Assembly (NCBI GenBank): GCA_016783905.1
Contig: JADHVQ010000004.1
Coordinates: forward strand, 1 to 57,418
Reading direction: 5' to 3'
DNA length: 57,418 nucleotides
Source: Bacteroidales bacterium
Lineage (GTDB): Bacteria > Bacteroidota > Bacteroidia > Bacteroidales > FEN-979
Shown here: piece after piece, positions 1 through 57,418 of the stretch
How the letters are laid out: every line of letters starts with the position of its first letter
Position numbering within the stretch: position 1 is the stretch's first letter
Position numbers and translations under genes: made by a program
The notes under the pieces: model-generated
The model's database searches: none
Seen by the model: only the letters and a program-made list of their open reading frames with translations
Told to the model about the DNA's origin: nothing

Positions 1-746
1 TATCCTTTGCCGTTGACCGAAAATCCCATGGCTCCGGTACGTGCTTCCCCGGCCAGATCCGCCATCCGCTTCCACGAATTGGTATAAGGGGTATACTCCC
101 ACCAGTCTTTCAGGTAGGCCGACCCGTTGTTGCCCAGGCCGATGTAAATCTTGTCGTGAAGGGCAAAGGCAGTAGCATATGCACGCCCAACTCCGGGAAG
201 AGGAGCCTTCTGCGTCCAGGTATTGCTGTATGTATCATACTCCCAGAGGTCGTTCAACGCCCGTTCTGCCAGGTCAAAGCCGGTACCAACATATCCCCGG
301 TTACCCATCGTGACACCCACGGCGGCCATCCTCCCTTTTCCTGATGGGAAAGCTGCCCGGGAACTCCAGGCATTGGCGCCCTGATCCCACTCCAGTAGCT
401 GATAGTTCAGACCATACGGTCCCCCGCCGGTGGTGATGTAAGCTTTGCGACCGATCGAAAAAGCAACACTGCCGCGAAGTGGAAGAGGAAGATTCGATTT
501 GAAACTCCAACTGTTGCTGCCGGGATCATATTCCTGCAGATCCTGGAGCAGATTGCCGCTCAGCCCGTTGGTGCCGGTAGCAATATACCCCTTCTCCCCG
601 ATCGAAAATCCAACAGTCTGCAACCGTGCGGGAGAGTTGAAACCCTGACGATGAACCCAGGATTCCTGAGCAGGAACCTCATCCACACCAACCATTATCC
701 ATACACTTGCCGTGAAGAATAAAAATACAAATAGCTTCTTGAGCAT
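1..746 (-). CDS. Secreted Kelch-repeat beta-propeller protein (partial, runs off left edge)
   Basis: Not in the ORF track; translated by hand from ATG at 746: MLKKLFVFLFFTASVW... signal peptide, then Kelch blades (GFSIGEKGYIATG...EYDPGSNSW; GYVGTG...NDLWEYDTYSNTW; KIYIGLG...KDWWEY). Frame is open to position 1. Confidence 0.85.
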   Translation of the reverse strand, partial: MLKKLFVFLFFTASVWIMVGVDEVPAQESWVHRQGFNSPARLQTVGFSIGEKGYIATGTNGLSGNLLQDLQEYDPGSNSWSFKSNLPLPLRGSVAFSIGRKAYITTGGGPYGLNYQLLEWDQGANAWSSRAAFPSGKGRMAAVGVTMGNRGYVGTGFDLAERALNDLWEYDTYSNTWTQKAPLPGVGRAYATAFALHDKIYIGLGNNGSAYLKDWWEYTPYTNSWKRMADLAGEARTGAMGFSVNGKG

Positions 747-779
747 ACCCTGTAAGCCTGATATATGTGCCTTAGGAAA

Positions 780-787
780 CAAATATA
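780..787 (-). promoter_or_regulatory. Bacteroidota -7 promoter element (TATATTTG) for the Kelch gene
   Basis: Exact TAnnTTTG match 34 nt upstream of the ATG at 746. Confidence 0.55.
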
Positions 788-842
788 AGAGGAGAAAATC
801 TCTGTTTCAGGCAGGATTCCAGGACTTATGAACTGTGGATTG

Positions 843-1406
843 TTAATTCAGAGCCGGATCCGGAGGGAAATTGGCCCAGATGGCGTAATCGTTGCCCATG
901 TTTTTCAGATAGTTCGACCAGAGTTCTTCCGGATGACTGGTGATCACTTCGTTGATCGTGGCGTGCGATAATACCCAGGATTTCTCGTTGATTTCGCGGT
1001 CGAGCTGGTTGGGATGCCAACCCGAATAACCTAGGAAGAAACGGATCTGGTGCTCACTCAGCTTCCCCTCCTCCATCAGGCTACGGACCACCTCAATGTC
1101 GCCCCCCCAGAAGAGGCCATCCATGATCCGTAAACTGTTCTCGATGCCCGGTAATGTGTGGATGAAGAAAATACTGTCAGTCTTTACCGGTCCTCCCAGG
1201 TAAACGGGGTACTCAAATCCGGAGAATCCTTTGATTACCTCGTCAAGACGCACCTCAATAGGCTTGTTCACGATGATCCCAAAGGTGCCCTCTTCGTTGT
1301 GTTCGGCCAGCAGGATTACCGCCTGACGAAAATAGAAATCCTTTAACGAGGGCTCTGAGATCAGGATGATCCCCTGTTTTGGTTTGATGATCTGACGCTC
1401 CGTCAT
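843..1406 (-). CDS. YqgE/AlgH family protein
   Basis: LISEP..D.YF.QAVILL, GGPV, FFLGYSGW...QL..E and terminal PPDPALN motifs; likely start MTERQ at 1406. Confidence 0.9.
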   Translation of the reverse strand: MTERQIIKPKQGIILISEPSLKDFYFRQAVILLAEHNEEGTFGIIVNKPIEVRLDEVIKGFSGFEYPVYLGGPVKTDSIFFIHTLPGIENSLRIMDGLFWGGDIEVVRSLMEEGKLSEHQIRFFLGYSGWHPNQLDREINEKSWVLSHATINEVITSHPEELWSNYLKNMGNDYAIWANFPPDPALN

Positions 1407-1420
1407 ATCCGAAAATTTAT

Positions 1421-1450
1421 TACATTTGCGAGAGCCTCCGAGCAAATATA
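1421..1450. promoter_or_regulatory. Overlapping divergent -7 elements: TACATTTG (+, 1421-1428, murL) and TATATTTG (-, 1443-1450, yqgE)
   Basis: Two exact TAnnTTTG matches between divergent genes. Confidence 0.6.
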
Positions 1451-1460
1451 ATACCAATTC

Positions 1461-2873
1461 ATGGAGAAGTCAAACCGTCATGACAAATTCCTGCAACTCA
1501 GGGATGAATTTGCTTGTTTTACCTATGAAGGGTATGACTACAGCTACTCCGGCCATGGATTGGATATCCGTTTCTATTTCAACCTGGCCGACCGGTACAA
1601 CTTTTCTCCTACTATCTTCATCCCGCACAAGGAGTTCTTCATCCCTGAAGAACAGATCATGAATCTCCTCCCAAGCCTGGTCTTTCATCTGGGATTGATC
1701 GAACTGATCAGTTACTGGAAAGCCGCCTGCCCTCCGCAGGTGATCATCAAGCCTCACGCACTCTCCCCCGACCAGGTTGCATGGTGGAAAAAATGCTGGT
1801 TCAACGGCCTCGGCGAGTTCTTCTTCCTTAACTCCATCTCCACAGATATAGAACACTTCCTCGAGGTAAAGGTTGCTTCTGACGATCACCTGGAGCCCAT
1901 TCATTACTCCCTGTTACCCGATGTGATCGTCCCGGTAGGAGGCGGAAAAGATTCCGTGGTAACCCTCGAAATCCTTAGGAAACGCTTCGGTGTAACCTCT
2001 ATGATCCTCAATCCTCGGGGAGCAAGCGTGCATAGCATATTCATAGCAGGATTTGCCCACTCCGGGATGATCGGGATCCACCGTACCATCGATCCTCTCC
2101 TGTTGCAGCTCAACGAAGAGGGATTCCTCAACGGTCATACCCCCTTCTCGGCGCTGCTGGCTTTCTTGAGCATCCTCTCAGCCGTCATCTCCGGGAAGAA
2201 ATACATCGCCCTCTCCAACGAATCAAGCGCCAACGAAACCACTATCCCGGGCCTGACGGTCAACCACCAGTACTCAAAAACATTTGAATTCGAAGAGGAT
2301 TTTCGCAACTATGTAAAAAGCTGGATTTGTCCTGAAATTGACTATTTCAGCTTCCTTCGTCCCCTTAATGAAATCCAGATCGCCGGCCTCTTTACACGTT
2401 ATTCCAAGTATTTCCAGGTATTCAAGAGCTGCAACGTGGGTAGCAAAACCGATTCGTGGTGCGGAAAATGTGCCAAATGCCTCTTTACATACATTATGAT
2501 GGCCGCTTTCCTGAAGCCGGAACAGCTGGCGGAAATTTTTCGCAGAGATATTCTTGACGATATCAACCTGAAGCCGCTATTTGACCAGCTCATCGGCATA
2601 GCTCCTGAAAAGCCCTTCGAGTGCGTAGGAACAATCTCTGAAGTGAACGCCGCCCTGCAAGAGACAATCACAAAGTATGCGAACCAATCCCTCCCCGCCC
2701 TGTTGGAATACTACAACACACTCCCCTTTACCCCCACTACCCCCACTACCCCACCTAACCCGATCACCAGCTCAGAAACCTCATCCTTCCAATCCCTCCT
2801 CCAAGCCTGGGATCCGCAGAATTGTCTACCCCACCAGTTTGAAGAGTTGCTGAAAGGAGTCCTCTATGGTTGA
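1461..2873 (+). CDS. murL: UDP-MurNAc-L-Ala-L-Glu epimerase (MurL family)
   Basis: PP-loop VPVGGGKDS, NGHTPFSA, SNESSANE, NHQYSK, SCN..WCGKCAKCLF and KPFECVG motifs; overlaps a murD homolog. Confidence 0.8.
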   Translation: MEKSNRHDKFLQLRDEFACFTYEGYDYSYSGHGLDIRFYFNLADRYNFSPTIFIPHKEFFIPEEQIMNLLPSLVFHLGLIELISYWKAACPPQVIIKPHALSPDQVAWWKKCWFNGLGEFFFLNSISTDIEHFLEVKVASDDHLEPIHYSLLPDVIVPVGGGKDSVVTLEILRKRFGVTSMILNPRGASVHSIFIAGFAHSGMIGIHRTIDPLLLQLNEEGFLNGHTPFSALLAFLSILSAVISGKKYIALSNESSANETTIPGLTVNHQYSKTFEFEEDFRNYVKSWICPEIDYFSFLRPLNEIQIAGLFTRYSKYFQVFKSCNVGSKTDSWCGKCAKCLFTYIMMAAFLKPEQLAEIFRRDILDDINLKPLFDQLIGIAPEKPFECVGTISEVNAALQETITKYANQSLPALLEYYNTLPFTPTTPTTPPNPITSSETSSFQSLLQAWDPQNCLPHQFEELLKGVLYG

Positions 2874-4251
2874 ACTTCTTCGCCGGCGCCTGGGAGGGAA
2901 GAAAATCCTCCTGCTGGGCTTTGGCCGTGAAGGGGAGTCATCGTATCGCGTGATCAGGAAACTATGGCCAAACCAAAAGATCTGGATTGCCGACTGCAAT
3001 CCTGACGTGACCGGTAACATCCTGCTCCACGGAGATCAAAACCTTGAATTTCAGTGCGGGGAACATTACCTTGAGGGATTAAACCGGTTCGACGTGATCC
3101 TGAAATCTCCGGGGATCATTCTGAAGAAGCTGAAAGAGCCGGTCAATGAATCACGGATCACCTCCCAGACCGATCTATTCCTTGAAATTTTCGCCCCGCA
3201 GGTTACCGGCATCACTGGTACCAAAGGGAAAAGCACCACCACCAGCCTGATCGCCCACATGCTCACCACGGGCGGGAAAGAGACCATCCTGCTCGGGAAC
3301 ATCGGCACCCCGGCCTGGCACTTTTTCGACCTGATCACACCCCAAACACTCATCGTCAACGAGATCTCATCACACCAGCTCGAATACATCCGCCACGGGC
3401 CGCACATCTCCCTGCTGCTCAATATCTTCGAAGAACACCTTGATGCCTACCGCTCCTACCACGACTACCAGCTGGCCAAGATGAAGATCGCCACCACACA
3501 GGTTGCTGGCGATTACTTTCTGTATAACAGTGATGACACCCTCATCCGGGAGCACATCGGATCGCTGCCACTAAAACCGCAGCTGATACCTCTCTCCCTG
3601 CAACAGCAATTTGACGTTGGTGCCTTCAAACGAAACGGGGAACTGGTGATCCGGATCCCGGGGCGAAACGAGCTGGTCGTCCATGAACCACACAACCGGT
3701 ACCTGAAAGGGGAACACAACCTGCGCAACATCCTGGCCGCTATCACTGCCTGCTGGCTTCAGCGAGTAACCGAAGAGGCCATCCTCGACGGGCTGGCTTC
3801 ATTCAAAGGACTGGCCCACCGCATGGAGTACCTGGGGTGCCAGCATGGGATTCACTGGGTGAATGACTCCATTGCCACCATCCCCGAAGCCTGCATCGCT
3901 GCCATGCAATCCCTCCCCGATGTGGATACCCTTATCCTGGGTGGATTCGACCGGGGGATCGACTACGAAATGCTGAGCCGGTTCCTGCTTCAGGCTCCGG
4001 TACGGACATTGATCTTCAATGGGGCTGCCGGCCGGCGGATCGGCACGGAGTTGGAAAAGATAGATCAAACAATAAAAACGCGGAAAAAGCTGTTTTACAT
4101 CAACCGTTTCGATGACCTACTGCCACTGGTGCTGGAACACACCCGGCAGGGAACCACTTGCCTCCTGTCTCCGGCTGCCGCCAGCTACGACGAATTTCGC
4201 AGCTTTGAAGAACGCGGCTTACGCTTCCGGCAACTGGTAACCGAAGAATGA
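2866..4251 (+). CDS. murD: MurD family UDP-MurNAc-L-Ala--glutamate ligase (likely L-Glu-adding MurD2, given the murL link)
   Basis: GFGREG, KSPGI, GITGTKGKSTT, EISSHQL, HRME, NDSIAT, LILGG.DRG and LLSPAAASYD motifs. Confidence 0.9.
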   Translation: MVELLRRRLGGKKILLLGFGREGESSYRVIRKLWPNQKIWIADCNPDVTGNILLHGDQNLEFQCGEHYLEGLNRFDVILKSPGIILKKLKEPVNESRITSQTDLFLEIFAPQVTGITGTKGKSTTTSLIAHMLTTGGKETILLGNIGTPAWHFFDLITPQTLIVNEISSHQLEYIRHGPHISLLLNIFEEHLDAYRSYHDYQLAKMKIATTQVAGDYFLYNSDDTLIREHIGSLPLKPQLIPLSLQQQFDVGAFKRNGELVIRIPGRNELVVHEPHNRYLKGEHNLRNILAAITACWLQRVTEEAILDGLASFKGLAHRMEYLGCQHGIHWVNDSIATIPEACIAAMQSLPDVDTLILGGFDRGIDYEMLSRFLLQAPVRTLIFNGAAGRRIGTELEKIDQTIKTRKKLFYINRFDDLLPLVLEHTRQGTTCLLSPAAASYDEFRSFEERGLRFRQLVTEE

Positions 4252-4291
4252 TACGAGATACGAGATACGGGATACGGGATACGGGATACGA
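4250..4291. repeat. Heptamer tandem array (GATACGR)x6 starting in the murD stop codon
   Basis: gatacga gatacga gatacgg gatacgg gatacgg gatacga. Confidence 0.95.
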
Positions 4292-4403
4292 GATAGAGGC
4301 TGCGCCTGATAGAGCTTCACTGATGGAGCCTTCGGCTGATAAAAGGCCTGCGGTCTTGATAGAACTGACAAAAATAATAAATTTGAACCTTGAACCAAAA
4401 ACT

Positions 4404-5456
4404 ATGAACCTCCTCTTAAAAATATTCTCACCACCTCACCACCTCACTACCCACACTACCTTCACCACCCACACTACCTTCACCACCCACACTGCCCTCA
4501 CCCCCCTCACTACCCTCACCACCCTCACCATCCTCACCACAATCTTGTTCCTCTCATTTTTCTCTGCCAAAGCTCAAACCTCTTATGAGGATCAGGTCCA
4601 CGCTTACATTGATGCTTACAAAGAGATCGTGGTTCAGGACATGCGCACCTACGGCATCCCGGCCAGCATCAAGCTGGCACAGGCAATCATTGAATCAAGA
4701 GCCGGGCAGAGCATCCTGTCCAGGGAGGCTAACAACCATTTCGGAATTAAGTGCCACAAGGAATGGACCGGGAAGACTTACTGGATGGACGATGATGCTC
4801 CTAATGAGTGCTTCCGGAAATACGACCATGCCGCGAAGTCGTTCCGTGACCACTCTGAGTTCCTGACCACCCGGGACCGCTATCAGTTCCTCTTTTCACT
4901 CGATGTCCAGGACTACCGGGCCTGGGCTTACGGACTGAAGTCGGCGGGTTACGCTACCAATCCGAAATACCCCGACATGCTGATCGACATCATCGAACGT
5001 TTCTCGCTCAACCAATACGATCTTCCTGAAGAAGCGGTGGTAGCGGTGGCCACTACACAAGCTGATGAAAACCTCATGGAGGCCTACCGGCAGTTACTCG
5101 CCTACTTTGCCCCGGGCCCCAACAACCGGAAGGTCTACCTGAATAACAATGTCCAATGCACCATAGCGCTGGAGGATGATGACCTGCTAAAGATTGCCCG
5201 CGATTTTCAAGTGAAGGCAGCTGATTTGTTGCGATTCAACGACCTGAAAAGGGCCGGAGGAGTCAGGGAAGGCCAGGTAGTCTACCTCGGGAAAAAGAAA
5301 CGGAAAGCAGTGCAAAAACAACATGTGGTTGGCTACAACCAAACCATGTGGGAGATTTCCCAGGTCTTTGGCATCCGCCTGGCCAACCTCTACCGTAAAA
5401 ATCTGCTCCCCGAAGGCTATGCCCCCCCCGCCGGAAAGATACTAAAGCTAAAGTAA
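4404..5456 (+). CDS. GH73 glucosaminidase with C-terminal LysM domains (autolysin)
   Basis: GIPASIKLAQAIIES, ANNHFGIKCH, CFRKY, GYATNPKY and two LysM-like domains; likely start MNLLLK at 4404, since the longer ORF start only translates an intergenic repeat. Confidence 0.9.
   Translation: MNLLLKIFSPPHHLTTHTTFTTHTTFTTHTALTPLTTLTTLTILTTILFLSFFSAKAQTSYEDQVHAYIDAYKEIVVQDMRTYGIPASIKLAQAIIESRAGQSILSREANNHFGIKCHKEWTGKTYWMDDDAPNECFRKYDHAAKSFRDHSEFLTTRDRYQFLFSLDVQDYRAWAYGLKSAGYATNPKYPDMLIDIIERFSLNQYDLPEEAVVAVATTQADENLMEAYRQLLAYFAPGPNNRKVYLNNNVQCTIALEDDDLLKIARDFQVKAADLLRFNDLKRAGGVREGQVVYLGKKKRKAVQKQHVVGYNQTMWEISQVFGIRLANLYRKNLLPEGYAPPAGKILKLK
4427..4540 (+). repeat. In-frame 8/9-nt C-rich tandem array within the signal peptide
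   Basis: ctcaccac and accacccacactaccttc-type units encoding TTHTTFTTHTTFTTHTALTPLTTLTTLT. Confidence 0.85.
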
Positions 5457-5471
5457 ACCCTAAAAAATGTT

Positions 5472-5505
5472 CCCTCCCCTCCAAGGGGAGGGTCAGGGTG
5501 GGGTC
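5472..5505. repeat. REP-like palindrome, family B (hairpin plus G-rich tail), between convergent genes
   Basis: CCCTCCCCT-CCA-AGGGGAGGG then TCAGGGTGGGGTC; related copy at 45165-45199. Confidence 0.75.
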
Positions 5506-5511
5506 ATCAAC

Positions 5512-8322
5512 CTAAAACCTCGTTAACCTGAATCCCTTCACCATCTTCCCTGCACCGATTACCAGGTTCAGACGGTTTTTATCCTCCAGCGTGCCGATGT
5601 CGAACGGGGTGGTTCCTTTCACGCCCGATTCGATCTCCACATAGCCGTGCCGGTCAAAAAGAAACACTTCATTGGAGGTAGGTGAGATGATGCCGATGAA
5701 GGTTTTGCCGTTGAGCGTCTTCACCAGATTGGGAGGCGAAACATCGTGTCTGAAAGAATAAAAGTAGATCAGCTTGAAGAAACGGTCGTAGTAGTAAAGG
5801 GTGTTCTTGTCGAAAAAGATAAACTCCGGGGTGCCGTCACCAACGATATCTTCATAGAGGAAATAGTGCTCAGATGTAAAGTTGTTGAAGCTGACACGGC
5901 TCACGCTGCCGTTCTCCCTGAGGTATACCACGTTCCCCATCGGATCGGTGGTCAGCCAGGGGGCCTTGGAGTTGGTCCGGTTCAGGAAAAATGTGGAGTG
6001 AGGAGAATTGGAGAACTTCTTCTCCGGCGTGATCTTCTTCACGCCGGATCCATCGGTAATCAACACTTTCCCACTCTTCATCGTAACGAAAAGTGTAGAA
6101 GAAGCGCCATTGTCATGCACCCTCACCGGCATCACCACCTCCTCCTCCACCATGGGGGAGGTCCAGCCGGCAGCAAGCTGACCGTTAAGGTTGAAGTTGT
6201 AAATCCGGTTGTTCCGGAAAGCGATCACCACCTGGAACTCTTCGGGAGTGCCGGAGTAAATGTGCCCCAACCGGGTAAGACCAGAAGGGCCGGAGGATGA
6301 AGGGCTAGAATGGGGCAGGAAACCAGGAGACAGGATAGATAAACCGTTGGAAGCACGCACCGGGAACTTCATCGGGAAGCGATCTGCCAGCATGCCATCA
6401 CTCCGGATCAGGTAGAGATGGTTCCCGGTGTTAAAGAGGTAGAAAAGCGAGTCATTTCCCGTCAGCAGGATCTCGTGGAAACTCCCCAGCACCCGGCCAT
6501 AAAGCTTATGCTTCCAGAGCATCTGCCCGCTTTGGTCAAGTTTGTAAAGGGTATTCATGGTATCGGTCACAAGGACGGAGAATGCATCTCCGGCACCGGC
6601 ACGGATGATCTGTGGAGTGCCCGAAACAAGGGTGTCGAGGCTCGTCTGCCACACCAAAGGACCCTCTTCGGTAGTCTTGGGATTGAACCGGAGTTGCAGG
6701 TTGGTGTAAAACATCCCCTCCTCGGAAGAGAGCTGCATGGTGACCGCCTGAAATTTCTTCAGTGAATCGAGAATGGGGATAAAGAGGGAGAGATACTCCT
6801 CGGTAAGCACATCAGGAAGATCCTTCAGGAAATGCCTGGAGCTGCAGTAAAAGGAGATATTGGCACGCTCAGAAATGTTGTCGGAGATCTCCTGGTAGCC
6901 CCTGGTCTCCTGCAGCCAATCGCTGTTGAGGATTCGGTCGAGGAGCCGTTTCAGCACATCCGGATCATGCGCCAGGAAGATGAAATCCCCTATGATGGTA
7001 AAACAGGATAGATCAGATTGGTCAAATAACGGGCTCAGCCAAATATTGAGGACCTCTGAGAGCCCCGTCCCATAGATCGGCACTCCCTCATAAAGTGTAG
7101 AATCGGTTTTTTTTCCGGTTAGCCTGGAGAGCGTCAGAAAGCTTTTACGAGCTGAATCAGGATCGACCACCTGGAGGATGGTAACGGGAAAGATAGCCCC
7201 ATCCCTGGGCGATGGCTGAATCCAGCACCGGCCCGCCTGTGAACCTGTCCAGGGATCCAGGAAAAGACGAACAGCGGTGTCGTAACGGGTGTTGAGCTCT
7301 TTAAACAGGTCGAGGTCATCGGCCAGGAAGCTGGCGCGCTGTAGCCTTTTCTGCCACCGCTGGAAATAATCGGGATAGTCCTCCAGTGCGTAGATAAGGT
7401 AAGCCTGGGTACCCGAAGGAAGGATCCCGGTCATCGTCAGGGGTTGGGGTGACTGGTTCCCCATGAGCGCCAGGGTCTGCATGGCGCTGTCGGAAGCGAT
7501 CGTATAGCCGTTGAACAACAGCTCATCCTTCTTGAGGAGGAGATCCAGCCCACTCCAGTCGGCGTACCGGGCAAACTTCACCAGCCCCTGGTTATACGTT
7601 TCGTTCACCCCTTTCCACAACGCGAGGGAGAGATAAGGGAAATTGATGTAAAGGTTGGCGTCGACTTTCTTTCCGGTGGTGGAAGCAACGGTGCTGAAAC
7701 CTTTCATCACCGAAACAGGCGTGTTGAGCGATAACTGGTCGATTGCCCTCTTTACCAGGGCATCTGTGAAGCTTAAGATGCACACTCCTTCCCATACCGA
7801 GGCAAAGAGTACATTTCGCCTGTTCTCAAAATGGATCCGGTAGATTTGCGTCCGGCCATACGGACTTTGCAGGATGGTCACCTTCCCGGGATAATGCTCC
7901 TCCACAAAAGCGGTAAGTGACTTCCCATCCAACGAGGTCGGGAGCGGAAGCAGGAAAAGGGGATCAAATGAAGCGCGGCCATGAACGGAGAGGGTGATGG
8001 TGAGGGGGGAGTCTTTCAGGATTTCACGGATCTCCGGATTACCGCGCGACATAGAGTCGATCAGCAGGAGCTGCTCCTGGATAGGCTTCACACCGGGATA
8101 CTTTAGTAATTCCTTCCAGATGAGGTTGTTACGGGTAAGCTCTCCCAGTAGTCCAAGGGGGCTGTTGACCTGGATGATGAGTGCTGTATGGTCGGGGATC
8201 GCCTGCACCGGGTCTTTGCCACGACGTTCCAGAGAAACGTAGAGGAGATATCCCAGGTAGGGGATACCCACTGCCAGAATCACGATCATTGCAATCTGAA
8301 GTATGCGTCTGACGATCTTCAT
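5512..8322 (-). CDS. Large membrane-anchored protein (DUF3352-like N-terminus, beta-propeller-like C-terminus)
   Basis: 936 aa with N-terminal TM helix; W-[QK]-x-L-D repeats in the C-terminal half; downstream of rnhB. Confidence 0.6.
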   Translation of the reverse strand: MKIVRRILQIAMIVILAVGIPYLGYLLYVSLERRGKDPVQAIPDHTALIIQVNSPLGLLGELTRNNLIWKELLKYPGVKPIQEQLLLIDSMSRGNPEIREILKDSPLTITLSVHGRASFDPLFLLPLPTSLDGKSLTAFVEEHYPGKVTILQSPYGRTQIYRIHFENRRNVLFASVWEGVCILSFTDALVKRAIDQLSLNTPVSVMKGFSTVASTTGKKVDANLYINFPYLSLALWKGVNETYNQGLVKFARYADWSGLDLLLKKDELLFNGYTIASDSAMQTLALMGNQSPQPLTMTGILPSGTQAYLIYALEDYPDYFQRWQKRLQRASFLADDLDLFKELNTRYDTAVRLFLDPWTGSQAGRCWIQPSPRDGAIFPVTILQVVDPDSARKSFLTLSRLTGKKTDSTLYEGVPIYGTGLSEVLNIWLSPLFDQSDLSCFTIIGDFIFLAHDPDVLKRLLDRILNSDWLQETRGYQEISDNISERANISFYCSSRHFLKDLPDVLTEEYLSLFIPILDSLKKFQAVTMQLSSEEGMFYTNLQLRFNPKTTEEGPLVWQTSLDTLVSGTPQIIRAGAGDAFSVLVTDTMNTLYKLDQSGQMLWKHKLYGRVLGSFHEILLTGNDSLFYLFNTGNHLYLIRSDGMLADRFPMKFPVRASNGLSILSPGFLPHSSPSSSGPSGLTRLGHIYSGTPEEFQVVIAFRNNRIYNFNLNGQLAAGWTSPMVEEEVVMPVRVHDNGASSTLFVTMKSGKVLITDGSGVKKITPEKKFSNSPHSTFFLNRTNSKAPWLTTDPMGNVVYLRENGSVSRVSFNNFTSEHYFLYEDIVGDGTPEFIFFDKNTLYYYDRFFKLIYFYSFRHDVSPPNLVKTLNGKTFIGIISPTSNEVFLFDRHGYVEIESGVKGTTPFDIGTLEDKNRLNLVIGAGKMVKGFRLTRF

Positions 8323-8350
8323 ACCGGTGGCTGATGGAAGAATGGTTGAA

Positions 8351-8358
8351 CAAAGGTA
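8351..8358 (-). promoter_or_regulatory. -7 element TACCTTTG
   Basis: Exact TAnnTTTG upstream of the ATG at 8322. Confidence 0.5.
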
Positions 8359-8955
8359 CTAAATTAAAAGCTTCAGCTGCTTCTCCAGCCGGAAGCTCCT
8401 GCGATGATAGGGAGTGATGCCGTGGACCGAGATCGCTGCCTGGTGTGCCGGCGTCGGGTAACCTTTGTTCGCTTTCCAGTGATAGAGCGGGAACTCTTCG
8501 TGTAAGTGTTCCATGATGTCGTCGCGGTAAGTCTTGGCGAGCACCGAAGCCGCCGCGATGGAGAAAAACTTCCCGTCGCCCTTCACAATGCAGTGAAAAG
8601 GAATCTCCAGGGTGGTCCTGAAGCGGTTGCCGTCGATCAGCAGGAGTTCCGGCATCCGGGTAAGCTGTTCCACCGCCCGCTGCATCGCAAGGAAGGAAGC
8701 ATTGAGGATGTTGATCTCATCGATGGTTTGTACCTCCACCCTGCTGACCCTGAAGGCCAGCGCCTCTCGTTCCACCTCGATGCGTAGCTGGTCGCGTTGA
8801 GCCCGGCTTAGCTGCTTGGAGTCGTTGAGCAGTGGGTGCGAGTAATCTTTTGGCAGAATGACAGCAGCGGCAAACAGGGGGCCGGCCAGCGCTCCTCTGC
8901 CGGCTTCGTCACAACCCGCTTCAATGCGGTCGTCGGTGAATTGACTTTTCAACAT
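8359..8955 (-). CDS. rnhB: Ribonuclease HII
   Basis: [45 protein letters not shown]; start MLKSQF at 8955. Confidence 0.95.
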
Positions 8956-8956
8956 C

Positions 8957-9955
8957 TCAATTGGCGAAAAAAAAGTGTCCAAGAGCGGTGTTCACATAGA
9001 GAGCCAGGAGTAACAACCACAGCAACAATTCAAACCAGAATGGTCTCCGGAGGTGCATGTAAAAGTTGGTGACAAACACTGCCAGGCATATGCTTAACAA
9101 CCCCAGGTGGTATAGGTGGAGGGCGTGGGCATAGAAGATGGTCAGCAGAGACCAGAACAACATCCACAACAGCACCACATTCTTCTTCCTGAGTTCAACC
9201 GTCTTCTCTCCGATATGGCGGAGGGTATCCTGCAATCCCAGTATTGTAAAGAGCCCCAACAGAGAGAATAGGATCCACTCTCTCCATCCCACCTCCGGAA
9301 TGGTCAGAATCACCTGCCCAAAAAAATCAGTATACAGGGCTGGAAGACCGGAAATACGGTCAGTCAGAAAATAGAGCACCACCAGGTAGAGGAATGGGGT
9401 AGCCAAACCGATCAGTGAGCTTACCCACTCCCGCCATTTGAGGGAACGGTATATCAGGAAAAAGATTAGCAGAAAGCCGTAAAACAGCAGCGATGGAAGG
9501 TAGAAGAAAGAGGAGAGTGCCACGAAGAAGCCGGCGGTGTAAACCAGTTCAACCGGTTCCGACTGGTTATAGGCCTCCAGGAGAGCGCGAAGGATGAAAA
9601 GGAGGAAAAAAGTGGTTATGTTCACCGGGGTGAGGGTCAGGTAGGACGGGATAAGACTGATGAAGAGCAGGAAGAGCAGGGCAGCCAGCGAGGTGTTGTG
9701 TGGCACCAGGTCGCGGCGCGAAACGATGTAGTTGAACCATATGGCCTGAAAGATCACCAGCAGAAACCCAACCGCCATGGCTATGTAAGGAAAGCCGGAG
9801 AGCCAGTCGTAGAGTAAGGAATAGAGTGGTACAGGCCCGTCGGGAGGCGGCATCAGCGGCGGATGAATCCCCCCTGCACCCCACAGCAGCAATCCAATCA
9901 CCCCAATGGTGACAAACTGCCCGGGAAAACTCGATCGGAAATAACGAATCAACAT
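8957..9955 (-). CDS. Polytopic membrane protein (DUF6427-like)
   Basis: About 9-10 hydrophobic segments; co-oriented between purD and rnhB. Confidence 0.6.
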
Positions 9956-9969
9956 TCCTTCGTCCCTCG

Positions 9970-11241
9970 TTAAAGGTCAAACCCAATATCAGTCCTGTAA
10001 TACTTCCCCTCAAACCGGATCTTCTCGGCATTTTCGTATGACCGGTTCAGCGCCTCCTCCAGCGACTTCCCGAACGAGGTCACGGCGAGTACCCGCCCGC
10101 CGTTGGTTACGATCCGGCCATCTACGGCTTTCGTCCCGGCATGGAACACGAGACTGCCGGTCACCTGGTCGAGCCCGGTGATCTCTTTCCCCTTCTCGTA
10201 GGAGCCCGGATAGCCTTCCGATACCAACATCACGCTGGCGGTGAAACGCGGGTCAAGATCCATCTCCACCCGGTCGAGGGTACCATCAGCTACGGCCTGG
10301 CAGAGCTCTACGAAATCGGCCTGGATGCGGGGCAGCACCACCTCTGTTTCGGGATCTCCCAGCCGGCAATTGTATTCAATCACGCAGGGAACCCCTTTTA
10401 CGTTCATCAGTCCGAAAAAGATGAATCCTTTGTAAATAATCCCTTCGGCTTGCAATCCATCCAGCGTGGGACAGATCACCTGCCGCTCCACCTGCTCCAG
10501 GAAGTTGCCCCGGGCAAACGGGACCGGGGAGATCGAACCCATGCCGCCGGTGTTGGGACCGGTATCGCCGATGCCGATCTTCTTGTAATCTTTGGCTTCG
10601 GGGAAGATCCGGTAGTGGGTTCCATCGGTGACCACGAATGCCGAGAGTTCAATCCCTTCTAAAAACTCTTCGATCACCACTTTGCTGGAGGCCTCCCCGA
10701 ATTTGGCATCGGAGAGCATGGCGGTAAGTTCTGCCATTGCTTCATCCATCGTTGGACAGATCACTACCCCTTTGCCTGCCGCCAGCCCGTCAGCCTTCAG
10801 CACGTATGGTGGATCCAGAGTTCGTAGAAAAGCGATTCCTTCAGCCAGCGTCTGGATAGTGAAGGTGTGGGAGAAGGCTGTGGGGATGCAGTATTTCCGG
10901 AGGAACGCTTTGGCGAAATCCTTACTTCCCTCCAGCATGGCCGCCTGGCGGGTAGGACCTATCACAGGGATCTTCCGGAGTTCAGGGTTGTCCAGGAAAA
11001 AATCGTGGATTCCGTGTACCAGGGGGTCTTCCGGACCCACGATCACCATCCCGATTTGATGGCTGATACAGGCTTCCCGGATCGCCTGGAAATCGTTGAC
11101 CGCTACCGGGAGGTTGGTGCCGGTGGAGGCAGTACCGGCGTTGCCGGGAGCAATGAAAAGGGAGGTCAACAGGGGGCTCTGCGCCAGCTTCCAGGCAAGG
11201 GCATGCTCGCGCCCCCCCGATCCTAACAGAAGTATGTTCAT
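9970..11241 (-). CDS. purD: Phosphoribosylamine--glycine ligase
   Basis: GSGGREHAL, LEGSKDFAK, KADGLAAGKGV, NTGGMG, EYNCRLGDPE, TNGGRV. Confidence 0.97.
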   Translation of the reverse strand: MNILLLGSGGREHALAWKLAQSPLLTSLFIAPGNAGTASTGTNLPVAVNDFQAIREACISHQIGMVIVGPEDPLVHGIHDFFLDNPELRKIPVIGPTRQAAMLEGSKDFAKAFLRKYCIPTAFSHTFTIQTLAEGIAFLRTLDPPYVLKADGLAAGKGVVICPTMDEAMAELTAMLSDAKFGEASSKVVIEEFLEGIELSAFVVTDGTHYRIFPEAKDYKKIGIGDTGPNTGGMGSISPVPFARGNFLEQVERQVICPTLDGLQAEGIIYKGFIFFGLMNVKGVPCVIEYNCRLGDPETEVVLPRIQADFVELCQAVADGTLDRVEMDLDPRFTASVMLVSEGYPGSYEKGKEITGLDQVTGSLVFHAGTKAVDGRIVTNGGRVLAVTSFGKSLEEALNRSYENAEKIRFEGKYYRTDIGFDL

Positions 11242-11245
11242 GGTT

Positions 11246-12376
11246 TTAGTTGGTTTTCAATGCTTTTTCGATCGACTCCCAGAGGCGGTCGGCGGTCTTC
11301 TGCCAGGTGAAGAAGCCCTCCCGGGCATGACCCCGCTGGATCAGTTCCTCCCGTACGGTTTTGTACTGGTAGGTCTTGTACATAGCCATGGCGATCGATT
11401 CGGGATCGAAGGGGTCGATCAGCAGGGCTCCATCGCCGGCCACCTCAGGCATGGAGGTGACGTTGGAGGTGATCACCGGCGTCCCGCAGCGAAAAGCCTC
11501 AACGATAGGGATGCCAAACCCTTCGAAGTAGGAGACGTAGGTGAGTGCGGTGGCTGCCCCCAGCACATACCGGAGATGCTCATTGCTGAGGCGTCCGGTG
11601 AAAATCACGTCGTTCGAAAAAATCATCCGCTGGAAGGCCGAGTCGATGTCGGGAGTCCACCACTTCCGGGCTCCAACAATCATTAACTGTACATCCGACG
11701 GATTGGTCTTTTTGAAAAGGTCGAATGCCCGGAAGAGGTTAGAGAGGTTCTTCCTTGGATGAAGCGCTCCGATGAATAGAAAGTAAGGCTTCCCATCGGA
11801 GTAAAACTGGCAGGTCATTACCTTCTCCTCTTGGGTCAGCGGTTTGTAAATCTCACTGGCGCCGTCGTACACGATGTCGATCTTGCCGGCGCTCACCTGG
11901 TACTGGGTTACGATATCCTGTCGGGAGTACTCGGAGACCGTAGCGATCCTTACGGCCTTTTGCGCATACCTGGGAAAGTAGTGACGGTAATACCAGCGGG
12001 TGAGAACAGGAAGGTCTTCAGGGTAGTGCTCGAAATTGAGGTCGTGGATCACATTCATCGACCGGCCCTTGTAGCGAAGGGAGAGAAAACCGTCGGGGGA
12101 GAGGAAAAGATCGGGCTTCAGCCGGTTGAGCAGGGAGGGGAGATTGAATTCAAACCAGGCATAATAGAGAACGGGATGACGGGCCGGAGGATACTGGATG
12201 AGCGGGGTGATATTATCTGAAAAGAGGAACTCTTCTGAGAAATTCCGGTCGAAAATGAAGTAAAAGTGGTGTTCGGGGTGCTGGGTCGTGATCCGTTTCA
12301 GCGATTCATAGGTGAACCACCCGATCCCTTCGAGTTTGTCTTTCAACAGCAAACGGGTGTTAACCGCGATATTCAT
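11246..12376 (-). CDS. Glycosyltransferase family 4
   Basis: IHDL, TVSEYS, PRKNL, EGFGIPIVEA, SMPEVAG. Confidence 0.92.
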   Translation of the reverse strand: MNIAVNTRLLLKDKLEGIGWFTYESLKRITTQHPEHHFYFIFDRNFSEEFLFSDNITPLIQYPPARHPVLYYAWFEFNLPSLLNRLKPDLFLSPDGFLSLRYKGRSMNVIHDLNFEHYPEDLPVLTRWYYRHYFPRYAQKAVRIATVSEYSRQDIVTQYQVSAGKIDIVYDGASEIYKPLTQEEKVMTCQFYSDGKPYFLFIGALHPRKNLSNLFRAFDLFKKTNPSDVQLMIVGARKWWTPDIDSAFQRMIFSNDVIFTGRLSNEHLRYVLGAATALTYVSYFEGFGIPIVEAFRCGTPVITSNVTSMPEVAGDGALLIDPFDPESIAMAMYKTYQYKTVREELIQRGHAREGFFTWQKTADRLWESIEKALKTN

Positions 12377-12409
12377 ACCGGGATAATGTTTCCGGGTTCA
12401 GATTATTTA

Positions 12410-12417
12410 TAACTTTG
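12410..12417 (+). promoter_or_regulatory. -7 element TAACTTTG
   Basis: Exact TAnnTTTG upstream of the ATG at 12457. Confidence 0.5.
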
Positions 12418-12456
12418 TAGCAAATATCACACTATTTTTTAGAAGTATAAACCTAC

Positions 12457-13305
12457 ATGAAAAAATATATAAAGTACCTTTTACCAAAATATCAAAAATT
12501 GATTCTTGAATATAAAGTTGATTTTAAGCCTCGGTATGGACATGGATTAAAGCCGCATGATTCATTATATGCAATTATAGATTCAAACCGGAATAATTAT
12601 GAAGAATTTCTGAAAAAAATCTTGTCGTTCCAGGAGGTCTTTCTAACTATTAATGATTCAACAAATGAGAATAACGATACTCTTCCTGCATGGAATAACG
12701 AGTATCTGCCCGGCCTGGATATTGTCTCATTGTATACAATGATACGACTTTATAAACCGGAAACATATATTGAGATCGGATCAGGGAACTCTACTAAAGT
12801 TGCGGCCAAAGCAATTAAAGATGGGAATCTGTCGACAAAGATAATTTCCATTGATCCTTTTCCCAGAGCCTCCATTGATTTTCTGGCTCATGAAGTAATA
12901 AGAAAGCCACTTGAAGATTTATCAGATCTCAGCATGTTTGCTGATCTGAAGCCGAATGATATCCTGTTCATAGATAACTCTCATCGCTGCTTCCCCAATT
13001 CGGATGTGACAGTTACTTTTTTGGATGTGGTTCCATTGTTGCAGAAAGACGTTCTCTTGCATTTTCATGACATCTACCTGCCATACGATTATCCTCAGTT
13101 TATGTGTGATCGCTTTTATTCAGAACAGTATTTACTTGCCACAATGCTTCTATCTAATAGTAAAAAATATGAGCCTCTTCTCCCTAATTTCTTTATTAGC
13201 GAAGATCCTTTTCTCACAAAAATATTGAATGATTTCTGGGAAAATCCGGAAATGCCCATAGTGGAAAGGCATGGAGGATCCTTCTGGATTAGGGTTAGCG
13301 ACTAA
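12457..13305 (+). CDS. Class I SAM-dependent methyltransferase (Methyltransf_24-like)
   Basis: IEIGSGNST, SIDP, DILFIDNSH, HFHDIYLP; AT-rich codon usage. Confidence 0.85.
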   Translation: MKKYIKYLLPKYQKLILEYKVDFKPRYGHGLKPHDSLYAIIDSNRNNYEEFLKKILSFQEVFLTINDSTNENNDTLPAWNNEYLPGLDIVSLYTMIRLYKPETYIEIGSGNSTKVAAKAIKDGNLSTKIISIDPFPRASIDFLAHEVIRKPLEDLSDLSMFADLKPNDILFIDNSHRCFPNSDVTVTFLDVVPLLQKDVLLHFHDIYLPYDYPQFMCDRFYSEQYLLATMLLSNSKKYEPLLPNFFISEDPFLTKILNDFWENPEMPIVERHGGSFWIRVSD

Positions 13306-14777
13306 ATCTCCTTTTTGATAATTGCTAACATAGATTTCAGACTGATCAGTTTTAGCCCGAATGCCATGAGGAGTGAAAGTAACCCTACAATGATCAGTTT
13401 CCCGATCCATGCTGAATGATCATCAAAACCTGGAATCAGAAGGGTAATTCTGTGTGAGAAATAGTTCAATACCAATACCGTTGCGGCGAAAAGGAAAAGT
13501 GTCAACAAATATCTCACATCGATTCTTAGTTTGAATATCCGCTGAACCAGAATAACCTGTGCGATGGCTGCAAAACCTTGAGTTGAAAGACTTGCGATTG
13601 CTGAACCCATCGCCAGGAACTCTGGTACTAGCAGCAGGTTTACTGTAACGTTGATAACCACACTTATTGATGCGATGATATTCAGTTGTTTAAGATTTCC
13701 ATTCGCCGTCAACAAGGTCCCAAAAATATAACTTGTTGATACCCCAACAAACCCAATCATCAGAAACCTAAAGACTGATGTTGATTCACTGATATGTGCA
13801 TCGTAAAGCAGCTCCATTATCTCACGTGCATAAAAGATTGAACTTGATACAATAATAATAGCGAATGTGATTATCAGAGTAAATGAAAGTTTTAACATCT
13901 CACTAATGGATTCATTCTTCTTAATCATCTTCGAGAAGATAGGGATAAGAAGGACAGCGAATAGGAATGCGATCATACTTGCTGCATCTAGTAATCGAAA
14001 TCCTAATGCAAAGATCCCAGCTTCATCATTACCAACAGGATCATCCAGGATGGCCCCTAAAAGCACTGGATCAAGTCGTGTGTAACATGCCATCAATAAA
14101 ACCAAAAGTGCAAACGGATAACTTCGTTTCAGGATCATCAGGAAAAAAGGCCAGTTCCATTTCAAAGAGCGAAACCTGGCTTTAATGACCACAATTGCAA
14201 ATGCAGTGGCTACCGTGATCAAATAAGCCAGTGTCTGGCTGTAGACAAACCATTCGATTTTAAATTCTCCCTCTGTGACATGTCCCCAAAGCAGAATTCC
14301 GCAGAATAATATCATCAGGAATCGGTCAAGTACCGATAGAATGCTATCCGTTTTGAAGTATAAAAGACCTGAAATATTGGATCTTAGATATAGAAGAAGT
14401 GAGAGCAGAAATTGATTGAAGCCAAGGATTGCCAGTATTTTGAACTGTAATTCATTATATCCGACAAGTATAGCAACTAGAAAGATTACAAAGAAATAGA
14501 AAAATCCCAGGAGAATTTTTATTACAAGAATCCCTGAGAAATGTTTGTTAAGTAACTGGTTGCTTTGAGCAATATTCCGGTTATTGAAATTTGTGATCCC
14601 AAGGTCAAGTAAAATGTTGAATATGATGGTGAAATTGAAAATAACAAAATAAAAACCATATTCTCCAACGCCAACAGTATTTTGCACAGTCCGGTCAATT
14701 CCGAAAATCCAGATTGGCTTTATGAGGAAATTTAGAAAAAGAAGAAATCCCAGATTGATAAGAAATTTTCGCTGCAT
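13302..14777 (-). CDS. wzx: Oligosaccharide flippase (Wzx/MOP family)
   Basis: About 13 TM segments; YGFYF...ILLDLGI, RLD, AGIF..GFRLLDA motifs. Confidence 0.85.
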   Translation of the reverse strand: MQRKFLINLGFLLFLNFLIKPIWIFGIDRTVQNTVGVGEYGFYFVIFNFTIIFNILLDLGITNFNNRNIAQSNQLLNKHFSGILVIKILLGFFYFFVIFLVAILVGYNELQFKILAILGFNQFLLSLLLYLRSNISGLLYFKTDSILSVLDRFLMILFCGILLWGHVTEGEFKIEWFVYSQTLAYLITVATAFAIVVIKARFRSLKWNWPFFLMILKRSYPFALLVLLMACYTRLDPVLLGAILDDPVGNDEAGIFALGFRLLDAASMIAFLFAVLLIPIFSKMIKKNESISEMLKLSFTLIITFAIIIVSSSIFYAREIMELLYDAHISESTSVFRFLMIGFVGVSTSYIFGTLLTANGNLKQLNIIASISVVINVTVNLLLVPEFLAMGSAIASLSTQGFAAIAQVILVQRIFKLRIDVRYLLTLFLFAATVLVLNYFSHRITLLIPGFDDHSAWIGKLIIVGLLSLLMAFGLKLISLKSMLAIIKKEI

Positions 14778-14906
14778 AACCTAAAATAAACTTTCCTAAG
14801 ATTGAAAATGGTGAGAAATCTTTAACTTGTTTGACCCAAAATTATCATTTTGTAGGTAAAATTACTATTTACATAAGTATTATCTGCAATATTCTTCTAA
14901 TACCCT

Positions 14907-14939
14907 TGTGGGGTATACCGGATTCGAACCAGTGACCTC
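14907..14939 (-). pseudogene. Orphan tRNA 3' half (T-arm plus acceptor 3' strand)
   Basis: Minus strand reads GAGGTC-ACTGG-TTCGAAT-CCGGT-ATACCCC-ACA; no matching GGGGTAT 5' strand or D-arm upstream. Confidence 0.75.
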
Positions 14940-14992
14940 ATGAACTAATGCCTGTCAAAACAAGCTTCGCTTGTTCATTTCGTAAAAATCTT

Positions 14993-15000
14993 TAACTTTG
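14993..15000 (+). promoter_or_regulatory. -7 element TAACTTTG
   Basis: Exact TAnnTTTG upstream of the ATG at 15023. Confidence 0.55.
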
Positions 15001-15022
15001 GCGAAATTTTGATCGTTTCGCT

Positions 15023-16069
15023 ATGACCCATGATCCAAAAAGAAGGGAAGATTTCGACTCCTCCAACATCGTGATCTTCTTTTATAAATGGAGGAAACCC
15101 CTATTCATCGTGATGTTTGTGGCGCTGGTCGGCTCCTGGTTTTTCTCCCTGCCCTGGTTCATCACTCCCAAGTTTAAATCGACCGTCATTATGTTCCCGG
15201 CGAGTACCAACTCGGTTTCCAAGGCGCTGCTGACTGAACACAGTCAGAAAGGGGAGGATCTGATGTCGTTTGGCGAAGACGAACAAGCAGAACAGCTGAT
15301 GCAGATCCTCAACTCCAATAAGATCCGCGACAAGGTGATCCGGAAGTTCAACCTCATGGAGCACTACGGGATTGACTCCACTGCCAAATACAAATATTCG
15401 AGGCTCTTCGACGAGTACGAAAGGAACATCATTTTCCGCCGTACCCCCTTTATGGCTGTCCAGATCATCGTATATGACACCGATCCCCAGCTGGCGGCCG
15501 ACATTGCCAACACCATCGCCGCCCTCCTCGACTCAACGAAAAACGAGATGCAGCACATACGTGCCATCCAGGGACTATACATCGTGGAGGAGGAGTACAA
15601 GGACCTGCAAGGGGAGGTGTATGTGATTGTCGACTCCCTGGTCATCCTGGGTAAACTGGGCGTGAACGATGTGGAATACCAGTCACAGGTCCTCAACCAG
15701 CAGATGGCCATCGCCATCATGGAGGCAAATGCCGAGGCGATGAAAGCCCTTCAGAAACGCCTGGACGTTCTTGGGAAGTACGGGGGTATCTACATGTCAC
15801 TGAAAAATTTACTGGAATTCAAAACTGAACAGCTCACCTTGCTGCAATCAAGGCTGATGGAGGCCAAAGTGGATGCCCAGGAGAATATCCCGCAAAAATT
15901 TATCGTGAGCGATGCTTACAAAGCCGAGAAAAAGTCCTATCCGATCCGCTGGCTCATTATGCTCGTCTCCACCCTTTCGGCACTGTTCCTCACCATCATT
16001 GTGATCATGATGATCGAGAAGATCTCGGTAGTCAACGCACAGAAGAAATTTCAACTAGGACAATCGTAA
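15023..16069 (+). CDS. Wzz/PCP family chain-length determinant (copy 1)
   Basis: TM helices at both ends, coiled-coil middle, KKSYPIRW before the C-terminal TM. Confidence 0.85.
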   Translation: MTHDPKRREDFDSSNIVIFFYKWRKPLFIVMFVALVGSWFFSLPWFITPKFKSTVIMFPASTNSVSKALLTEHSQKGEDLMSFGEDEQAEQLMQILNSNKIRDKVIRKFNLMEHYGIDSTAKYKYSRLFDEYERNIIFRRTPFMAVQIIVYDTDPQLAADIANTIAALLDSTKNEMQHIRAIQGLYIVEEEYKDLQGEVYVIVDSLVILGKLGVNDVEYQSQVLNQQMAIAIMEANAEAMKALQKRLDVLGKYGGIYMSLKNLLEFKTEQLTLLQSRLMEAKVDAQENIPQKFIVSDAYKAEKKSYPIRWLIMLVSTLSALFLTIIVIMMIEKISVVNAQKKFQLGQS

Positions 16070-16105
16070 CGAAACCAAAAAAGCGAACCAAAAAAACAAA
16101 CCTAT

Positions 16106-17068
16106 ATGGAACCCTTTTTCAACAGCAAGAACATCGCTGATATCCTGTTCCGGTGGAAGATCCATCTGGCGGTCATCGTGGCGCTGGCCGTAGTCCTCTC
16201 GGTCATCCTTTCGAGTCCGATAGTGATCACCCCGCTGTATAAATCCTACGCCGTTGCCTACCCCTCCAACGTGGCCCCTTACTCAGATGAGAACGAGACA
16301 GAGCAGATGATTGAGATGCTCAACTCCGGGGATATCCGCGATAGCGTGATTGGGAAGTTTGACCTGGCAGTCCACTGGAAGATCGATTCCAATTACAAAT
16401 ATTTTCTCAGCACCCTTTTCTGGATCTACTCCCAGCGTGTGAAGATCACCAAAACACCTTACGAGGCGGTGAACGTTGAGGTGTGGGATCCCGATCCCCG
16501 CATGGCCTGTGATATGGTCAATGCTATCCTGGATTTCTACAATATTAAAGTGAGGAAGCTTCACAAGGATAAGTTCTACGAGGTAGTGGTCAATTATGAG
16601 ACCATAGTTAACGAAAAGATAATGAAGCTTGACTCATTACGTCAACGGGCAGAGGAGCTGGGAACCAAATATGGGCTGATGGAGTACCAGGCGCAAACCC
16701 GCGAGGTGATGCGGGCCCTGCTGGGCACCGGAAGCCAGTCGGGACGTTACAACGAAGCGCTCAAGTATAAAAAGAACATCGAAGAGAAAGGGGCGGAGAT
16801 GTTGCTGATCCAGGAGATGATGGCAGCCGAAACAGAGGAGTTTGCAATCTTCAAGCTGGACTACGACCGGGCATTGCTCGACTACAACCGTGCTTACACG
16901 CATGTGAATATCCTAACCAATCCGTATGTGTCCGACAAGAAGAGCTACCCCATTCGGTGGCTGATCGTGGTTGGCTCGGTATTGGCGATATCTTTTCTGG
17001 CCCTGATTGTGATAGGGGTGATCGAACGCACCAGGTTTGTCAAGCAGTTTCCCTCGCAACATGCATAG
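16106..17068 (+). CDS. Wzz/PCP family chain-length determinant (copy 2)
   Basis: Same architecture and KKSYPIRW motif; paralog of the upstream gene. Confidence 0.85.
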   Translation: MEPFFNSKNIADILFRWKIHLAVIVALAVVLSVILSSPIVITPLYKSYAVAYPSNVAPYSDENETEQMIEMLNSGDIRDSVIGKFDLAVHWKIDSNYKYFLSTLFWIYSQRVKITKTPYEAVNVEVWDPDPRMACDMVNAILDFYNIKVRKLHKDKFYEVVVNYETIVNEKIMKLDSLRQRAEELGTKYGLMEYQAQTREVMRALLGTGSQSGRYNEALKYKKNIEEKGAEMLLIQEMMAAETEEFAIFKLDYDRALLDYNRAYTHVNILTNPYVSDKKSYPIRWLIVVGSVLAISFLALIVIGVIERTRFVKQFPSQHA

Positions 17069-18536
17069 CCTCTTTACAGGAACGGGGATCTCCGGCTTTC
17101 TGGAGAAGTACAAAGTGGGATGGGTCTACCTTATCAGCCTGGCCTATATCCTCCTCAATGCCTATTTGATCTATAAGGATTTTTATTACTCCCTGGCTAT
17201 TCCTGTGTTGTTGGTGCTTCTCTATTTTTACTTTACACGGCTCGACTGGATCCTCCTGCTGATTGCCTTCACCACTCCCATCGCGGTGAATATGGTGCAA
17301 TACGAGCTGGGAGCCGGGATCTCGATCCCAACCGAACCGCTGCTCTTCGGTGTCTTCCTGATCTTTATCCTGAAGCTCTTTTACAAAAATGATTTCGACC
17401 GGAAGATATGGACCCATCCTGTAAGCATTTTGATCATCATTTCCCTGATCTGGATGTTCATCACCAGCCTTACCAGCCAGATCCCGCTGGTATCGTTCAA
17501 GTACCTGCTGGCCCGGTTATGGTTTGTTATTCCTTTCTATTTCCTGGGCATCCTCCTCTTCCGGAAAACGTCAAACATCCGCCTCTTCATCTGGCTATAT
17601 GCAATTCCGCTGGTTGGAGTGATCATCTACACGACCCTGGTTCACTCTACCTATGGATTTGAAGAGGAGGCAGGGCACTGGGTGATGTACCCCTTTTACA
17701 ATGACCATACGGCCTACGGCGCCATCCTGGCTCTCTTCCTCCCCATCTTTATCGGCTTCTCTTTCAGCAAGGTCTATAGCCGGACCACACGCTTTTTCTC
17801 CTTCCTCATCATGATGATCCTGGTGGTAGCCCTCTTTCTCTCTTTTTGCCGGGCTGCCTGGATCAGCATAGTTGCCACATTGATCATCTACATGATTATC
17901 CTCTTTAAGATCAAGTTCAAGTGGATTGCCGTGATCACAGGATCATTATTTATCTTCTTTTTCATGTTCCAGCAGCAGATCTGGGATGTGCTGGAACGAA
18001 ATAAGCAGGGGACATCGGGGAACTTCATGGAGCATGTCCAGTCGATCTCCAACATCACCACCGACGACTCCAACCTTGAGCGGATCAACCGCTGGCAATC
18101 GGCTTTCCGGATGTTTGATGAGCGACCCGTCTTCGGCTTTGGCCCCGGCACCTATCAGTTTGAATACGCCCCCTACCAGCTTTCTGTTGAAAAGACCCTG
18201 ATCAGCACCAACGCCGGTGACCGGGGCAATGCCCACAGCGAATTCATCGGCCCCCTGTCCGAAGAGGGATTGCCAGGAATGCTGCTGATGGTCTCCCTTG
18301 TGATCATGATCATCGCCTACGGCCTGAAAGTCCACAAACAGGCTAAAACCCCTGAAACGCGCCTGCTCAGCCTCACCTTGCTGCTTGGACTCATCACCTA
18401 CTTCCTCCACGGTACCCTCAACAACTTCCTCGACACCGACAAAGCTTCTATCCCCGTCTGGGCCTTCATCGCTGTGCTCGTCGCCCTCGACATGTACCAG
18501 AACAAGCTAGAGAGCCAGTCTTCAGTTGGCAGTTAG
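17061..18536 (+). CDS. O-antigen ligase family (WaaL/Wzy_C) protein
   Basis: Polytopic membrane protein; SFCRAAW, SNLERINRW, PVFGFGPG, NAHSEF. Confidence 0.85.
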   Translation: MHSLFTGTGISGFLEKYKVGWVYLISLAYILLNAYLIYKDFYYSLAIPVLLVLLYFYFTRLDWILLLIAFTTPIAVNMVQYELGAGISIPTEPLLFGVFLIFILKLFYKNDFDRKIWTHPVSILIIISLIWMFITSLTSQIPLVSFKYLLARLWFVIPFYFLGILLFRKTSNIRLFIWLYAIPLVGVIIYTTLVHSTYGFEEEAGHWVMYPFYNDHTAYGAILALFLPIFIGFSFSKVYSRTTRFFSFLIMMILVVALFLSFCRAAWISIVATLIIYMIILFKIKFKWIAVITGSLFIFFFMFQQQIWDVLERNKQGTSGNFMEHVQSISNITTDDSNLERINRWQSAFRMFDERPVFGFGPGTYQFEYAPYQLSVEKTLISTNAGDRGNAHSEFIGPLSEEGLPGMLLMVSLVIMIIAYGLKVHKQAKTPETRLLSLTLLLGLITYFLHGTLNNFLDTDKASIPVWAFIAVLVALDMYQNKLESQSSVGS

Positions 18537-18602
18537 CAATCATTTTTTACCTCTAAATCCCTGAAGGGGACTTACTCCCCCTTTAGGGGGTTGGGGGGCA
18601 TG
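18522..18602 (+). repeat. Left arm of ~80-bp inverted repeat (CAGTTGG heptamers plus family A palindrome)
   Basis: tcagttggcagttagcaat...ctaaatccctgaaggggacttactccccctttagggggttggggggcatg; matches the reverse complement of 20159-20235. Confidence 0.9.
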
Positions 18603-18670
18603 TTTTTTCCCTCAACTTTTTTCACTAATTTTACCCCCAGCAATATAATTTATAACGATTTACTTTTTTT

Positions 18671-19237
18671 ATGGCAACAACGGCAGACATCCGAAACGGA
18701 CTGGTCATTGATTTCAACAACCACCTCTTTGCGGTCGTGGAGTTTCAGCATGTAAAACCTGGCAAAGGAGCCGCTTTTGTGCGTACCAAACTAAAGAGCC
18801 TGCGTACCGGGCGGGTGATCGCTAACACCTTCAATTCCGGCGAAAAAATCGACATTGCACGCGTGGAACGACGCCCGCATCAATACCTCTTCAAAGATGA
18901 TATAGGTTACCACTTCATGCATTTAGAGACCTTCGAACAGATCGCAATTCCCGAGGAGCTGATCAGCGCACCGCAGTTCCTGAAAGAGGGACAGGAGGTT
19001 GAAATTGTCTTTCATGCCGACACGGAAACGCCACTCAACTGTGATTTGCCTGCATATGTAGAGCTGACCATCACCTATACCGAACCCGGATTCCGTGGAA
19101 ATACCGCTACCAATGCCATGAAAGATGCAACACTGGAGACCAGCGCCGTGGTGAAGGTCCCCCTCTTTATAAACACCGGGGAAACCATCCGCGTCGACAC
19201 CCGCACCGGAGAATACGGCGAACGCGTGAAAGGTTAA
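18671..19237 (+). CDS. efp: Elongation factor P
   Basis: HVKPGKGAAFVR, EPG.RG.T, VPLFI..G..I.VDT..GEY. Confidence 0.98.
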   Translation: MATTADIRNGLVIDFNNHLFAVVEFQHVKPGKGAAFVRTKLKSLRTGRVIANTFNSGEKIDIARVERRPHQYLFKDDIGYHFMHLETFEQIAIPEELISAPQFLKEGQEVEIVFHADTETPLNCDLPAYVELTITYTEPGFRGNTATNAMKDATLETSAVVKVPLFINTGETIRVDTRTGEYGERVKG

Positions 19238-19239
19238 TT

Positions 19240-20157
19240 ATGAAACTCCTTACACCCATTACCGTTCAGGAACTTGCCAGCTCCCTTTGTGCACGGTTTA
19301 TCGGAGATCCGGACCATCTGGTAACCGGAATCAACGAGATTCATATGGTCGAAAAGGGGGATCTGACGTTTGTGGACCACCCCAAATATTACAGCAGGGC
19401 TCTCTCCTCCAAAGCTACCACCATCCTGATCGACAAAGAGGTGGAGTGTCCTGAAGGAAAAGCATTGATCATCTCCGAACGGCCCTTTGATGACTTTGTT
19501 TTCCTGACCATCCGGTTTCGTCCCTTTGAAGCTGCAACATCCATGGTAAGTTCCTCTGCCAACCTTGGTGAAGGCACAGTGATCCAGCCCGGGGCTTTTA
19601 TCGGGAACCACGTCACCATCGGAAAAAACTGCCTGATCCACGCCAATGCAAGCATTTACGATCACACGGTGATTGGCAATCAGGTCATCATCCACTCTGG
19701 TGCTGTGATCGGCGCTGACGCCTGCTATTTCCAGCGTCGCCCGGATGGATGGAAAAAACTGGAGTCATGCGGCAGGGCTGTGCTGGAAGACCACGTCGAA
19801 ATCGGGGCTCTCACCTCCATCGACAGAGGCGTTTCAGGCGACACCGTCATCTCTGCTGGAACAAAGATCGACAACCACGTGCAGATCGGTCACGACACCT
19901 TCGTCGGACGCAACTGCCTGATAGGCGCCCATTGCGCCATCGCCGGCGTCACCCGCATCGAGGATGATGTGGTCCTCTGGGCCCGTGTCTCGGTAAACAA
20001 AGACCTCGTGATCGGCAAAGGAGCCATTGTCTACGCCATGTCTGGCATCGACAAATCTCTCCCCGGCGGCAAGACTTACTGGGGCGTTCCCGCCGAAGAG
20101 GCCAGAAAAAAGTGGAAAGAGCTGGCGAAACTCAAGAGACTGATTAAGGAAGAATAG
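19240..20157 (+). CDS. LpxD-like hexapeptide-repeat acyltransferase (paralog)
   Basis: LpxD N-domain (GDLTFVDHPKY), hexapeptide repeats, IDR, KIDNHVQIGH. Confidence 0.85.
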   Translation: MKLLTPITVQELASSLCARFIGDPDHLVTGINEIHMVEKGDLTFVDHPKYYSRALSSKATTILIDKEVECPEGKALIISERPFDDFVFLTIRFRPFEAATSMVSSSANLGEGTVIQPGAFIGNHVTIGKNCLIHANASIYDHTVIGNQVIIHSGAVIGADACYFQRRPDGWKKLESCGRAVLEDHVEIGALTSIDRGVSGDTVISAGTKIDNHVQIGHDTFVGRNCLIGAHCAIAGVTRIEDDVVLWARVSVNKDLVIGKGAIVYAMSGIDKSLPGGKTYWGVPAEEARKKWKELAKLKRLIKEE

Positions 20158-20158
20158 G

Positions 20159-20235
20159 CATGCCCCCCAACCCCCTAAAGGGGGAGTAAATCCCCTTGAA
20201 GGGGATTTAGGGGCAAATTGCCAACTGCCAACTGA
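20159..20235 (-). repeat. Right arm of ~80-bp inverted repeat
   Basis: catgccccccaaccccctaaagggggagtaa...ggggatttaggggcaaattgccaactgccaactga; the inner 31 nt are the exact reverse complement of 18572-18602. Confidence 0.9.
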
Positions 20236-20237
20236 CT

Positions 20238-20858
20238 TTACTTATATTCCTCAATCCTGATCTCCCTCCTGCAAAATTCGCTCTCCACCTTCTGCATGTT
20301 TGAGCATACGAGGATGGTGCGGCCACAGGTATGGTCAGTGATCAGCTGCAGAAAAAAGTTGATCCCCGACTTGTCGAGGTTGGTAGTGGGTTCGTCGAGG
20401 AGAAGGAGAGGAGTGTCACTCAGAAGGGCACAAACCAGCTTCACGCGTTGCTTCATGCCGGAGGAGTATTTGAGGATCGGCTTGGTTCTTACCTGGGAGA
20501 ATGCGAGGAGGTCGATGATCTTCGGGATGGTGAAGCTGTCAACCAGCGGCTTGAATGAGAAATGAAACTCCAGCATCTCCCGAAGGGTGAACTCTTCAAT
20601 CAGCTCCTGGTAGGGGGCAACCAGTGACAGGTGGCGGAAGATCTCCGTGTCGGGGATCCTCTTCCCGTCCAGAATATATTCGATGGTACCTGCCGTAGGG
20701 TGTATATTGCCGGCGATGACCTGCAACAGGGTCGATTTTCCCGATCCGTTCCGGCCTGTAATCACCGTCCGCTCGCCCGCCTCAAACCCGGCGGTGAGGT
20801 TCCGGAAGATCCACTCGGTATTGAATTTCTTGCCAATCCCGTTGAGGGTGATCGTCAT
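20238..20858 (-). CDS. ABC transporter ATP-binding protein
   Basis: Walker A GRNGSGKST, signature YSSGMKQR, Walker B LLLLDEP. Confidence 0.92.
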   Translation of the reverse strand: MTITLNGIGKKFNTEWIFRNLTAGFEAGERTVITGRNGSGKSTLLQVIAGNIHPTAGTIEYILDGKRIPDTEIFRHLSLVAPYQELIEEFTLREMLEFHFSFKPLVDSFTIPKIIDLLAFSQVRTKPILKYSSGMKQRVKLVCALLSDTPLLLLDEPTTNLDKSGINFFLQLITDHTCGRTILVCSNMQKVESEFCRREIRIEEYK

Positions 20859-20870
20859 GCCGGAGGGATT

Positions 20871-21665
20871 TTATTTTTCGCGGTTGTTTTTCCCGAATCC
20901 TTTCATGATGCCACGACTGGAGTTGGCGATGAAGCTGAGGATCTCATCCCGCTCAGGGGTAGCGGGCACATTGGCTTCGATGATCTCCACCGCCCGGGAG
21001 ACGTTATACCCACGCAGGTAGATGGATCTGTAGATATCCTGGATGTGGTTGATCTGTTCGGATGTAAAGCCACGACGACGCAGTCCGATCGAATTCACTC
21101 CTACATAGGAGATCGGTTCCCGGGCTGCTTTGGTATAAGGCGGAACATCTTTCCTGACCAGGGAGCCACCGGAGATCATGGTATGTACACCTATATGCGA
21201 AAATTGATGCACGGCTGCCATCCCGCCGATGATCGCCCAGTCGTCGATCTCAATATGGCCGGCCAGGTTGGTGGCGTTCCCCAGCACCACGTTCTTCCCA
21301 ATGATGCAGTCGTGAGCGATGTGGACGTATGCCATCAGCAGGGTGTTGTCCCCGATCACGGTTTCGAAGTTGGCTTTGGTGCCCCGGTTTATAGTCACGT
21401 ATTCGCGGATCGTGACGTTATCGCCAATCTTGACGATTGTCTCCTCGCCGGCGAATTTCAGGTCCTGAGGGATCGCAGAGATCACCGCGCCCGGAAAGAT
21501 CCGGCAGTTTTTACCAATCCGGGCTCCCTCCATGATGGTAACGTTGGATCCGATCCAGGTTCCTTCCTCGATCACCACATTTTTATCAATCGTAACAAAG
21601 GGTTCAATCACCACGTTCGGGGCCAGTTTAGCCTGCGGGTGTACGTATGCTAAAGGTTGATTCAT
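20871..21665 (-). CDS. lpxA: UDP-GlcNAc O-acyltransferase
   Basis: PQDLKF, IREYVTINRGT, HIAHDC, HQF, DVPPY. Confidence 0.97.
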   Translation of the reverse strand: MNQPLAYVHPQAKLAPNVVIEPFVTIDKNVVIEEGTWIGSNVTIMEGARIGKNCRIFPGAVISAIPQDLKFAGEETIVKIGDNVTIREYVTINRGTKANFETVIGDNTLLMAYVHIAHDCIIGKNVVLGNATNLAGHIEIDDWAIIGGMAAVHQFSHIGVHTMISGGSLVRKDVPPYTKAAREPISYVGVNSIGLRRRGFTSEQINHIQDIYRSIYLRGYNVSRAVEIIEANVPATPERDEILSFIANSSRGIMKGFGKNNREK

Positions 21666-21671
21666 CAGTTG

Positions 21672-23063
21672 TTATTTACGTTGGATCTGTGCCATCATCT
21701 CTGCCTCCATCACTATTTTCTGACCAACATAAGCCACGCCTTTCATGGAGATCAAACCCCGGCGTATGGGTGCATTGAGTTGGTTGTAAAAAATGACGGT
21801 GTCGCCAGGTACTACTTTGTGCCTGAATTTTACATTTTCGATTTTAAGGAAGAGCGTGGTATAGTTTTGCGGGTCATCCACAGTTTTTAAAGCCAGGATG
21901 CCTCCGGTCTGTGCCATTGCCTCGATCTGGATCACGCCCGGCATCATGGGATTCCCAGGGAAATGCCCGGCAAAGAACGACTCGTTCATCGTCACATTCT
22001 TCATGCCAACCACATAGTCGTTACCCATCTCCAGAATCCGGTCGATGAACAGGAAGGGAGGCCTGTGAGGAAGGATCTGCTGGATCTGGTTGATGTCGTA
22101 TAGTGGTGTCTTATTCAGGTCAAAGGTTTGGATCGTGTCTGTTTTGTGCGATTTCCGGATCAGGTCTTTAAACAGCCTGGCAAACTGGATATTGGAAAGA
22201 TGTCCGGGCCGTGTAGCAATGATGTGTGCTTTGATCGGCATCCCAACCAAGGCCAGGTCCCCGATGATATCCAGCAGCTTGTGCCGTGCCGGCTCGTTGG
22301 GGTAGAGGAGTTCCAGGTTGTTGAGGATCCCTTCTCGCAGTACCTCCACCCGTGGCTTGTTGAAGACCTTGGCCAGATGATCCAGCTCATCCTGGGAGAT
22401 GAGCCTGTCAACAAATACGATGGCATTGGTCATATCTCCTCCCTTGATCAGGTTGTTGTTGAGAAGGTACTCCAGCTCATGGAGGAAAACAAAGGTACGG
22501 CAGGGAGCGATCTCAGTCCGGAACTGTTTGATATCGCTCAGGATAGCGTTCTGGGTGGTGAGGATCTTTGAATCGTAGTCGATCATCACGGAGATCTTGA
22601 ACTCTTTCGATGGGATGGCGAGAATCTCTACTTTTTTTTCAGGATCGGTGTAAGAGAGGTTCGACTTCAGCTCGATGTACCTCTTGAGAGCCCGTTGCTC
22701 TATGATACCGGCTTTCAACAGCTTCTCCACGTAAAGCCTGGCACTCCCATCGAGGATCGGGGGCTCCGACTGGTTGAGCTCCACCAGTGCATTGTCAATC
22801 TCGAGACCGGCCAGCGATGCCAGTACATGCTCTACCGTATCGATACGTACCCCGTCCTGTTCCAGGCTCGTTCCACGGGAGGTATCGATGACGTTGTCCA
22901 GGTCGGCATCCACCAGGACTCCGGAGCTCAGATCGGTTCGGGCAAACTTGTAGCCGTAATTTTCCGGTGCTGGTTTGAAAGTCAGTGTTACCTTCTTCCC
23001 GGCATGCAGTCCCACTCCCACAATACTGACGGACTGCTTTATGGTTTTTTGTTTTTCACTCAT
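21672..23063 (-). CDS. lpxC: Bifunctional LpxC/FabZ
   Basis: GVGLHAG, TVEHVLA, EPPILDGS, RHKLLDIIGD; then LPHRPPFL, HFPGNPMMPGV. Confidence 0.97.
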   Translation of the reverse strand: MSEKQKTIKQSVSIVGVGLHAGKKVTLTFKPAPENYGYKFARTDLSSGVLVDADLDNVIDTSRGTSLEQDGVRIDTVEHVLASLAGLEIDNALVELNQSEPPILDGSARLYVEKLLKAGIIEQRALKRYIELKSNLSYTDPEKKVEILAIPSKEFKISVMIDYDSKILTTQNAILSDIKQFRTEIAPCRTFVFLHELEYLLNNNLIKGGDMTNAIVFVDRLISQDELDHLAKVFNKPRVEVLREGILNNLELLYPNEPARHKLLDIIGDLALVGMPIKAHIIATRPGHLSNIQFARLFKDLIRKSHKTDTIQTFDLNKTPLYDINQIQQILPHRPPFLFIDRILEMGNDYVVGMKNVTMNESFFAGHFPGNPMMPGVIQIEAMAQTGGILALKTVDDPQNYTTLFLKIENVKFRHKVVPGDTVIFYNQLNAPIRRGLISMKGVAYVGQKIVMEAEMMAQIQRK

Positions 23064-24102
23064 CTGGCGTCAACTTTTTAACCTGTTTCTCCAATGTATT
23101 CAGTTTTTTGACGATATCATCAAGATTTCTCCAGTGTACGTAGTTCTTCAGGGCACGGGAGACCTCGATTGCGGGAGCGCCGAAGTAGATCGCGCCCTCC
23201 TGGGTGAGGCTGTTCTCCACTCCTGAGCGGGCGCCGATCTTCACATTGTCGGCAACCATGATATGCCCCACTAAACCAACCTGGCCTCCAACCATGCAGT
23301 TCTTTCCGAATTTGACCGAACCCGATAACCCACTCTGAGCGGCAATCACCGTATTCTCTCCGATCTCCACATTGTGGGCAATCTGGATCAGATTATCAAG
23401 CTTTACCCCCTGGCGCAGGATGGTCGACCCGATGGTGGCGCGGTCGATGGTGGTGTTGGCTCCTATCTCCACATTGTCTTCCAGGATCACATTCCCTACC
23501 TGGGGTACTTTCCGGTAATTCTTGTCGTCCTGCGGTACAAAGCCGAAACCGTCACTGCCGATTACGGCACCTCCGTGGATGGTGCAGTTGTTCCCTATCA
23601 GGCAGTCGTGATAGATCCGGACACCCGGGTAAAGGATTGTTCCGTTGCCAACCTGCACGTTGTCACCAATGTATACCTGAGGATAGATCTGTACCCGGTC
23701 GCCGATCTTCACCTCTTCACCAATATAGGCAAAGGCCCCGATGTAGAGGTCGCTACCCAGTTTCGCGGAAGGAGAGACAACCGACTGCGGGGAGATCCCC
23801 GACTTCTTCGCTGTCATGCCGGCATGGATCTCCAGTATTTTGGCAAATGCATCATAGGGATCATCTACGCGGATCAGTGTCAACTCTTCAGGCAGAGGTT
23901 TGTCGGGTTTAAAACTTGTCTTAACGATAGCCAGGGAAGCTCCGGTCTTATATATGTATTGCGTATAAGCAGGATTGGCCAGGAAGGTGAGGGTGCCGGG
24001 AATTCCCTCCTCGATCTTCGACAGGCTCGAAACCATCACCTCCGGATTTCCATCAATAGCGCCTCCCAGCAATTCGGCAATCTGTCGGGCAGAAAATTCC
24101 AT
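23056..24102 (-). CDS. lpxD: UDP-3-O-acylglucosamine N-acyltransferase
   Basis: LTFLANP.Y, GSDGFGF, IDRAT, KLDNLIQIAHNV. Confidence 0.97.
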   Translation of the reverse strand: MEFSARQIAELLGGAIDGNPEVMVSSLSKIEEGIPGTLTFLANPAYTQYIYKTGASLAIVKTSFKPDKPLPEELTLIRVDDPYDAFAKILEIHAGMTAKKSGISPQSVVSPSAKLGSDLYIGAFAYIGEEVKIGDRVQIYPQVYIGDNVQVGNGTILYPGVRIYHDCLIGNNCTIHGGAVIGSDGFGFVPQDDKNYRKVPQVGNVILEDNVEIGANTTIDRATIGSTILRQGVKLDNLIQIAHNVEIGENTVIAAQSGLSGSVKFGKNCMVGGQVGLVGHIMVADNVKIGARSGVENSLTQEGAIYFGAPAIEVSRALKNYVHWRNLDDIVKKLNTLEKQVKKLTPDE

Positions 24103-24194
24103 TTAACTTGATTTAGAGGTTCTTACTTTAAGAAAAAGTGTCGCAAGATACCAAATATTTAGACATCTCGTGGATTTTTTTTACAACCTGGTTG

Positions 24195-25430
24195 CTATCT
24201 TGGCATTAGCTCTTTGGGATAGGAAAGGAGATACTTTTGTGTACGGGTGGAGAGAATCGAGATGTTAAGCTGCTCCGAAGCTTCGGATACATCAAGCAGC
24301 TCTCCTTCGCGGGTCCGGATATTGATCCGGTCGTGGTCAGGATTATAGGCATTGTTGGAAACCGCTTCTTCCGTGACGATATACTCCGTCTCCTCTTCCG
24401 TGATGCCGAAGGTGCGGGCAGCAGCCTCCCTGATGCTGGCCACATAAACTGGATCGAAGGGCTTGTTCCGGAGTTCGGCGCGGAAAAGATGCCGGTTTAC
24501 CAGACGGTGGGAGAGGAAGGATAAAATGGAATCGGGGTGTGCACTCCATACTTTCAGTGCCGCAAAAATATCGAAATCATCAAGTTGTGAGAACGTCTCC
24601 AGGCACTCCTCCCGGCAGAGCATCTCTCTCCCCTTCACCGGATCCTGCAGGAAGCGTTTCAGTGGAGGGGTGGCAAAGAGTTCCACACCCTGCTCTCCCA
24701 GGATCTTGGAACGACGAAGAATGTTGGAAAGCATGACGTCTGCAGCCAGCACGGTCTTATGAAGGTAGACCTGCCAGTACATCAGCCGGCGGGCAAGGAT
24801 GAATTTCTCAATGGAGTAGATCCCCTTCTCCTCTACTACCAGCTCATCATCCACTACCGTCAGCATGTTGATGATCCGGTCGGTGTTGATCACCCCTTCA
24901 GCCACACCGGTAAAGAAGCTGTCACGCGACAGGTAGTCGAGCCGGTCCATGTCGAGCTGGCTCGCAACCAGCTGGTGCAGGAACTGCTTGGGATAGGTGT
25001 CGGTGAAAATGCGGATAGCTACATCCAACGCCCCGTTGAACTGGTTATTCAGCCGTTCCATGAAAAGCAGGGAGATCTCTTCGTGGGTAATACCGGTGAC
25101 GATCGAACGTTCCAGCGTATGGGAGTAAGGTCCGTGCCCGATGTCGTGCAACAGGATTGCCAGCCAGGCTCCCTGTTCCTCCCCGCGGGTGATCTCCACC
25201 CCTTTCCCACGCAGGAGAATAATCGCCTGCTTCATCAGGAAGAGGCATCCAAGCGCATGCTGAAAACGGGTATGGGTAGCCGATGGGTATACGTACTCAG
25301 TTAGCCCGAGCTGCCGGATCCGGCGGAGACGCTGAAACCAGGGGTGCTCCATCACATCAAAGAGGAATTCATCGGGAATAGTGATGAATCCGTAGATGGG
25401 ATCGTTGATGTTTTTCTTTTTGTTGATGAT
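24195..25430 (-). CDS. HD-domain phosphohydrolase (start codon uncertain)
   Basis: FQRLRRIRQLG, HTRFQHALG, LHDIGHGPYSH, DMDRLDYL.RD. The frame extends upstream of 25355 through NKKKNINDPIYGFI to an in-frame TAA at 25461-25463. Confidence 0.9.
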   Translation of the reverse strand: MINKKKNINDPIYGFITIPDEFLFDVMEHPWFQRLRRIRQLGLTEYVYPSATHTRFQHALGCLFLMKQAIILLRGKGVEITRGEEQGAWLAILLHDIGHGPYSHTLERSIVTGITHEEISLLFMERLNNQFNGALDVAIRIFTDTYPKQFLHQLVASQLDMDRLDYLSRDSFFTGVAEGVINTDRIINMLTVVDDELVVEEKGIYSIEKFILARRLMYWQVYLHKTVLAADVMLSNILRRSKILGEQGVELFATPPLKRFLQDPVKGREMLCREECLETFSQLDDFDIFAALKVWSAHPDSILSFLSHRLVNRHLFRAELRNKPFDPVYVASIREAAARTFGITEEETEYIVTEEAVSNNAYNPDHDRINIRTREGELLDVSEASEQLNISILSTRTQKYLLSYPKELMPR

Positions 25431-25436
25431 TTCGGG

Positions 25437-25516
25437 TACCTTTGTTAAGGAAACATAAAATTACGGTTCCTGGACAATAAAAAACTGAATCGGGCATTTA
25501 AGTTTAGACAAAAGTA
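25437..25516. promoter_or_regulatory. Overlapping divergent -7 elements: TACCTTTG (+, 25437-25444, porX) and TACTTTTG (-, 25509-25516, HD-lpx operon)
   Basis: Exact TAnnTTTG matches. Confidence 0.55.
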
Positions 25517-25525
25517 CGGAGAACC

Positions 25526-27079
25526 ATGGAGAAGATAACAATATTGTGGGTGGATGATGAAATTGATTTGTTGAAGCCTCACCTCCTCTTCCTTAACGAG
25601 AAGGGATATACTGTGCATACCGCCAATAACGGGCATGATGCGCTGGAACTGCTGGATAACCATAATTTCGATATCATCTTCCTCGACGAGCAGATGCCGG
25701 GCATGTCGGGGATCGAAACACTGGAGAAGATTAAAAACCGGACAACAAACCTCCCGGTGGTGATGATCACCAAGAGCGAGGAGGAGTCGATCATGGAAGA
25801 GGCGATCGGCAGCAATATCGCTGACTACCTCATCAAACCGGTCAATCCCAACCAGATCCTTCTCTCTCTGAAGAAGAACCTGGAGAATAAGAAAATCGTC
25901 AGCGAAAAGACCAGCTTCCAGTACCAGCAGGAGTTTCGTAACATCGGGATGGAGATAAGCAACCGGTTGAATTTCGAAGAGTGGAGCGATATCTACCGGA
26001 AAATCACGGGCTGGGAATTAAAACTGGAACGGTCGCAGGACGAGGGGATGAACCAGGTCCTGCAGATGCAGAAGACGGAGGCCAACCAGGTTTTCTGCAA
26101 GTTTGTTGAGCGGAACTACCTCGACTGGGTTCACGGAAAAGGTCAGGACCGGCCTGTTCAGTCACATACCCTCATCAAGGATTGCATCTTTCCCCTGCTC
26201 CAGGATAACCGTCCCACCTTTGTGATCCTGATCGACAACCTCCGGTGGGATCAGTGGAAGGTGTTGCAACCTGTCATAGAAGAGGGTTTCCGGGTGGAAA
26301 AAGAGGATATCTACTACAGCATTCTCCCTTCCACCACGCAGTACGCCCGCAATTCGCTCTTTTCAGGCCTGCTGCCAACCGAGATCGAGAAAAAATACCC
26401 CAAATACTGGGTTAATGAAGATGAGGAGGGAACCAAGAACAACTACGAAGCGGAGCTGTTGGGTGAGCTCCTGAAGCGCTATGGACGCGATATCAAATAC
26501 TCCTACTATAAAGTGCTGAACATGACCTACGGAAAGAAGCTGGTCGAACTGATGCCCAACCTGATGGTCAACAAGCTTAACTTCATCGTCTACAACTTCG
26601 TGGATATGCTCTCGCACGCCCGAACCGAGATGGAGATCATCCGGGAACTAGCCAGCGACGACGGCGCCTACCGTTCTCTCACCCTTTCGTGGTTCAATCA
26701 CAGTCCACTGCTGGAGATCATCCGGTACGTGGCAGAAAAGGAGGTGAACCTGGTCATCACCACCGATCATGGCTCCATCCGTGTCAACAACCCGGTGAAG
26801 ATCCTGGGCGACCGCAACACCAACACCAACCTGCGCTATAAGACCGGTAAGGCGCTGAAATACGAACGCAATGAAGTGTTCGAAATACGTAATCCTGCTG
26901 ACGCTTACCTGCCCCGGGTCAACGTGAGCTCCACTTTTGCCTTCTGCCGCAACTACGACTTCTTTGCCTATCCCAATAACTACAACTACTACGTAAACTA
27001 CTACAAAGACACCTTCCAGCATGGAGGCATCTCGATGGAGGAGATATTGGTGCCGTTTGTGATATTACGAAACAAGTAA
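25526..27079 (+). CDS. porX: Response regulator with PglZ/alkaline-phosphatase domain (T9SS regulator PorX)
   Basis: Receiver domain (WVDDE, FLDEQMPG, ITKSEEE, IKPVNP) plus LPSTTQYARN, TTDHG, FQHGGISMEE. Confidence 0.92.
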   Translation: MEKITILWVDDEIDLLKPHLLFLNEKGYTVHTANNGHDALELLDNHNFDIIFLDEQMPGMSGIETLEKIKNRTTNLPVVMITKSEEESIMEEAIGSNIADYLIKPVNPNQILLSLKKNLENKKIVSEKTSFQYQQEFRNIGMEISNRLNFEEWSDIYRKITGWELKLERSQDEGMNQVLQMQKTEANQVFCKFVERNYLDWVHGKGQDRPVQSHTLIKDCIFPLLQDNRPTFVILIDNLRWDQWKVLQPVIEEGFRVEKEDIYYSILPSTTQYARNSLFSGLLPTEIEKKYPKYWVNEDEEGTKNNYEAELLGELLKRYGRDIKYSYYKVLNMTYGKKLVELMPNLMVNKLNFIVYNFVDMLSHARTEMEIIRELASDDGAYRSLTLSWFNHSPLLEIIRYVAEKEVNLVITTDHGSIRVNNPVKILGDRNTNTNLRYKTGKALKYERNEVFEIRNPADAYLPRVNVSSTFAFCRNYDFFAYPNNYNYYVNYYKDTFQHGGISMEEILVPFVILRNK

Positions 27080-27080
27080 A

Positions 27081-27125
27081 ATTGCCAATATTGCCAATAT
27101 TGCCAGTATTGCGCATCATTGCCAT
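27081..27125. repeat. Nonamer array (ATTGCCAAT-like) x5 after the porX stop
   Basis: attgccaat attgccaat attgccagt attgcgcat cattgccat. Confidence 0.85.
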
Positions 27126-27157
27126 AGATTAGAGAATTTTGTTAATTTCGAAATTTT

Positions 27158-27189
27158 CATGACTCCATGACCTCATGACTTCATGACCT
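27158..27189. repeat. Octamer array (CATGACYY)x4 containing the tsaE start codon
   Basis: catgactc catgacct catgactt catgacct. Confidence 0.9.
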
Positions 27190-27587
27190 TCAAAATTAAT
27201 TCCGAAACCGAACTTCCCCGGGTCGCCCGGGAGCTCCTGGATACCTATCCCAACCAGCGGATCTTTGCCTTTTATGGCCCTATGGGAGCCGGCAAAACCA
27301 CCTTTATCAAAGCCCTCTGCCGGTTGCTGGGCATAGAGGACGAAGCCCTCAGCCCCACCTTCGCTATCATCAACGAATATCACACCAGGGACAATTCGCC
27401 CGTTTATCATGTTGACTTCTACCGGATCAACAAGCTGGAAGAGGTGTATGATATTGGATATGAGGAGTACCTCTTCAGCGGGCACTATTGTTTTTTGGAA
27501 TGGCCCGAACTCATTGAAGAGCTGTTGCCTGAAGAGACCGTAAAGGTCACGATTACCGGAAATGGCGTACGGATTATCAGCTTCTGA
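27183..27587 (+). CDS. tsaE: tRNA t6A biosynthesis ATPase
   Basis: GPMGAGKTT, SPTF.IINEY, HVDFYRI, LEWPE. Confidence 0.96.
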   Translation: MTFKINSETELPRVARELLDTYPNQRIFAFYGPMGAGKTTFIKALCRLLGIEDEALSPTFAIINEYHTRDNSPVYHVDFYRINKLEEVYDIGYEEYLFSGHYCFLEWPELIEELLPEETVKVTITGNGVRIISF

Positions 27588-27659
27588 ATTCAGCTTTTAA
27601 TCATAGAAAATTATGAATTTATCATTTTATATATTTGATAAGTAAAAAAGGAGGTTAAC

Positions 27660-28151
27660 ATGAAAAAGTATGTTTCGCTTTCCGGCCTGGTGGTGCTGCT
27701 TCTCTCTGTTATGTTGCTGGCACCATCCTGCACCGAAGAAATTCCCGAGGCTTCCAAGGGAGAAGCCCTGGTTTACCAGCTCTGGGATGCATTCCGGAAC
27801 CAGGATCTGGAGGCAATTAAGAACAATATGGCTCCCGGTTTTCAGTCGGTACATGACTTCGGAGCTTACAACATGGATGAGGAGCTGGAATTGCTTCGTG
27901 GAATCGCTATTGCTGATTACGAGATCAGCAACATGAAGATCACCAGCAACGACGAAGATCTGATCATTGCAACCTACTTTGTCTCGGTATCTGAAACCAT
28001 TGAAGGCGAGCGACTTTCCAAAGAACCGGCTCCCCGGATGACCATTTTTGTCAAGGATGACGGCGTTTGGAAATGGATCGCTCATGCGAACCTGAAATCC
28101 ATGAAGGCCGAGGCACCGGAGGAGGCGGAAGAGGCCGGGGAGGAGCAGTAG
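27660..28151 (+). CDS. NTF2/SnoaL-like (DUF4440-type) lipoprotein
   Basis: Lipobox-like LAPSC; RMTIF..DDGVWKWIAH; upstream TATATTTG at 27630-27637. Confidence 0.7.
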   Translation: MKKYVSLSGLVVLLLSVMLLAPSCTEEIPEASKGEALVYQLWDAFRNQDLEAIKNNMAPGFQSVHDFGAYNMDEELELLRGIAIADYEISNMKITSNDEDLIIATYFVSVSETIEGERLSKEPAPRMTIFVKDDGVWKWIAHANLKSMKAEAPEEAEEAGEEQ

Positions 28152-28271
28152 TCTCCAGTCCACAGTCTGCAGTCCACAGTCTACAAATATAGGTTCGTAG
28201 ACTGCTGGTTTATAGCAATTTTTGGATCTGGAAATAAAAAATTGAAGACTGAGGACTGAAGACTGAGGACT
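28149..28271. repeat. Pair of oppositely oriented heptamer arrays (CAGTCnn x5; GACTGAR x3.5)
   Basis: tagtctc cagtcca cagtctg cagtcca cagtcta ... gactgag gactgaa gactgag gact. Confidence 0.85.
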
Positions 28272-28303
28272 AATTTTCGTATTTTCGTATAAAATTTCCT
28301 ACA

Positions 28304-29527
28304 ATGGAAGATCCGCTATCGGAGCTAACCAGGCGTTCCACGGCCGAACATCTGATGCCTCAGGAGGAGATGCTGGAGGTGACACGCAGGAAGAGCCAGC
28401 TGACCATTGGCGTTCCAAAAGAGATCACGCTTGAAGAGACGCGGGTGGCACTTGTTCCCGACGGTGTGAGCCTGCTCTCGCGTCAGGGACATCAGGTACT
28501 GGTGGAGGCCGGAGCCGGCCTGGCTGCCCACTTTCCCGATCATGAATACAGTGAAGCCGGGGGGCAGGTCGTTTACTCCCCTCAGGAGGTCTTTAAGTCG
28601 GACCTCATTCTGAAGGTGGCCCCACTGAATTCAGCGGAGATGGAGCTGATGCGTCCCAAACAGACGCTGATCTCCGCCCTGCAGATGGCCGTGCAAAACG
28701 AGGGCTATTTCCGAATCCTGATGAACAAAAAGGTGACCGCCCTTGGTTATGAGCTGATACGGGATAAAACGCAGTCTTTTCCGGTAGTCAGGGCCATGAG
28801 TGAAATTGCCGGGTGTACAGCGATCTTCATTGCAGCCGAGTACCTGGCCAGTCCCAACTTCGGACGAGGAAAGATGTTCGGGGGCTTCACGGGAATCGGT
28901 CCTTCAGAGGTAGTAATTATTGGTGCCGGAACGGTAGGAGAGTATGCCGCACATTCTGCCCTTGGACTGGGCGCCATGGTAAAGGTGTTCGACAACTCGG
29001 TTTACCGCCTTCGCAGGTTGCAGAATAACCTGGGTGTCAGGATATTCACTTCTATCCTTCATCCAAAGGTCTTGCTCGAATCGATGAAAACAGCCGATGT
29101 GGTAATCGGAGCAGTTCACTCCCCAGGCGGAAAATCTCCATGCATGATCGTTGGGGAGATGATCAAGGAGATGATGGATGGATCGATCATCATCGATGTG
29201 AGCATCGACCAGGGCGGTTGTTTTGAGACTTCCCGTCCGACCACACACAGCAAACCGGTCTTCAAGGAGCATGGGGTCACCCACTATTGTGTCCCCAACA
29301 TCGCGTCACGTGTCCCCCATACGGCATCGCAGGCGCTCAATAACATCTTTGTTCCCATCATCCTCGACATCTGCTCAGAAGGGGGCATCGAATCCCTGAT
29401 CAAGAAGGATTATGGCGTCAGGCAAGGAGTATACCTCTACAACGGCACCATCACCTCGCTGTCGATCAGTAAACTATTCAACCTGCCTTTCCAGGATATC
29501 GAACTCCTGATGGCAGCTTTTCGTTAA
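28304..29527 (+). CDS. ald: Alanine dehydrogenase
   Basis: IGVPKE, ETRVALVP, MSEIAG, IIGAGTVG, IDQGGCFETS, HYCVPNI. Confidence 0.92.
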   Translation: MEDPLSELTRRSTAEHLMPQEEMLEVTRRKSQLTIGVPKEITLEETRVALVPDGVSLLSRQGHQVLVEAGAGLAAHFPDHEYSEAGGQVVYSPQEVFKSDLILKVAPLNSAEMELMRPKQTLISALQMAVQNEGYFRILMNKKVTALGYELIRDKTQSFPVVRAMSEIAGCTAIFIAAEYLASPNFGRGKMFGGFTGIGPSEVVIIGAGTVGEYAAHSALGLGAMVKVFDNSVYRLRRLQNNLGVRIFTSILHPKVLLESMKTADVVIGAVHSPGGKSPCMIVGEMIKEMMDGSIIIDVSIDQGGCFETSRPTTHSKPVFKEHGVTHYCVPNIASRVPHTASQALNNIFVPIILDICSEGGIESLIKKDYGVRQGVYLYNGTITSLSISKLFNLPFQDIELLMAAFR

Positions 29528-29529
29528 TC

Positions 29530-30633
29530 ATGAAGCTTTCGTCACGTATGGTGAGCACCTCCCGGTACCCTGTCATGATAGGGGAGGAGGCGTTGGAACA
29601 GCTCCGGAAGCACCTGACACGCTGCCGGAAGCTAAAGTCAAAGCTGTTCATCCTGACCGATGCCAATACCCAACGGTTTTGCCTTCCCAAACTCATCACA
29701 CGCATCCCGGAGCTGGAGGAAGTGACCATGCTGAGCATCGACAGTGGGGAGGAGGTGAAAAGCCTCCGTACGGCTGAGTATCTCTGGAAAGAACTTGGGT
29801 CACAGCAGGCGGATAGGAGTTCCCTGCTGATCAACCTGGGTGGCGGGGTGGTGACTGATCTTGGTGGTTTTGTAGCTTCATCGTTTCATCGCGGAATCGA
29901 AACGGTGCACATTCCCACCTCCCTGATCGGTCAGATTGATGCGGCAATCGGGGGTAAGACAGGCGTGAACATGGATGTGCTTAAAAACCAGGTGGGGAGC
30001 TTTTGGGCCCCGAAGGGAGTCTACGTATGGCCCGGATTTCTCGAGACTCTGCCCCGGGACCAGGTGCGTTCAGGACTGGCTGAGGTTGCCAAAACGGCTC
30101 TTATTCGCGATGAACAGTTCTGGCGGTGGCTCTCACGGAAACCGGTTCATAAGATTTTGGAGATCCCTTTTTCCGATCATTTTTGGAAGGAGCTCCTCCT
30201 GAATACCATTCGGATCAAACTGGAGATTGTCCGTCACGATCCGTTTGAACGGAACCAGCGGAAGCTGCTCAACTTTGGCCACACCATCGGTCATGCCATC
30301 GAGTCGCTGGCCCTGCGGCGCGAAACCCCTGTGCTGCATGGTGATGCCGTAGCTGCCGGAATGGCCTGCGAAAGCTTCCTATCGGTTCAGCGAACCGGCC
30401 TGGATCCCCTTCAGCTGGAAGCGATCAATGGCTGGATCCAGCAGGGATTCGGAAAGCTGCCGTTGCTGCAGGAAGATGAATCGGTACGTATGGACATGAT
30501 GCAGCACGACAAGAAAAACAGGCAACAGGAGATCCGCTTCACCCTCCTCTCACGCATCGGTCAGGGCAAGATCAACCAGGTATGTTCGCCGGATCAGATC
30601 CGAGACGCCTTCGGAAAGTATTACAACCTCTGA
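29530..30633 (+). CDS. aroB: 3-dehydroquinate synthase
   Basis: GEEVK, LGGGVVTDLGGF, DAAIGGKTG, LNFGHTIGHAIE, HGDAVA, DKK. Confidence 0.96.
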   Translation: MKLSSRMVSTSRYPVMIGEEALEQLRKHLTRCRKLKSKLFILTDANTQRFCLPKLITRIPELEEVTMLSIDSGEEVKSLRTAEYLWKELGSQQADRSSLLINLGGGVVTDLGGFVASSFHRGIETVHIPTSLIGQIDAAIGGKTGVNMDVLKNQVGSFWAPKGVYVWPGFLETLPRDQVRSGLAEVAKTALIRDEQFWRWLSRKPVHKILEIPFSDHFWKELLLNTIRIKLEIVRHDPFERNQRKLLNFGHTIGHAIESLALRRETPVLHGDAVAAGMACESFLSVQRTGLDPLQLEAINGWIQQGFGKLPLLQEDESVRMDMMQHDKKNRQQEIRFTLLSRIGQGKINQVCSPDQIRDAFGKYYNL

Positions 30634-30644
30634 TCGACATACTG

Positions 30645-32093
30645 ATGGCTGTTTACACCATTACCAAAGAGAACCAGACCCTCACCGGCCATATTTCCCT
30701 GCCGGCTTCCAAGAGTATCAGTAACCGGTTGCTGATCATCCGGGCTTTGTGTAGCACCGACATCCAATTGGAGAACCTTTCGATGGCCGAAGATACCCTC
30801 CTGATGCAGGAGCTGCTACAGCAGATACAGGATGTTTCCACCGTTTCACCCCATCCGCTCGATACCCGGAATGCTGGTACCGTGATGCGATTCCTCACTG
30901 CCTATCTCACGACGAAACCCGGTATCTGGCTCCTGCACGGCAGTGACCGGATGCATAAACGACCGGTTGGCATTCTGGTAGAGGCACTCCGAAGCCTGGG
31001 TGCGGCTATTGATTATGCGGGCTTACCAGGATACCCTCCGCTGAGGATCACCGGCAAGCAACTACAGGGAGGAGAGGTGACCGTGGATGTTTCCGTCAGC
31101 AGCCAGTTTGTATCCGCTCTATTGATGATTGCCCCCTGCCTGCCCGCAGGCCTCACCATACGGATGATCGGAGAACAGGTTTCCTTTCCTTACGTAGAGA
31201 TGACCCGGCGGCTGATGGAAGAGTTCGGGGCCGTTGTGGAACGACAAACAGACTCGCTGATCGTCAAGCACGGGCATTACCGGACCGAAATGATCCACCC
31301 CAGCGGTTACCAGGTGGAGTCCGATTGGTCGGCAGCAGCCTTCTGGTACGAAGCTGCGGCCCTTTCTGACTCCGCTGAGATCCGGCTTCCCGGGTTACGC
31401 AAAGACAGCCTCCAGGGAGATGCGGTGGTTGCGGAGATCTTCAAACACCTCGGTGTTGAAACGATATATGAGAAGGAGGGAGTTTTATTGACAAGGCAAA
31501 AGGCACAAGGCAAGAGGCATAAGTCGGCAGTGGGCAGATGGCAGTCTAAAAAAACCGTTCCTCATTCCTCACTCCTCATTCCTCATTCCCCTTCGTCCCT
31601 CGTCCCTCGTCCTTCGTCCCTCGTCCCTCGTCCTTCGTCCCTCGTCCCTCGTCCTTCGTCCCTCGTCCTTCGTCCTTCGTCCCTCGTCCTTCGTCCCTCG
31701 TCCCTCGACCTTTCCGCACACCCCGATCTCGTTCCACCGCTGATCGTGACCTATGCTGCACTGGGGATTCCCTCCCGTTTTTCCGGACTTCAGCACCTGA
31801 AGATCAAGGAGAGTGACCGGTTAAAAGCATTGCAACAAGAGCTTCATCGCCTGGGATTTACCCTCAGGATTCCGGAACCTGGGATCATCGAGACGGTTTC
31901 CGGAAAACCGGCCGTTTCTCCAGCCATCTCCCCGGTAATTGTCGAGACCTACAGCGACCACCGGATAGCCATGGCGTTTGCCCTGCTGGCTCTGAAAACA
32001 GGGATCATCCGCATCGCAAACCCCTCCGTGGTCTCAAAGTCCTACCCTGGCTTCTGGAAGGAGATGAAACGCATTGGATTCGAAATTCGTTAG
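30645..32093 (+). CDS. aroA: EPSP synthase with a ~60-70 aa repeat-derived insertion
   Basis: PASKSISNR, NAGTVMRF, SSQFVSALL, ESDWS, KIKESDR, DHRIAM, VSKSYP.F; start MAVYT at 30645. Confidence 0.93.
   Translation: MAVYTITKENQTLTGHISLPASKSISNRLLIIRALCSTDIQLENLSMAEDTLLMQELLQQIQDVSTVSPHPLDTRNAGTVMRFLTAYLTTKPGIWLLHGSDRMHKRPVGILVEALRSLGAAIDYAGLPGYPPLRITGKQLQGGEVTVDVSVSSQFVSALLMIAPCLPAGLTIRMIGEQVSFPYVEMTRRLMEEFGAVVERQTDSLIVKHGHYRTEMIHPSGYQVESDWSAAAFWYEAAALSDSAEIRLPGLRKDSLQGDAVVAEIFKHLGVETIYEKEGVLLTRQKAQGKRHKSAVGRWQSKKTVPHSSLLIPHSPSSLVPRPSSLVPRPSSLVPRPSSLVLRPSSLVLRPSSLDLSAHPDLVPPLIVTYAALGIPSRFSGLQHLKIKESDRLKALQQELHRLGFTLRIPEPGIIETVSGKPAVSPAISPVIVETYSDHRIAMAFALLALKTGIIRIANPSVVSKSYPGFWKEMKRIGFEIR
31494..31704 (+). 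repeat. Composite heptamer arrays inside aroA, including (TCGTCCY)x16 at 31593-31704
   Basis: AGGCAnn x3, GGCAGnn x3, YTCCTCA x4, then 16 contiguous TCGTCCC/TCGTCCT units. Confidence 0.95.
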
Positions 32094-32276
32094 ACGTTAG
32101 ACGGATGACTATATGACCGTATTTCGTATTTCCGTATGACAGTATGACCAAATGACCGTTCATATTTTTTCGTACATTTGACCCTTAATTCCTTTGCTTC
32201 GGCATCCCGCTTGGGTGGGAACCTTCGCAACGACATATATCCCTAATCGCTAATCACTGATCCCTAATCCCCACTT
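32088..32276. repeat. Intergenic mosaic of short arrays plus a degenerate palindrome
   Basis: cgttaga x2 over the aroA stop; ATGAC-containing octamers; ttgcttcg...tcgcaacgac with inner tcccgc/gtggga hairpin; atcccta atcgcta atcactg atcccta atcccca; TACATTTG at 32173-32180. Confidence 0.7.
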
Positions 32277-32996
32277 ATGCTCGTCGACATTTTCATCCCC
32301 TGCTTCATTGACCAGATCTATCCCGAAACAGGGATCAATATGGTGCGGGTGTTGGAGAAACTGGGGGTGTCAGCGCACTACAACGGGAATCAGACCTGCT
32401 GCGGTCAGATGGCTTTCAACAGTGGCTTCTGGGATGAGGCCAAGGAAATGGGGGAGAAGTTTATAAAGGATTTTCCCAACGACCGCCCCATTGTGGGCCC
32501 TTCAGCATCCTGCACCGGGTATGTACGAAATTATTTCCCCTGGCTTTTTCACAATACAGCGTTTCATTACGAATACAAACAGCTGCGGAAGAACATCTAT
32601 GAGTTTACTGACTTTGTGGTGAACATCCTGAAGAAAGAGGATGTGGGTGCCACCTTCGAACACGTGGTGACCTACCACAGCTCTTGTGCTTCCCTGCGGG
32701 AGTATGGATTGAAAGATGAACCACTACGGCTTCTTTCCCATGTAAAAGGACTGGAGTTAAGGGAGATGAAGGATCAGGATGTCTGCTGTGGCTTCGGTGG
32801 AACATTCTCCGTGAAGTTTGAGCCTATCTCCACTGCCATGGCCGAACAAAAGGTCAAGCATGCTGTAGAAACCGGCGCCGAATACATTGTTTCAACCGAT
32901 TCCTCCTGCCTGATGCACCTTCAGGGTTATATTGACAAACATAACATACCTGTCAAGACAATCCACATCATCGACGTGTTAGCTTCTGGTTGGTAA
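32277..32996 (+). CDS. (Fe-S)-binding CCG-domain protein (LutA/YkgE family)
   Basis: FIPCFID, QTCCGQ, SASC, YHSSC, CCGFGGTF, DSSCLMH. Confidence 0.88.
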   Translation: MLVDIFIPCFIDQIYPETGINMVRVLEKLGVSAHYNGNQTCCGQMAFNSGFWDEAKEMGEKFIKDFPNDRPIVGPSASCTGYVRNYFPWLFHNTAFHYEYKQLRKNIYEFTDFVVNILKKEDVGATFEHVVTYHSSCASLREYGLKDEPLRLLSHVKGLELREMKDQDVCCGFGGTFSVKFEPISTAMAEQKVKHAVETGAEYIVSTDSSCLMHLQGYIDKHNIPVKTIHIIDVLASGW

Positions 32997-33009
32997 ATAA
33001 TCTGGTACA

Positions 33010-35163
33010 ATGAGCACTGAACATTATGCTCAGATCCTTGCCACCGAACTTGGTGTGGCAGAAGCCTTTATAAAGAGCACTATCCATCTTCTGGAGAGCG
33101 GAGCCACCATTCCCTTTATTGCCCGTTACCGGAAAGAGATGACCGGAAGCATGGATGAGACCGTGATCACCCGGGTACGTGACCGGTTGCAGCAGCTCAA
33201 AGATCTGGATGCCCGACGGGAGACAATCCTCAGATCGCTGCGTGAGCAGGAGAAGCTGACCGATGAACTGGAGGAGGCTGTGATGAAAGCGGCTTCCATG
33301 GCCGAGCTGGAAGATATCTACCTGCCTTACAAACCCAAGCGCAAGACCCGCGCCAGCATGGCCCGCGAGAAAGGGTTGGAACCCCTGGCCAAGATTATTA
33401 TGTCGCAACGGTATGATGATATTGAACGCCGTGCCGAGTCATTCATTGATCCGGAAAAAGGGGTCAACGATGTGGAAGAGGCGCTACAGGGCGCCAGCGA
33501 TATCATCGCCGAGTGGGTCAATGAAGATGCCTATGCCCGCAAGCGGATCCGTCAGCTCTTCCAGCGCGAATCCATCATCACTTCGAAAGTGGTGAAGGGA
33601 AAAGAGGAAGAGGGGGCCAAATTCGAGACCTATTTCGACACACATGAACTGCTGCATAAAGCGCCTTCACACCGGATTCTGGCGATGTTTCGCGGGGAGA
33701 AGGAGGAATTTCTCAAGGTGAATGTGGAGGTGGAAGAGGATCGGGGAGAGGAGATCCTCGGACGAATCTTCATCAAAGGGAACAACGCCTCCTCGGAGCT
33801 GGTAGCGAAAGCAATCAGGGACTGCACCAAACGCCTCCTATACCCCAGCATGGAGACCGAAATGCGGCAGTGGATCAAAGAGAAAGCGGATGAAGAGGCG
33901 ATCCGTGTCTTTGCTGAAAACCTTCGTCAGTTGCTGATGGCTCCCCCGCTGGGACAGAAGCGGGTGCTCGCCATCGACCCCGGATACCGGACCGGTTGCA
34001 AGATCGTCTGCCTCGATGCCCAGGGGAAGCTGCTTCATAACGAAACGATCTACCCGCATCCTCCGCAAAATGAGGTGAAGGAGTCGATCCACAAGATCAA
34101 AACTCTTGTCAAGGCTTATAAGATCGAAGCGATCGCCATCGGCAACGGCACGGCCAGCCGTGAAACCGAGCGCCTTGTCCGCTCCATCCGGTTCGATACC
34201 GACCTCATTGCACTGGTGGTGAACGAAAGCGGCGCTTCGGTCTATTCGGCCAGCGATGTGGCCCGAAAGGAGTTCCCCGATTTCGATGTTACTGTAAGGG
34301 GCTCCGTGAGCATCGGCCGCCGGTTGATGGACCCGTTGGCCGAACTGGTGAAGATCGATCCGAAATCAATTGGCGTGGGACAGTACCAGCACGATGTCGA
34401 TCAATCAGCACTGCAACAGAGCCTGGCCGGCACAGTCGAGAGCTCTGTCAACATGGTGGGGGTAGAGGTCAACACCGCCAGCGAACAGCTGCTTACCTTC
34501 GTGTCAGGTGTCGGCCCAAACCTGGCCAGAAACATCATCAGCTTCCGGAACCAACATGGCCCTTTTTCTTCCCGCCAGGAGTTTATGAAGGTTCCCCGTT
34601 TCGGTGAGAAAGCCTTCGAGCAGTCTGCCGGCTTCCTCCGGATCCGCGAAGCCAAAAACCCACTCGATGGAAGCGCGGTCCATCCCGAGAGTTACCATGT
34701 GGTAGATAAGATGGCCAAACGGCTGAAATGCTCCATCCCGGATCTCATCGCCAGAGCTGAGTTGCGGAACCAGATCGACCTGAAGGAGTATGTGACCGAG
34801 AAGACAGGCCTGCCCACCCTTGAAGATATTATCACGGAGCTGGCGAAACCGGGCCGGGACCCGAGGATGAAGTTTGAGATCTTTGAATTTGATAAAAATA
34901 TCCATGCCATTCATGATCTCCGTCCAGGGATGAAGCTCCCCGGCATCGTTACCAACATCACTGCCTTCGGAGCGTTTGTGGATTTAGGTGTGCACCAGGA
35001 CGGGCTGGTCCACATCAGCCAGATGGCCGACCGGTTTGTGAGGGACCCCAACGACATAGTGAAGATCAATCAAAAAGTGATGGTAGAGGTGCTGGATGTT
35101 GACATCAACCGGAAACGCATCCAGCTTTCGATGAAAGGACTGAATAATAACGGGGGGAATTAA
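33010..35163 (+). CDS. tex: Tex family transcription accessory protein
   Basis: GATIPFIARYRKE, DPGYRTGCK, GNGTASRET, ESGASVYS, IGVGQYQHD, C-terminal S1 domain. Confidence 0.96.
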   Translation: MSTEHYAQILATELGVAEAFIKSTIHLLESGATIPFIARYRKEMTGSMDETVITRVRDRLQQLKDLDARRETILRSLREQEKLTDELEEAVMKAASMAELEDIYLPYKPKRKTRASMAREKGLEPLAKIIMSQRYDDIERRAESFIDPEKGVNDVEEALQGASDIIAEWVNEDAYARKRIRQLFQRESIITSKVVKGKEEEGAKFETYFDTHELLHKAPSHRILAMFRGEKEEFLKVNVEVEEDRGEEILGRIFIKGNNASSELVAKAIRDCTKRLLYPSMETEMRQWIKEKADEEAIRVFAENLRQLLMAPPLGQKRVLAIDPGYRTGCKIVCLDAQGKLLHNETIYPHPPQNEVKESIHKIKTLVKAYKIEAIAIGNGTASRETERLVRSIRFDTDLIALVVNESGASVYSASDVARKEFPDFDVTVRGSVSIGRRLMDPLAELVKIDPKSIGVGQYQHDVDQSALQQSLAGTVESSVNMVGVEVNTASEQLLTFVSGVGPNLARNIISFRNQHGPFSSRQEFMKVPRFGEKAFEQSAGFLRIREAKNPLDGSAVHPESYHVVDKMAKRLKCSIPDLIARAELRNQIDLKEYVTEKTGLPTLEDIITELAKPGRDPRMKFEIFEFDKNIHAIHDLRPGMKLPGIVTNITAFGAFVDLGVHQDGLVHISQMADRFVRDPNDIVKINQKVMVEVLDVDINRKRIQLSMKGLNNNGGN

Positions 35164-35169
35164 ACGTTA

Positions 35170-35211
35170 ACGAATTACGAATGACGAATGACGAATGACG
35201 AATGACGAATG
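35170..35211. repeat. Heptamer array (ACGAATG)x5 plus one variant, supplying the next start codon
   Basis: acgaatt then acgaatg x5; the last ATG is at 35209. Confidence 0.95.
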
Positions 35212-35922
35212 AAAAAGTTTCTCCTCTCTCTCCTGGTTCTTCTCTCTTTTCTCTTCCCCGGAACCGGAAATCTTTACTCTCAACGGATCCTGGGGGCGCT
35301 TTCGGCCGGGATCAATCTCTCCCAGGTCGATGGGGACGAGGTTTACGGATTCAAAAAAGTAGGTTTCAACGGCGGTCCCTCCATCATCATCCCCTTCGGA
35401 AAGAAGCAGCGGTGGTCGGTCACCATGGAGTTGTTATTTTCCATGAACGGATCCTATCAAAAAGGTGGTACCGATACGGTGCAACCCGATCCTAACCAAC
35501 CAGCTTCTTATAGTGGTTATAAGTTGAACCTGAACTACATTCAAATTCCGGTGATGGTCCATTTCACCGATAAAAAGATTATCGCCGGAGGTCTTGGTTT
35601 TGCCTATGGACAGCTGGTAGGTGTAAAAGAGTGGGAAAATGGCGTTAGAATCGATACTACTACCCTCCAGGGACCTTATACCCTTGCCGATTTTCAGGTG
35701 CTTGCCGATGTGAGGTTGCGGATCTGGAAAAGACTTTGGGCGAATGTTCGCTACTCTTACTCCCTGGTACCTATCCGAACGAGGTATTTTGAAAACATCA
35801 CCGGGAAGCAGGTATGGACCCGTAAGCAGCACAACAATGTGATCACCTTCCGGCTAACCTATATCTTTAACGACCCATACGTAAGACCTCAGGAAGGAAG
35901 AACGAAAAAGCAAAAACAATAA
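35209..35922 (+). CDS. Outer-membrane beta-barrel protein (OMP_b-brl_2/PorT-like)
   Basis: Signal peptide; G.N.SQVDGD...G..K.G, LNYIQIPV, NNVITFRLTY. Confidence 0.8.
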   Translation: MKKFLLSLLVLLSFLFPGTGNLYSQRILGALSAGINLSQVDGDEVYGFKKVGFNGGPSIIIPFGKKQRWSVTMELLFSMNGSYQKGGTDTVQPDPNQPASYSGYKLNLNYIQIPVMVHFTDKKIIAGGLGFAYGQLVGVKEWENGVRIDTTTLQGPYTLADFQVLADVRLRIWKRLWANVRYSYSLVPIRTRYFENITGKQVWTRKQHNNVITFRLTYIFNDPYVRPQEGRTKKQKQ

Positions 35923-35942
35923 CGGATCGCCCCGACATTCCG

Positions 35943-36356
35943 TCAGAACAAAGATCTCGTTGCAGGTTTTATTCTGTATCCCGGAAATTCACACGGAGGG
36001 TTTCGCAGTTTGGCTTCCAGCAGGGCCAGCGGACCGGTTGCGATGAAGGAGAAATCACCTGTAACAGCCCACACATTTTTTCGTCCGGCGAGTGAAGCTC
36101 CTATCGCCAGCGGGATGCTGCCGCCCATGTATGTGATTATGTCGAAACAGTTCCAGGGCAGGGCAGAGTATTGACTTATTATTCCGGTATCGCCAGTGAC
36201 AATATCGCCACCATATTTTTTATATACCCTGAAAAAGGGTTCATACTTCTCTACTGCTTTTTTCCAGTTCTCCGGCGTGTCCTCCGGGATGATAACCACC
36301 AATCCGGCCGTAGTCCCGCACTGGAGCGAATCGGAGAGGCTGTTGGCTGCTTTCAT
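35943..36356 (-). pseudogene. Fragment of a TPP-binding domain (IorA-like)
   Basis: VTGDTG, MGGSIPLAIG, VTGDFSF; the motif stops before the usual Asn and no N-terminal domains are present. Confidence 0.55.
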
Positions 36357-36391
36357 AAGGTGATTTACGATTTACGAAGTACGATTTAGTG

Positions 36392-37201
36392 TTAGATTAT
36401 CCGCTTAATCAACCTCAGCTTATGCGTATACTTCTCCTGCTTTCCGTCGTAGATCCCCTGGTGGTCGATGGCATCGATGCGGACGTTGCCGGAAGCGTGG
36501 ATGATACGGAACCTGTCGGCCAGGATGCCCACATGGTTGATGTTTCCCTCTTCGTCGTCGAAGAAAGCAATATCGCCGGGCTCCGCTTCATCAAGCAGGG
36601 TAACCACCTCTCCCTGGGTTGCCTGCTGGGGGGCATCCCGGAGGAGTTTGATCTGCCTCAGCCGGTAGACCATCTGTACCAGCCCCGAGCAATCGATACC
36701 AAATGGGGAACGTCCTCCCCAGAGGTAGGGTGTATGGAGATACATCGTGGCATCTTCCACCAGGTCGTGACAAAATTCCTTTTTTTCCTGAGGGGTCTCA
36801 ATCTCCTCGACACCGGAAGTAATTGAAACCTGCCCCTCGAAGCGGAAGTTCTCCCCGGCGATTGAGAAGAACTGACCCTCCAGTCCCGGCATTGAGCTGC
36901 CTAGCGGGATGGCGAACATCGTTTTCTGTGATTCGTTCGCGATCAGCTGAACCAGGTCCATCACCGCAGGTGTGTCGGCATTCATCAACTGCAGGAACTC
37001 CTGCTCTTCAATCATTCTGGCCTGTTTTTCAGGGATCCACCCTTCGTAGTTGTCCCAGGCCAAACGTACCTGGTGCCATCCATCATATGTTTCGTAGATG
37101 CGGAAGAGTTCACCAAAAAGGAGCTGAGTAGTCATTTCCGAGAGATGAGAGGGCTCCTTTCTGACGGGAACAATGCTTTGGAGGTTGATGCCGAATTCCA
37201 T
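36392..37201 (-). CDS. SH3 + NlpC/P60 (C40) peptidase, YkfC-like
   Basis: VPVRKEPS..SEM.TQLLFGE, YEGW, PYLWGGRS..GIDCSGL, HVG, IIHAS; TAATTTTG at 37221-37228. Confidence 0.92.
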   Translation of the reverse strand: MEFGINLQSIVPVRKEPSHLSEMTTQLLFGELFRIYETYDGWHQVRLAWDNYEGWIPEKQARMIEEQEFLQLMNADTPAVMDLVQLIANESQKTMFAIPLGSSMPGLEGQFFSIAGENFRFEGQVSITSGVEEIETPQEKKEFCHDLVEDATMYLHTPYLWGGRSPFGIDCSGLVQMVYRLRQIKLLRDAPQQATQGEVVTLLDEAEPGDIAFFDDEEGNINHVGILADRFRIIHASGNVRIDAIDHQGIYDGKQEKYTHKLRLIKRII

Positions 37202-37283
37202 TTGGGGATTTTTAGAGACTCAAAATTACGAACATATGAGGAAAAACAAAACCTTTTCACAGGAATCGCGGCAATCCATTGCC

Positions 37284-39227
37284 TCACTTTTCACCCGTAA
37301 CGGGGGTGGAGGGAAAGAATGCGATGTTGACAGGTTCGACCTCCATGAGGTTGTTGACCTTGAGTAACAACGATTGGTATGGCTCAAAGTTCAGGGTTGT
37401 GGATACGGAGTAACCCTTGTAGTTTATCGTTACCTTCCTGACAACCGTCTCCTCCGTGTAGGACTGTCCGTAGGACAATGGGTAGGTCAACTCCCGGGTT
37501 TTCGGATTGGCGAAAAAGAGGTAAAGGCCATCGGTGGTCTCGCGACTCCAGAACTCGGGGAGATCAACTCCTTCGACAAGGGGGGGGGATGGGATTACCT
37601 TGTTCAGATCGGCAGAAACATTGGGTAACGATTTGAGGGCGATAAGCGCCTCCTGGTATTGGGGAGAGAAAATGGTCCCCGGTTCAGAGAGATCATGTTT
37701 CAGACAAACGGGCAAACCACTCTGTGCCAGTAACATGATCCAACGTAATGACTCAAACTCCATGTAATTCACATCAATGTATAAACTGGTGATCCTGGAG
37801 TCGCCACAGAAGAAGTTCCCTTCTTCATCTCGTGTAATGGAAAACAGGAAGTTCTGGTTGATCCATACAGGCTGGTATCCTCGGATCTCTTCCGGCGCGT
37901 TGACGTAGCGCAGTTCATAGGTTCCCCAGGCCCATGGAAATTGCAGTGAATCAGGGTATTCCACACTCATCCAGCTGTCTTCCAGAGGCAGGTAGAGAGC
38001 CATGGAGGTGTAGGGCTTCCCGGCCCGCATAAAGGTGGTCACCCGCTCCAGGTATTTGTTAAAGGGAGGAAGTTCCTGGGCAAAGTGAGCATCCGGACCC
38101 ACATGCACCGATGCATAGAACTGGTTGGAGCCGTCTTTGGGATTGAAAGGCATCCCGTGCCAGATAAGTTGGTTGACCCCATTGGCGAAGAGGGCATCGG
38201 CCACCAGTTTCAGATCGGCAATCTGTTCCTGCTTTTGGAAAGGGCCTGGTCCGGGCCACCCTTTCCAGCCATAGAGACAGGTAAAAGCTTCCGCCGAAAC
38301 CACCGGTTTGGAAGAGAGGATCGCCGCAGAAGCAGGGATCCGGGCAAAGGAGGGTTGGAACAGCATCGCTTCGGTTTCGGGAATATCTACCAGGGAAAAG
38401 GCAGTCAGGAGGTCGGTTGGGGAACCGCCGCACTGAACCCGTGTGAAGGCTCCGTAACGGTGCGCTACCTCTGTGAAGGGGGCGTAGAAATGGTAGAGGA
38501 CGTAGTCGGAGAGTTGTTTCATATAGTCGTAGAATACAGGTTCGAAACCGGGCCTGTAAAGGCTATCCATCAGAGGGAGGATGTCGTAGCCATATCGCCG
38601 TGAAAACTCCTGGTCAAATCCCCTGGTCCAGAGTTTCCGGGTCTCCACCTCCCAGGAATCGCAGAAGAGGGCCGAGTAGCTGCCGTTGAGGGCCGGTCTG
38701 AGACTGCTGATCAACCGCTGGGCGTATCGCATCAGTGCATCCCTATCGAGGTGGTTGATCACCCTTCCCCTTACCGGGTGCTCCCAGGTCAGCCTCATCG
38801 TGCGTTTTGAAATGGTGTCACCGGCGAATATCGTTCCATCTTCGGGAGACACCTGGCTGTCGCCGAATGGCCAAAGCGTCCCAAAGGTGAAGTCGCAGGC
38901 TAACCCAATGCTGTTGGCATAACGTTTGGCAAAGGCCGCCGACTGAGCCCATTCGCGCGACAGCCAGGGAAACCGCTTTGCGGCAGAATCTCCACCAGCA
39001 GGGTAGACCCAGGCGATCTCCACCCCGCCGAACTCGTTCGTCCTGATCCAGTCGAGCTGGTATTGAATGTCGTTGGTATCGATCTCAGAAGCAAACCACC
39101 ACCAGCGAGTGAAAGGCTTGGCAATCGTGAAGTCGGTGTATTCGGTGTGCTGGCCTTGGCCGGTATCAGGGCGGAAGAGGAACAGAAGACCGATCAAGAG
39201 AGAAATTATCAGGTATTTTTGCTTCAT
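37284..39227 (-). CDS. Secreted glycoside hydrolase (GH106-like catalytic barrel)
   Basis: Signal peptide; KPFTRWWW, FGGVEI, FCDSWE, DIPETE, SAEAFT, GVNQLIWHG. Confidence 0.7.
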   Translation of the reverse strand: MKQKYLIISLLIGLLFLFRPDTGQGQHTEYTDFTIAKPFTRWWWFASEIDTNDIQYQLDWIRTNEFGGVEIAWVYPAGGDSAAKRFPWLSREWAQSAAFAKRYANSIGLACDFTFGTLWPFGDSQVSPEDGTIFAGDTISKRTMRLTWEHPVRGRVINHLDRDALMRYAQRLISSLRPALNGSYSALFCDSWEVETRKLWTRGFDQEFSRRYGYDILPLMDSLYRPGFEPVFYDYMKQLSDYVLYHFYAPFTEVAHRYGAFTRVQCGGSPTDLLTAFSLVDIPETEAMLFQPSFARIPASAAILSSKPVVSAEAFTCLYGWKGWPGPGPFQKQEQIADLKLVADALFANGVNQLIWHGMPFNPKDGSNQFYASVHVGPDAHFAQELPPFNKYLERVTTFMRAGKPYTSMALYLPLEDSWMSVEYPDSLQFPWAWGTYELRYVNAPEEIRGYQPVWINQNFLFSITRDEEGNFFCGDSRITSLYIDVNYMEFESLRWIMLLAQSGLPVCLKHDLSEPGTIFSPQYQEALIALKSLPNVSADLNKVIPSPPLVEGVDLPEFWSRETTDGLYLFFANPKTRELTYPLSYGQSYTEETVVRKVTINYKGYSVSTTLNFEPYQSLLLKVNNLMEVEPVNIAFFPSTPVTGEK

Positions 39228-39266
39228 GGGATGCTGTGTTTGATGATACGAAGATCGGGAAAAAAG

Positions 39267-39431
39267 TTACTCGTCCTTCGCCTTCTTCAATTCCTCCAAC
39301 GCGCAACCGCCACACTCATTGGAACAGTTTCTGCACTTCCGCAGGGGATCTGTAAAATATTTTATCAGCCGGTAAACCGCGTAGACGACTGCTGCAAAAA
39401 TAATCAGGCCGGTGATGAGATGCTGCCACAT
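39267..39431 (-). CDS. FeoB-associated Cys-rich membrane protein
   Basis: MWQHLITGLIIFAAVVYAVY...KCRNCSNECGGCAL; directly after feoB. Confidence 0.85.
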   Translation of the reverse strand: MWQHLITGLIIFAAVVYAVYRLIKYFTDPLRKCRNCSNECGGCALEELKKAKDE

Positions 39432-39433
39432 AA

Positions 39434-41836
39434 TCAGATGATCAGACTGCCCAGCTGGTAGACAGAGAATGAAAGGAGCCAGGCGAGTACTGTGGTGTAA
39501 AGGATCAAGAACAGCGCCCACTTCCAGCTTCCGGATTCCCGGCTAACGGTGACGATGACAGCCACACAGGGCATATAAATCAGGATGAAGAGCAGGTAAG
39601 AGATGCCTACGATGGGAGTAAAGATTGGTTTGCCGAGCTGAGGGCCTTCGCTGTATCTGACATTCTTAAGGATCAGGGGGAGATTCTGTTTCGGGCTCCC
39701 TTCCGGTTTATGATCCGAGCCATACAGCACACCCATCGTACTGACTACCACCTCTTTGGCAGCGGCTCCTGTGATCAGGCTCACCCCCATCTTCCAGTCG
39801 AAGCCGAGTGGCTGGATCACCGGCTCAATGAATTTTCCGATACGGGCAATGTAGGATTCCTCCAGCCGTTTCTGGGGTGAAGCCTGGCTCCCGGCAGGAA
39901 AATATTCAAGAGCCCAGATGATGATGACAGCAACCAGGATGATCCCGCTCATTTTCCGGAGGTATTGCTGGCCTTTCTCCCACATATGCCGCAAACTGAC
40001 ACGGAGAGTTGGGATGCGATAAGGCGGAAGTTCCATCACAAAGGGGGCCTGCTTGCTTTTGAAGAGTGTTTTCTTGAAGATCAGCGAAACCAGCACGGCC
40101 AGAATAATCCCCGTGAGGTAGATCAGAAAGATCACCGTTCCGGCATGGTCAGGAAAGATCGCTCCTGTAATGAGAATATAAACCGGTAGCCGGGCGCTGC
40201 ACGACATAAAGGGATTGATCAGCATGGTGGCCAGTCGGTCATTGCGGTCACGGAGGGTTCGGGTGACCATGATAGCCGGAACATTGCACCCAAAACCCAT
40301 GATGAGGGGGATGAACGATTGGCCATGCAGGCCCATCTTGTGCATCAGTTTATCCATGATAAACGCAGCCCTGGCCATGTAACCGGTATCCTCCATGATC
40401 GCGATAAAAAAGAATAGGATCAGGATATTGGGCAGGAAGACAATGACACTTCCTACCCCATTGATCACCCCGTCGACCAGGAGGTCTTTCAGCGGTCCCT
40501 GGGGCAACAGGGCGCTGACCTCCCCGCTGATCCATCCCACGCCGGCTTCGATCCACTCCTTGGGGTACTCGCCCAGCGAGAAAGTGGTCTGGAACATGAA
40601 CCAGAGGAAAAAGATAAAGAGAGGAAAACCGAAATATTTATTGGTGAGGATCCGGTCGATCAGATCGCTCTTCGAATACAATTTTTGCTCAGAAGGATTT
40701 ACATGCAGGGTTTCCTTCAGGGCGCCGGCGATGAAGCCGTACCGGGCATCCGTGATAAGGGTGGTGGAGTCGTCGCGGTAGATCCGTTCCAGCCGTTGCA
40801 CCTCCTGGTCTACCACCTCCAGGATCTCCTTGTAAACGCTGCTCTTCATCAGGATTTGGGCAATGTCTGGATCTTTTTCCAGAAGTTTGAGGGCGTAATA
40901 ACGTGAGGAGGCCTTTAGTGTCACCGTTTGGTCTTTCCAGATCACATCCTGGATCCTGGCCAGCGAACGCTCAATCTCCATGCCGTAATTGATGTGGATG
41001 TGACGCGTCACCGGGTCTCTGTCCTCGTACACTTCAATGATCCTATCAAAGAGCTCCCGTATCCCTTTACCTTTGGAACTGACGGTGGGGATCACAGGGA
41101 TCCCGAGCAGTTTTCCAAGCCCTTCGTAATTCATAATATCTCCACGGTTGGTCAGCTCATCGTACATATTGAGGGCAAGCACTACCCGGATGTCTTTGTC
41201 GATCAGCTGGGTAGTGAGGAAAAGGTTACGTTCCAGGTTGGAAGCATCCACCACATTGACCACGATGTCGGGCATCTCCATGAAGATGTGGCTCCGCACA
41301 TATAGCTCTTCAGGTGAATAGGCTGAAAGAGAGTAGGTCCCCGGGAGGTCGGTGATCTCAAAACGATAGCCTTTTTGCTTGAATGAAGCCGTTTTGGAAC
41401 CCACCGTCACCCCTCCGAAATTGCCCACATGTTCCCGCGACCTGGAGATGTAATTGAAAAGAGTAGTTTTGCCGCAGTTTGGGTTTCCAACCAGGGCAAC
41501 CTCAATTGTTTTCCCTTTCTCTCCGGCTGTTTTTCTCAGCAGCTCCTCCTGAAAGGTTCCGCTGAAATGCTCTGCAATTTCGCGGATCTCTTCTTCGTGC
41601 CGAACCTCATTATCGGAGAGCACCTCCACCAGTTGGGCTTCACTTTGCCGGAGAGAGACGTGGTAGCCCATGATCTTGTATTCGATCGGATCCTGTAGAG
41701 GGGCCGATTTGACTACGGTAATCTCTTTCCCTTTCACAAAGCCCATCTCCATCAGCCGGCGGCGGAAATGTCCGCGCCCTCTGATTTTGATGATCCGGGC
41801 TGTTTCTCCCTGTCGTAAATCGAGAAGAGTTGACAA
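39434..41836 (-). CDS. feoB: Ferrous iron transporter, FeoA-FeoB fusion
   Basis: N-terminal FeoA (RRRLMEMG, APLQDP); GNPNCGKT, DLPGTYS, GFGCNVP, MSCSAR, MELPPY; TTG start. Confidence 0.96.
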   Translation of the reverse strand: MSTLLDLRQGETARIIKIRGRGHFRRRLMEMGFVKGKEITVVKSAPLQDPIEYKIMGYHVSLRQSEAQLVEVLSDNEVRHEEEIREIAEHFSGTFQEELLRKTAGEKGKTIEVALVGNPNCGKTTLFNYISRSREHVGNFGGVTVGSKTASFKQKGYRFEITDLPGTYSLSAYSPEELYVRSHIFMEMPDIVVNVVDASNLERNLFLTTQLIDKDIRVVLALNMYDELTNRGDIMNYEGLGKLLGIPVIPTVSSKGKGIRELFDRIIEVYEDRDPVTRHIHINYGMEIERSLARIQDVIWKDQTVTLKASSRYYALKLLEKDPDIAQILMKSSVYKEILEVVDQEVQRLERIYRDDSTTLITDARYGFIAGALKETLHVNPSEQKLYSKSDLIDRILTNKYFGFPLFIFFLWFMFQTTFSLGEYPKEWIEAGVGWISGEVSALLPQGPLKDLLVDGVINGVGSVIVFLPNILILFFFIAIMEDTGYMARAAFIMDKLMHKMGLHGQSFIPLIMGFGCNVPAIMVTRTLRDRNDRLATMLINPFMSCSARLPVYILITGAIFPDHAGTVIFLIYLTGIILAVLVSLIFKKTLFKSKQAPFVMELPPYRIPTLRVSLRHMWEKGQQYLRKMSGIILVAVIIIWALEYFPAGSQASPQKRLEESYIARIGKFIEPVIQPLGFDWKMGVSLITGAAAKEVVVSTMGVLYGSDHKPEGSPKQNLPLILKNVRYSEGPQLGKPIFTPIVGISYLLFILIYMPCVAVIVTVSRESGSWKWALFLILYTTVLAWLLSFSVYQLGSLII

Positions 41837-41841
41837 TTAAT

Positions 41842-42450
41842 TTAGATTAAATAAGGGAATGCAAAAGTACGAAAAAAATCAGTTACCTCAGGACCGAGAT
41901 TAAACAACAAATCCACCACACTCAGATCCTGCTGAAACCCGTGCCGGTCGGCGAACACCTGGTAGTACTCCGGATGCCGGATGCCTGATGCCTGCCTCAG
42001 GTCAATGGCGCCTGGAACCTTGTTCAGGTAGCTTTCGGTTAGTGAGACTGATTTGTCCAGCCGGATTGCCTGGAATATTGTTTCCAGGAGCTGCAGGTTA
42101 AAGTCTATCAAGTAGGTGAACTCTTTTTCGTAATAGGGTATTAGATAGTCCTGGTAATAAAGGAAGTATGGCGATTTGTTGTAAGCAGCCTCAAAGGATT
42201 TCCAGTGAATCTTTTGCCAGGGCAGGTGTTTCGCTATCCGGACATCCTTTGTTTTCGTATGGTTTCCATTGGGGCGATTGACAGGAATAGTCAGTCTCAG
42301 CCTGCCGTTCTGACCACCAATCTCGCAGTGGTTGCGAAGCGTTTGCTTAGGATAAGTCTCCCACGCTTCAATCCATACTTTATCTGCTTCCACACAGGCG
42401 GCCATATATGAAATGGGTGGCAGATAAGCGGTGGGGAGTAAAACGGTCAT
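41842..42450 (-). CDS. WbqC family protein
   Basis: AYLPPISY, KQT.RN.C.I, HWKS..AAY.KSPYF, YYQVF, LSVVDLLFNLGP. Confidence 0.9.
   Translation of the reverse strand: MTVLLPTAYLPPISYMAACVEADKVWIEAWETYPKQTLRNHCEIGGQNGRLRLTIPVNRPNGNHTKTKDVRIAKHLPWQKIHWKSFEAAYNKSPYFLYYQDYLIPYYEKEFTYLIDFNLQLLETIFQAIRLDKSVSLTESYLNKVPGAIDLRQASGIRHPEYYQVFADRHGFQQDLSVVDLLFNLGPEVTDFFRTFAFPYLI
41862..41869 (-). promoter_or_regulatory. -7 element TACTTTTG for feoB, inside the wbqC 3' end
   Basis: Exact TAnnTTTG 26 nt upstream of the feoB start. Confidence 0.5.
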
Positions 42451-42511
42451 AAAGTCATTAGGAAATTACGAAATACGAAATACGAAATATAGCATCCGGC
42501 ATCGAAGGTAT

Positions 42512-42547
42512 AAAAAAACCGCAGCAGGAACATAGCCTACCGCGGTT
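42512..42547 (-). terminator. Rho-independent terminator after the thioredoxin genes
   Basis: AACCGCGGTAGG-loop-CCTGCTGCGGTT 12-bp stem (two G-U pairs) followed by a U tract. Confidence 0.8.
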
Positions 42548-42581
42548 AAAAGCAGCTTGAATAGGTAGTAAAGTAGTTGGA

Positions 42582-42849
42582 TTAGTTTTTCGTTTTCAGT
42601 AGTACGTCATCAATAAGCAGCCGATAATTCCTGCTGGTCTTCGGTGGCTACTTTGTAGATGTTAATTTTTCCGTTGTACTCTTTCGAGAGCTCCTCCAGT
42701 ACAGGCGCCACCATCTTGCAAGGCCCGCACCAGTCGGCATAAAAATCGATGATACAGGGCAGCTCTCCCTCAAATTTCCAATCTTTGTTTGCTTCAAAAT
42801 TGAAGACCTTTTCAAAAAAAGTCTCCTTGGTTAAATGTTCAATGGTCAT
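42582..42849 (-). pseudogene. Thioredoxin with a frameshifting internal deletion
   Basis: DFYADWCGPCK intact; frame stops at ELSAAY*; C-terminal IDDVLLKTKN* follows in another frame (TAA at 42582-42584). Confidence 0.8.
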
Positions 42850-42910
42850 AGTTGTTATTTTTTATGGTATTAACGAACTTCGGTTCATGAACACCAAAAT
42901 ATCGACCCTG

Positions 42911-43417
42911 TTACTTCACTAGCAGTACCTCTGTGATGGCCTGGACGAACGTAGGTTTGGGCAGGGCGCCTACCGACATCTGCGGCTTCCCCTCTTTCGG
43001 AATAAACAGCACCGCCGGAATCGACCGGATGTTGAAGACCTGGGCAAGCTCTTTCTGCTTTTCAGTATCTATTTTGTAAATCCGGATCTTTCCTTTGTAC
43101 TCGGCTGCCAGTTCATCCATGATCGGCGCCACCATCTTACACGGACGGCACCAGTCGGCATAGAAATCAATGATCACCGGAAGATCTCCGTTAAAGATCC
43201 AGGTGTCGGCATGTTTGCTGTAATCCCACACCAGTACTTTGAATTGTTCCGCATTCAGGTGCATCACTTTTCCCTGGTCGGTCAGGTTCCCGCCGGCAGG
43301 TGTTTCACTCGTCGCTGTTGTATCAGAGGTTTTCGCACGATCGTTGCTGCTGCAGGCTGTCAGGCTCATTGCCAGGGTAAATCCTATAAGAAATGAATAT
43401 TTTTTCATGATTTTCAT
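42911..43417 (-). CDS. Thioredoxin lipoprotein
   Basis: Lipobox LTAC; DFYADWCRPCK; IRSIP. Confidence 0.9.
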   Translation of the reverse strand: MKIMKKYSFLIGFTLAMSLTACSSNDRAKTSDTTATSETPAGGNLTDQGKVMHLNAEQFKVLVWDYSKHADTWIFNGDLPVIIDFYADWCRPCKMVAPIMDELAAEYKGKIRIYKIDTEKQKELAQVFNIRSIPAVLFIPKEGKPQMSVGALPKPTFVQAITEVLLVK

Positions 43418-43439
43418 GTTTAATGACGATGCAAAGCGA

Positions 43440-45632
43440 TTAGTTAATTACCAGCTTTGTGGCATGACTACTTGCATCTCCGGTCATCCGAACCAGATAG
43501 ATGCCGGCCTGCAACCCAGTCAAATCAATCTCTTTTACATTCTTCCCTGGTGTTGATTCCCACACTGCTTCCCTCACTGGACGGCTGTCTGCTGTAAAGA
43601 TCACCAGGTGAATCGGTGATGCCTCGAAGGAGAAAAACTGGATGGTGACCTGGTTGGAAGCAGGATTTGGAAAGAGTTGCAGATTCCTGATCGCACTCAC
43701 ATCATCTATACCGATATTGGGCTTCTTCGGGTAATAGAGCTTCCATCCATTAGCCGTGATGGTGCTGTTGGTCATAAAAACCAGGAACATCTTACCGCTG
43801 GGTGAGGTAACCGAATCAGGAAGGCTGCCAGGAGCATACTTCCCTGATAGCCTCACCAGGGTATCTCCGGTTCCCAGGTCGTAGATGGTCAGAAAATCGT
43901 GCCCCTCCTCCGTATCAAAGTATTCAAAGTAGACAGTCAACGGATCGCCTGATTCGGTCTCCACTTTCCATTTGCACGACGAGTTGTTATAGTAGTTGAA
44001 ATCAAAGCTTCCGTCAGTGATTTCGGCAGTGTCGGATTTGATGGTAGTGATACTGCTGCACCAGACCGGCTGGTTAGCCTTGTAGTTGGCGAGGAAGCCA
44101 TTGGCCGGGGGATTGCCAGTGGCTTCAAAAGTGATCAGGAGTTGATTTCCGGAGGAGACAATTTCAGGGGGCAGCTGGTCGCCGGAATAATTTCCGATGA
44201 CCGGGTCGCTGGTGGTTCCTCCATTATGAACCGTTACGAAATCATCCGGATTGGTGTCAAACCGGTCGAAGTTCAGAGTGATGCTGGTCACGGAGTCGGC
44301 GATGGTCTGGGGAGCGATCAGCCAGCTGCAGTTGGCGGTTGGCAGGTAATCATCCACAGGTCCGCTTCCGTCTTCAAATGACCCAACCTTATGGATAAAT
44401 TCAAGGTTGCCGGAGCACTGCACAGGATAGGCATAGTTGACCGTATCCGGAAAACAATGGATCACCACCTCCTGTGCCAGGTTGAAATTGTAACCTCCTG
44501 GTGTCAGGTCGCTGGTATAGAAGTATCCGTCATTGCTGCCACCCCATCCAAAGTTGAAATGAAAAAAGCAGGAGTCCTGGTAGCCGTCGCACACAAAGGC
44601 ATGGCCACTGGTGTCAGGCACCGACCAGCCGGCATAATACATCGGGATCTTCCGGTCGAGGTGGGCAATCAGCACACTGTCCCAGTTGAGGGTAGTGCTG
44701 TCGCGGTACAGGTATTGTGTTCCGGGTGCATACTTAAAGAAGCTCCTCAATGAATAGGCTGCCTTATGGTTGTACATTCCCGATCCTGACGGGCCGTATT
44801 GCAGGTCGCAGGATACCCCCAGGTGGTATATCAGTTCGGCGATGGCCAGGTTTGAGCGGTTGATGCTGTTAGTCATCTCATTCCACTTGTATGTTGTAGC
44901 CCCGAAGTCAGCGGTGAGCACGCCGTAATTGGGTTCGGTGTAGGTATAGGATCCGGTACCTGTCTCCGGCCAGCGGAAGTAGTACATCACCTGGGCCATG
45001 CACACGGGAACGCACCCTGCCACGCAGTGGCCGCCCGGACCAGCGGGATCAGCAGGACACAGCTCATTGTACCAGGGGCTCTGGTTCCAGTGGCTCGTGA
45101 TGAGCGGCTCAACAGAACGAAGGACGAAGGATTCGGATTTTGTGTTCCGGGTTTCGGGTTGATTCCCCTCCCTTTGTGGGGAGGGGTCAGGGGAGGGGTA
45201 AAATCGCAAATCGGTCAACTTATTCCACATTTCCACGGCCCGGGGATAGGGCGCAACGTTTTCGCGGATCGCATACCGGATCTGATCCTCGTACTGCTTC
45301 ATCCAGGCGGTGAACTGGGGAGCCTGGTTGCTCTCCTCATACGATCCTTCGAAGGAATAGGCCAGGATAGGGAACACAGCATCATCGGCTGCGATGGCAA
45401 TCCATCCTTCCGGGTCCAGGTTGAAGACATAATAAAGCGGTAAACCTGGATCGGCGTTGACATAGGTTGTTTTAATAATCAATCCATCGGGTGTAAAGGC
45501 CTGAGTATTCGGACCTCGTTCAAAGAAAAAATTCCTGGCAGCCTGTGAGGCCTGCTCTTCAGACACCTGTTCAGCATATCCAAAGAAGGAGGTGCACAGG
45601 ATGAAGATCACGATGATGATGTTCCGGTTCAT
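43440..45632 (-). CDS. C10 (streptopain-like) cysteine peptidase with two CUB domains and T9SS C-terminal domain
   Basis: Signal and propeptide; WNQSPWYN, AGCV, GHAFVCDGY, NFGWGG; CUB repeats; LFPNPA...GIYLV...KLVI. Confidence 0.92.
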   Translation of the reverse strand: MNRNIIIVIFILCTSFFGYAEQVSEEQASQAARNFFFERGPNTQAFTPDGLIIKTTYVNADPGLPLYYVFNLDPEGWIAIAADDAVFPILAYSFEGSYEESNQAPQFTAWMKQYEDQIRYAIRENVAPYPRAVEMWNKLTDLRFYPSPDPSPQREGNQPETRNTKSESFVLRSVEPLITSHWNQSPWYNELCPADPAGPGGHCVAGCVPVCMAQVMYYFRWPETGTGSYTYTEPNYGVLTADFGATTYKWNEMTNSINRSNLAIAELIYHLGVSCDLQYGPSGSGMYNHKAAYSLRSFFKYAPGTQYLYRDSTTLNWDSVLIAHLDRKIPMYYAGWSVPDTSGHAFVCDGYQDSCFFHFNFGWGGSNDGYFYTSDLTPGGYNFNLAQEVVIHCFPDTVNYAYPVQCSGNLEFIHKVGSFEDGSGPVDDYLPTANCSWLIAPQTIADSVTSITLNFDRFDTNPDDFVTVHNGGTTSDPVIGNYSGDQLPPEIVSSGNQLLITFEATGNPPANGFLANYKANQPVWCSSITTIKSDTAEITDGSFDFNYYNNSSCKWKVETESGDPLTVYFEYFDTEEGHDFLTIYDLGTGDTLVRLSGKYAPGSLPDSVTSPSGKMFLVFMTNSTITANGWKLYYPKKPNIGIDDVSAIRNLQLFPNPASNQVTIQFFSFEASPIHLVIFTADSRPVREAVWESTPGKNVKEIDLTGLQAGIYLVRMTGDASSHATKLVIN
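45114..45199. repeat. Family B palindrome plus heptamer remnants inserted in frame in the C10 peptidase
   Basis: CCCCTCCC-TTTGTG-GGGAGGGG-TCAGGGGAGGGGT next to aacccga/aacccgg and tccttcg units; encodes PSPDPSPQREGNQPETRNTKSESFVLRS. Confidence 0.75.
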
Positions 45633-45649
45633 GACGTGGTATTTTGAAT

Positions 45650-45684
45650 AAAAAAAAAGCGCACCGGTGAAGTTCCGGTACGCT
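45650..45684 (-). terminator. Rho-independent terminator between the two C10 peptidase genes
   Basis: AGCGTACCGG-AACTTCA-CCGGTGCGCT followed by a long U tract. Confidence 0.85.
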
Positions 45685-45712
45685 AATATACAAAAAAGTT
45701 CTTCTCAGAATG

Positions 45713-47839
45713 CTATTGAACGATCACCTTTGTATTCGAAACGCCCTGCTCACTGGTGATCCGGAGCATGTAAACACCCTTTGAAAAATCCTGGAGGTTG
45801 ATTTGCTCTTCGATCTGACCCTGCATGCCACCTGATACAGTGGTATAAACACGGGTACCTTTCAGTGAAAAGAGATCGAGTTGAACTGTCCGCAAGGAGG
45901 ATCCGTCAAACTTCACATACAGGTAATCGTGAGCAGGATTAGGATAGATGTAGAGGTCATCCACTGCGGCTGACTCTTCGGTGCCTACCGTGATTGAGTA
46001 GCTGGCATCCCAGCCGGCTCCCCTGACGGTCTTGTTGGTGATCCACATCACCAGCATCTCGCCGCTGTTTGCCGTGATGCCGGTAGGCGGGTCGGTCATA
46101 TTTCCGGAATAGGTTCCCAGCAAGGTCCCCGTGCCAAGATCATACACCAGGATCTTATCATGGGTCTCTTCGGTATTGATGCTGTTGAAGTCCAGAATCA
46201 CCGTGGCGGCATCGGTAGGCCTGATGTACCATTTGCACAGGGTGCTGTTCCGGTAATCATAGCTTCCACTCCCATCGCTGATGTCACCCGAAGGAGCAGT
46301 AAGGTTGGTAGTTGATTCACAGAAATTAATCAGGTCACAATAATACTCGGCCAGGAATCCCTGTGCAGTGCCTGATCCATTGGTGATAAAGGTGACATAC
46401 ATGGCCGGCCCTGTGGTGGAAACATCCGGGGGCAGGGCCGAACCCGAATATGTTCCAAGGAGGGGATCACTGGCGGAATCGCCATCGTAGATATTGAGTT
46501 CATCGCCGGAGGCCAGATCGAAACGAAGGAACGAGATAGTTACATCCTCCACCCCGTCATCCGGAGCGATCAGCCAGGAGCAGTTGGCATTGCTCTCGTA
46601 ATCTTCCAGCGGTCCGCTTCCATCTTCAAGGGCTCCGAAATTGTATGTGATGAGATCGGTTTGTCCGCTGCAATAGGAGGGGTAATAGGCCGGATCAGGT
46701 TTAATCTGGAAAACAGCAGTCTGGTTGCTGTTGAAGTAAGATCCACCAGGAGTCAGGCCTGTAAGGTAGAAATATCCGTTGTAGGCTCCACCCCAGCCCC
46801 AGTTCATGTGGTAATAGTCGCTTCCCTGGTAGCCATCGCATACCCAGGCATGACCTCCATCGGCGCCCGATCCTGAATATTCGACCGGTCTGCCTGCATT
46901 CAGGTCGGTTTGGAGCAGGTTATGCCACTGAGAGGTTGAGTATGCATACTTCTCGGCATAATAGGTGGTGGAAGAGTATTTGAAATAGTTTTTCAAGGCG
47001 TTGGCTACTTTATAGACATACGCCCCTGAGCCTGTTGGTCCGTACTGCATATCCACAGAGATGCCGCAATGCCAGGCAAGTAAAGCTACCGGATCGCACT
47101 CCTTGTTGGGATTATCGGTCATCCCGTCCCATTCGTATGTAGTAGTCCCGAAATCGGCACATTGCGGACCATATTGGGTTTGCTGCGGAACGATGCAGTG
47201 AGATCCTTGTCCGGTCTCCGGATGGCGCCAGTAATGCATGATCTGGCTCATGGCCGTAGCTACGCAGCCCACCGGAACACGTCCGTTAAATGAACCGCCG
47301 GCCTGAGCATCTTCCGGGCACATGCCGTTATATGGGAAGTCCTGATCCCAGATATCGGTGATCAGTGGTTCTACATCCAGTAGCAGTTCATCGGGAAGTG
47401 TCACAGGAGTGGGGACAGCGTATCTTTCCCAGGCATCGGTGATCTGCTGATCAGCCGGATAACCCTGAGCAATGGCTTCCAGGATTTCTCCCTTGTAGTT
47501 GTCCAGCCAGAACTGAACATGAGCCGGCATCGCTTCATTGGTCCAGTTGGTCTCAAAGGAGTACCCGATGACCGGGAAGAGCTGATCGTCGGCTGTTACG
47601 ATGATGTAACCGTTCTCTCCGATGTTGAAGATATAATAGGCCGTTACATCGTTTTCGGCCACCACGATCTCGCCGGTAATTTCCAGTGCGTCAAACGGGA
47701 CAGACTGGTTTTTATTGATCCGTTCGAAATAGAAATTGAGACCTGCCTGCCTGGCCTGGTCAACTTCGACTTTTTTCGCATACACGGATAGCGTAATTCC
47801 CAACAATAAAAGGGAAAAAAGAAGCGTGAATCTTTTCAT
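45713..47839 (-). CDS. C10 cysteine peptidase with two CUB domains and T9SS C-terminal domain (paralog)
   Basis: WDQDFPYN, VGCVATA, GHAWVCDGY, NWGWGG; CUB x2; IYPNPA...GVYML...KVIVQ. Confidence 0.93.
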   Translation of the reverse strand: MKRFTLLFSLLLLGITLSVYAKKVEVDQARQAGLNFYFERINKNQSVPFDALEITGEIVVAENDVTAYYIFNIGENGYIIVTADDQLFPVIGYSFETNWTNEAMPAHVQFWLDNYKGEILEAIAQGYPADQQITDAWERYAVPTPVTLPDELLLDVEPLITDIWDQDFPYNGMCPEDAQAGGSFNGRVPVGCVATAMSQIMHYWRHPETGQGSHCIVPQQTQYGPQCADFGTTTYEWDGMTDNPNKECDPVALLAWHCGISVDMQYGPTGSGAYVYKVANALKNYFKYSSTTYYAEKYAYSTSQWHNLLQTDLNAGRPVEYSGSGADGGHAWVCDGYQGSDYYHMNWGWGGAYNGYFYLTGLTPGGSYFNSNQTAVFQIKPDPAYYPSYCSGQTDLITYNFGALEDGSGPLEDYESNANCSWLIAPDDGVEDVTISFLRFDLASGDELNIYDGDSASDPLLGTYSGSALPPDVSTTGPAMYVTFITNGSGTAQGFLAEYYCDLINFCESTTNLTAPSGDISDGSGSYDYRNSTLCKWYIRPTDAATVILDFNSINTEETHDKILVYDLGTGTLLGTYSGNMTDPPTGITANSGEMLVMWITNKTVRGAGWDASYSITVGTEESAAVDDLYIYPNPAHDYLYVKFDGSSLRTVQLDLFSLKGTRVYTTVSGGMQGQIEEQINLQDFSKGVYMLRITSEQGVSNTKVIVQ

Positions 47840-47880
47840 TTGTAAATGTTTAATAATGATTATAGCTTTAGTTTCCAGTG

Positions 47881-47914
47881 CAAAGATATAAAAAAAACGA
47901 ATTCCTTACCTTTG
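47881..47914. promoter_or_regulatory. Back-to-back -7 elements: TATCTTTG (-, 47881-47888) and TACCTTTG (+, 47907-47914)
   Basis: Exact TAnnTTTG matches between the divergent C10 peptidase and hutI. Confidence 0.6.
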
Positions 47915-47940
47915 TTTCTTCTTCCAGAAAGTACAACTGC

Positions 47941-49365
47941 ATGAAACAGATCCTCATCACCAACATCAAAGAGCTCATCAACATCGAAGAGACCCCCCGT
48001 CCCTTCGTCGCCGGGAAAGAGATGTCTAACCTGAAAACCCTCAAAAACGCCTGGCTGCTGATCGAAGGCGACCGTATTAAGGATTTCGGATCAATGGAAA
48101 CGTTGCCATCTGACCTCCAATCCAGGCTCTCCGATTCTGGCATAAAACACTACGAACTCTTCGACACCACTTCACCACTGCACCATGGCACCACTGCCCC
48201 CCCCTCACCCCCCTCACCCCCCTCACCACCCTCACCACCAGTCCCCAGTCCCCAGTCCCCAGTCAAAACATTTCATCCGCTTCGTCAGTACGATGATCTG
48301 ACCGTTATCGACGCCACGAACCGCTTCGTTTTTCCCTCCTTCTGTGACTCCCATACCCATTTGGTCTATGCCGGAAGCCGGGAGATCGAGTATGTGGACA
48401 AGATCAAAGGATTCAGCTATGAAGAGATCGCCAAACGGGGTGGTGGGATCCTGAACTCGGCGAAACTGCTGCACGAAACCTCTGAGGAGGAGCTGGTGGA
48501 ACAGGCGATGGACAGGTTGAACGAAATCATCAGCCTGGGAACAGGGGCCGTGGAGATCAAGAGCGGTTATGGTCTCACCGTGGAAGATGAGCTAAAGATG
48601 CTGCGGGTGATCCGGAAGCTGAAGGAGTTATCTCCCCTTACGATTGTTTCTACCTTTCTGGGAGCACATGCTATTCCGGCCGGGTACGAGGGGAGGCAAA
48701 CCGATTATGTCGATTTGGTGATCAGCGAAATGATCCCGCAGGTAGCAACAGAAGAGCTGGCCGACTTCATTGATGTCTTCTGCGACAGGGGCTTCTTCAC
48801 CGTGGAGGATACCGACCGGATCCTCAATGCAGGGATGAAATACGGTCTGCGCCCTAAAATCCATGCCAATGAACTTGATTATTCGGGAGGCATCCAGGTA
48901 GGGGTGAAGCATAACGCGTTATCAGTCGATCACCTTGAATATACCGGCGATGCTGAGATCGCCTGCCTGCTGCAATCCGCAACCATGCCTGTCATCCTTC
49001 CCGGAGCTGCCTTTTTCCTGAATATGATTCATGCTCCGGCCCGGAAGATGATCGATGCCGGGCTACCGGTCGCATTCGCCAGTGACTTCAATCCCGGCTC
49101 CAGTCCAACCGGCAACATGCAACTGATCCTCTCCATGGCCTGCATCACCTACCGGCTGTTGCCCGAAGAAGCCATCCATGCAACCACCCTCAACGGAGCC
49201 TATGCCATGGGAGTGAGTGATGAACTGGGCAGCATTGCCCGCGGCAAGAGGGCCAACCTCTTCATCACCAAACCCATCTCCACCTATGAGTTCATGCCCT
49301 ATGCATACGGAAGTAATAAAGTCGATTCAGTTATCTTGAACGGCGAGTTTTGGATGTATAAATGA
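47941..49365 (+). CDS. hutI: Imidazolonepropionase with a low-complexity insertion
   Basis: DSHTHLV, GGGILNS, EIKSGYGL, GAHA, DVFCD.G.F, IHANEL, DHLE, SDFNPGS; start MKQIL at 47941. Confidence 0.95.
   Translation: MKQILITNIKELINIEETPRPFVAGKEMSNLKTLKNAWLLIEGDRIKDFGSMETLPSDLQSRLSDSGIKHYELFDTTSPLHHGTTAPPSPPSPPSPPSPPVPSPQSPVKTFHPLRQYDDLTVIDATNRFVFPSFCDSHTHLVYAGSREIEYVDKIKGFSYEEIAKRGGGILNSAKLLHETSEEELVEQAMDRLNEIISLGTGAVEIKSGYGLTVEDELKMLRVIRKLKELSPLTIVSTFLGAHAIPAGYEGRQTDYVDLVISEMIPQVATEELADFIDVFCDRGFFTVEDTDRILNAGMKYGLRPKIHANELDYSGGIQVGVKHNALSVDHLEYTGDAEIACLLQSATMPVILPGAAFFLNMIHAPARKMIDAGLPVAFASDFNPGSSPTGNMQLILSMACITYRLLPEEAIHATTLNGAYAMGVSDELGSIARGKRANLFITKPISTYEFMPYAYGSNKVDSVILNGEFWMYK
48165..48264 (+). 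repeat. Composite 8-, 9- and 7-mer arrays in frame inside hutI
   Basis: caccactt caccactg caccatgg caccactg; CCMCCCTCA x4; CAGTCCC x3. Confidence 0.9.
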
Positions 49366-49402
49366 AATTTCTTTTTTTTTCGTATCTTTGAATAATCATT
49401 GA

Positions 49403-49786
<384 letters not shown>

Positions 49787-49855
49787 GATTAATAGCCTCT
49801 CCCTATCTGTTGTATTTCTTCACGGAAGAGGTTTCATTAAATAATTCGAAAAATC

Positions 49856-51904
49856 CTAATTCGTAATTGTACTCAGCGCTTCCTCCGTCGCCTCCAGCAA
49901 CGGCCTGATGCTGATCTCCTCGCCCACGGCCTCTTTCATCCAGTACTGCGGGATGATGTCGCCTAACGTGTAAATCCGGAGCACTTCGTCGGCGAAGTTC
50001 TTTCCTTTCAGGTAGCCGTCAAGCTGGAAGTCGATCAGATGCCCTACCGGGTAGTTGGAGAGGTAGAGGGGGTTGTCGATCATATGGGAGTAGATGGCCA
50101 GGATAGGCGAATCGGTGATGCCGATTGCGTCTGCGAAGTGCTTGTTCCAGATCTCTTTGGCTTTGGTGATCACGGTTTCTTTCAGCTGGGCCGGAGTGGC
50201 ATCCGGGTGTTCGTACAACCACTTCCAAACAGCCATATCGACCAGCGATACGCCCATGATCTCATAGGAGCCCCAGAAGGTGTCGAGCGCCTCCATCGCC
50301 TCCTTGTTGGGATCGGTATTGGTAAATCCCAGAAGATCCAGGTCGCGTTTCTGGAAGGTAAAGGCAAGCGCTTCAGTGAAGGCGGTGTTGGGTACGCCCT
50401 GTAACATATAGTAATCCACGAAGTAAAGAGAGATGGTCTGCTCTACATTGTGCCCCAGTTCATGGATCGCGATATTGTATCCCTTGTAATCCATCCCGTT
50501 GGGACTCAACCGGGTGCGGAGATGCGCCTGGTCACCCTTCATCGCGGCACCCCAGGCATGGCCCGAACCCCGTGCCGGATCCACCGTGATGTGCGATGCG
50601 ATCTCGCGGGCTTTATCCGTTTTGAATCCCAGCTTCATCAGCATGTTGGGGATATCCTTCTCAAAGGCTTCCGTAGCGGGGAATTTCTTCATGGTCATCT
50701 GGTTGAGCAGATCCTGGTTGAGGGTGCTGCGGGCCTTGAAGCCGTCGTACCAGATATCGAACGGCTGGAGGTCGCGACCAAGTCGTGTTTTGATCAGTTC
50801 AGCCACTTTTTTGACCTGTTCCGACGAACAGAGATCGGTAAAGAGTTGTTCTACATCTGCCTGGGAGATCTCCATCCCATCGTCGAAAGCACGCTGGATG
50901 AATGTGGGGTATTGCGGTGTGTAGGGATCAATCGATTTCATCGCCTGGAAGTTGTTCAGCAGGGTGGCGTAACGGGTGTCGGGTTCGGGAGTTGCGCTCT
51001 CCTCAATCCCTTCCTTGTACACTTTGTTGGTAAGCGGGTTCCACTGCAGATCGGGATTGTCGATCACCGCTTCGGGAATGTCCTGGTTGATGATATGGAG
51101 CATCACTTCATAGATCATCTGCTGTTTCAGCAGGCCCTCCGCCCCTTTGTTGTAGTTGGCTTTGATCTCGTCGCGCAGGTTCCAGTGCGACAGCAGTTTC
51201 ATGTCCTTGTCGAAATGGGTCTGCATCTGGTCATCCACCAGGTGGCCAACCCAGATGTTGTAGTTGGAGATGTAGTTATCGGCAGCAGAGAGGGCTTCAG
51301 ATACCTGCTGGTTGACCTCAGCCGGAACACGTGAGGTGAACAGGTCGCCCATCCTGGCATAGGCCCACTCCAGACGCGTCCATTTGCTCGCATACGTTGT
51401 CTTCTCCTCCAGGGTGAAGTTCGGGAAATTCAATGCAGTGATGAAGGCGATTTTATTGGCAAAGAAATCGTCATCAAAATGGGACCCCGGACTGTAGGCT
51501 GCGAAAATCTCGTCGATGTCGAGCAGTTCGTAACTCGAGAGATGAATGGGCTCTTTCAGCTTCAGGCTCATCATATTCATATGGCCGAAAAGGGTTTCGA
51601 AGTTATCAGAGAGCCGGATAAACAATTTCTTCCGGGTCTCAGGATCGTTGACATAGTACGTTTCACAGAACGCTTCAAAATCAGCAGCTGTTCCGTCGCT
51701 TTCCCGCCACAGGGAGGCCACCTGGGGAACCCCTTTCGATACCCGGAACACGGCATCTTCTTCATAGTGGTCTACGATTTTATCTATCACCGCATCCACC
51801 GTAGCCTGTGGAATAAACTGGACGGTTTGTTCTTTTTTTACTTCCTGGCATTGGGTCAGCAACAACAGAGCAGGAAGCAACAAGAGGTAACAATGCTTTT
51901 TCAT
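49856..51904 (-). CDS. Lipoprotein gluzincin-type metallopeptidase (M3/M32-like)
   Basis: Lipobox-like LTQC; HELGH followed by AFTEALA and YLSNY. Confidence 0.7.
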   Translation of the reverse strand: MKKHCYLLLLPALLLLTQCQEVKKEQTVQFIPQATVDAVIDKIVDHYEEDAVFRVSKGVPQVASLWRESDGTAADFEAFCETYYVNDPETRKKLFIRLSDNFETLFGHMNMMSLKLKEPIHLSSYELLDIDEIFAAYSPGSHFDDDFFANKIAFITALNFPNFTLEEKTTYASKWTRLEWAYARMGDLFTSRVPAEVNQQVSEALSAADNYISNYNIWVGHLVDDQMQTHFDKDMKLLSHWNLRDEIKANYNKGAEGLLKQQMIYEVMLHIINQDIPEAVIDNPDLQWNPLTNKVYKEGIEESATPEPDTRYATLLNNFQAMKSIDPYTPQYPTFIQRAFDDGMEISQADVEQLFTDLCSSEQVKKVAELIKTRLGRDLQPFDIWYDGFKARSTLNQDLLNQMTMKKFPATEAFEKDIPNMLMKLGFKTDKAREIASHITVDPARGSGHAWGAAMKGDQAHLRTRLSPNGMDYKGYNIAIHELGHNVEQTISLYFVDYYMLQGVPNTAFTEALAFTFQKRDLDLLGFTNTDPNKEAMEALDTFWGSYEIMGVSLVDMAVWKWLYEHPDATPAQLKETVITKAKEIWNKHFADAIGITDSPILAIYSHMIDNPLYLSNYPVGHLIDFQLDGYLKGKNFADEVLRIYTLGDIIPQYWMKEAVGEEISIRPLLEATEEALSTITN

Positions 51905-51928
51905 GGATCTGGATTATTGATTTGGATC

Positions 51929-52014
51929 CAAATTTAGGAAAATTATAGAATAAGGAACACAGATAACGCAGATCAAAGCGGATTTTCACGGAAAACAGCT
52001 TTTTACTACCTTTG
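51929..52014. promoter_or_regulatory. Divergent -7 elements: TAAATTTG (-, 51929-51936) and TACCTTTG (+, 52007-52014)
   Basis: Exact TAnnTTTG matches flanking a degenerate ~9-mer array (acacagata acgcagatc ...). Confidence 0.55.
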
Positions 52015-52066
52015 TACTTCAGAATAAAAACTCATAACTCACCAACTCACCAACTCACCAGTTACC

Positions 52067-53752
52067 ATGAAGCAATTAATCGAATGTGTCCCCAACTTCT
52101 CCGAAGGATGCGATATGACCATCATCAAGCAGATCACTGACGAAATCGAGAAAGTAGAGGGAGCCAAATTGCTGGATGTTGATCCGGGCAAGGCAACCAA
52201 CCGCACGGTGGTGACCTTTGTTGGTACTCCGGATGCCGTGGTGGAAGCTGCTTTTGAGGCCATTAAAAAGGCTTCCCAGGTGATCGATATGAGCAAGCAT
52301 CATGGGGAGCATCCCCGGTTTGGAGCAACTGATGTGTGCCCTTTCGTCCCGGTAGCCAACATCTCGATGGAAGAGACCGCCGGCTATGCCCACAAACTTG
52401 CTGAACGGGTAGGCAATGAGCTGGAGATCCCCGTCTTTTGCTATGAAAATGCTGCTACTACCCCCGAACGTCGTAACCTGGCCAACTGCCGGGCCGGTGA
52501 ATACGAAGGATTGCCCGATAAACTGAAAGACCCGAAATGGAAACCCGACTTCGGTCCGGCTAAGTTCAATCCCAGGACTGGAGCCACCGCCATCGGTGCA
52601 CGCGACTTCCTTGTAGCCTACAACGTCAACCTGAATACCACCTCCACCAGGCGTGCCAATTCCGTGGCGTTTGACATCCGGGAACGGGGTCGTCCGGAGC
52701 GGAAAGGGAATCCGATCACCGGCAAAAAGAAACTGGACGAAAACGGGAAAGAGATCTGGATCCCAGGATCCCTGAAAGCCTGCAAGGCAATCGGCTGGTT
52801 CATCGAGGAGTATGGCATCGCCCAGATCTCGATCAACCTCACCAATATCAGCATCACCCCGGTGCATGTTGCCTTTGAGGAGACATGCAATAAAGCACAG
52901 GAACGTGGATTACGAGTCACCGGCTCGGAACTGGTAGGCCTCATCCCGAAAAAGGCCATGATCGATGCCGGAAAGTATTTTCTGAGAAAGCAAAACCGGT
53001 CGGTGGGTGTTTCGGAAGAGGAGATCATCAAAATCGCGGTGAAATCGCTCGGACTGGATGACCTGAAGCCGTTCAATCCCCATGAGAAGATCATAGAATA
53101 CCTGCTGGAAGATCCTGCACAGGAGAAACTGATCGGCATGACCTGCAAAGGCTTTGCCAATGAAACAGCTTCCGAATCCCCGGCGCCGGGAGGTGGGTCC
53201 GTATCGGCTTACATTGGGGCACTGGGTGTCTCCCTGGCAACCATGGTGGCCAATCTCTCATCTCATAAGGCCGACTGGGACGATCGCTGGGAGGAGTTTT
53301 CAGAATGGGCAGAGAAGGGGCAGCAGATCAAAGATGAACTGCTTTACCTGGTAGATGAAGATACCCGCGCATTCAACCGGATCATGGATGCCTTCGGCAT
53401 TCCGAAAGGAACCGATGAAGAGAGATCTGAACGGACGGCTGCCATCCAGGAGGCCACCAAATATGCGATCGAAGTTCCCTTCCTGACGATGAAACGTGCC
53501 TATGAATCCATGGAGATCATCAAAGCGATGGCGGAGAGCGGAAATCCAAATTCGGTGTCGGATGCCGGCGTAGGAGCCCTTTGTGCACGTTCCGCCGTGA
53601 TCGGCGCTTATTTGAATATGCAGATCAACGCCTCAGGATTGAAGGATCAGGCGTACCTTACCTCCCTGATGAAGGAAGCGAAAGAGATCGTGGAGAAGAC
53701 AAAAGCGAAAGAGGAGAAGATTCTGGAGATTGTTAAGTGTAAAATTGCATAG
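52067..53752 (+). CDS. ftcD: Glutamate formimidoyltransferase-cyclodeaminase
   Basis: ECVPNFSEG, TNRTVVT, HPRFGATDVCPF, GSELVGL, PAPGGGSVSA, SVSDAGVG. Confidence 0.95.
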   Translation: MKQLIECVPNFSEGCDMTIIKQITDEIEKVEGAKLLDVDPGKATNRTVVTFVGTPDAVVEAAFEAIKKASQVIDMSKHHGEHPRFGATDVCPFVPVANISMEETAGYAHKLAERVGNELEIPVFCYENAATTPERRNLANCRAGEYEGLPDKLKDPKWKPDFGPAKFNPRTGATAIGARDFLVAYNVNLNTTSTRRANSVAFDIRERGRPERKGNPITGKKKLDENGKEIWIPGSLKACKAIGWFIEEYGIAQISINLTNISITPVHVAFEETCNKAQERGLRVTGSELVGLIPKKAMIDAGKYFLRKQNRSVGVSEEEIIKIAVKSLGLDDLKPFNPHEKIIEYLLEDPAQEKLIGMTCKGFANETASESPAPGGGSVSAYIGALGVSLATMVANLSSHKADWDDRWEEFSEWAEKGQQIKDELLYLVDEDTRAFNRIMDAFGIPKGTDEERSERTAAIQEATKYAIEVPFLTMKRAYESMEIIKAMAESGNPNSVSDAGVGALCARSAVIGAYLNMQINASGLKDQAYLTSLMKEAKEIVEKTKAKEEKILEIVKCKIA

Positions 53753-53767
53753 ATCCTGAATTCCCAA

Positions 53768-53865
53768 CTCACCCCTAAATCCCCTGAAGGGGACTTGTTC
53801 CCGATTTGCATGCCCCCTGATTTCGCGTAGTGATGTAAGCCCCCTTTAGTGGATTTAGGGGTGAG
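53768..53865. repeat. Family A palindromic element with 15-bp perfect terminal inverted repeats
   Basis: CTCACCCCTAAATCC ... GGATTTAGGGGTGAG; shares the TAAATCCC(C)TGAAGGGGACTT core with 18554-18573. Confidence 0.85.
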
Positions 53866-53869
53866 GTGG

Positions 53870-54340
53870 CTAGTTTATCCAGATCGGCGCTTCATTCACC
53901 CCGTGACAGGAGTTGCAGTTCCCGGTATAGGCCAGAATAGGCATTGTTTTAATCGCTCCCGAGGTGCCCCTCATTTGAGGATAGGCCCCAAATGCGGGTA
54001 GGATGGAGGAGGTAGTAAAAAAATTTCCTACGGCATCAATCTCCAGGGTGGCGACGAGCAATCCGGTGCCTCCGAACTCAGACCAGAAATAGAGAATCCC
54101 GTTAGGCGATGGGGTGGTCTTGTCTGATTTGAAAACAGAACCGGCTACCGCAAAGTTGTATGTGGCAGTGTCGGCCGCAATGTGGCAACTCATGCAGATC
54201 TGTCCGTTTTTATGGCTGGTAGTTCCTCCGTTAACAGAATAAACAGGGTTGGAAGGAGGTGGAGGCTCCTTTTTGGAACAACCCACCCAGAGAAGAGTTG
54301 TAATTACTATCGTTGTGAATAAATATCTGGTTGGTTTCAT
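53870..54340 (-). CDS. Lipoprotein with two CXXCH motifs (putative diheme c-type cytochrome)
   Basis: Lipobox-like WVGC; CMSCH and CNSCH. Confidence 0.75.
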   Translation of the reverse strand: MKPTRYLFTTIVITTLLWVGCSKKEPPPPSNPVYSVNGGTTSHKNGQICMSCHIAADTATYNFAVAGSVFKSDKTTPSPNGILYFWSEFGGTGLLVATLEIDAVGNFFTTSSILPAFGAYPQMRGTSGAIKTMPILAYTGNCNSCHGVNEAPIWIN

Positions 54341-54405
54341 TTTAATGGAAATACGAAATACGAAATTAGGAGATTAATTCGTAAATCGAAAATCGTCATT
54401 CGTAA

Positions 54406-57400
54406 TTAATCTTTCAGGCATCTCCCCAGAAAAGCGTTGATCTTCCCTGCAGGATAGAACGAAACACTGGGAGTATACTCGATATCCACGACCACTTCGT
54501 TCATTCCATGTGCCCAGGCTTTTTCAGGGCCATGCCGTGTAGAGGACCAGAAAATGGAGGATCTCAGGAGCGGATCAGATGCCCTGAATCTCCAGACCGA
54601 GTTGTGGAACCGGATTCCTTCCAGCAAGGCATTGAATCCCGAATATCCTGATAACTTCAAAGCGCTTCCGGCAAAACCATTGGAGATATAAAAGTTGAAA
54701 AGTGTATTCCAATCGGCTTCGGTAGGAAGATGCCATCCGGGAGGACAAAATGCCTGAGCTCCGTTATCGGTCGTGTACTGCATCATCTCATTCCACTGAT
54801 AGAGGCCTCCGTAGGCGGTGCAGTTGGCCGGATTATCGTTGATGCAGTATTTCTCAGGAATACAATTGTCGCGCTGCACCTGGGAAGAGGCGATCACGAT
54901 CCCGTAATTCAGGTTGGTCGCCATCCAGCATTGCGTTCCAATTTCAACAGTCGGATAGATCCGGTTGTCACGGATATCAATAAGCGTATCGCCACAGTTA
55001 ATTAGTACTGGCTCCAGAATGGTGATATGGATCGAATCGATCCCGTCACATCCGTATGTATTGGCGTAGTAATAAGTGATGGTATGACGTCCGGTATCTG
55101 CCAGCGCCGGGAAGAATCGGCCATTATTCACCCCGGTCCCCGTAAAGGTGCCTCCGGGAGGATTTCCTCCTTTCAGGGTAAAGGGCTGAGATTCGGTTGT
55201 CAGCAAGGTGTCGTAACAGATCGTCAGGGAGACGACAGGAAGTGGATTGACAGTCGCCACCACGCTGTTTGGTGTCCCCACACACCCATTGGCTGTTGGG
55301 GTGACCTGGTAGGTCACTGTAGGGATCATATACCCCGAATTGTATAATGTATCCTGGATCAGATCTCCCGATCCGTTGCCATATCCGGTCACAGCCGGGG
55401 AGCTGCCGGTGGCTGTCCAGGAGAATGTGGTGCCGATCACATTGGACTGTAGGGACAGGTTCGTGACCTGTCCACTGCAAATTGATTCCCCGTTCGGTGT
55501 AAAGATCACATCCGCCACAGGGAAGACCACGACAATGAAATCGGTCGAATCGCCGGTACACCCGTTGGCGGTAGCGGCTACGCGGTAGGTCACGGAGTCA
55601 ATCGTATACCCGGTATTGGTCAATGTCTGCACAATCATGGATCCGGTTCCATTGTTGAATCCGGCCAGGTTAGTTGAACTGGCAAAGGCTCTCCAGGCAA
55701 AGGTCGGGCCGGTGACATCAGCCTGGAGGGTGATGGCGGTGGTGGCGTTGTTGCACTGGCTAAAGGAGGTCACCGGATTTGTCACCGCCGGTCGCGGATT
55801 GACAGTCAATACCACCGGCATGGTGGTTCCCGGCGGACACCCGTTTGCCGTAGGGGTCGCCTGGTAGGTGACCCATTCAATCGTCGCCCCTGAATTGGAA
55901 ATGGTCTGGGCGATCAGATCCCCGGAACCGTCGGAATAACCCGTCAGGTTTGGTGACGATGGGGTGGCGGTCCAGGTGAAGGTTGTACCGGTCACATGCG
56001 ACTGCAGGGACAGGTTCGAAACCTCTCCCTCGCACAGTGTCTCCCCATTCGGAATAAAATAGACGTCCGGCACCGGGAAAACGGTGAAGGTGTAATCGGT
56101 GACCGATCCCGGACACCCGCTGTTCTCCGGAGTGATGTGGTAAGTAACCGTTTCGTTATCGAATCCTGAATTGAAAAGGACCTGGTCAATGAGCGTATCC
56201 GGAACCATGCTGTTGGAATACCCGGTAACGTTGGATGAGCTGGGCGTACAGGTCCAGGAGAACTGGGTGCCGGCCACATTGGACTGCAGGGACAACCCGG
56301 TGGGTTGTCCATTGCAGATAGAAGAGTCCAACGGATTGTTGGTCAGGTAAGGGGAAGGTACCACGGTAACCACATAGTCGGATGTGTCTCCGGCACAACC
56401 GTTGGCGTGGGGAACGATCCGGTAGGTCACGGTTTCGTTCACATCCCCCAGGTTGATCAGGTTGTCATCAATCAGGGTGGCCGGGTTTGTATTATCGTTG
56501 TATCCGGTGATATTGGCCGAAGAACCATAGGCGGTCCAGGTAAACAGCGTCCCGGTCACGTTGGAGGTCAAGGTGATATCGGTGTTGTTATTATTGCAGA
56601 TCTCTTTGGCCAGCGGGGTGGTCGACAGGTCGGGAACAGGATAGACGGTGACCACAAAACTGGTATCTGCCCCATCGCACCCGTTGGCTGATGGAGTGAT
56701 GGTGTAGGTTACCGTTTCGATGTCGTCTCCGGTATTCATAAGCGTCTGATCCAGGATATCGGTTGGTATGGCATTATCCGAAAAGCCGGTGACATTGGCT
56801 GATGATCCGGTGGCGCTCCAGGTAAAAAGGGTTCCACTGACATTTGAGGTAAGGGTCACACCGGTTGGCTCTCCGTTGCAGATAGCGGTGTCGGGCGGAT
56901 CATTAGACATATCCGGAACAGGAAAGACGGTAACCACATATCCGGAATCCGGTCCCTGGCATCCGGCTGCTGTGGGCGTGACCTGGTAGGTCGCCCATTC
57001 GATGTCAAACCCCAGATTCGTCAGGGTCTGATTCAACAGGGTGGTTGGTGTTGTCTGATCGGAAAAACCGGTAACCAGCAACGAGGAACCGGTCACAGTC
57101 CAGGTGAACCAGGTATTGGTAACATCCGAGGTCAATGTTACATTCGGACCGGTATTGCTGCAGATCGAATCCCCTTTGGGCAGGTTGGTCAGGTGAGGCA
57201 GGGGTTTGACCCATTGGGTGAAGGTGGTGTCAAGACCGGTACAGTTGCCGGTGGCCGGGGTGATGGTATACAGCACACTGCCGGCCAGTGGATCGGGATT
57301 AAAGAGCTGCTGGGCAATCAGCGATCCGGAGCCATCGCTGAATCCATTGATGTTCCCGGCTCCCTGTGCAGCGATCCAGGTATAGGCTGTGCCCAGGACA

Positions 57401-57418
57401 GTGGATGTCAGGTTGATA
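54406..57418 (-). CDS. Large surface protein: tandem PKD-like Ig repeats plus C-terminal FISUMP (Fib_succ_major) domain (5'-partial)
   Basis: At least 7 full ~93-aa repeats (IC..L.S.V.GT.F.W...VTY..TP..NGC.G); then IG.QCWMA.NL, YGGLY.W, CP.GWHLP, FWSS, RCLKD; frame open to the right edge. Confidence 0.9.
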   Translation of the reverse strand, partial: INLTSTVLGTAYTWIAAQGAGNINGFSDGSGSLIAQQLFNPDPLAGSVLYTITPATGNCTGLDTTFTQWVKPLPHLTNLPKGDSICSNTGPNVTLTSDVTNTWFTWTVTGSSLLVTGFSDQTTPTTLLNQTLTNLGFDIEWATYQVTPTAAGCQGPDSGYVVTVFPVPDMSNDPPDTAICNGEPTGVTLTSNVSGTLFTWSATGSSANVTGFSDNAIPTDILDQTLMNTGDDIETVTYTITPSANGCDGADTSFVVTVYPVPDLSTTPLAKEICNNNNTDITLTSNVTGTLFTWTAYGSSANITGYNDNTNPATLIDDNLINLGDVNETVTYRIVPHANGCAGDTSDYVVTVVPSPYLTNNPLDSSICNGQPTGLSLQSNVAGTQFSWTCTPSSSNVTGYSNSMVPDTLIDQVLFNSGFDNETVTYHITPENSGCPGSVTDYTFTVFPVPDVYFIPNGETLCEGEVSNLSLQSHVTGTTFTWTATPSSPNLTGYSDGSGDLIAQTISNSGATIEWVTYQATPTANGCPPGTTMPVVLTVNPRPAVTNPVTSFSQCNNATTAITLQADVTGPTFAWRAFASSTNLAGFNNGTGSMIVQTLTNTGYTIDSVTYRVAATANGCTGDSTDFIVVVFPVADVIFTPNGESICSGQVTNLSLQSNVIGTTFSWTATGSSPAVTGYGNGSGDLIQDTLYNSGYMIPTVTYQVTPTANGCVGTPNSVVATVNPLPVVSLTICYDTLLTTESQPFTLKGGNPPGGTFTGTGVNNGRFFPALADTGRHTITYYYANTYGCDGIDSIHITILEPVLINCGDTLIDIRDNRIYPTVEIGTQCWMATNLNYGIVIASSQVQRDNCIPEKYCINDNPANCTAYGGLYQWNEMMQYTTDNGAQAFCPPGWHLPTEADWNTLFNFYISNGFAGSALKLSGYSGFNALLEGIRFHNSVWRFRASDPLLRSSIFWSSTRHGPEKAWAHGMNEVVVDIEYTPSVSFYPAGKINAFLGRCLKD

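Follow-up and report, generated by a model that had tools for sequence, protein, structure and literature searches.

The window, by which we mean the whole 57,418-nt stretch analyzed, belongs to an uncultured aquatic Bacteroidales (genome G000) and not to a cyanobacterium. As shown in Table 1, short tandem arrays lie past the stops, ahead of the starts and inside the reading frames of its genes. The arrays listed in an initial annotation are real, since Tandem Repeats Finder (TRF) returned an array for each of the listed positions but 18523, where the two copies of CAGTTGG fall under the TRF threshold and are visible directly in the sequence. Among the TRF calls are those at 4250, 27081, 27156, 32239, 35170, 36362 and 52036, CAGTCnn and GACTGAR at 28150/28243, GAAATAC at both 42462 and 54348, and TGCCAAC at 20219, the complement of CAGTTGG.

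Table 1. Tandem arrays of the window, their gene context and the corresponding site in the related genome G003.
Unit and copies	Position	Strand	Context	In G003
GATACGA x6.6	4250..4295	+	Starts inside TGA stop (4249-4251) of ORF 2866..4251; purine-rich on the gene's sense strand	
CTCACCACC (period 9/18) x12.9	4427..4540	+	In frame, N-terminal signal-peptide region of glucosaminidase/LysM protein	
CAGTTGG, two copies	18523..18539	+	Overlaps TAG stop of Wzy_C ORF 17037..18536	Present
GC-rich palindromic dispersed element (~13 loci in genome), then TGCCAAC x2.3	20156..20234	.	TGCCAAC end 3 nt from stop of minus-strand ORF 20238..20858	Block (~90 nt) wholly absent
ATTGCCAAT x4.8	27081..27124	+	Begins 2 nt past stop of PglZ response-regulator ORF 25526..27079	Related array, more copies
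TTCATGAC x4.5	27156..27192	+	Final unit provides TsaE ATG start (27183)	
CAGTCnn x4-5	28150..28185	+	Starts in TAG stop (28149-28151) of DUF4440 ORF; left arm of long hairpin	DUF4440/alanine dehydrogenase spacer 97-99% identical; flanking genes ~85%
GACTGAR x4.1 (right arm of hairpin), then ATTTTCGT x2.2	28243..28290	+	Upstream of alanine dehydrogenase start 28304	Same spacer
AAGGCAA x4.4, TTCCTCA x4.6, TCGTCCC x16.4 composite	31491..31707	+	In-frame ~62-70 aa insert, EPSP synthase ORF 30582..32093	See text
CGTTAGA x2.3, then CCGTATTT x2.8	32088..32137	+	CGTTAGA contains EPSP synthase TAG stop (32091-32093)	See text
ATCCCTA x4.7	32239..32271	+	Ends 5 nt ahead of start of ORF 32277..32996	
ACGAATG x6.1, then TCTTCTC x2.7	35170..35256	+	Begins 6 nt past Tex stop (35163)	GTGAGAC x9 + GAGAACT x7 instead
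GATTTAC x3.9	36362..36388	-	Fills spacer of two minus-strand genes; ends 3 nt past stop of 36392..37201	
CCGGATG x3.3	41970..41992	-	Inside WbqC-like ORF 41842..42450	15 nt longer
GAAATAC/ATTACGAA x4	42457..42489	-	6 nt upstream of WbqC-like gene start (42450)	Kept with base changes
ACGAAGG x2.1 + TTCGGGT x4.1	45117..45160	-	Peptidase_C10 ORF 43440..45632, between inhibitor and protease domains	
CACCACTG, CCCCCCTCA, CCAGTCC (periods 8, 9, 7; abutting)	48165..48264	+	In frame, HutI-like amidohydrolase 47941..49365	Part of ~170-nt insert absent there
AACTCACC x3.1	52036..52060	+	Ends 6 nt ahead of formiminotransferase-cyclodeaminase start (52067)	
GAAATAC x2.7 + TAATTCG x4.7	54348..54407	-	Fill spacer of two minus-strand genes; overlap stop of 54406..57276	Absent; single ATTCGAA

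Such arrays are in genuine excess, well above what chance would give. In the window there are 20, 5 and 9 arrays of periods 7, 8 and 9, against 0.8, 0.95 and 0.85 in 20 mononucleotide shuffles, and the 2.47-Mb genome holds 570, 289 and 249 non-redundant ones, against 39, 47 and 49 in five dinucleotide-preserving shuffles. The excess at the neighboring periods was smaller than at 7 (67 versus 10 at period 6, 145 versus 74 at period 10), so that the spectrum has a peak at 7 with shoulders at 8 and 9, standing 5-15 times above the shuffles. The units are drawn from a restricted vocabulary, 168 distinct heptamers among 560 arrays where about 420 (range 397-441) were expected, and the same unit may be found at dozens of loci that are unrelated to one another. 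The shared cores noted in the initial annotation were recovered genome-wide: ACGA/TCGT is contained in 27% of the arrays of period 7 and in 4% of random genome heptamers, and CAGT/ACTG in 14.6% and 4.8%, respectively. Arrays of the same unit have unrelated flanks and lack conserved flanks, terminal repeats or target duplications, and the view that they are neither one mobile repeat nor random microsatellites is supported. In addition, AATKACG x3 was found in 17 of the 401 Bacteroidota genomes sampled, representing 12 of 180 genera, and its presence in distant lineages is more in keeping with intrinsic expandability than with a single mobile element. The inverted pairing also reported earlier holds for 28150/28243, which folds strongly (-54.5 kcal/mol, z = -5.8), and not as a general feature, as same-unit pairs no more than 300 nt apart, among the 1067 arrays of periods 7-9 in the genome, numbered 5 in inverted and 4 in direct orientation.

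The positional bias was likewise evident. By a rough ORF and codon-usage caller, which underlies all intergenic and in-gene counts given here and over-extends start codons, so that counts near 5' ends are soft, 55% and 60% of array bases at periods 7 and 8 are intergenic versus 13% of the genome; the shares at periods 9 and 12 were 30% and 12%. An array lies within 300 nt after the stop in 362 of 1824 genes, and 150 of these 362 arrays start no more than 3 nt from it. Among stop-adjacent intergenic arrays, 23.8% are no farther than 3 nt from the stop, versus 7.2% on random placement in the same spacers. When arrays were extended by periodicity, their most frequent start was the stop codon's second base (31 at -2, 7 at -3 and 4 at -4). 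TAG accounts for 38% of the anchored stops versus 21% genome-wide, suggesting that stops were made at the array junction.

Anchored arrays are also polar. Their sense strand contains 13% C and 34% G, and purine-rich arrays outnumber pyrimidine-rich ones on it by 103 to 11, both between co-directional (63:3) and convergent (32:3) genes. The same polarity was found for arrays absorbed into the final 30 nt of ORFs (24:1), in relatives (30:3) and in five distant lineages (11 of 11). It is sharpest a few nucleotides from the stop and fades to 9:8 by 16-40 nt, and deep within genes both orientations are abundant (88:57).

The initial annotation had missed the arrays translated in frame, of which we found 210 deep within 128 long ORFs, including those of EPSP synthase, ValRS, Pol I and IspG. 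For the top 20, 19 hosts carry Pfam domains and 11 arrays are flanked by domains on both sides. The insert of EPSP synthase puts about 70 residues in place of about 8 in the solved enzyme, and is predicted to be coil at pLDDT below 50, the fold being confident otherwise (pLDDT 80, pTM 0.79). Note that the copy number of its 16-unit array, and hence the frame, is that of the MAG assembly alone; Logan contigs, which we inspected for within-population copy-number variation, break at long arrays. Frame-constrained growth leads one to expect a 21-nt super-period in genes; it was present in 8 of 20 genic and 4 of 15 intergenic arrays and was not significantly commoner in genes.

Between species, arrays change quickly while position and polarity persist. 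The in-frame EPSP synthase array differs between G000 and G003 by 84 nt, that is, 12 units or 4 x 21 nt, and the frame is thus preserved. At the stop of the same gene, CGTTAGA x2.3 in G000 corresponds to GTGAGAC x~20 in G003, and a purine-rich array stands there in 9 of 12 species, with units that differ and are in part related. The array at 54375 corresponds to a lone ATTCGAA in G003, which points to probable local seeding in at least this one case. Array density was 0.29-0.49 per kb in G000 and G003-G008 versus 0-0.05 in G010, G012, G014, G016 and G028; because G010, G014 and G016 are close relatives and nearly array-free, no array is essential.

The initial annotation had attributed the arrays to a dedicated process encoded elsewhere, such as a short-template reverse transcriptase, an HUH/RAYT-type nuclease, or a nickase-polymerase acting on ACGA/CAGT cores. 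The recurrence of identical units, the 3-7-fold enrichment of core motifs, the swapping of units at fixed sites and the patchy density among relatives would suit such an enzyme, but we consider it very improbable, because the gene families tested do not track array richness. In a search that covered three candidate families in incomplete MAGs, Y1 transposase/RAYT (PF01797) was not found in array-rich G000, G003, G005, G008 and G013 and was present in array-poor relatives, reverse transcriptase (PF00078) was not found in array-rich G000, G003, G006 and G007, and ExoVII xseA occurred in array-rich and array-poor genomes alike. Furthermore, no family of small or mobile genes is multicopy in the assembly (its largest paralogue groups are ABC ATPases, with 7 and 5 members, and ketoacyl synthases, with 5), the arrays carry none of the boundary features listed above, and the spread of the heptamer class over many phyla in the published accounts drawn on here argues for a general property.

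Two other explanations start from the polarity. Purine-rich, C-poor arrays directly past stops may be selected mRNA cis-elements that keep the first untranslated nucleotides unstructured and a poor target for Rho, define the context of termination, or are bound by an RNA-binding protein; any purine-rich unit would then serve, so that sequence turns over under a fixed position and polarity, as at the EPSP synthase stop. The strength of the polarity irrespective of gene context, its base composition and its recurrence in other lineages agree with this, as do the conservation of the 28150/28243 spacer beyond that of its flanking genes and the transcription of most Xanthomonas and Nostoc heptamer repeats reported by Rehm 2015 (PMC4692102). 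Nevertheless, such a role seems rather unlikely, given that most genes have no array after the stop, close relatives do nearly without them, arrays within genes and upstream of starts could not exert it, and spacers with arrays show no more structure than those lacking them (median z -0.1 to -0.5 versus -1.1). Purine-RNA/pyrimidine-DNA hybrids are stable, and R-loops have a role in repeat instability. Purine-rich nascent RNA might re-anneal to its template as an R-loop after the ribosome has come off at the stop. Slippage would then be favored by stalled forks and by exposure of the non-template strand, so that purine-sense arrays would grow preferentially there with a 7-9-nt period echoing the length of the RNA:DNA hybrid. 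The observed periods match, and the polarity follows transcription and fades away from the stop; we nonetheless regard this as quite improbable, since no decay polarity was seen along arrays (45 versus 55 of 103, p = 0.12) and ribosome-covered arrays deep in genes are abundant in both orientations. The published placement rule has, moreover, an upstream, antisense half (PMC4692102), which is neither explained at the RNA level nor predicted by R-loops.

We conclude that the arrays are probably heptamer-class long simple-sequence repeats, an STRR-like class of Mrazek's long SSRs with Rehm-type placement, driven by slippage and filtered by selection. Slipped-strand misalignment or unequal exchange would create and resize arrays in single steps of one 7-9-nt unit, and a limited set of units expanding readily in this lineage would yield the shared vocabulary, with no need for a dedicated enzyme. 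The sites of array survival fit the selection filter, in that sequence free to vary is filled. Surviving arrays occupy intergenic spacers as well as loops and linkers in which the protein tolerates them. Within proteins, persistence is confined to stop-free versions of frame-preserving length, which are translated as disordered inserts. After genes, arrays are flush with the last constrained base, so that the stop often consists of a unique T and the array's first two purines. Slippage alone leaves the purine-rich sense polarity after stops unexplained; its source must be either selection on 3' untranslated RNA or a transcription-linked mutational bias. Likewise, unit-for-unit replacement at one site is not simple local slippage and needs import from other arrays or convergence.

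Among known systems, Rickettsia palindromic elements, a selfish or neutral kind of repeat DNA, are accommodated in frame within the surface loops of housekeeping proteins, and this in-frame tolerance resembles that seen here; they are, however, dispersed palindromes of 100-150 bp, unlike tandem 7-9-nt arrays. The STRR heptamers of Calothrix PCC 7601 have the units CCCCAGT, TTGGTCA and CAACAGT, sharing a CAGT core with part of the present vocabulary; these units form 1, 1 and 0 arrays in G000, respectively. As mentioned in PMC4692102, Calothrix STRRs comprise at least three different tandem heptamers dispersed in intergenic DNA, as here, although the host phylum differs. The proposed kinship to STRR-type repeats is borne out, the nearest published examples being those of Rehm 2015 (PLoS One, PMC4692102) and MacGregor 2015 (Front Microbiol, PMC4679880). 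The former describes the G-rich heptamers GGGAATC (Xanthomonas) and GGGGA(C/T)T (Nostoc PCC 7120), which share with our arrays tandem 7-nt units at hundreds of loci mostly between co-directional genes, occasional inverted pairs, the same placement rule and an unknown function. The present genome differs in the diversity of its units (8- and 9-mers in addition to 168 canonical heptamers), most of which cannot form G-quadruplexes (AATTACG, AAATCGT and others), in the in-frame invasion of 128 ORFs and in host phylum; GGGAATC is absent from it and GGGGACT occurs once. The latter describes TAACTGA direct repeats in marine Beggiatoaceae, 15 Cyanobacteria and 5 Bacteroidetes. In common with the arrays here, these heptamer arrays lie at the borders of genes, in some cases running over the preceding stop, change by 7-nt-step indels between close strains, have a patchy phylogenetic spread and, in Microcystis and part of the Bacteroidetes, are interspersed with other heptamers. 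TAACTGA itself forms no array in G000; BOGUAY arrays lie mostly just upstream of starts whereas the clearest anchor here is the upstream stop, and in-ORF copies, which both have, are few and at protein peripheries there but far more numerous and within core enzymes here. Finally, the long SSRs of Mrazek 2007, as summarized in PMC4679880 and PMC4692102, have 5-11-nt units, most commonly heptanucleotides, for which polymerase slippage was proposed; a genome-specific excess peaking at period 7 and the greater frequency of multiple-of-three units inside genes are common to both, and that survey, so summarized, left out the present lineage. Within a class of bacterial repeats that is already known, the genome is a new and unusually dense example.

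We surveyed the window with Tandem Repeats Finder (TRF), which returned 51 rows over its 57,418 bases, mainly of periods 7, 8 and 9. When overlapping rows were collapsed, 20, 5 and 9 arrays of these periods were counted, versus 0.8, 0.95 and 0.85 expected from 20 shuffles. The arrays listed in the initial annotation were all recovered in place except one, a CAGTTGG site that holds two copies only (see the table for coordinates). The excess extended across the assembly (2.47 Mb, 128 contigs, 89% complete), of which the window is one entire contig. Non-redundant TRF arrays of periods 7, 8 and 9 numbered 570, 289 and 249, versus 39.4, 47 and 48.8 in five dinucleotide-preserving shuffles, and occupied 1.3% of the genome. 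Periods 6 and 10 gave 67 and 145 arrays, and the excess over shuffles at neighbouring periods was much below that at periods 7-9, bearing out the earlier proposal of a surplus at these periods. Features typical of Bacteroidota, among them T9SS sorting domains, a C10 peptidase and PKD_5 repeats, are encoded in the window, indicating that the host is not cyanobacterial. Its Tex protein had its best identity (67-68%) to MAGs labelled Bacteroidales, and four studies of aquatic, marine and estuary metagenomes contained near-identical DNA. No known RNA families or tRNAs were found within the window.

The units were drawn from a restricted vocabulary: 168 canonical units were present among the 560 arrays of period 7 whose consensus is 7 nt long, versus ~420 expected (range 397-441). 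The largest families were GGACGAR (66 arrays), AATTACG (25), AACTGCC (25) and AAATCGT (23). The ACGA/TCGT and CAGT/ACTG cores pointed out earlier were indeed common, being present in 27% and 14.6% of period-7 arrays versus 4% and 4.8% of random heptamers. Flanks of arrays sharing one unit were unrelated, and arrays of different units often abutted (153 inter-array gaps of 10 nt or less). On the other hand, inverted pairs did not hold up as a recurrent trait, since only 5 inverted and 4 direct same-unit pairs were counted among the 1067 period 7-9 arrays of the genome. One inverted pair in the window is an exception, with a folding z of -5.8. Array-bearing spacers otherwise folded about as well as shuffles (median z -0.49 and -0.13, n = 60 each) and no better than array-free spacers (-1.13); together with the rarity of inverted pairs, this argues against a general terminator or hairpin role. 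Intrinsic terminators need a stable stem-loop in the transcript, a property that array spacers as a group did not show, that pair excepted.

We next located the arrays relative to genes with our own rough gene caller (1824 genes, 13.4% intergenic sequence, approximate start codons). With this model, 55-60% of the bases in period 7-8 arrays were intergenic, versus 12% for period 12, and stops were strongly favoured, consistent with the gene-boundary bias initially suggested. A period 7-8 array began between -10 and +300 nt from the stop in 362 genes, and within 3 nt in 150 of them; arrays lay within 3 nt of a stop in 23.8% of cases versus 7.2% by random placement in the same spacers. When array starts were extended by their own periodicity, they peaked at base two of the stop codon (31 at -2, 7 at -3 and 4 at -4). 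In a stop where the array starts at -2, only the T is unique, and the other two bases are the array's first two purines. Of the anchored stops, 38% were TAG versus 21% genome-wide, suggesting that many anchored stops arose at the array junction. Provision of stops in all three frames was rejected as the driver: a sense stop triplet was present in 68 of the 150 anchored units, near the ~37% estimated by hand from composition, and GGACGAR, the commonest family, contains none. At a gene start in the window, the 8-nt unit TCATGACY repeats the tsaE start context four times, so that several in-phase ATG triplets precede the annotated start; the closest relative, G003, has fewer copies.

Stop-anchored arrays were strongly polar. 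Their sense-strand composition was 32% A, 34% G, 20% T and 13% C, and purine-rich arrays outnumbered pyrimidine-rich ones 103:11 on the sense strand, with the polarity fading by 16-40 nt from the stop. A gene-calling artefact does not explain this, because arrays that had become part of the final 30 nt of an ORF were also purine-rich (24:1). Anti-Rho protection confined to operons was likewise rejected, since the polarity was equally strong in convergent (32:3) and co-directional (63:3) gene pairs and is thus not operon-specific. Directional growth or treadmilling toward genes would leave decay polarity along the purine strand, which was not found (45 vs 55 of 103, p = 0.12). Relatives showed the same polarity (30:3 in ~600 kb sampled), including another genus (6:1), and in five distant Bacteroidota lineages with AATKACG arrays, AATKACG lay on the sense strand in 11 of 11 arrays no more than 21 nt after a stop. 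Upstream of genes, with start codons approximate, a weak lean in the opposite direction was seen: purine-rich and pyrimidine-rich arrays numbered 12 and 20 at ORF 5' ends, 15 and 23 in divergent spacers, and 2 and 6 upstream of ORFs in distant lineages.

Comparison with G003, which is syntenic with the window at ~85% nucleotide identity, and with further species at the EPSP synthase stop showed that array position and polarity persist while the sequence turns over. The EPSP synthase array, the longest in-gene array, has ~16 copies in this genome, as counted from the MAG assembly alone, and 4 in G003, a difference of 84 nt, equal to 12 units or 4x21. A second array shared at different copy number is CGTTAGA x2.3, which corresponds to GTGAGAC x~20 in G003. 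Other arrays were replaced by different units of the vocabulary: after Tex, ACGAATG stands where G003 has GTGAGAC and GAGAACT. A third group is present in one of the two genomes only, as are the HutI insert and two further stretches (see the table) in this genome. At the EPSP synthase stop, a purine-rich array at or in the stop was found in 9 of 12 species, with units that differ, some of them related. As a separate observation, the spacer holding the inverted pair, together with the final 50 nt of the gene upstream of it, is 97-99% identical to G003, while no other 200-nt bin in the 47-kb synteny, elsewhere ~85% identical, reaches 96%. Within the genus the entire spacer is present in these two genomes only, and its identity points to either strong constraint or a recent short-tract exchange.

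Coordinates of array features and associated elements (positions in the window unless a contig of a relative is named)
Feature	Position	Remark
CAGTTGG site	18523	two copies
GC-rich palindromic element	18564-18602	
GC-rich palindromic element	20156-20218	orthologous G003 site, 20157-20238, lacks it
Stretch missing from G003	20156-20234	
TCATGACY array at tsaE start	27156-27192	
Inverted array pair	28150/28243	hairpin
Spacer near-identical to G003	28152-28303	contains the inverted pair; near-identical region 28100-28330
EPSP synthase ORF	30582..32093	503 residues
Regions around the TCGTCCC and ACGAATG arrays	31438-31754, 34925-35241	raised contig depth
Three-array block in EPSP synthase	31491-31707	
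Breaks of Logan contigs	31619-31678, 35184-35202	inside arrays
Stretch present in this genome only	54348-54407	single ATTCGAA at G003 site
xseA matching in two halves (relative G003)	G003:C113:11058-12347	
xseA matching in two halves (relative G007)	G007:C160:30726-32030	

Arrays were also found inside genes. The EPSP synthase ORF continues without interruption through a block of three arrays, and its Pfam domain is split in two. Alignment with solved EPSP synthases covers residues 32-303 and 374-495, leaving ~70 residues where those enzymes have ~8. An AlphaFold2 model built with 12 orthologues was confident overall (pLDDT 80, pTM 0.79), and residues 309-370 were predicted as coil with pLDDT below 50. 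Of the 12 orthologues, 4 are without this loop insert, and the remaining 8 have versions that differ in both length and sequence. Elsewhere in the window, a HutI-like amidohydrolase holds abutting in-frame arrays of periods 8, 9 and 7, and a glucosaminidase holds an in-frame period-9 array in its signal-peptide region. With the window contig excluded, 128 ORFs of at least 750 nt contained 210 period 7-8 arrays located 150 nt or more from each ORF end. For the 20 strongest arrays, Pfam domains were present in 19 hosts, and 11 of the 20 arrays were flanked by domains on both sides (aconitase, KsgA, a tricorn-like protease, Lnt, ValRS, a MOSC/MoCF protein, DNA polymerase I, IspG, a TPR/PD40/OmpA protein, saccharopine dehydrogenase and a MiaB-like enzyme). 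A 21-nt super-period, as growth under a frame constraint would give, was observed in 8 of 20 deep-genic arrays, 4 of 15 intergenic ones and 2 of 15 classed as edge arrays. In the array-rich relatives G003 and G007, xseA (ExoVII large subunit) matches its profile in two halves (1-184 and 188-388) within one frame of 448-477 aa, suggesting from sequence that it may hold another in-frame insert; xseA was not found in the 89%-complete assembly of this genome.

Array density varied widely among relatives sampled at ~40 kb each (six genomes less, down to 6.7 kb), against a shuffle background of ~0.016 period-7 arrays per kb. Densities per kb were 0.29-0.49 in this genome (G000) and G003-G008, 0.11-0.20 in G001, G002 and G009, and 0.05 in G010 of the same genus; G011 and G013, from two other genera of the family, had 0.25, and G012, G014, G016 and G028 had 0-0.03. 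The genus offers a natural contrast set of the kind required for a gene-content association test, with rich species (0.3-0.5 per kb) beside poor sister species and genera (0-0.05). Of the 401 Bacteroidota genomes sampled, 5 had GGACGAR arrays, only 1-2 hits being outside this genome, and the unit is essentially lineage-specific; AATKACG arrays were found in 17 of the 401, covering 12 of 180 genera. In one distant Bacteroidota genome with such arrays (G161, loci L150-L153), AATTACG arrays sit within a longer repeat of ~75 nt that is reiterated several times, with recurring flanks like CTGACAACCGGA... and ...GATTTACGA and no ORF of at least 80 aa nearby.

The initial annotation had inferred a dedicated repeat-generating or repeat-spreading process encoded elsewhere in the genome, and had proposed a check for enrichment of arrays near small multicopy genes. 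No multicopy mobile or small gene family exists in this assembly, and the process itself gained no support: three families, Y1 transposase/RAYT, reverse transcriptase and ExoVII, showed no association with array richness across incomplete MAGs of 31 relatives. The most parsimonious explanation combines slippage in unit steps with selection. Slippage would create and resize arrays from a restricted group of units that expand readily, and selection would decide where they persist, namely flush with stops, in spacers, and in tolerant protein loops if stop-free and frame-preserving. However, this mechanism accounts neither for the polarity at stops nor for the swapping of vocabulary units at fixed sites. 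Two additions might supplement it: selection acting on the 3' untranslated RNA, or a mutational bias linked to transcription. A further reading would take stop placement as the mark of a general mutation process coupled to transcription and translation, in which ribosome exit, a purine-RNA R-loop and addition of units of hybrid length (7-9 nt) act in turn; we consider it improbable. If true, gene ends would be built-in nurseries of new sequence, sometimes spilling into ORFs as in-frame inserts.

Repeat DNA has been turned into predicted protein sequence on a large scale, in at least 128 ORFs including those for aminoacyl-tRNA synthetases, DNA polymerase I, IspG and EPSP synthase, and the in-frame arrays bear on the origin of disordered protein inserts. 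The arrays also carry a practical warning for annotation and assembly of such MAGs, because short-read contigs break at them. Logan contigs listed no indels and had breaks inside arrays; public short-read contigs terminate within the TCGTCCC and ACGAATG arrays, so that assemblies of such organisms would be systematically fragmented there. The summed contig depth of these two arrays was 12-60x single-copy in three metagenomes, and only ~4-fold in the sparsely covered X7.

The arrays were set beside several known repeat systems. At phase-variable contingency loci, surface or variable genes carry repeats in their frame or promoter, and changes of units switch expression; the in-frame hosts here include the essential ValRS, Pol I, IspG and EPSP synthase, for which switching would be lethal. 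REP/BIME elements with RAYT and MITEs combine a palindromic unit whose ends are conserved with a matching Y1 (HUH) transposase encoded in the same genome, whereas the array units here are non-palindromic with unrelated flanks, and PF01797 (Y1 transposase/RAYT) was not found in this genome (89% complete), G003, G005, G008 or G013. Note that a separate GC-rich palindromic element of ~50 nt is dispersed over ~13 genome loci, two of them in the window, with C runs followed by G runs and two nested hairpins, and often directly adjoins heptamer arrays. It looks like a small REP/MITE-like element, although no RAYT was found in the assembly.

Reports of tandem heptamer repeats in cyanobacteria date back to about 1990, and a heptamer-dominated class of long simple-sequence repeats (LSSR) was reportedly described by Mrazek in 2007. 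The arrays fit this LSSR or STRR-like class, and the STRR likeness first suggested for the window stands: they consist of head-to-tail units (5-11 nt in the class) with heptamers commonest, exceed what composition predicts (more and longer arrays in the class; 570 vs 39.4 arrays of period 7 here), and change by whole units between close relatives, as between this genome and G003. Rehm 2015 (PMC4692102) could still point to almost no detailed work on tandem heptamer repeats. As described there, the G-rich heptamers of Xanthomonas and Nostoc lie within 50 bp of, or overlap, the stop, the coding strand being the G/purine-rich one, as here, and prefer the non-coding strand upstream of ORFs. In those repeats, every unit has a G-tract and is G-quadruplex-capable, whereas most common units here, such as AATTACG, AAATCGT, AACTGCC and AAATACG, have no G-tracts; GGACGAR has GG/GGG tracts. 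Stop-anchored, purine-first placement is thus independent of G-quadruplex-forming units, and the main function proposed in the literature becomes less convincing. GGGAATC arrays are missing from the genome, and GGGGACT (the complement of CCCCAGT) occurs once. The related heptamer repeats of MacGregor 2015 (PMC4679880) are defined by TAACTGA, which gave 0 TRF arrays and 0 runs of at least 3 copies in the whole genome. To these known heptamer repeats, this Bacteroidales genus adds the contrast set, stop-anchored placement of units that form no G-quadruplexes, and in-frame inserts on a large scale.

Follow-up and report, generated by a model that had tools for sequence, protein, structure and literature searches.

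The efp-lpxD2 gene cassette of this genome (G000) is flipped relative to its usual gene order, probably through an old, inherited event, and the inverted-repeat arms around it are, on the same assessment, dispersed elements rather than parts of a dedicated switch. The window, which is the whole stretch of 57,418 nucleotides that was analysed, corresponds to contig C78. Its cassette allows a programmable switch to be told apart from what looks like one in raw sequence, a gene cassette flanked by inverted repeats, and it is a 1.6-kb housekeeping segment that was reoriented two or more times in a single uncultured Bacteroidales genus, with its promoter kept each time.

The two arms enclose exactly positions 18603-20158, as the first-pass annotation had described. 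This segment comprises (i) the 68-nt efp upstream region (18603-18670, plus strand), which moves with the cassette; (ii) efp, the elongation factor P gene (18671-19237, plus strand; Pfam EFP_N, EFP, and Elong-fact-P_C), whose product scores above the equivalog cut-off of TIGR00038 (236.6 versus 185.8 bits); and (iii) lpxD2 (19240-20157, plus strand), which encodes an LpxD-like protein of 305 aa with the Pfam LpxD N-terminal domain and Hexapep repeats. The lpxD2 product passes the subfamily model NF002060 (257.4 bits, cut-off 207), is 32% identical to the canonical LpxD, and falls under the TIGR01853 equivalog cut-off (235.3 versus 242.5 bits). Since the canonical LpxD scores 361.7 bits with the same model, we regard lpxD2 as encoding a putative LpxD-type acyltransferase paralog. 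In an alignment of 14 efp upstream regions, ~80 nt 5' of efp are conserved whichever way the cassette points; the conserved block includes a TAnnTTTG-like box, here TAATTTTA, which is a putative match to the Bacteroidota -7 consensus, and a sigma-70-type promoter scan of the region pointed to 18621-18649.

On the left, the cassette is preceded by a gene for a Wzy/O-antigen-ligase-like membrane protein (17037-18536, plus strand; Pfam Wzy_C, 79.4 bits). Its terminal codons (SVGS*) lie, as read from the sequence, in the CAGTTGG units with which the left arm opens. On the right lies an ABC-transporter ATPase gene of 206 aa (20238-20858, minus strand; Pfam ABC_tran, 91.2 bits; no NCBIfam model over its cut-off), which is convergent with lpxD2 and closes the lpx-side series. 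The lpx series itself (20871-25355, minus strand, assigned by Pfam) consists of lpxA (20871-21665), an lpxC/fabZ fusion (21672-23063), the canonical lpxD (23056-24102), and an HD-domain gene (24195-25355). As a correction to the first-pass annotation, the ABC ATPase gene intervenes between the right arm and lpxA, and it is this gene, not lpxA, that the cassette adjoins. A tRNA scan of the window found none, and positions 18300-20500 gave no Rfam match at gathering score (best RF02902, 21.8 versus 39.8 bits).

The left arm (18522-18602, plus strand) and the reverse complement of the right arm (20159-20235, minus strand) match end to end, with 83 columns at 84.3% identity in a whole-genome BLAST comparison. 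A repeat search returned three inverted pairs, namely 18559-18609/20152-20202 (51 nt, 88%), 18522-18540/20217-20235 (19 nt, 95%), and 18546-18561/20202-20217 (16 nt, 88%), which are a single interrupted repeat when joined. Their MAFFT alignment requires two indels and contains an inner stretch of 39 nt at 97.4% identity, within which the innermost 31 nt (18572-18602 and 20159-20189) are identical; the end-to-end match, the identical core, and the shared content of CAGTTGG units plus the palindrome CCCCCTTTAGGGGG are all as first reported. This palindrome occurs twice in the window versus 0.03 occurrences expected (1 of 100 shuffles reached two), and CAGTTGGCAGTT, with at most one mismatch, occurs four times versus 0.21 expected (0 of 100 shuffles reached four). 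The left arm consists of CAGTTGG-type heptamers (18522-18540), a T-rich lead-in, and a REP-like double hairpin (profile core 18549-18598); it is predicted to fold into two adjacent hairpins (z -2.26), and it contains a terminator-like stem at 18579-18598 followed by CATGTTTTTT. The right arm, which occupies the entire lpxD2/ABC spacer, has a REP-like core on the minus strand (20163-20213) and then CAGTTGG heptamers (20216-20235), with predicted folds of z -2.84 on the plus strand and -3.57 on the minus strand. From these folds, the arms may function as terminators.

The gene order that had been put forward as typical of Bacteroidota is indeed the norm, with HD-lpxD-lpxC/fabZ-lpxA-(ABC)-efp-lpxD2 on one strand, and inverting 18603-20158 gives this order back exactly, as had been proposed. 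Among 80 genome loci, 61 were colinear and 6 flipped, the other 13 being too short or too divergent to call; among 80 metagenome loci the corresponding numbers were 52, 5, and 23. Comparison with close relatives, which had been suggested as a check, showed the flipped orientation to be common to a whole clade: 8 of 19 related genomes are flipped, whereas outside the clade 11 of 11 are colinear. (This comparison missed efp and lpxA in G015 and the ABC gene in G033; the contigs of G005 and G007 stop 99 and 7 nt past lpxD2, so that they show the Wzy-efp junction alone.) The eight flipped genomes form a single clade with an SH-aLRT support of 99, corresponding to one change. A wider tree contains 13 flipped rows, which represent 10 distinct lineages because L051, L052, and L053 match G006, G008, and G005, plus one reversal among the rows placed. 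The confinement of the flipped order to one well-supported clade of an uncultured Bacteroidales genus argues for an old, inherited inversion and against a misassembly. GC skew gave no replication-direction signal that would explain selection on efp orientation.

Assembly data bear on the same point. The k=31 contigs of four runs (X1, X2, X7, and X6) break exactly in the shared core, so that the short-k graph is ambiguous and the cassette cannot be phased in them, nor orientation or heterogeneity read from them; no joints were reported for these contigs. In X1, record 1 ends at 18582, the cassette forms a separate 1616-nt unitig (18573-20188), and record 7 starts at 20160, with a depth of 26 over the cassette versus 22.7 and 27.1 over the flanks. 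In X2 and X7, 16 letters separate two core matches, which we read as tandem REP copies elsewhere and not as the junction. The ambiguity would suit an artefact in which the 1.6-kb segment was placed in the wrong orientation between its inverted repeats, but the arms are identical over only 31 nt and differ beyond, so that ordinary reads or a larger k should resolve them. Moreover, G001, G003, G004, and G006 each have the flipped order, with the ABC gene directly 3' of lpxD2, on one contig, including the sister that has no right arm, and in G008 lpxD2 is followed by the ABC gene on one contig with a 4.9-kb insert between them. Short identity, equal depth, and single-contig order in relatives without a repeat on both sides together make an artefact highly improbable.

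The first-pass annotation had attributed the original inversion to its flanking repeats, and this claim finds no support in the relatives, which include the kind of genome it had itself named as counting against it. Seven other flipped loci have both junctions short enough to compare, and in five of these (G003, G006, L051, L053, and L055) the junctions share no inverted match; in G001 the inverted match is only 9 nt (E 0.1). G003, a sister genome at 90% amino-acid identity with the same flipped orientation, has no lpxD2/ABC spacer at all and no counterpart of the right arm. A look for an earlier inverted repeat in outgroups with the colinear order found none in the 29- and 48-nt spacers of G009 and G010, and in G002 one REP-like copy, which lies only between the ABC gene and efp. 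Flipped relatives that have no inverted repeats thus give no support to the present arms as the maker of the original inversion, and the arms appear to be younger than that event.

Inverted repeats around the cassette are instead lineage-specific, occurring in G000, in L054, and weakly in G004. L054, a metagenome lineage, is nested within the flipped clade, with supports of 99, 95, and 80 in trees of the left flank, the right flank, and the cassette, respectively, and its cassette is flipped back. Its flanking inverted repeat is the longest of all (a 65-nt HSP at 96.9%, ~115 nt in the alignment) and is unrelated to the arms of G000. A reversal inside the flipped clade indicates that the efp-lpxD2 cassette was inverted at least twice, the second time independently in L054, and since this second inversion is accompanied by a repeat of its own, the locus is inversion-prone and repeats and inversion are associated. 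The broader proposition that segments flanked by inverted repeats invert in general in the genus was rejected, as relatives share the gene order of two segments flanked by stronger pairs, on C122 and C86.

Both modules of the arms are dispersed. BLAST with the left arm gives 47 matches across the 2.47-Mb genome; the strongest, apart from the arm itself, lies on contig C53 (99.6 bits), the right arm reaching only 90.6 bits. The REP-like core (~50 nt, double hairpin) has 39 nhmmer profile matches in the genome, 28 of them outside any ORF of at least 120 aa, and a search of relatives found it in 10 of 10 further members of the genus but in 0 of 14 genomes from other genera in the family. The genome is unusually rich in period-7 microsatellites, with 137 arrays of at least three exact copies (versus 1 array of period 5 and 3 of period 6); a CAGTTGG-like double unit is present at 85 sites, and the arrays comprise several unit types, lie mostly in intergenic spacers, and in some cases reach ORF ends. 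Each arm is thus a composite that joins a period-7 microsatellite (CAGTTGG) to a REP-like double-hairpin element specific to this genus among those searched, and neither arm is specific to a switch, given that both modules are dispersed in the genome and the sister genome lacks the right arm.

The two modules occur together only here, however: of the 39 REP cores, just the 2 in the arms have a CAGTTGG array within 100 nt, in mirror order. This unique pairing makes two independent insertions unlikely and suggests some copying between the two junctions. A reading in which the inverted repeats are the product of rearrangement, and not its cause, draws on the same pairing: part of the efp-side spacer would have been copied inverted into the lpxD2-side spacer, by duplicative inversion (template switching or snap-back where repeats form hairpins) or by gene conversion between the junction spacers, which is compatible with a fixed orientation today. 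In G000 (80 nt) and in L054 (97 nt) alike, the lpxD2-side spacer repeats, over its entire length and inverted, part of the efp-side spacer. By reading of the sequences, the copy in L054 stands in place of the 3' end of the Wzy ORF, and in the sister G001 orthologous heptamers remain on the lpxD2/ABC side alone; L054 has a third partial copy, between efp and lpxD2. Within the REP core, however, the arms are not each other's closest relatives, and no intermediate was observed. Further, G000 has the same orientation as G003, with no net change between them, so that duplicative inversion would need two events, or the copying would have to be pure conversion. We consider this reading possible, though well short of probable. 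A stronger version is less likely still: hairpin repeats at the borders would repeatedly trigger recombinase-independent duplicative inversion, each flip leaving a new inverted repeat (as in G000 and L054) that primes the next, with a minority of cells in the other orientation. Such a flip-flop would shift EF-P, along with a lipid A-type acyltransferase, from read-through of the lipid A operon to that of the O-antigen (Wzy) operon and back, and mixed orientations would make the cassette a rare example of whole genes that invert although no invertase is linked to them.

The arms could also recombine at a measurable rate, via RecA or an unlinked recombinase, as a reversible switch that couples efp-lpxD2 to read-through of either the lpx operon or the Wzy operon according to orientation. 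The end-to-end inverted arms with their 31-nt identical core, the at least two changes of orientation in the genus, and the lineage-specific repeats of G000, L054, and weakly G004 would suit such a switch, as would the four tyrosine recombinases (PF00589) encoded elsewhere in the genome, on contigs C85, C40, C36, and C73. The absence of a recombinase gene from the window, noted at the outset, holds for both PF00589 and PF00239, and serine recombinases (PF00239) gave no match in the genome (89% complete). Orientation tracks phylogeny, with 10 distinct flipped lineages and one reversal, and flanking inverted repeats are missing in most flipped relatives. Moreover, a conserved promoter region of its own stays with efp in either state, so that little regulatory gain is evident; the arms are ordinary members of dispersed families, and two segments flanked by stronger inverted repeats are not inverted in any relative in the genus. 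Against this evidence, a switch seems unlikely.

We therefore return to the reading of an inherited inversion with dispersed arms. In the ancestor of one clade, the cassette would have been cut out of HD-lpxD-lpxC/fabZ-lpxA-ABC-efp-lpxD2 at two intergenic points and flipped, which would have placed efp 3' of the Wzy gene and lpxD2 convergent on the ABC gene. The cassette (~1.56 kb) would have carried its own upstream promoter region with it. Homologous or replication-based recombination is the presumed mechanism, and no site-specific recombinase would be involved. The right arm would have arisen, or been copied in, only in the G000 lineage after the inversion. The arms may now serve mainly as hairpin terminators or insulators, one between Wzy and efp and the other between the convergent lpxD2 and ABC genes; their 31-nt identical core could serve rare RecA-type recombination, and the orientation is presumably fixed in the present population.

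Several known systems resemble parts of this locus. The invertons of Bacteroidales, which like phase-variable invertible promoters are detected by PhaseFinder-type read mapping, are bounded by inverted repeats that are short and unique, come with a cognate serine or tyrosine invertase, and occur in mixed orientations in the population. Our cassette shares with them the inverted repeats bounding invertible DNA in a Bacteroidales genome and a flip that would alter transcriptional context; it differs in its ~80-nt arms from dispersed families, in having no linked invertase, in its clade-fixed orientation, and in that entire genes are inverted together with their promoter. Recombination between inverted copies of dispersed repeats (IS, rrn, REP) is also known to produce chromosomal micro-inversions, and these likewise involve a segment bounded by such repeats, in opposite orientations in related genomes, without a dedicated recombinase. 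Here, however, the segment is only ~1.6 kb with two housekeeping genes, the present arms postdate the first inversion, and the two inversions have unrelated arm sequences.

For the heptamers, cyanobacterial STRR sequences are heptanucleotide tandem repeats that, as here, form tandem arrays, built from several types of unit and found chiefly in the spacers between genes; they belong to another phylum and have other units, and some of our arrays enter ORF ends (as at the SVGS terminus of Wzy). A literature search on short tandemly repeated repetitive heptanucleotides gave nothing relevant among the matches listed.

For the palindromic core, the comparison class is that of the REP, BIME, and REPIN-RAYT elements, as treated in excerpts of PMC3733652, PMC3116915, and PMC2817692. 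An excerpt of PMC3733652 gives the REP end tag as GTAG or CGTC, and neither tag was found by eye at either end of 10 aligned copies of our element. An excerpt of PMC2817692 gives a copy number of "more than 100", and the 39 profile matches found here lie below that figure. Unlike a REP doublet, the unit here is two unlike hairpins of ~50 nt, and no RAYT (Y1 transposase, PF01797) was detected in G000 (89% complete), the control genomes giving a match in 6 of 14. What is documented here is thus a genus-specific REP-like double-hairpin element without a detected RAYT, which shares with REP elements a short extragenic palindrome, tens of mostly intergenic copies, lineage specificity, and the capacity to form hairpins.

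Comparison of gene order with close relatives showed that the inversion of efp and its LpxD-like paralog (lpxD2) is real. By ORF listing and Pfam/NCBIfam assignment, the plus strand of the window carries a Wzy-like gene (17037-18536), the left arm (18522-18602), a 68-nt efp upstream region, efp (18671-19237), lpxD2 (305 aa; 19240-20157), and the right arm (20159-20235); the ABC ATPase gene (20238-20858) and, beyond it, lpxA, lpxC/fabZ, lpxD, and an HD-domain gene all lie on the minus strand. This order matches the first-pass annotation in that the arms enclose efp, its upstream region, and lpxD2; the cassette indeed sits between inverted repeats, but its neighbor is the ABC gene and not lpxA. 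Divergent from the HD-lpx series is a response regulator whose receiver is fused to a PglZ domain (25526-27079; Pfam), which resembles the PorX-type regulator of type IX secretion and which occupies the same position in 17/17 loci with that side in view.

We searched for lpxD2 in 41 genomes (G000, the genome under study, and 40 relatives), fetched 20 regions, and located 13 proteins of the window in these. A colinear series was found in 11 genomes, with RR-PglZ pointing leftward, then HD, lpxD, lpxC/fabZ, lpxA, ABC, efp, and lpxD2 rightward, and then Wzy, orf320, and orf348 leftward. These genomes belong to the same genus (G002, G009, and G010) and to other genera and families (G012-G016, G021, G027, and G033), where G015 and G033 were counted as colinear with efp and lpxA, and ABC, respectively, missed by protein mapping. 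In contrast, precisely efp-lpxD2 is inverted in eight genomes of the genus (G000, G001, and G003-G008); in G005 and G007, the Wzy-efp junction alone is in view, as the contigs end 99 and 7 nt past lpxD2, respectively. Among 80 species-level genome loci, where the related records are titled as uncultured Bacteroidales/Bacteroidota MAGs, 61 were colinear, 6 flipped, and 13 not callable, and 80 metagenome loci gave 52, 5, and 23, respectively, which bears out the one-strand Bacteroidota order, from the lpx series through efp to lpxD2, that had been given in the annotation. Approximately 80 nt 5′ of efp, including a TAnnTTTG-like box that may correspond to the Bacteroidota promoter consensus, are conserved in both orientations, so that the cassette carries its own putative promoter region; both breakpoints are intergenic.

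In an ML tree built for 19 genomes from 11 concatenated proteins of the locus, the eight flipped genomes form one clade (SH-aLRT 99), so that one orientation change is enough. In the tree with metagenome loci, L054 is colinear, yet it is sister to the flipped G001 (support 100), deep within the flipped clade, and two orientation changes are therefore required. The placement of L054 was upheld in separate trees of the left flank (99), right flank (95), and cassette (80), and this agreement favors a true re-inversion and argues against segment replacement as the source of its order. The 13 flipped rows in this extended tree reduce to 10 distinct lineages, as L051, L052, and L053 match G006, G008, and G005 identically or nearly so. 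The cassette has thus been inverted at least twice, with orientation otherwise tracking phylogeny, and we regard the rearrangement as a real micro-inversion of a housekeeping cassette that is old, fixed in the clade, and was reversed once afterward.

A repeat search of the window returned three mutually adjacent inverted pairs, namely 18522-18540/20217-20235 (19 nt, 95%), 18546-18561/20202-20217 (16 nt, 88%), and 18559-18609/20152-20202 (51 nt, 88%), which genome-wide BLAST joins into a single repeat of 18522-18602 versus 20159-20235 (83 columns, 84.3% identity). Alignment of the arms by MAFFT required two indels; their inner 39 nt are 97.4% identical, and the last 31 are identical by count on that alignment, in agreement with the proposed end-to-end inverted repeats. 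From outside to inside, both arms comprise (i) CAGTTGG-type heptamers, (ii) a short T-rich stretch, and (iii) a G/C-rich double palindrome, and the heptamer and palindrome motifs each exceed chance expectation within the window.

Both modules of the arms are ordinary intergenic elements in G000. BLAST of the left arm against its own 2.47-Mb genome gave 47 matches, and the best non-self match, on contig C53, ranks ahead of the right arm. An alignment of 10 copies defined a REP-like core of ∼50 nt with two adjacent hairpins, whose pairing is preserved in loop-length and stem-extension variants. The core profile gave 39 matches in G000, 28 of them outside any ORF of at least 120 aa; it was present in 10/10 other genomes of the genus and 0/14 genomes of other genera in the family, with weak matches in 4/16 other families of the order. 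Rfam contained no family matching the arm region, and no RAYT-type transposase was found in the G000 genome. Period-7 arrays with at least three exact copies number 137 in G000 (1, 3, 69, and 10 for periods 5, 6, 8, and 9), period 7 accounts for 21 of 51 TRF rows in the window, and the genome has 85 sites, at roughly 58 loci, with CAGTTGG-like double units. G000 is strikingly rich in period-7 and period-8 microsatellites with many different units (window examples at 4250-4295, 31593-31707, and 35170-35212). Some arrays encode ORF ends; by reading of the sequence, Wzy ends in SVGS-stop. Of the 39 REP cores, only 2, those of the two arms, have a CAGTTGG array within 100 nt, which makes some copying from one junction to the other more likely than two independent assemblies. 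In G000, composites of such common intergenic repeats border the inversion.

The annotation had further attributed the inversion to these repeats. Among 42 loci with both junctions, flanking inverted repeats at E <0.001 were found in only three: G000 (39-nt HSP, E 2e-17), G004 (19 nt of heptamers, E 9e-6), and L054 (65 nt, 96.9%, E 8e-28), the next-best match being in G012 (11 nt, E 0.001). The sister genome G003 (90% amino-acid identity) is flipped without any lpxD2/ABC spacer; G006, L051, L053, and L055 showed no inverted match between junctions, and G001 showed one of only 9 nt (E 0.1). G003, G006, L051, L053, and L055 share the orientation without the repeats, and by the refuting condition set in the annotation the G000 arms did not make the original inversion. 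In the junction comparison, the right arm is specific to G000. G008/L052 also have the efp-adjacent REP copy, as does L055 in a degenerate state, and colinear G002 has a related copy upstream of efp, so the left copy may be old. That G002 copy (L035, about 9700-9850; nhmmer E 7e-8) lies between ABC and efp, and the ABC frame appears, by eye, to extend into it, which would give the protein a tail encoded by the repeat.

L054 speaks instead for a link between repeats and inversion: the only lineage flipped back, it has the longest flanking repeat, made of unrelated heptamers and AT-rich sequence. L054 and G000 are alike in that their lpxD2-side spacer consists entirely of a stretch of the efp-side spacer copied in inverted orientation. 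Border repeats may promote inversion, or they may be products of the inversion and conversion process. The efp pair ranks third of about 14 close inverted-repeat pairs in the G000 genome, and the two stronger pairs (contigs C122 and C86) served as a control. They flank ordinary genes and show no inversion in relatives of the genus, so that in G000 the presence of flanking inverted repeats is by itself no predictor of inversion. In the C122 pair (28576-32167; L211), arms of 148 nt enclose a T9SS-type LTD-domain protein and a phosphoribosyltransferase-like gene; in the C86 pair (27602-29307; L212), arms of 113 nt enclose a T9SS cargo protein. The C86 arms are members of another dispersed repeat, of about 100 nt, whose matches fall on both strands at identical positions and which is therefore itself palindromic. 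L054 (2882-5018) carries three composite copies (AATGAGG heptamers plus AT-rich sequence) in the successive spacers ABC-efp, efp-lpxD2 (246 nt between ORFs versus 2 nt in the window), and lpxD2-Wzy; the copy at lpxD2-Wzy is inverted and, by reading, replaces the Wzy 3′ end. In G008 (L033, 9590-14516), a 4.9-kb insert at the lpxD2/ABC junction encodes an AraC-type regulator, a Fic-domain protein, a PemK/MazF-type toxin, and a 93-aa C-terminal tyrosine recombinase fragment adjoining ABC; this breakpoint is also a mobile-DNA insertion site.

With regard to switching, the Pfam search of the contig (C78) found no tyrosine or serine recombinase, as had been stated for the window; four tyrosine recombinases lie on other G000 contigs, and no serine recombinase was found in the G000 genome. 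Logan k=31 contigs are broken within the shared 31-mer, leaving a separate 1616-nt cassette unitig with a depth equal to that of its flanks and with no joints listed, a pattern compatible with a uniform as well as a mixed population. Misassembly is unlikely: the identical stretch spans no more than 31 nt, and the order is shared by relatives without the two-sided repeat.

Elsewhere in the window, a Wzx-like flippase gene (13302-14777, minus strand; weak NCBIfam WzxE match) lies on the strand opposite to its counterpart in every relative and is only 55-67% identical to these counterparts, versus 82-95% for neighboring genes in the flipped-clade genomes. GC falls to 0.44-0.47 over 9-18 kb, and the spacer around 14910-14945 resembles, by eye, a tRNA 3′ part on the minus strand, while ARAGORN found no tRNA in the window. 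The 12457-15022 segment looks like a replaced or rearranged part of the polysaccharide locus.

Both arms are predicted to fold into stable hairpins (z of -2.3 for the left arm; -2.8 and -3.6 for the two strands of the right arm), and the left-arm hairpin is followed by a T-run, fitting a terminator pattern. From folding, the arms may (i) insulate efp from Wzy-operon read-through and (ii) terminate the convergent lpxD2 and ABC transcripts. Known systems for comparison are the invertons of Bacteroidales and the STRR repeats of cyanobacteria. For the REP-like core, the comparison is with REP, BIME, and REPIN-RAYT elements (PMC3733652, PMC3116915, and PMC2817692).

Follow-up and report, generated by a model that had tools for sequence, protein, structure and literature searches.

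The aroA gene of an uncultured Bacteroidales bacterium, located in the 57,418-nt stretch of DNA analysed here (the window), carries an in-frame array of heptamers. With a probability of about 0.78, we interpret this array as enlarging a single surface hairpin loop, by residues that are translated but intrinsically disordered, in a working EPSP synthase, the shikimate-pathway enzyme that is the target of glyphosate. The insert looks like a tolerated passenger that is kept in frame by selection, rather than an on/off switch. Its anatomy, its in-frame state in relatives, its predicted disorder and its genome-wide context are documented below; its translation, the activity of the enzyme and slippage as the mechanism are what we infer.

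The start of aroA was placed at the ATG that aligns with the starts of relatives (Table 1). From there, a single open frame runs to the stop codon, both halves of the enzyme share it, and the KESDR and DHR motifs lie downstream of the insert in that same frame. The match to Pfam PF00275 (EPSP_synthase) is well above the gathering score of 22.8 (278.4 bits, E 1.2e-82) and is split into two parts flanking the insert, bearing out the sequence-only reading that EPSPS motifs stay in frame on both sides. The NCBIfam aroA equivalog TIGR01356, whose match is also split in two by the insert, scores 282.5 bits, just below its cut-off of 287.25; it is still the best-scoring family for this protein, with MurA at only 48.4 bits. 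Comparison with PDB sequences retrieved the EPSP synthase 3nvs (E 1.5e-60), and aroA is the single EPSPS gene in the assembly, the other PF00275 locus being MurA. We checked the motifs LPxSKSxSNR, NAGT, SSQ, PD, KESDR, DHR and KSYP, and found that K23, S24, N27, R28, N76-G78, S152-Q154, P360, D361, K388, E389, R392, D438-R440 and K465, which we take to be the counterparts of the substrate-binding and catalytic residues of E. coli EPSPS, are invariant in all 20 aligned sequences.

In the AF2 model of AroA (mean pLDDT 84.8, pTM 0.83), residues 288-348 alone have a pLDDT below 50; they are devoid of secondary structure and are flanked by strands 279-284 and 352-355, in a surface hairpin loop shortly ahead of the invariant Pro-Asp. 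A Foldseek search with the model returned 3nvs (E 1.4e-35, TM 0.87 normalised by target) as well as E. coli 1g6s and 1q36, and the two-domain EPSPS fold is recovered by both AF2 and Foldseek. Mapped on alignment and structure model, as had been proposed from the sequence, the insert falls in a predicted disordered hairpin loop and leaves the motifs intact. The ~60 extra residues of this surface loop are probably floppy. Only eight residues separate the end of the insert from P360/D361, and an insert so close to them could affect catalysis.

Table 1. Features of the aroA locus and of its heptamer insert (positions in the window)
Feature	Position	Strand	Basis
aroB (3-dehydroquinate synthase), directly upstream of aroA	29530..30633	+	Pfam DHQ_synthase 8.2e-41, DHQS_C 3.6e-33
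aroA CDS (EPSP synthase, 482 aa + stop)	30645..32093	+	ORF list; Pfam PF00275; PDB 3nvs; alignment
Module 1: AAGGCAM x4.4, encodes KAQGKRH	31493..31523	+	TRF (AAGGCAA) score 41
In-frame insert, codons 284-353 (RQKAQGKR...RPSSL), 30 heptamers in four families	31494..31704	+	sequence, TRF, genus comparison
Module 2: GGCAGTG GGCAGAT GGCAGTC, encodes AVGRWQ	31526..31546	+	sequence; three units, under TRF threshold
A-rich spacer TAAAAAAACCG separating purine-rich and pyrimidine-rich halves	31547..31557	+	sequence
Module 3: TTCCTCA x4.6, encodes PHSSLLIPHS	31558..31589	+	TRF score 57
Module 4: TCGTCCY array, ~17 units, encodes (SSLV[PL]RP)n	31590..31707	+	TRF; unit string
Short heptamer arrays CGTTAGA, CCGTATT, starting at aroA stop codon	32088..32137	+	TRF
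ATCCCTA x4.7 array, just upstream of next gene (start 32277)	32239..32271	+	TRF, ORF list

The insert is composed of four modules and a spacer. In a 7-nt register that starts at 31491, 14 heptamers run to 31588, and the TCGTCCY array follows with 17, its register one base off. The first module is also present in the congeners G003 and G001 and in the insert of PolA. The second corresponds to the fifth commonest heptamer family of the genome (AACTGCC, 12 arrays) and recurs in the ValRS and PolA inserts, while the family of the third (AATGAGG) counts 11 arrays genome-wide. The units of the fourth represent the two commonest heptamer families of the genome, and only one period-7 array of the assembly is longer than this module; TRF reports it as TCGTCCC x16.4 at 31593-31707 (score 188) and, with a 21-nt period, as x5.6 with 97% matches (score 215), and its unit string reads ABBABBABBABAABAB plus one partial unit, a 21-nt superperiod. 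Its last units encode the beta-strand SLDL (E352-355 in the AF2 model). The distance between the flanking motifs is 255 nt here versus 75 nt in the insert-free genus-mates G002 and G010, which gives a net gain of 180 nt (60 aa). The insertion of four heptamer families noticed from the sequence is confirmed, but the ~210 nt then assigned to it include a replaced native loop of ~10 aa. As also foreseen in that reading, changes by a number of units not divisible by three shift the frame: the computed products of one- or two-unit changes are 363-392 aa long and lack KESDR and DHR. Beyond the insert, further short arrays start with the stop codon of aroA, and their G003 orthologue, with ~20 units, itself provides the stop.

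Heptamer-built inserts are found at the same loop in 8 of the 11 genomes of the genus (G000, the genome of the window, G001 and G003-G008), all of them in frame, with net gains of +180, +45, +96, +27, +93, +72, +54 and +21 nt. No insert was found in G002, G009 and G010, nor in 9 genomes from other genera of the family. Length and sequence of the insert vary widely between congeners. The modules KAQG, AVGxWQ and RPSSF are common to several species, from which we argue that there was one ancestral insert, followed by turnover; the 120 nt at the left end of the insert recur in the G003 orthologue. Four metagenomic proteins (P0003, P0006, P0007 and P0014) represent other in-frame versions, and a fifth, P0001, encoded on another contig, is identical to the window protein except that exactly 7 aa, corresponding to 21 nt or three units, are missing. 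P0001 is the only near-identical variant found. Since a 21-nt-periodic repeat collapsed by a short-read assembler stays in frame by construction, the in-frame array of the window and P0001 are, taken alone, weak evidence.

Such arrays abound in this genome. The assembly yields 591 period-7 TRF rows. With a minimum of 3.5 copies, there are 386 arrays from 113 unit families, of which the largest comprises 37 arrays; the units of the aroA insert belong to the commonest of these families. More than a third of the arrays (148/386) lie in the 8.5% of the genome that is non-coding by a crude ORF call, so that arrays are enriched outside genes. A crude ORF count of 124 arrays inside genes was dropped, being inflated by over-extended starts and repeat-made ORFs, and the intragenic cases that we relied on are the Pfam-checked ones only. 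Among the host frames tested, 12 of 20 have Pfam matches on both sides of the in-frame array; array-bearing core genes include PolA, ValRS, GltX, KsgA and a Mur ligase, and at none of the 14 junctions tested is a gene split between frames at the array. The inserts of different genes have unit families in common and no fixed element. These results point to in-frame arrays in core genes as a genome-wide habit. With different arrays in frame in 8/11 genomes, modelled disorder and units from the commonest families, the data favour the first of two options left by the sequence-only reading, a tolerated loop built by repeat accretion. Loss of mismatch repair was considered as a cause of repeat proliferation and rejected, as MutS and MutL domains are present.

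Based on these results, we propose that the lineage's genome-wide population of 7-8-nt tandem arrays supplied the raw material, that the loop would have acquired a composite array in an ancestor shared by the closer members of the genus, and that replication slippage may have remodelled it later. Given that 7 = 1 mod 3, a heptamer array whose coding strand contains no stop trinucleotide can be read through in any frame, always yielding the same cyclic 7-aa repeat, so that a functional gene needs only a total length divisible by three. Purifying selection on aroA would retain in-frame states only, and one- or two-unit changes would give rise to truncated null alleles that are purged, which would make the array a mutational liability rather than a regulatory device.

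We compared the divergence of insert and core between G000 and G003. In the ValRS and PolA inserts, pooled pN is 0.323 and pS 0.509, against a core pN of 0.067, and this almost neutral divergence fits passenger sequence. In the aroA insert, pS is 0.066 (2 of 30.3 synonymous sites) versus 0.471 in the core (145.8 of 309.5), about seven-fold lower in a small sample of 40 codons and 13 differences; non-synonymous divergence equals that of the core, and the differences are distributed over the three codon positions as 6, 2 and 5, without a third-position excess. Such a pattern is not expected of a purely neutral passenger. Nucleotide identity reaches 0.83-0.97 in the insert versus 0.28-0.5 in the downstream spacer, and amounts to 0.88 and 0.80 in the 60-nt windows flanking the insert, the range over the gene being 0.57-0.90; these values speak neither for nor against a recent recombination tract as the cause of the low divergence. 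Low synonymous divergence as a general trait of the inserts was rejected, since those of ValRS and PolA (pS 0.38-0.57) do not display it.

The low pS would be explained by nucleotide-level maintenance of the aroA copy, and it is conceivable, if rather doubtful, that the inserts are copies of a polar modular heptamer “element” (AAGGCA/GGCACAG, GGCAGTK, further units, TCGTCCY), which a sequence-specific process would seed behind stop codons as well as in those loops of essential genes that tolerate it, and would keep homogeneous. Templated synthesis, gene conversion from the array pool or a heptamer-binding protein could be such a process. A GGCAGTK array followed by a TCGTCCY array on the same strand was observed in 3 of 18 cases, plus aroA, and the other three configurations in none; moreover, the TCGTCCY family is present in all 11 genus genomes and also in two other families of the order. 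This order and this retention, together with the low pS, the codon-position pattern and the high identity, would likewise suit an insert with a function of its own, either as DNA or RNA (through a factor that binds heptamers, as a signal for translational pausing or through gene conversion from the array pool) or as protein (a disordered tail involved in interaction or regulation). We consider such a function unlikely, given that the pS signal comes from few codons of aroA and is absent from the ValRS and PolA inserts, that length and sequence of the insert differ so widely among congeners, that RNA folding of the insert gave no structure signal (z-score -0.15), and that the insert has no fold in the AF2 model. 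Rfam likewise found no match in the insert, the only hit being a chance match to mir-360 (E 0.86) outside it.

The other option of the sequence-only reading was a slipped-strand contingency locus, in which TCGTCCY slips by single units at a high rate and a mix of aroA-ON and aroA-OFF cells is selected (auxotrophy for aromatic amino acids, saved cost of biosynthesis). The tract does have the makings of such a locus, with ~17 copies of a 7-nt unit inside an ORF, truncation of the product upon one- or two-unit changes and no second EPSPS gene in the assembly, and biosynthesis genes of Campylobacter reportedly vary at high frequency (in the available part of PMC4611032). However, aroA is in frame in the consensus assemblies of all seven other genus members with an insert, although such assemblies would not reveal minority OFF alleles; P0001, the one near-identical variant, is shorter by three units, and recent expansions come as 21-nt units. 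Furthermore, equivalent arrays are carried by ValRS, GltX and PolA, essential single-copy genes in which an OFF state is not viable, none of the tested junctions corresponds to a split gene, and MutS and MutL are present. These observations weaken the contingency reading, which we regard as improbable.

Public Logan contigs from three runs of two studies (X1, X2 and X4, possibly the source samples of the DNA) match 31100-31619 and 31678-32100 with no differences, running from unique aroA sequence 125 nt into the insert at its left edge and covering its last 27 nt at the right, while X6 covers only the ends and array fragments. The 58 nt in between (31620-31677) are bridged by no contig, so that the count of 16-17 units is that of the assembly; in the RNA runs X15-X20, at most 0.08 of words were found. 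The unbridged middle and a depth that reaches thousands within the array, because the same heptamers occur at many loci, could suggest that repeat-rich metagenome reads from elsewhere were wrongly joined into aroA; such an artefact is, however, hardly credible in view of the contigs that cross both insert edges, of the same insert in P0001, of the left part shared with the G003 orthologue, and of the seven other genomes with inserts at the same codon position. Removal of the insert before the mature enzyme, by an intron, an intein or ribosomal bypass, was considered only on account of its position within a conserved enzyme core, and nothing was found in its favour. It is just as far-fetched, as RNA removal or bypass would not demand the frame and the absence of stops seen in all eight genus versions, Rfam gives no intron match, the fold z-score shows no signal, and the low-complexity sequence has no intein-like fold in the model.

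The loop expansion in AroA recalls the low-complexity inserts that housekeeping proteins of Plasmodium falciparum carry in surface loops and that derive from AT-rich, triplet-compatible repeats. In both cases, genome-wide slippage-prone DNA would give rise to disordered, fast-evolving loop inserts in conserved enzymes, but here the units are 7-8 nt long and the host is a bacterium rather than a eukaryote. The bacterial systems compared below are taken as described in the available parts of the cited sources. Heptameric LSSR or STRR-type arrays (Mrazek 2007, as summarised in PMC4679880) include many period-7 arrays per genome with few dominant unit families, as does this genome, which thereby belongs to the class; GGGNATC repeats are known in Xanthomonas and Nostoc (PMC4692102) and TAACTGA repeats in Beggiatoaceae, Cyanobacteria and five Bacteroidetes (PMC4679880). 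Enrichment near gene ends, variable copy number and sporadic phylogenetic distribution are further common features. Whereas published heptamer arrays are over-represented in non-coding and under-represented in coding DNA (PMC4692102), the 30-unit composite array described here is read through inside a core enzyme, with similar cases in PolA, ValRS and GltX. Geobacter metallireducens has 49 copies, within and between genes, of an element made of four heptanucleotide repeats (GGACCGG), for which a role as regulatory RNA was proposed (PMC2700814); one-family heptamer blocks are similarly dispersed here, but, unlike these fixed four units, the aroA insert combines four families, reaches 17 units and is extremely variable from species to species. 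Rickettsia palindromic elements, ~150 bp long with conserved sequence and palindromic ends, are also repeated DNA lying in frame in unrelated metabolic and housekeeping genes, and are thought to be translated and fold-compatible (PMC10969869). The aroA insert is not a conserved palindromic element of this kind: it has no inverted-repeat or hairpin signal, and its tandem heptamers expand and contract in place. As in the SSR contingency genes of Haemophilus and Neisseria (background in PMC4692102 and PMC3315296), a non-triplet tract lies in an ORF whose frame single-unit slippage would switch; typical contingency genes, however, have surface or restriction-modification roles, and both their ON and OFF alleles occur among strains, whereas aroA is a single-copy core biosynthetic gene for which only in-frame alleles were seen. 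In the text of openly available articles, our search found no description of tandem-repeat inserts in EPSP synthase or of widespread in-frame heptamer arrays in Bacteroidales housekeeping genes.

Non-triplet microsatellites are usually kept out of coding sequence or used as switches. The aroA insert suggests that non-triplet repeats can persist long-term inside essential enzymes, which is possible because a stop-free heptamer array leaves every frame open and selection acts on total length only. Inserts of this type map, in nature, which loops of EPSP synthase and other core enzymes are permissive. They also have consequences for annotation, as the insert drives AroA just under the NCBIfam equivalog cut-off, and for assembly, as short-read assemblers break or collapse such repeat-bearing genes. 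Should the modular, sequence-specific reading prove true, it would point to an undescribed repeat-propagating mechanism, common to scattered Bacteroidales lineages.

We found that the aroA gene of the window carries an in-frame insert built from four heptamer families, three of them detected as arrays by Tandem Repeats Finder and the fourth read directly from the sequence, as the sequence-only reading had it for an insertion of about 210 nt. Cut in 7-nt register, the stretch from 31491 to 31588 gives 14 heptamers; the terminal TCGTCCY array (Y, C or T) comprises 17 in a separate register (unit string ABBABBABBABAABAB, then a partial unit) and also shows a 21-nt period (97% matches, score 215). 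The distance between the flanking motifs is 255 nt, compared with 75 nt in genus-mates devoid of insert, a net gain of 60 aa (180 nt) in which some 10 residues of the native loop were overwritten.

Coordinates of aroA, of the unit families of its insert, and of in-frame arrays in other host frames of the assembly (G000)
Feature	Position	Strand	Basis
aroA, EPSP synthase, 482 aa	30645-32093	+	Pfam PF00275, E 1.2e-82
AAGGCAA x4.4	31493-31523	+	Tandem Repeats Finder
GGCAGTG GGCAGAT GGCAGTC (fourth family)	31526-31546	+	read directly from sequence
TTCCTCA x4.6	31558-31589	+	Tandem Repeats Finder
TCGTCCC x16.4	31593-31707	+	Tandem Repeats Finder
Array in DNA polymerase I	linker residues 307-353		in-frame, Pfam-checked
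Array in ValRS	residues 481-514, inside catalytic domain		in-frame, Pfam-checked
Array in GltX	residues 378-407		in-frame, Pfam-checked
Array in saccharopine dehydrogenase			in-frame, Pfam-checked
Array in KsgA			in-frame, Pfam-checked
Array in Mur ligase			in-frame, Pfam-checked
Array in PfkB kinase			in-frame, Pfam-checked
Array in ComEC			in-frame, Pfam-checked
Array in tricorn-like protease			in-frame, Pfam-checked
Array in alpha-2-macroglobulin			in-frame, Pfam-checked
Array in aconitase-family protein (L026)	open frame G000:C84:7261-9138		in-frame, Pfam-checked
Arrays in MOSC/MoCF frame (L027)	open frame G000:C8:22558-23643		in-frame, Pfam-checked

The PF00275 match falls in two stretches of one open frame, confirming that conserved EPSPS parts stay in frame on both sides of the insert. 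The closest PDB relative is the Vibrio cholerae enzyme 3nvs (E 1.5e-60), and all motif residues invariant across the 20 aligned sequences are present. Residues 282-352 are unaligned in the two PDB alignments printed, a gap occupied by the three Tandem Repeats Finder arrays. Because of the insert, the protein scores just under the cut-off of NCBIfam TIGR01356 (282.5 versus 287.25 bits), and automatic annotation based on this model could leave it unnamed. An AlphaFold2 model built from the 20-sequence alignment (mean pLDDT 84.8, pTM 0.83) recovered solved EPSPS structures in Foldseek (TM 0.87 to 3nvs). Mapped on this model, the insert corresponds to a predicted disordered segment between strands 279-284 and 352-355: residues 288-348 form the only long low-confidence stretch (pLDDT < 50, without secondary structure). 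Eight residues separate the end of the insert from the invariant P360-D361, of which D361 is presumably the counterpart of catalytic Asp313 in E. coli EPSPS. The assembly holds no other EPSPS gene, its second PF00275 locus being MurA, and also contains aroB and chorismate synthase. A further heptamer array 3′ of aroA (32088-32137) begins at the stop codon; in the congener G003, the orthologous array (L002, about 2870-3050; GACGTGA / GGGACGT) has ~20 units versus 2.3 in G000 and itself provides the TGA stop.

Logan contigs of three sequencing runs (X1 from one study, X2 and X4 from another), whose samples may be the source of the assembly itself, match 31100-31619 and 31678-32100 with zero differences, so that the left 125 nt and the right 27 nt of the insert are covered; positions 31620-31677 are bridged by no Logan contig of these runs. 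Moreover, the protein P0001, encoded on another contig, is identical to the window AroA except for the loss of exactly 7 aa (PSSLVPR), and the G003 orthologue shares the insert's leftmost 120 nt. The insert is therefore genuine DNA and no chimera. The unit count of the TCGTCCY array comes from short-read assembly only.

Alignment to Bacteroidales AroA, proposed in the sequence-only reading, revealed inserts at exactly the same loop in 8 of the 11 genomes of the genus, with net gains in G000, G001 and G003-G008 of +180, +45, +96, +27, +93, +72, +54 and +21 nt, respectively. All are heptamer-built, each of a different length, and all maintain one open frame. The loop is short in the remaining three (G002, G009, G010) and in nine genomes of the same family outside the genus. 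The AroA of insert-bearing genomes is 61-77% identical to that of the window, versus 51-53% for these three, and the insert-bearers have modules in common: KAQG (AAGGCA units), AVGxWQ (GGCAGTK units) and RPSSF/L (TCGTCCY units). This closer kinship, together with the common modules, points to a putative single ancestral composite insert, later turned over. Metagenomic proteins P0003, P0006 (525 aa), P0007 and P0014 provide more in-frame versions. Other AroA loops are also expanded in some congeners (columns 73-95, 239-248 and 445-472 of the alignment): ~13-19 aa are added after helix 2 in G006, G001 and G005, 10 aa at columns 239-248 in G005, and 28 aa (HCHCEAPEYPEDAATASLSLRGSRVLGR) ahead of the final domain unit in G008.

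The insert is made from the genome's own repeat units. In the assembly (2.47 Mb, 128 contigs), Tandem Repeats Finder returned 591 period-7, 309 period-8 and 262 period-9 rows. Period-7 arrays with 3.5 or more copies number 386 and represent 113 unit families, of which TCGTCCC (37 arrays) and TCGTCCT (22) are the commonest, while GGCAGTT and TTCCTCA take ranks five and six; only one array is longer than that of aroA. (TCGTCCY)x3 occurs in all 11 genus genomes, including the three lacking the aroA insert (8-122 overlapping matches; reversed control, 0). Across the order its distribution is sporadic, with only 3 of 151 sampled genomes positive: G000 and, from other families, G031 and G156. Perfect (TCGTCCC)x3 has 9 and 20 overlapping matches in the latter two and is absent from the other 148. 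The inserts of PolA and ValRS also contain the modules KAQG and AVGSWQ, and the tetramer AGTT precedes 13 of 18 strict GGCAGTK arrays in G000. In 3 of these 18, plus aroA, a TCGTCCY array comes next on the same strand at no more than 250 nt, and none of the three remaining combinations of order and orientation occurs, which hints, in small numbers, at polar, modular building of composite arrays. GGCAGTK arrays often come first in composite arrays continuing with other families, e.g., C84:9145, C97 (- strand) and C50:28523.

Period-7/8/10/11 arrays form 448 clusters in the assembly, 81 of which sit 100 codons or more into long open frames. Pfam matches flank or span the array in 12 of 20 host frames tested, the other 8 having a one-sided match or none (residue positions were calculated from array and frame coordinates). 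In L026, an aconitase-family large-subunit domain and Aconitase_C are joined in one 626-aa frame via CAGTCCA x11.9 (residues 422-461), possibly two once-separate genes fused through the repeat; L027, where MOSC and MoCF_biosynth share an open frame across two composite arrays, GATACGA / AGCAACC and AGTCCGC / CGTCCCT, is explained either by fusion or by two genes being read as one. A MutS-containing frame (872 aa, G000:C8:33600-36215, - strand) has GATGCCG x4.6 (33753-33792) near its C-terminal end. At L052 (G000:C95:3-3262, - strand), a heptamer array marks the junction between a Y-family polymerase gene (IMS, IMS_C) and a DnaE-like gene (PHP, DNA_pol3_alpha, finger), a pair that to us looks like an ImuB/DnaE2-type mutagenesis pair. 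Within the window, predicted frames of 415 and 497 aa contain CTCACCACC x12.9 (4427-4540) and CACCACTG / CCCCCCTCA / CCAGTCC (48165-48264), respectively.

Over 40 alignable codons between G000 and G003, the aroA insert differs at 2.0/30.3 synonymous and 11.0/89.7 non-synonymous sites (pS 0.066, pN 0.123), versus 145.8/309.5 and 126.2/929.5 in the core of the gene (pS 0.471, pN 0.136); the three codon positions account for 6, 2 and 5 differences versus 74, 51 and 147. Conservation of the insert equals that of the best-conserved coding windows, while identity of the downstream spacer is only 0.28-0.5. This low synonymous divergence is not repeated in the ValRS and PolA inserts (pS 0.38-0.57, pN 0.25-0.36), which diverge as expected of near-neutral passengers. 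Candidate causes in aroA are chance, recent exchange, conversion from other arrays and nucleotide-level constraint.

We consider, with a probability of about 0.78, that the insert is a tolerated, translated, disordered and hypervariable AroA loop kept in frame by selection. The alternative, an adaptive ON/OFF switch operating by unit slippage, draws on the computed effect of unit changes: as claimed, gain or loss of one or two units would truncate the product at 363-392 aa, and a three-unit change would restore full length (475 or 489 aa). With aroA the sole EPSPS gene, and aroB and chorismate synthase present, the tract is therefore potentially a switch. However, aroA is in frame in all seven other insert-bearing genus genomes, and the only unit-number variant seen, P0001 (-3 units), is also in frame. 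Neither the latter nor the 21-nt superperiod, which marks recent expansion in three-unit steps, carries much weight alone, since collapse of a 21-nt-periodic repeat during assembly necessarily preserves the frame. Stronger evidence comes from the genome context: in-frame arrays also lie inside essential single-copy genes, for which ON/OFF switching is impossible. Furthermore, among 21 junctions flagged genome-wide where one frame ends and another opens inside an array, none of the 14 tested with Pfam splits a single family; those with families have a different one on each side, several matched over the full profile length, and in 5 of the 14 both pieces lacked a family match. The assembly encodes MutS and MutL. 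Thus, of the two possibilities raised from the sequence, the tolerated loop gained ground from the 8 of 11 in-frame genomes and the disordered model, while the switch, with only in-frame alleles seen, appears unlikely.

According to PMC4679880, citing Mrazek 2007, heptamers form the most frequent class of long SSRs in prokaryotes, and SSRs located in genes usually have triplet-multiple units. Two other papers describe 49 four-heptamer elements, in and between genes, in Geobacter metallireducens (PMC2700814), and Rickettsia palindromic elements as the classic in-frame repeat insertion in metabolic genes (PMC10969869). In our literature search, no paper described a repeat insert in EPSP synthase, nor in-frame heptamer arrays as a pervasive feature of Bacteroidales core genes. 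How such arrays can fit coding sequence follows from the arithmetic of the unit. As 7 = 1 mod 3, a one-base frame shift equals a one-unit array shift, and a heptamer array is therefore read as a single cyclic 7-aa repeat whatever the frame, every frame being open as long as no stop trinucleotide occurs in the cyclic word; for TCGTCCC this is the case on either strand (SSLVPRP and GTRDEGR frames). With a stop-free array open in every frame, selection then bears only on its total length.
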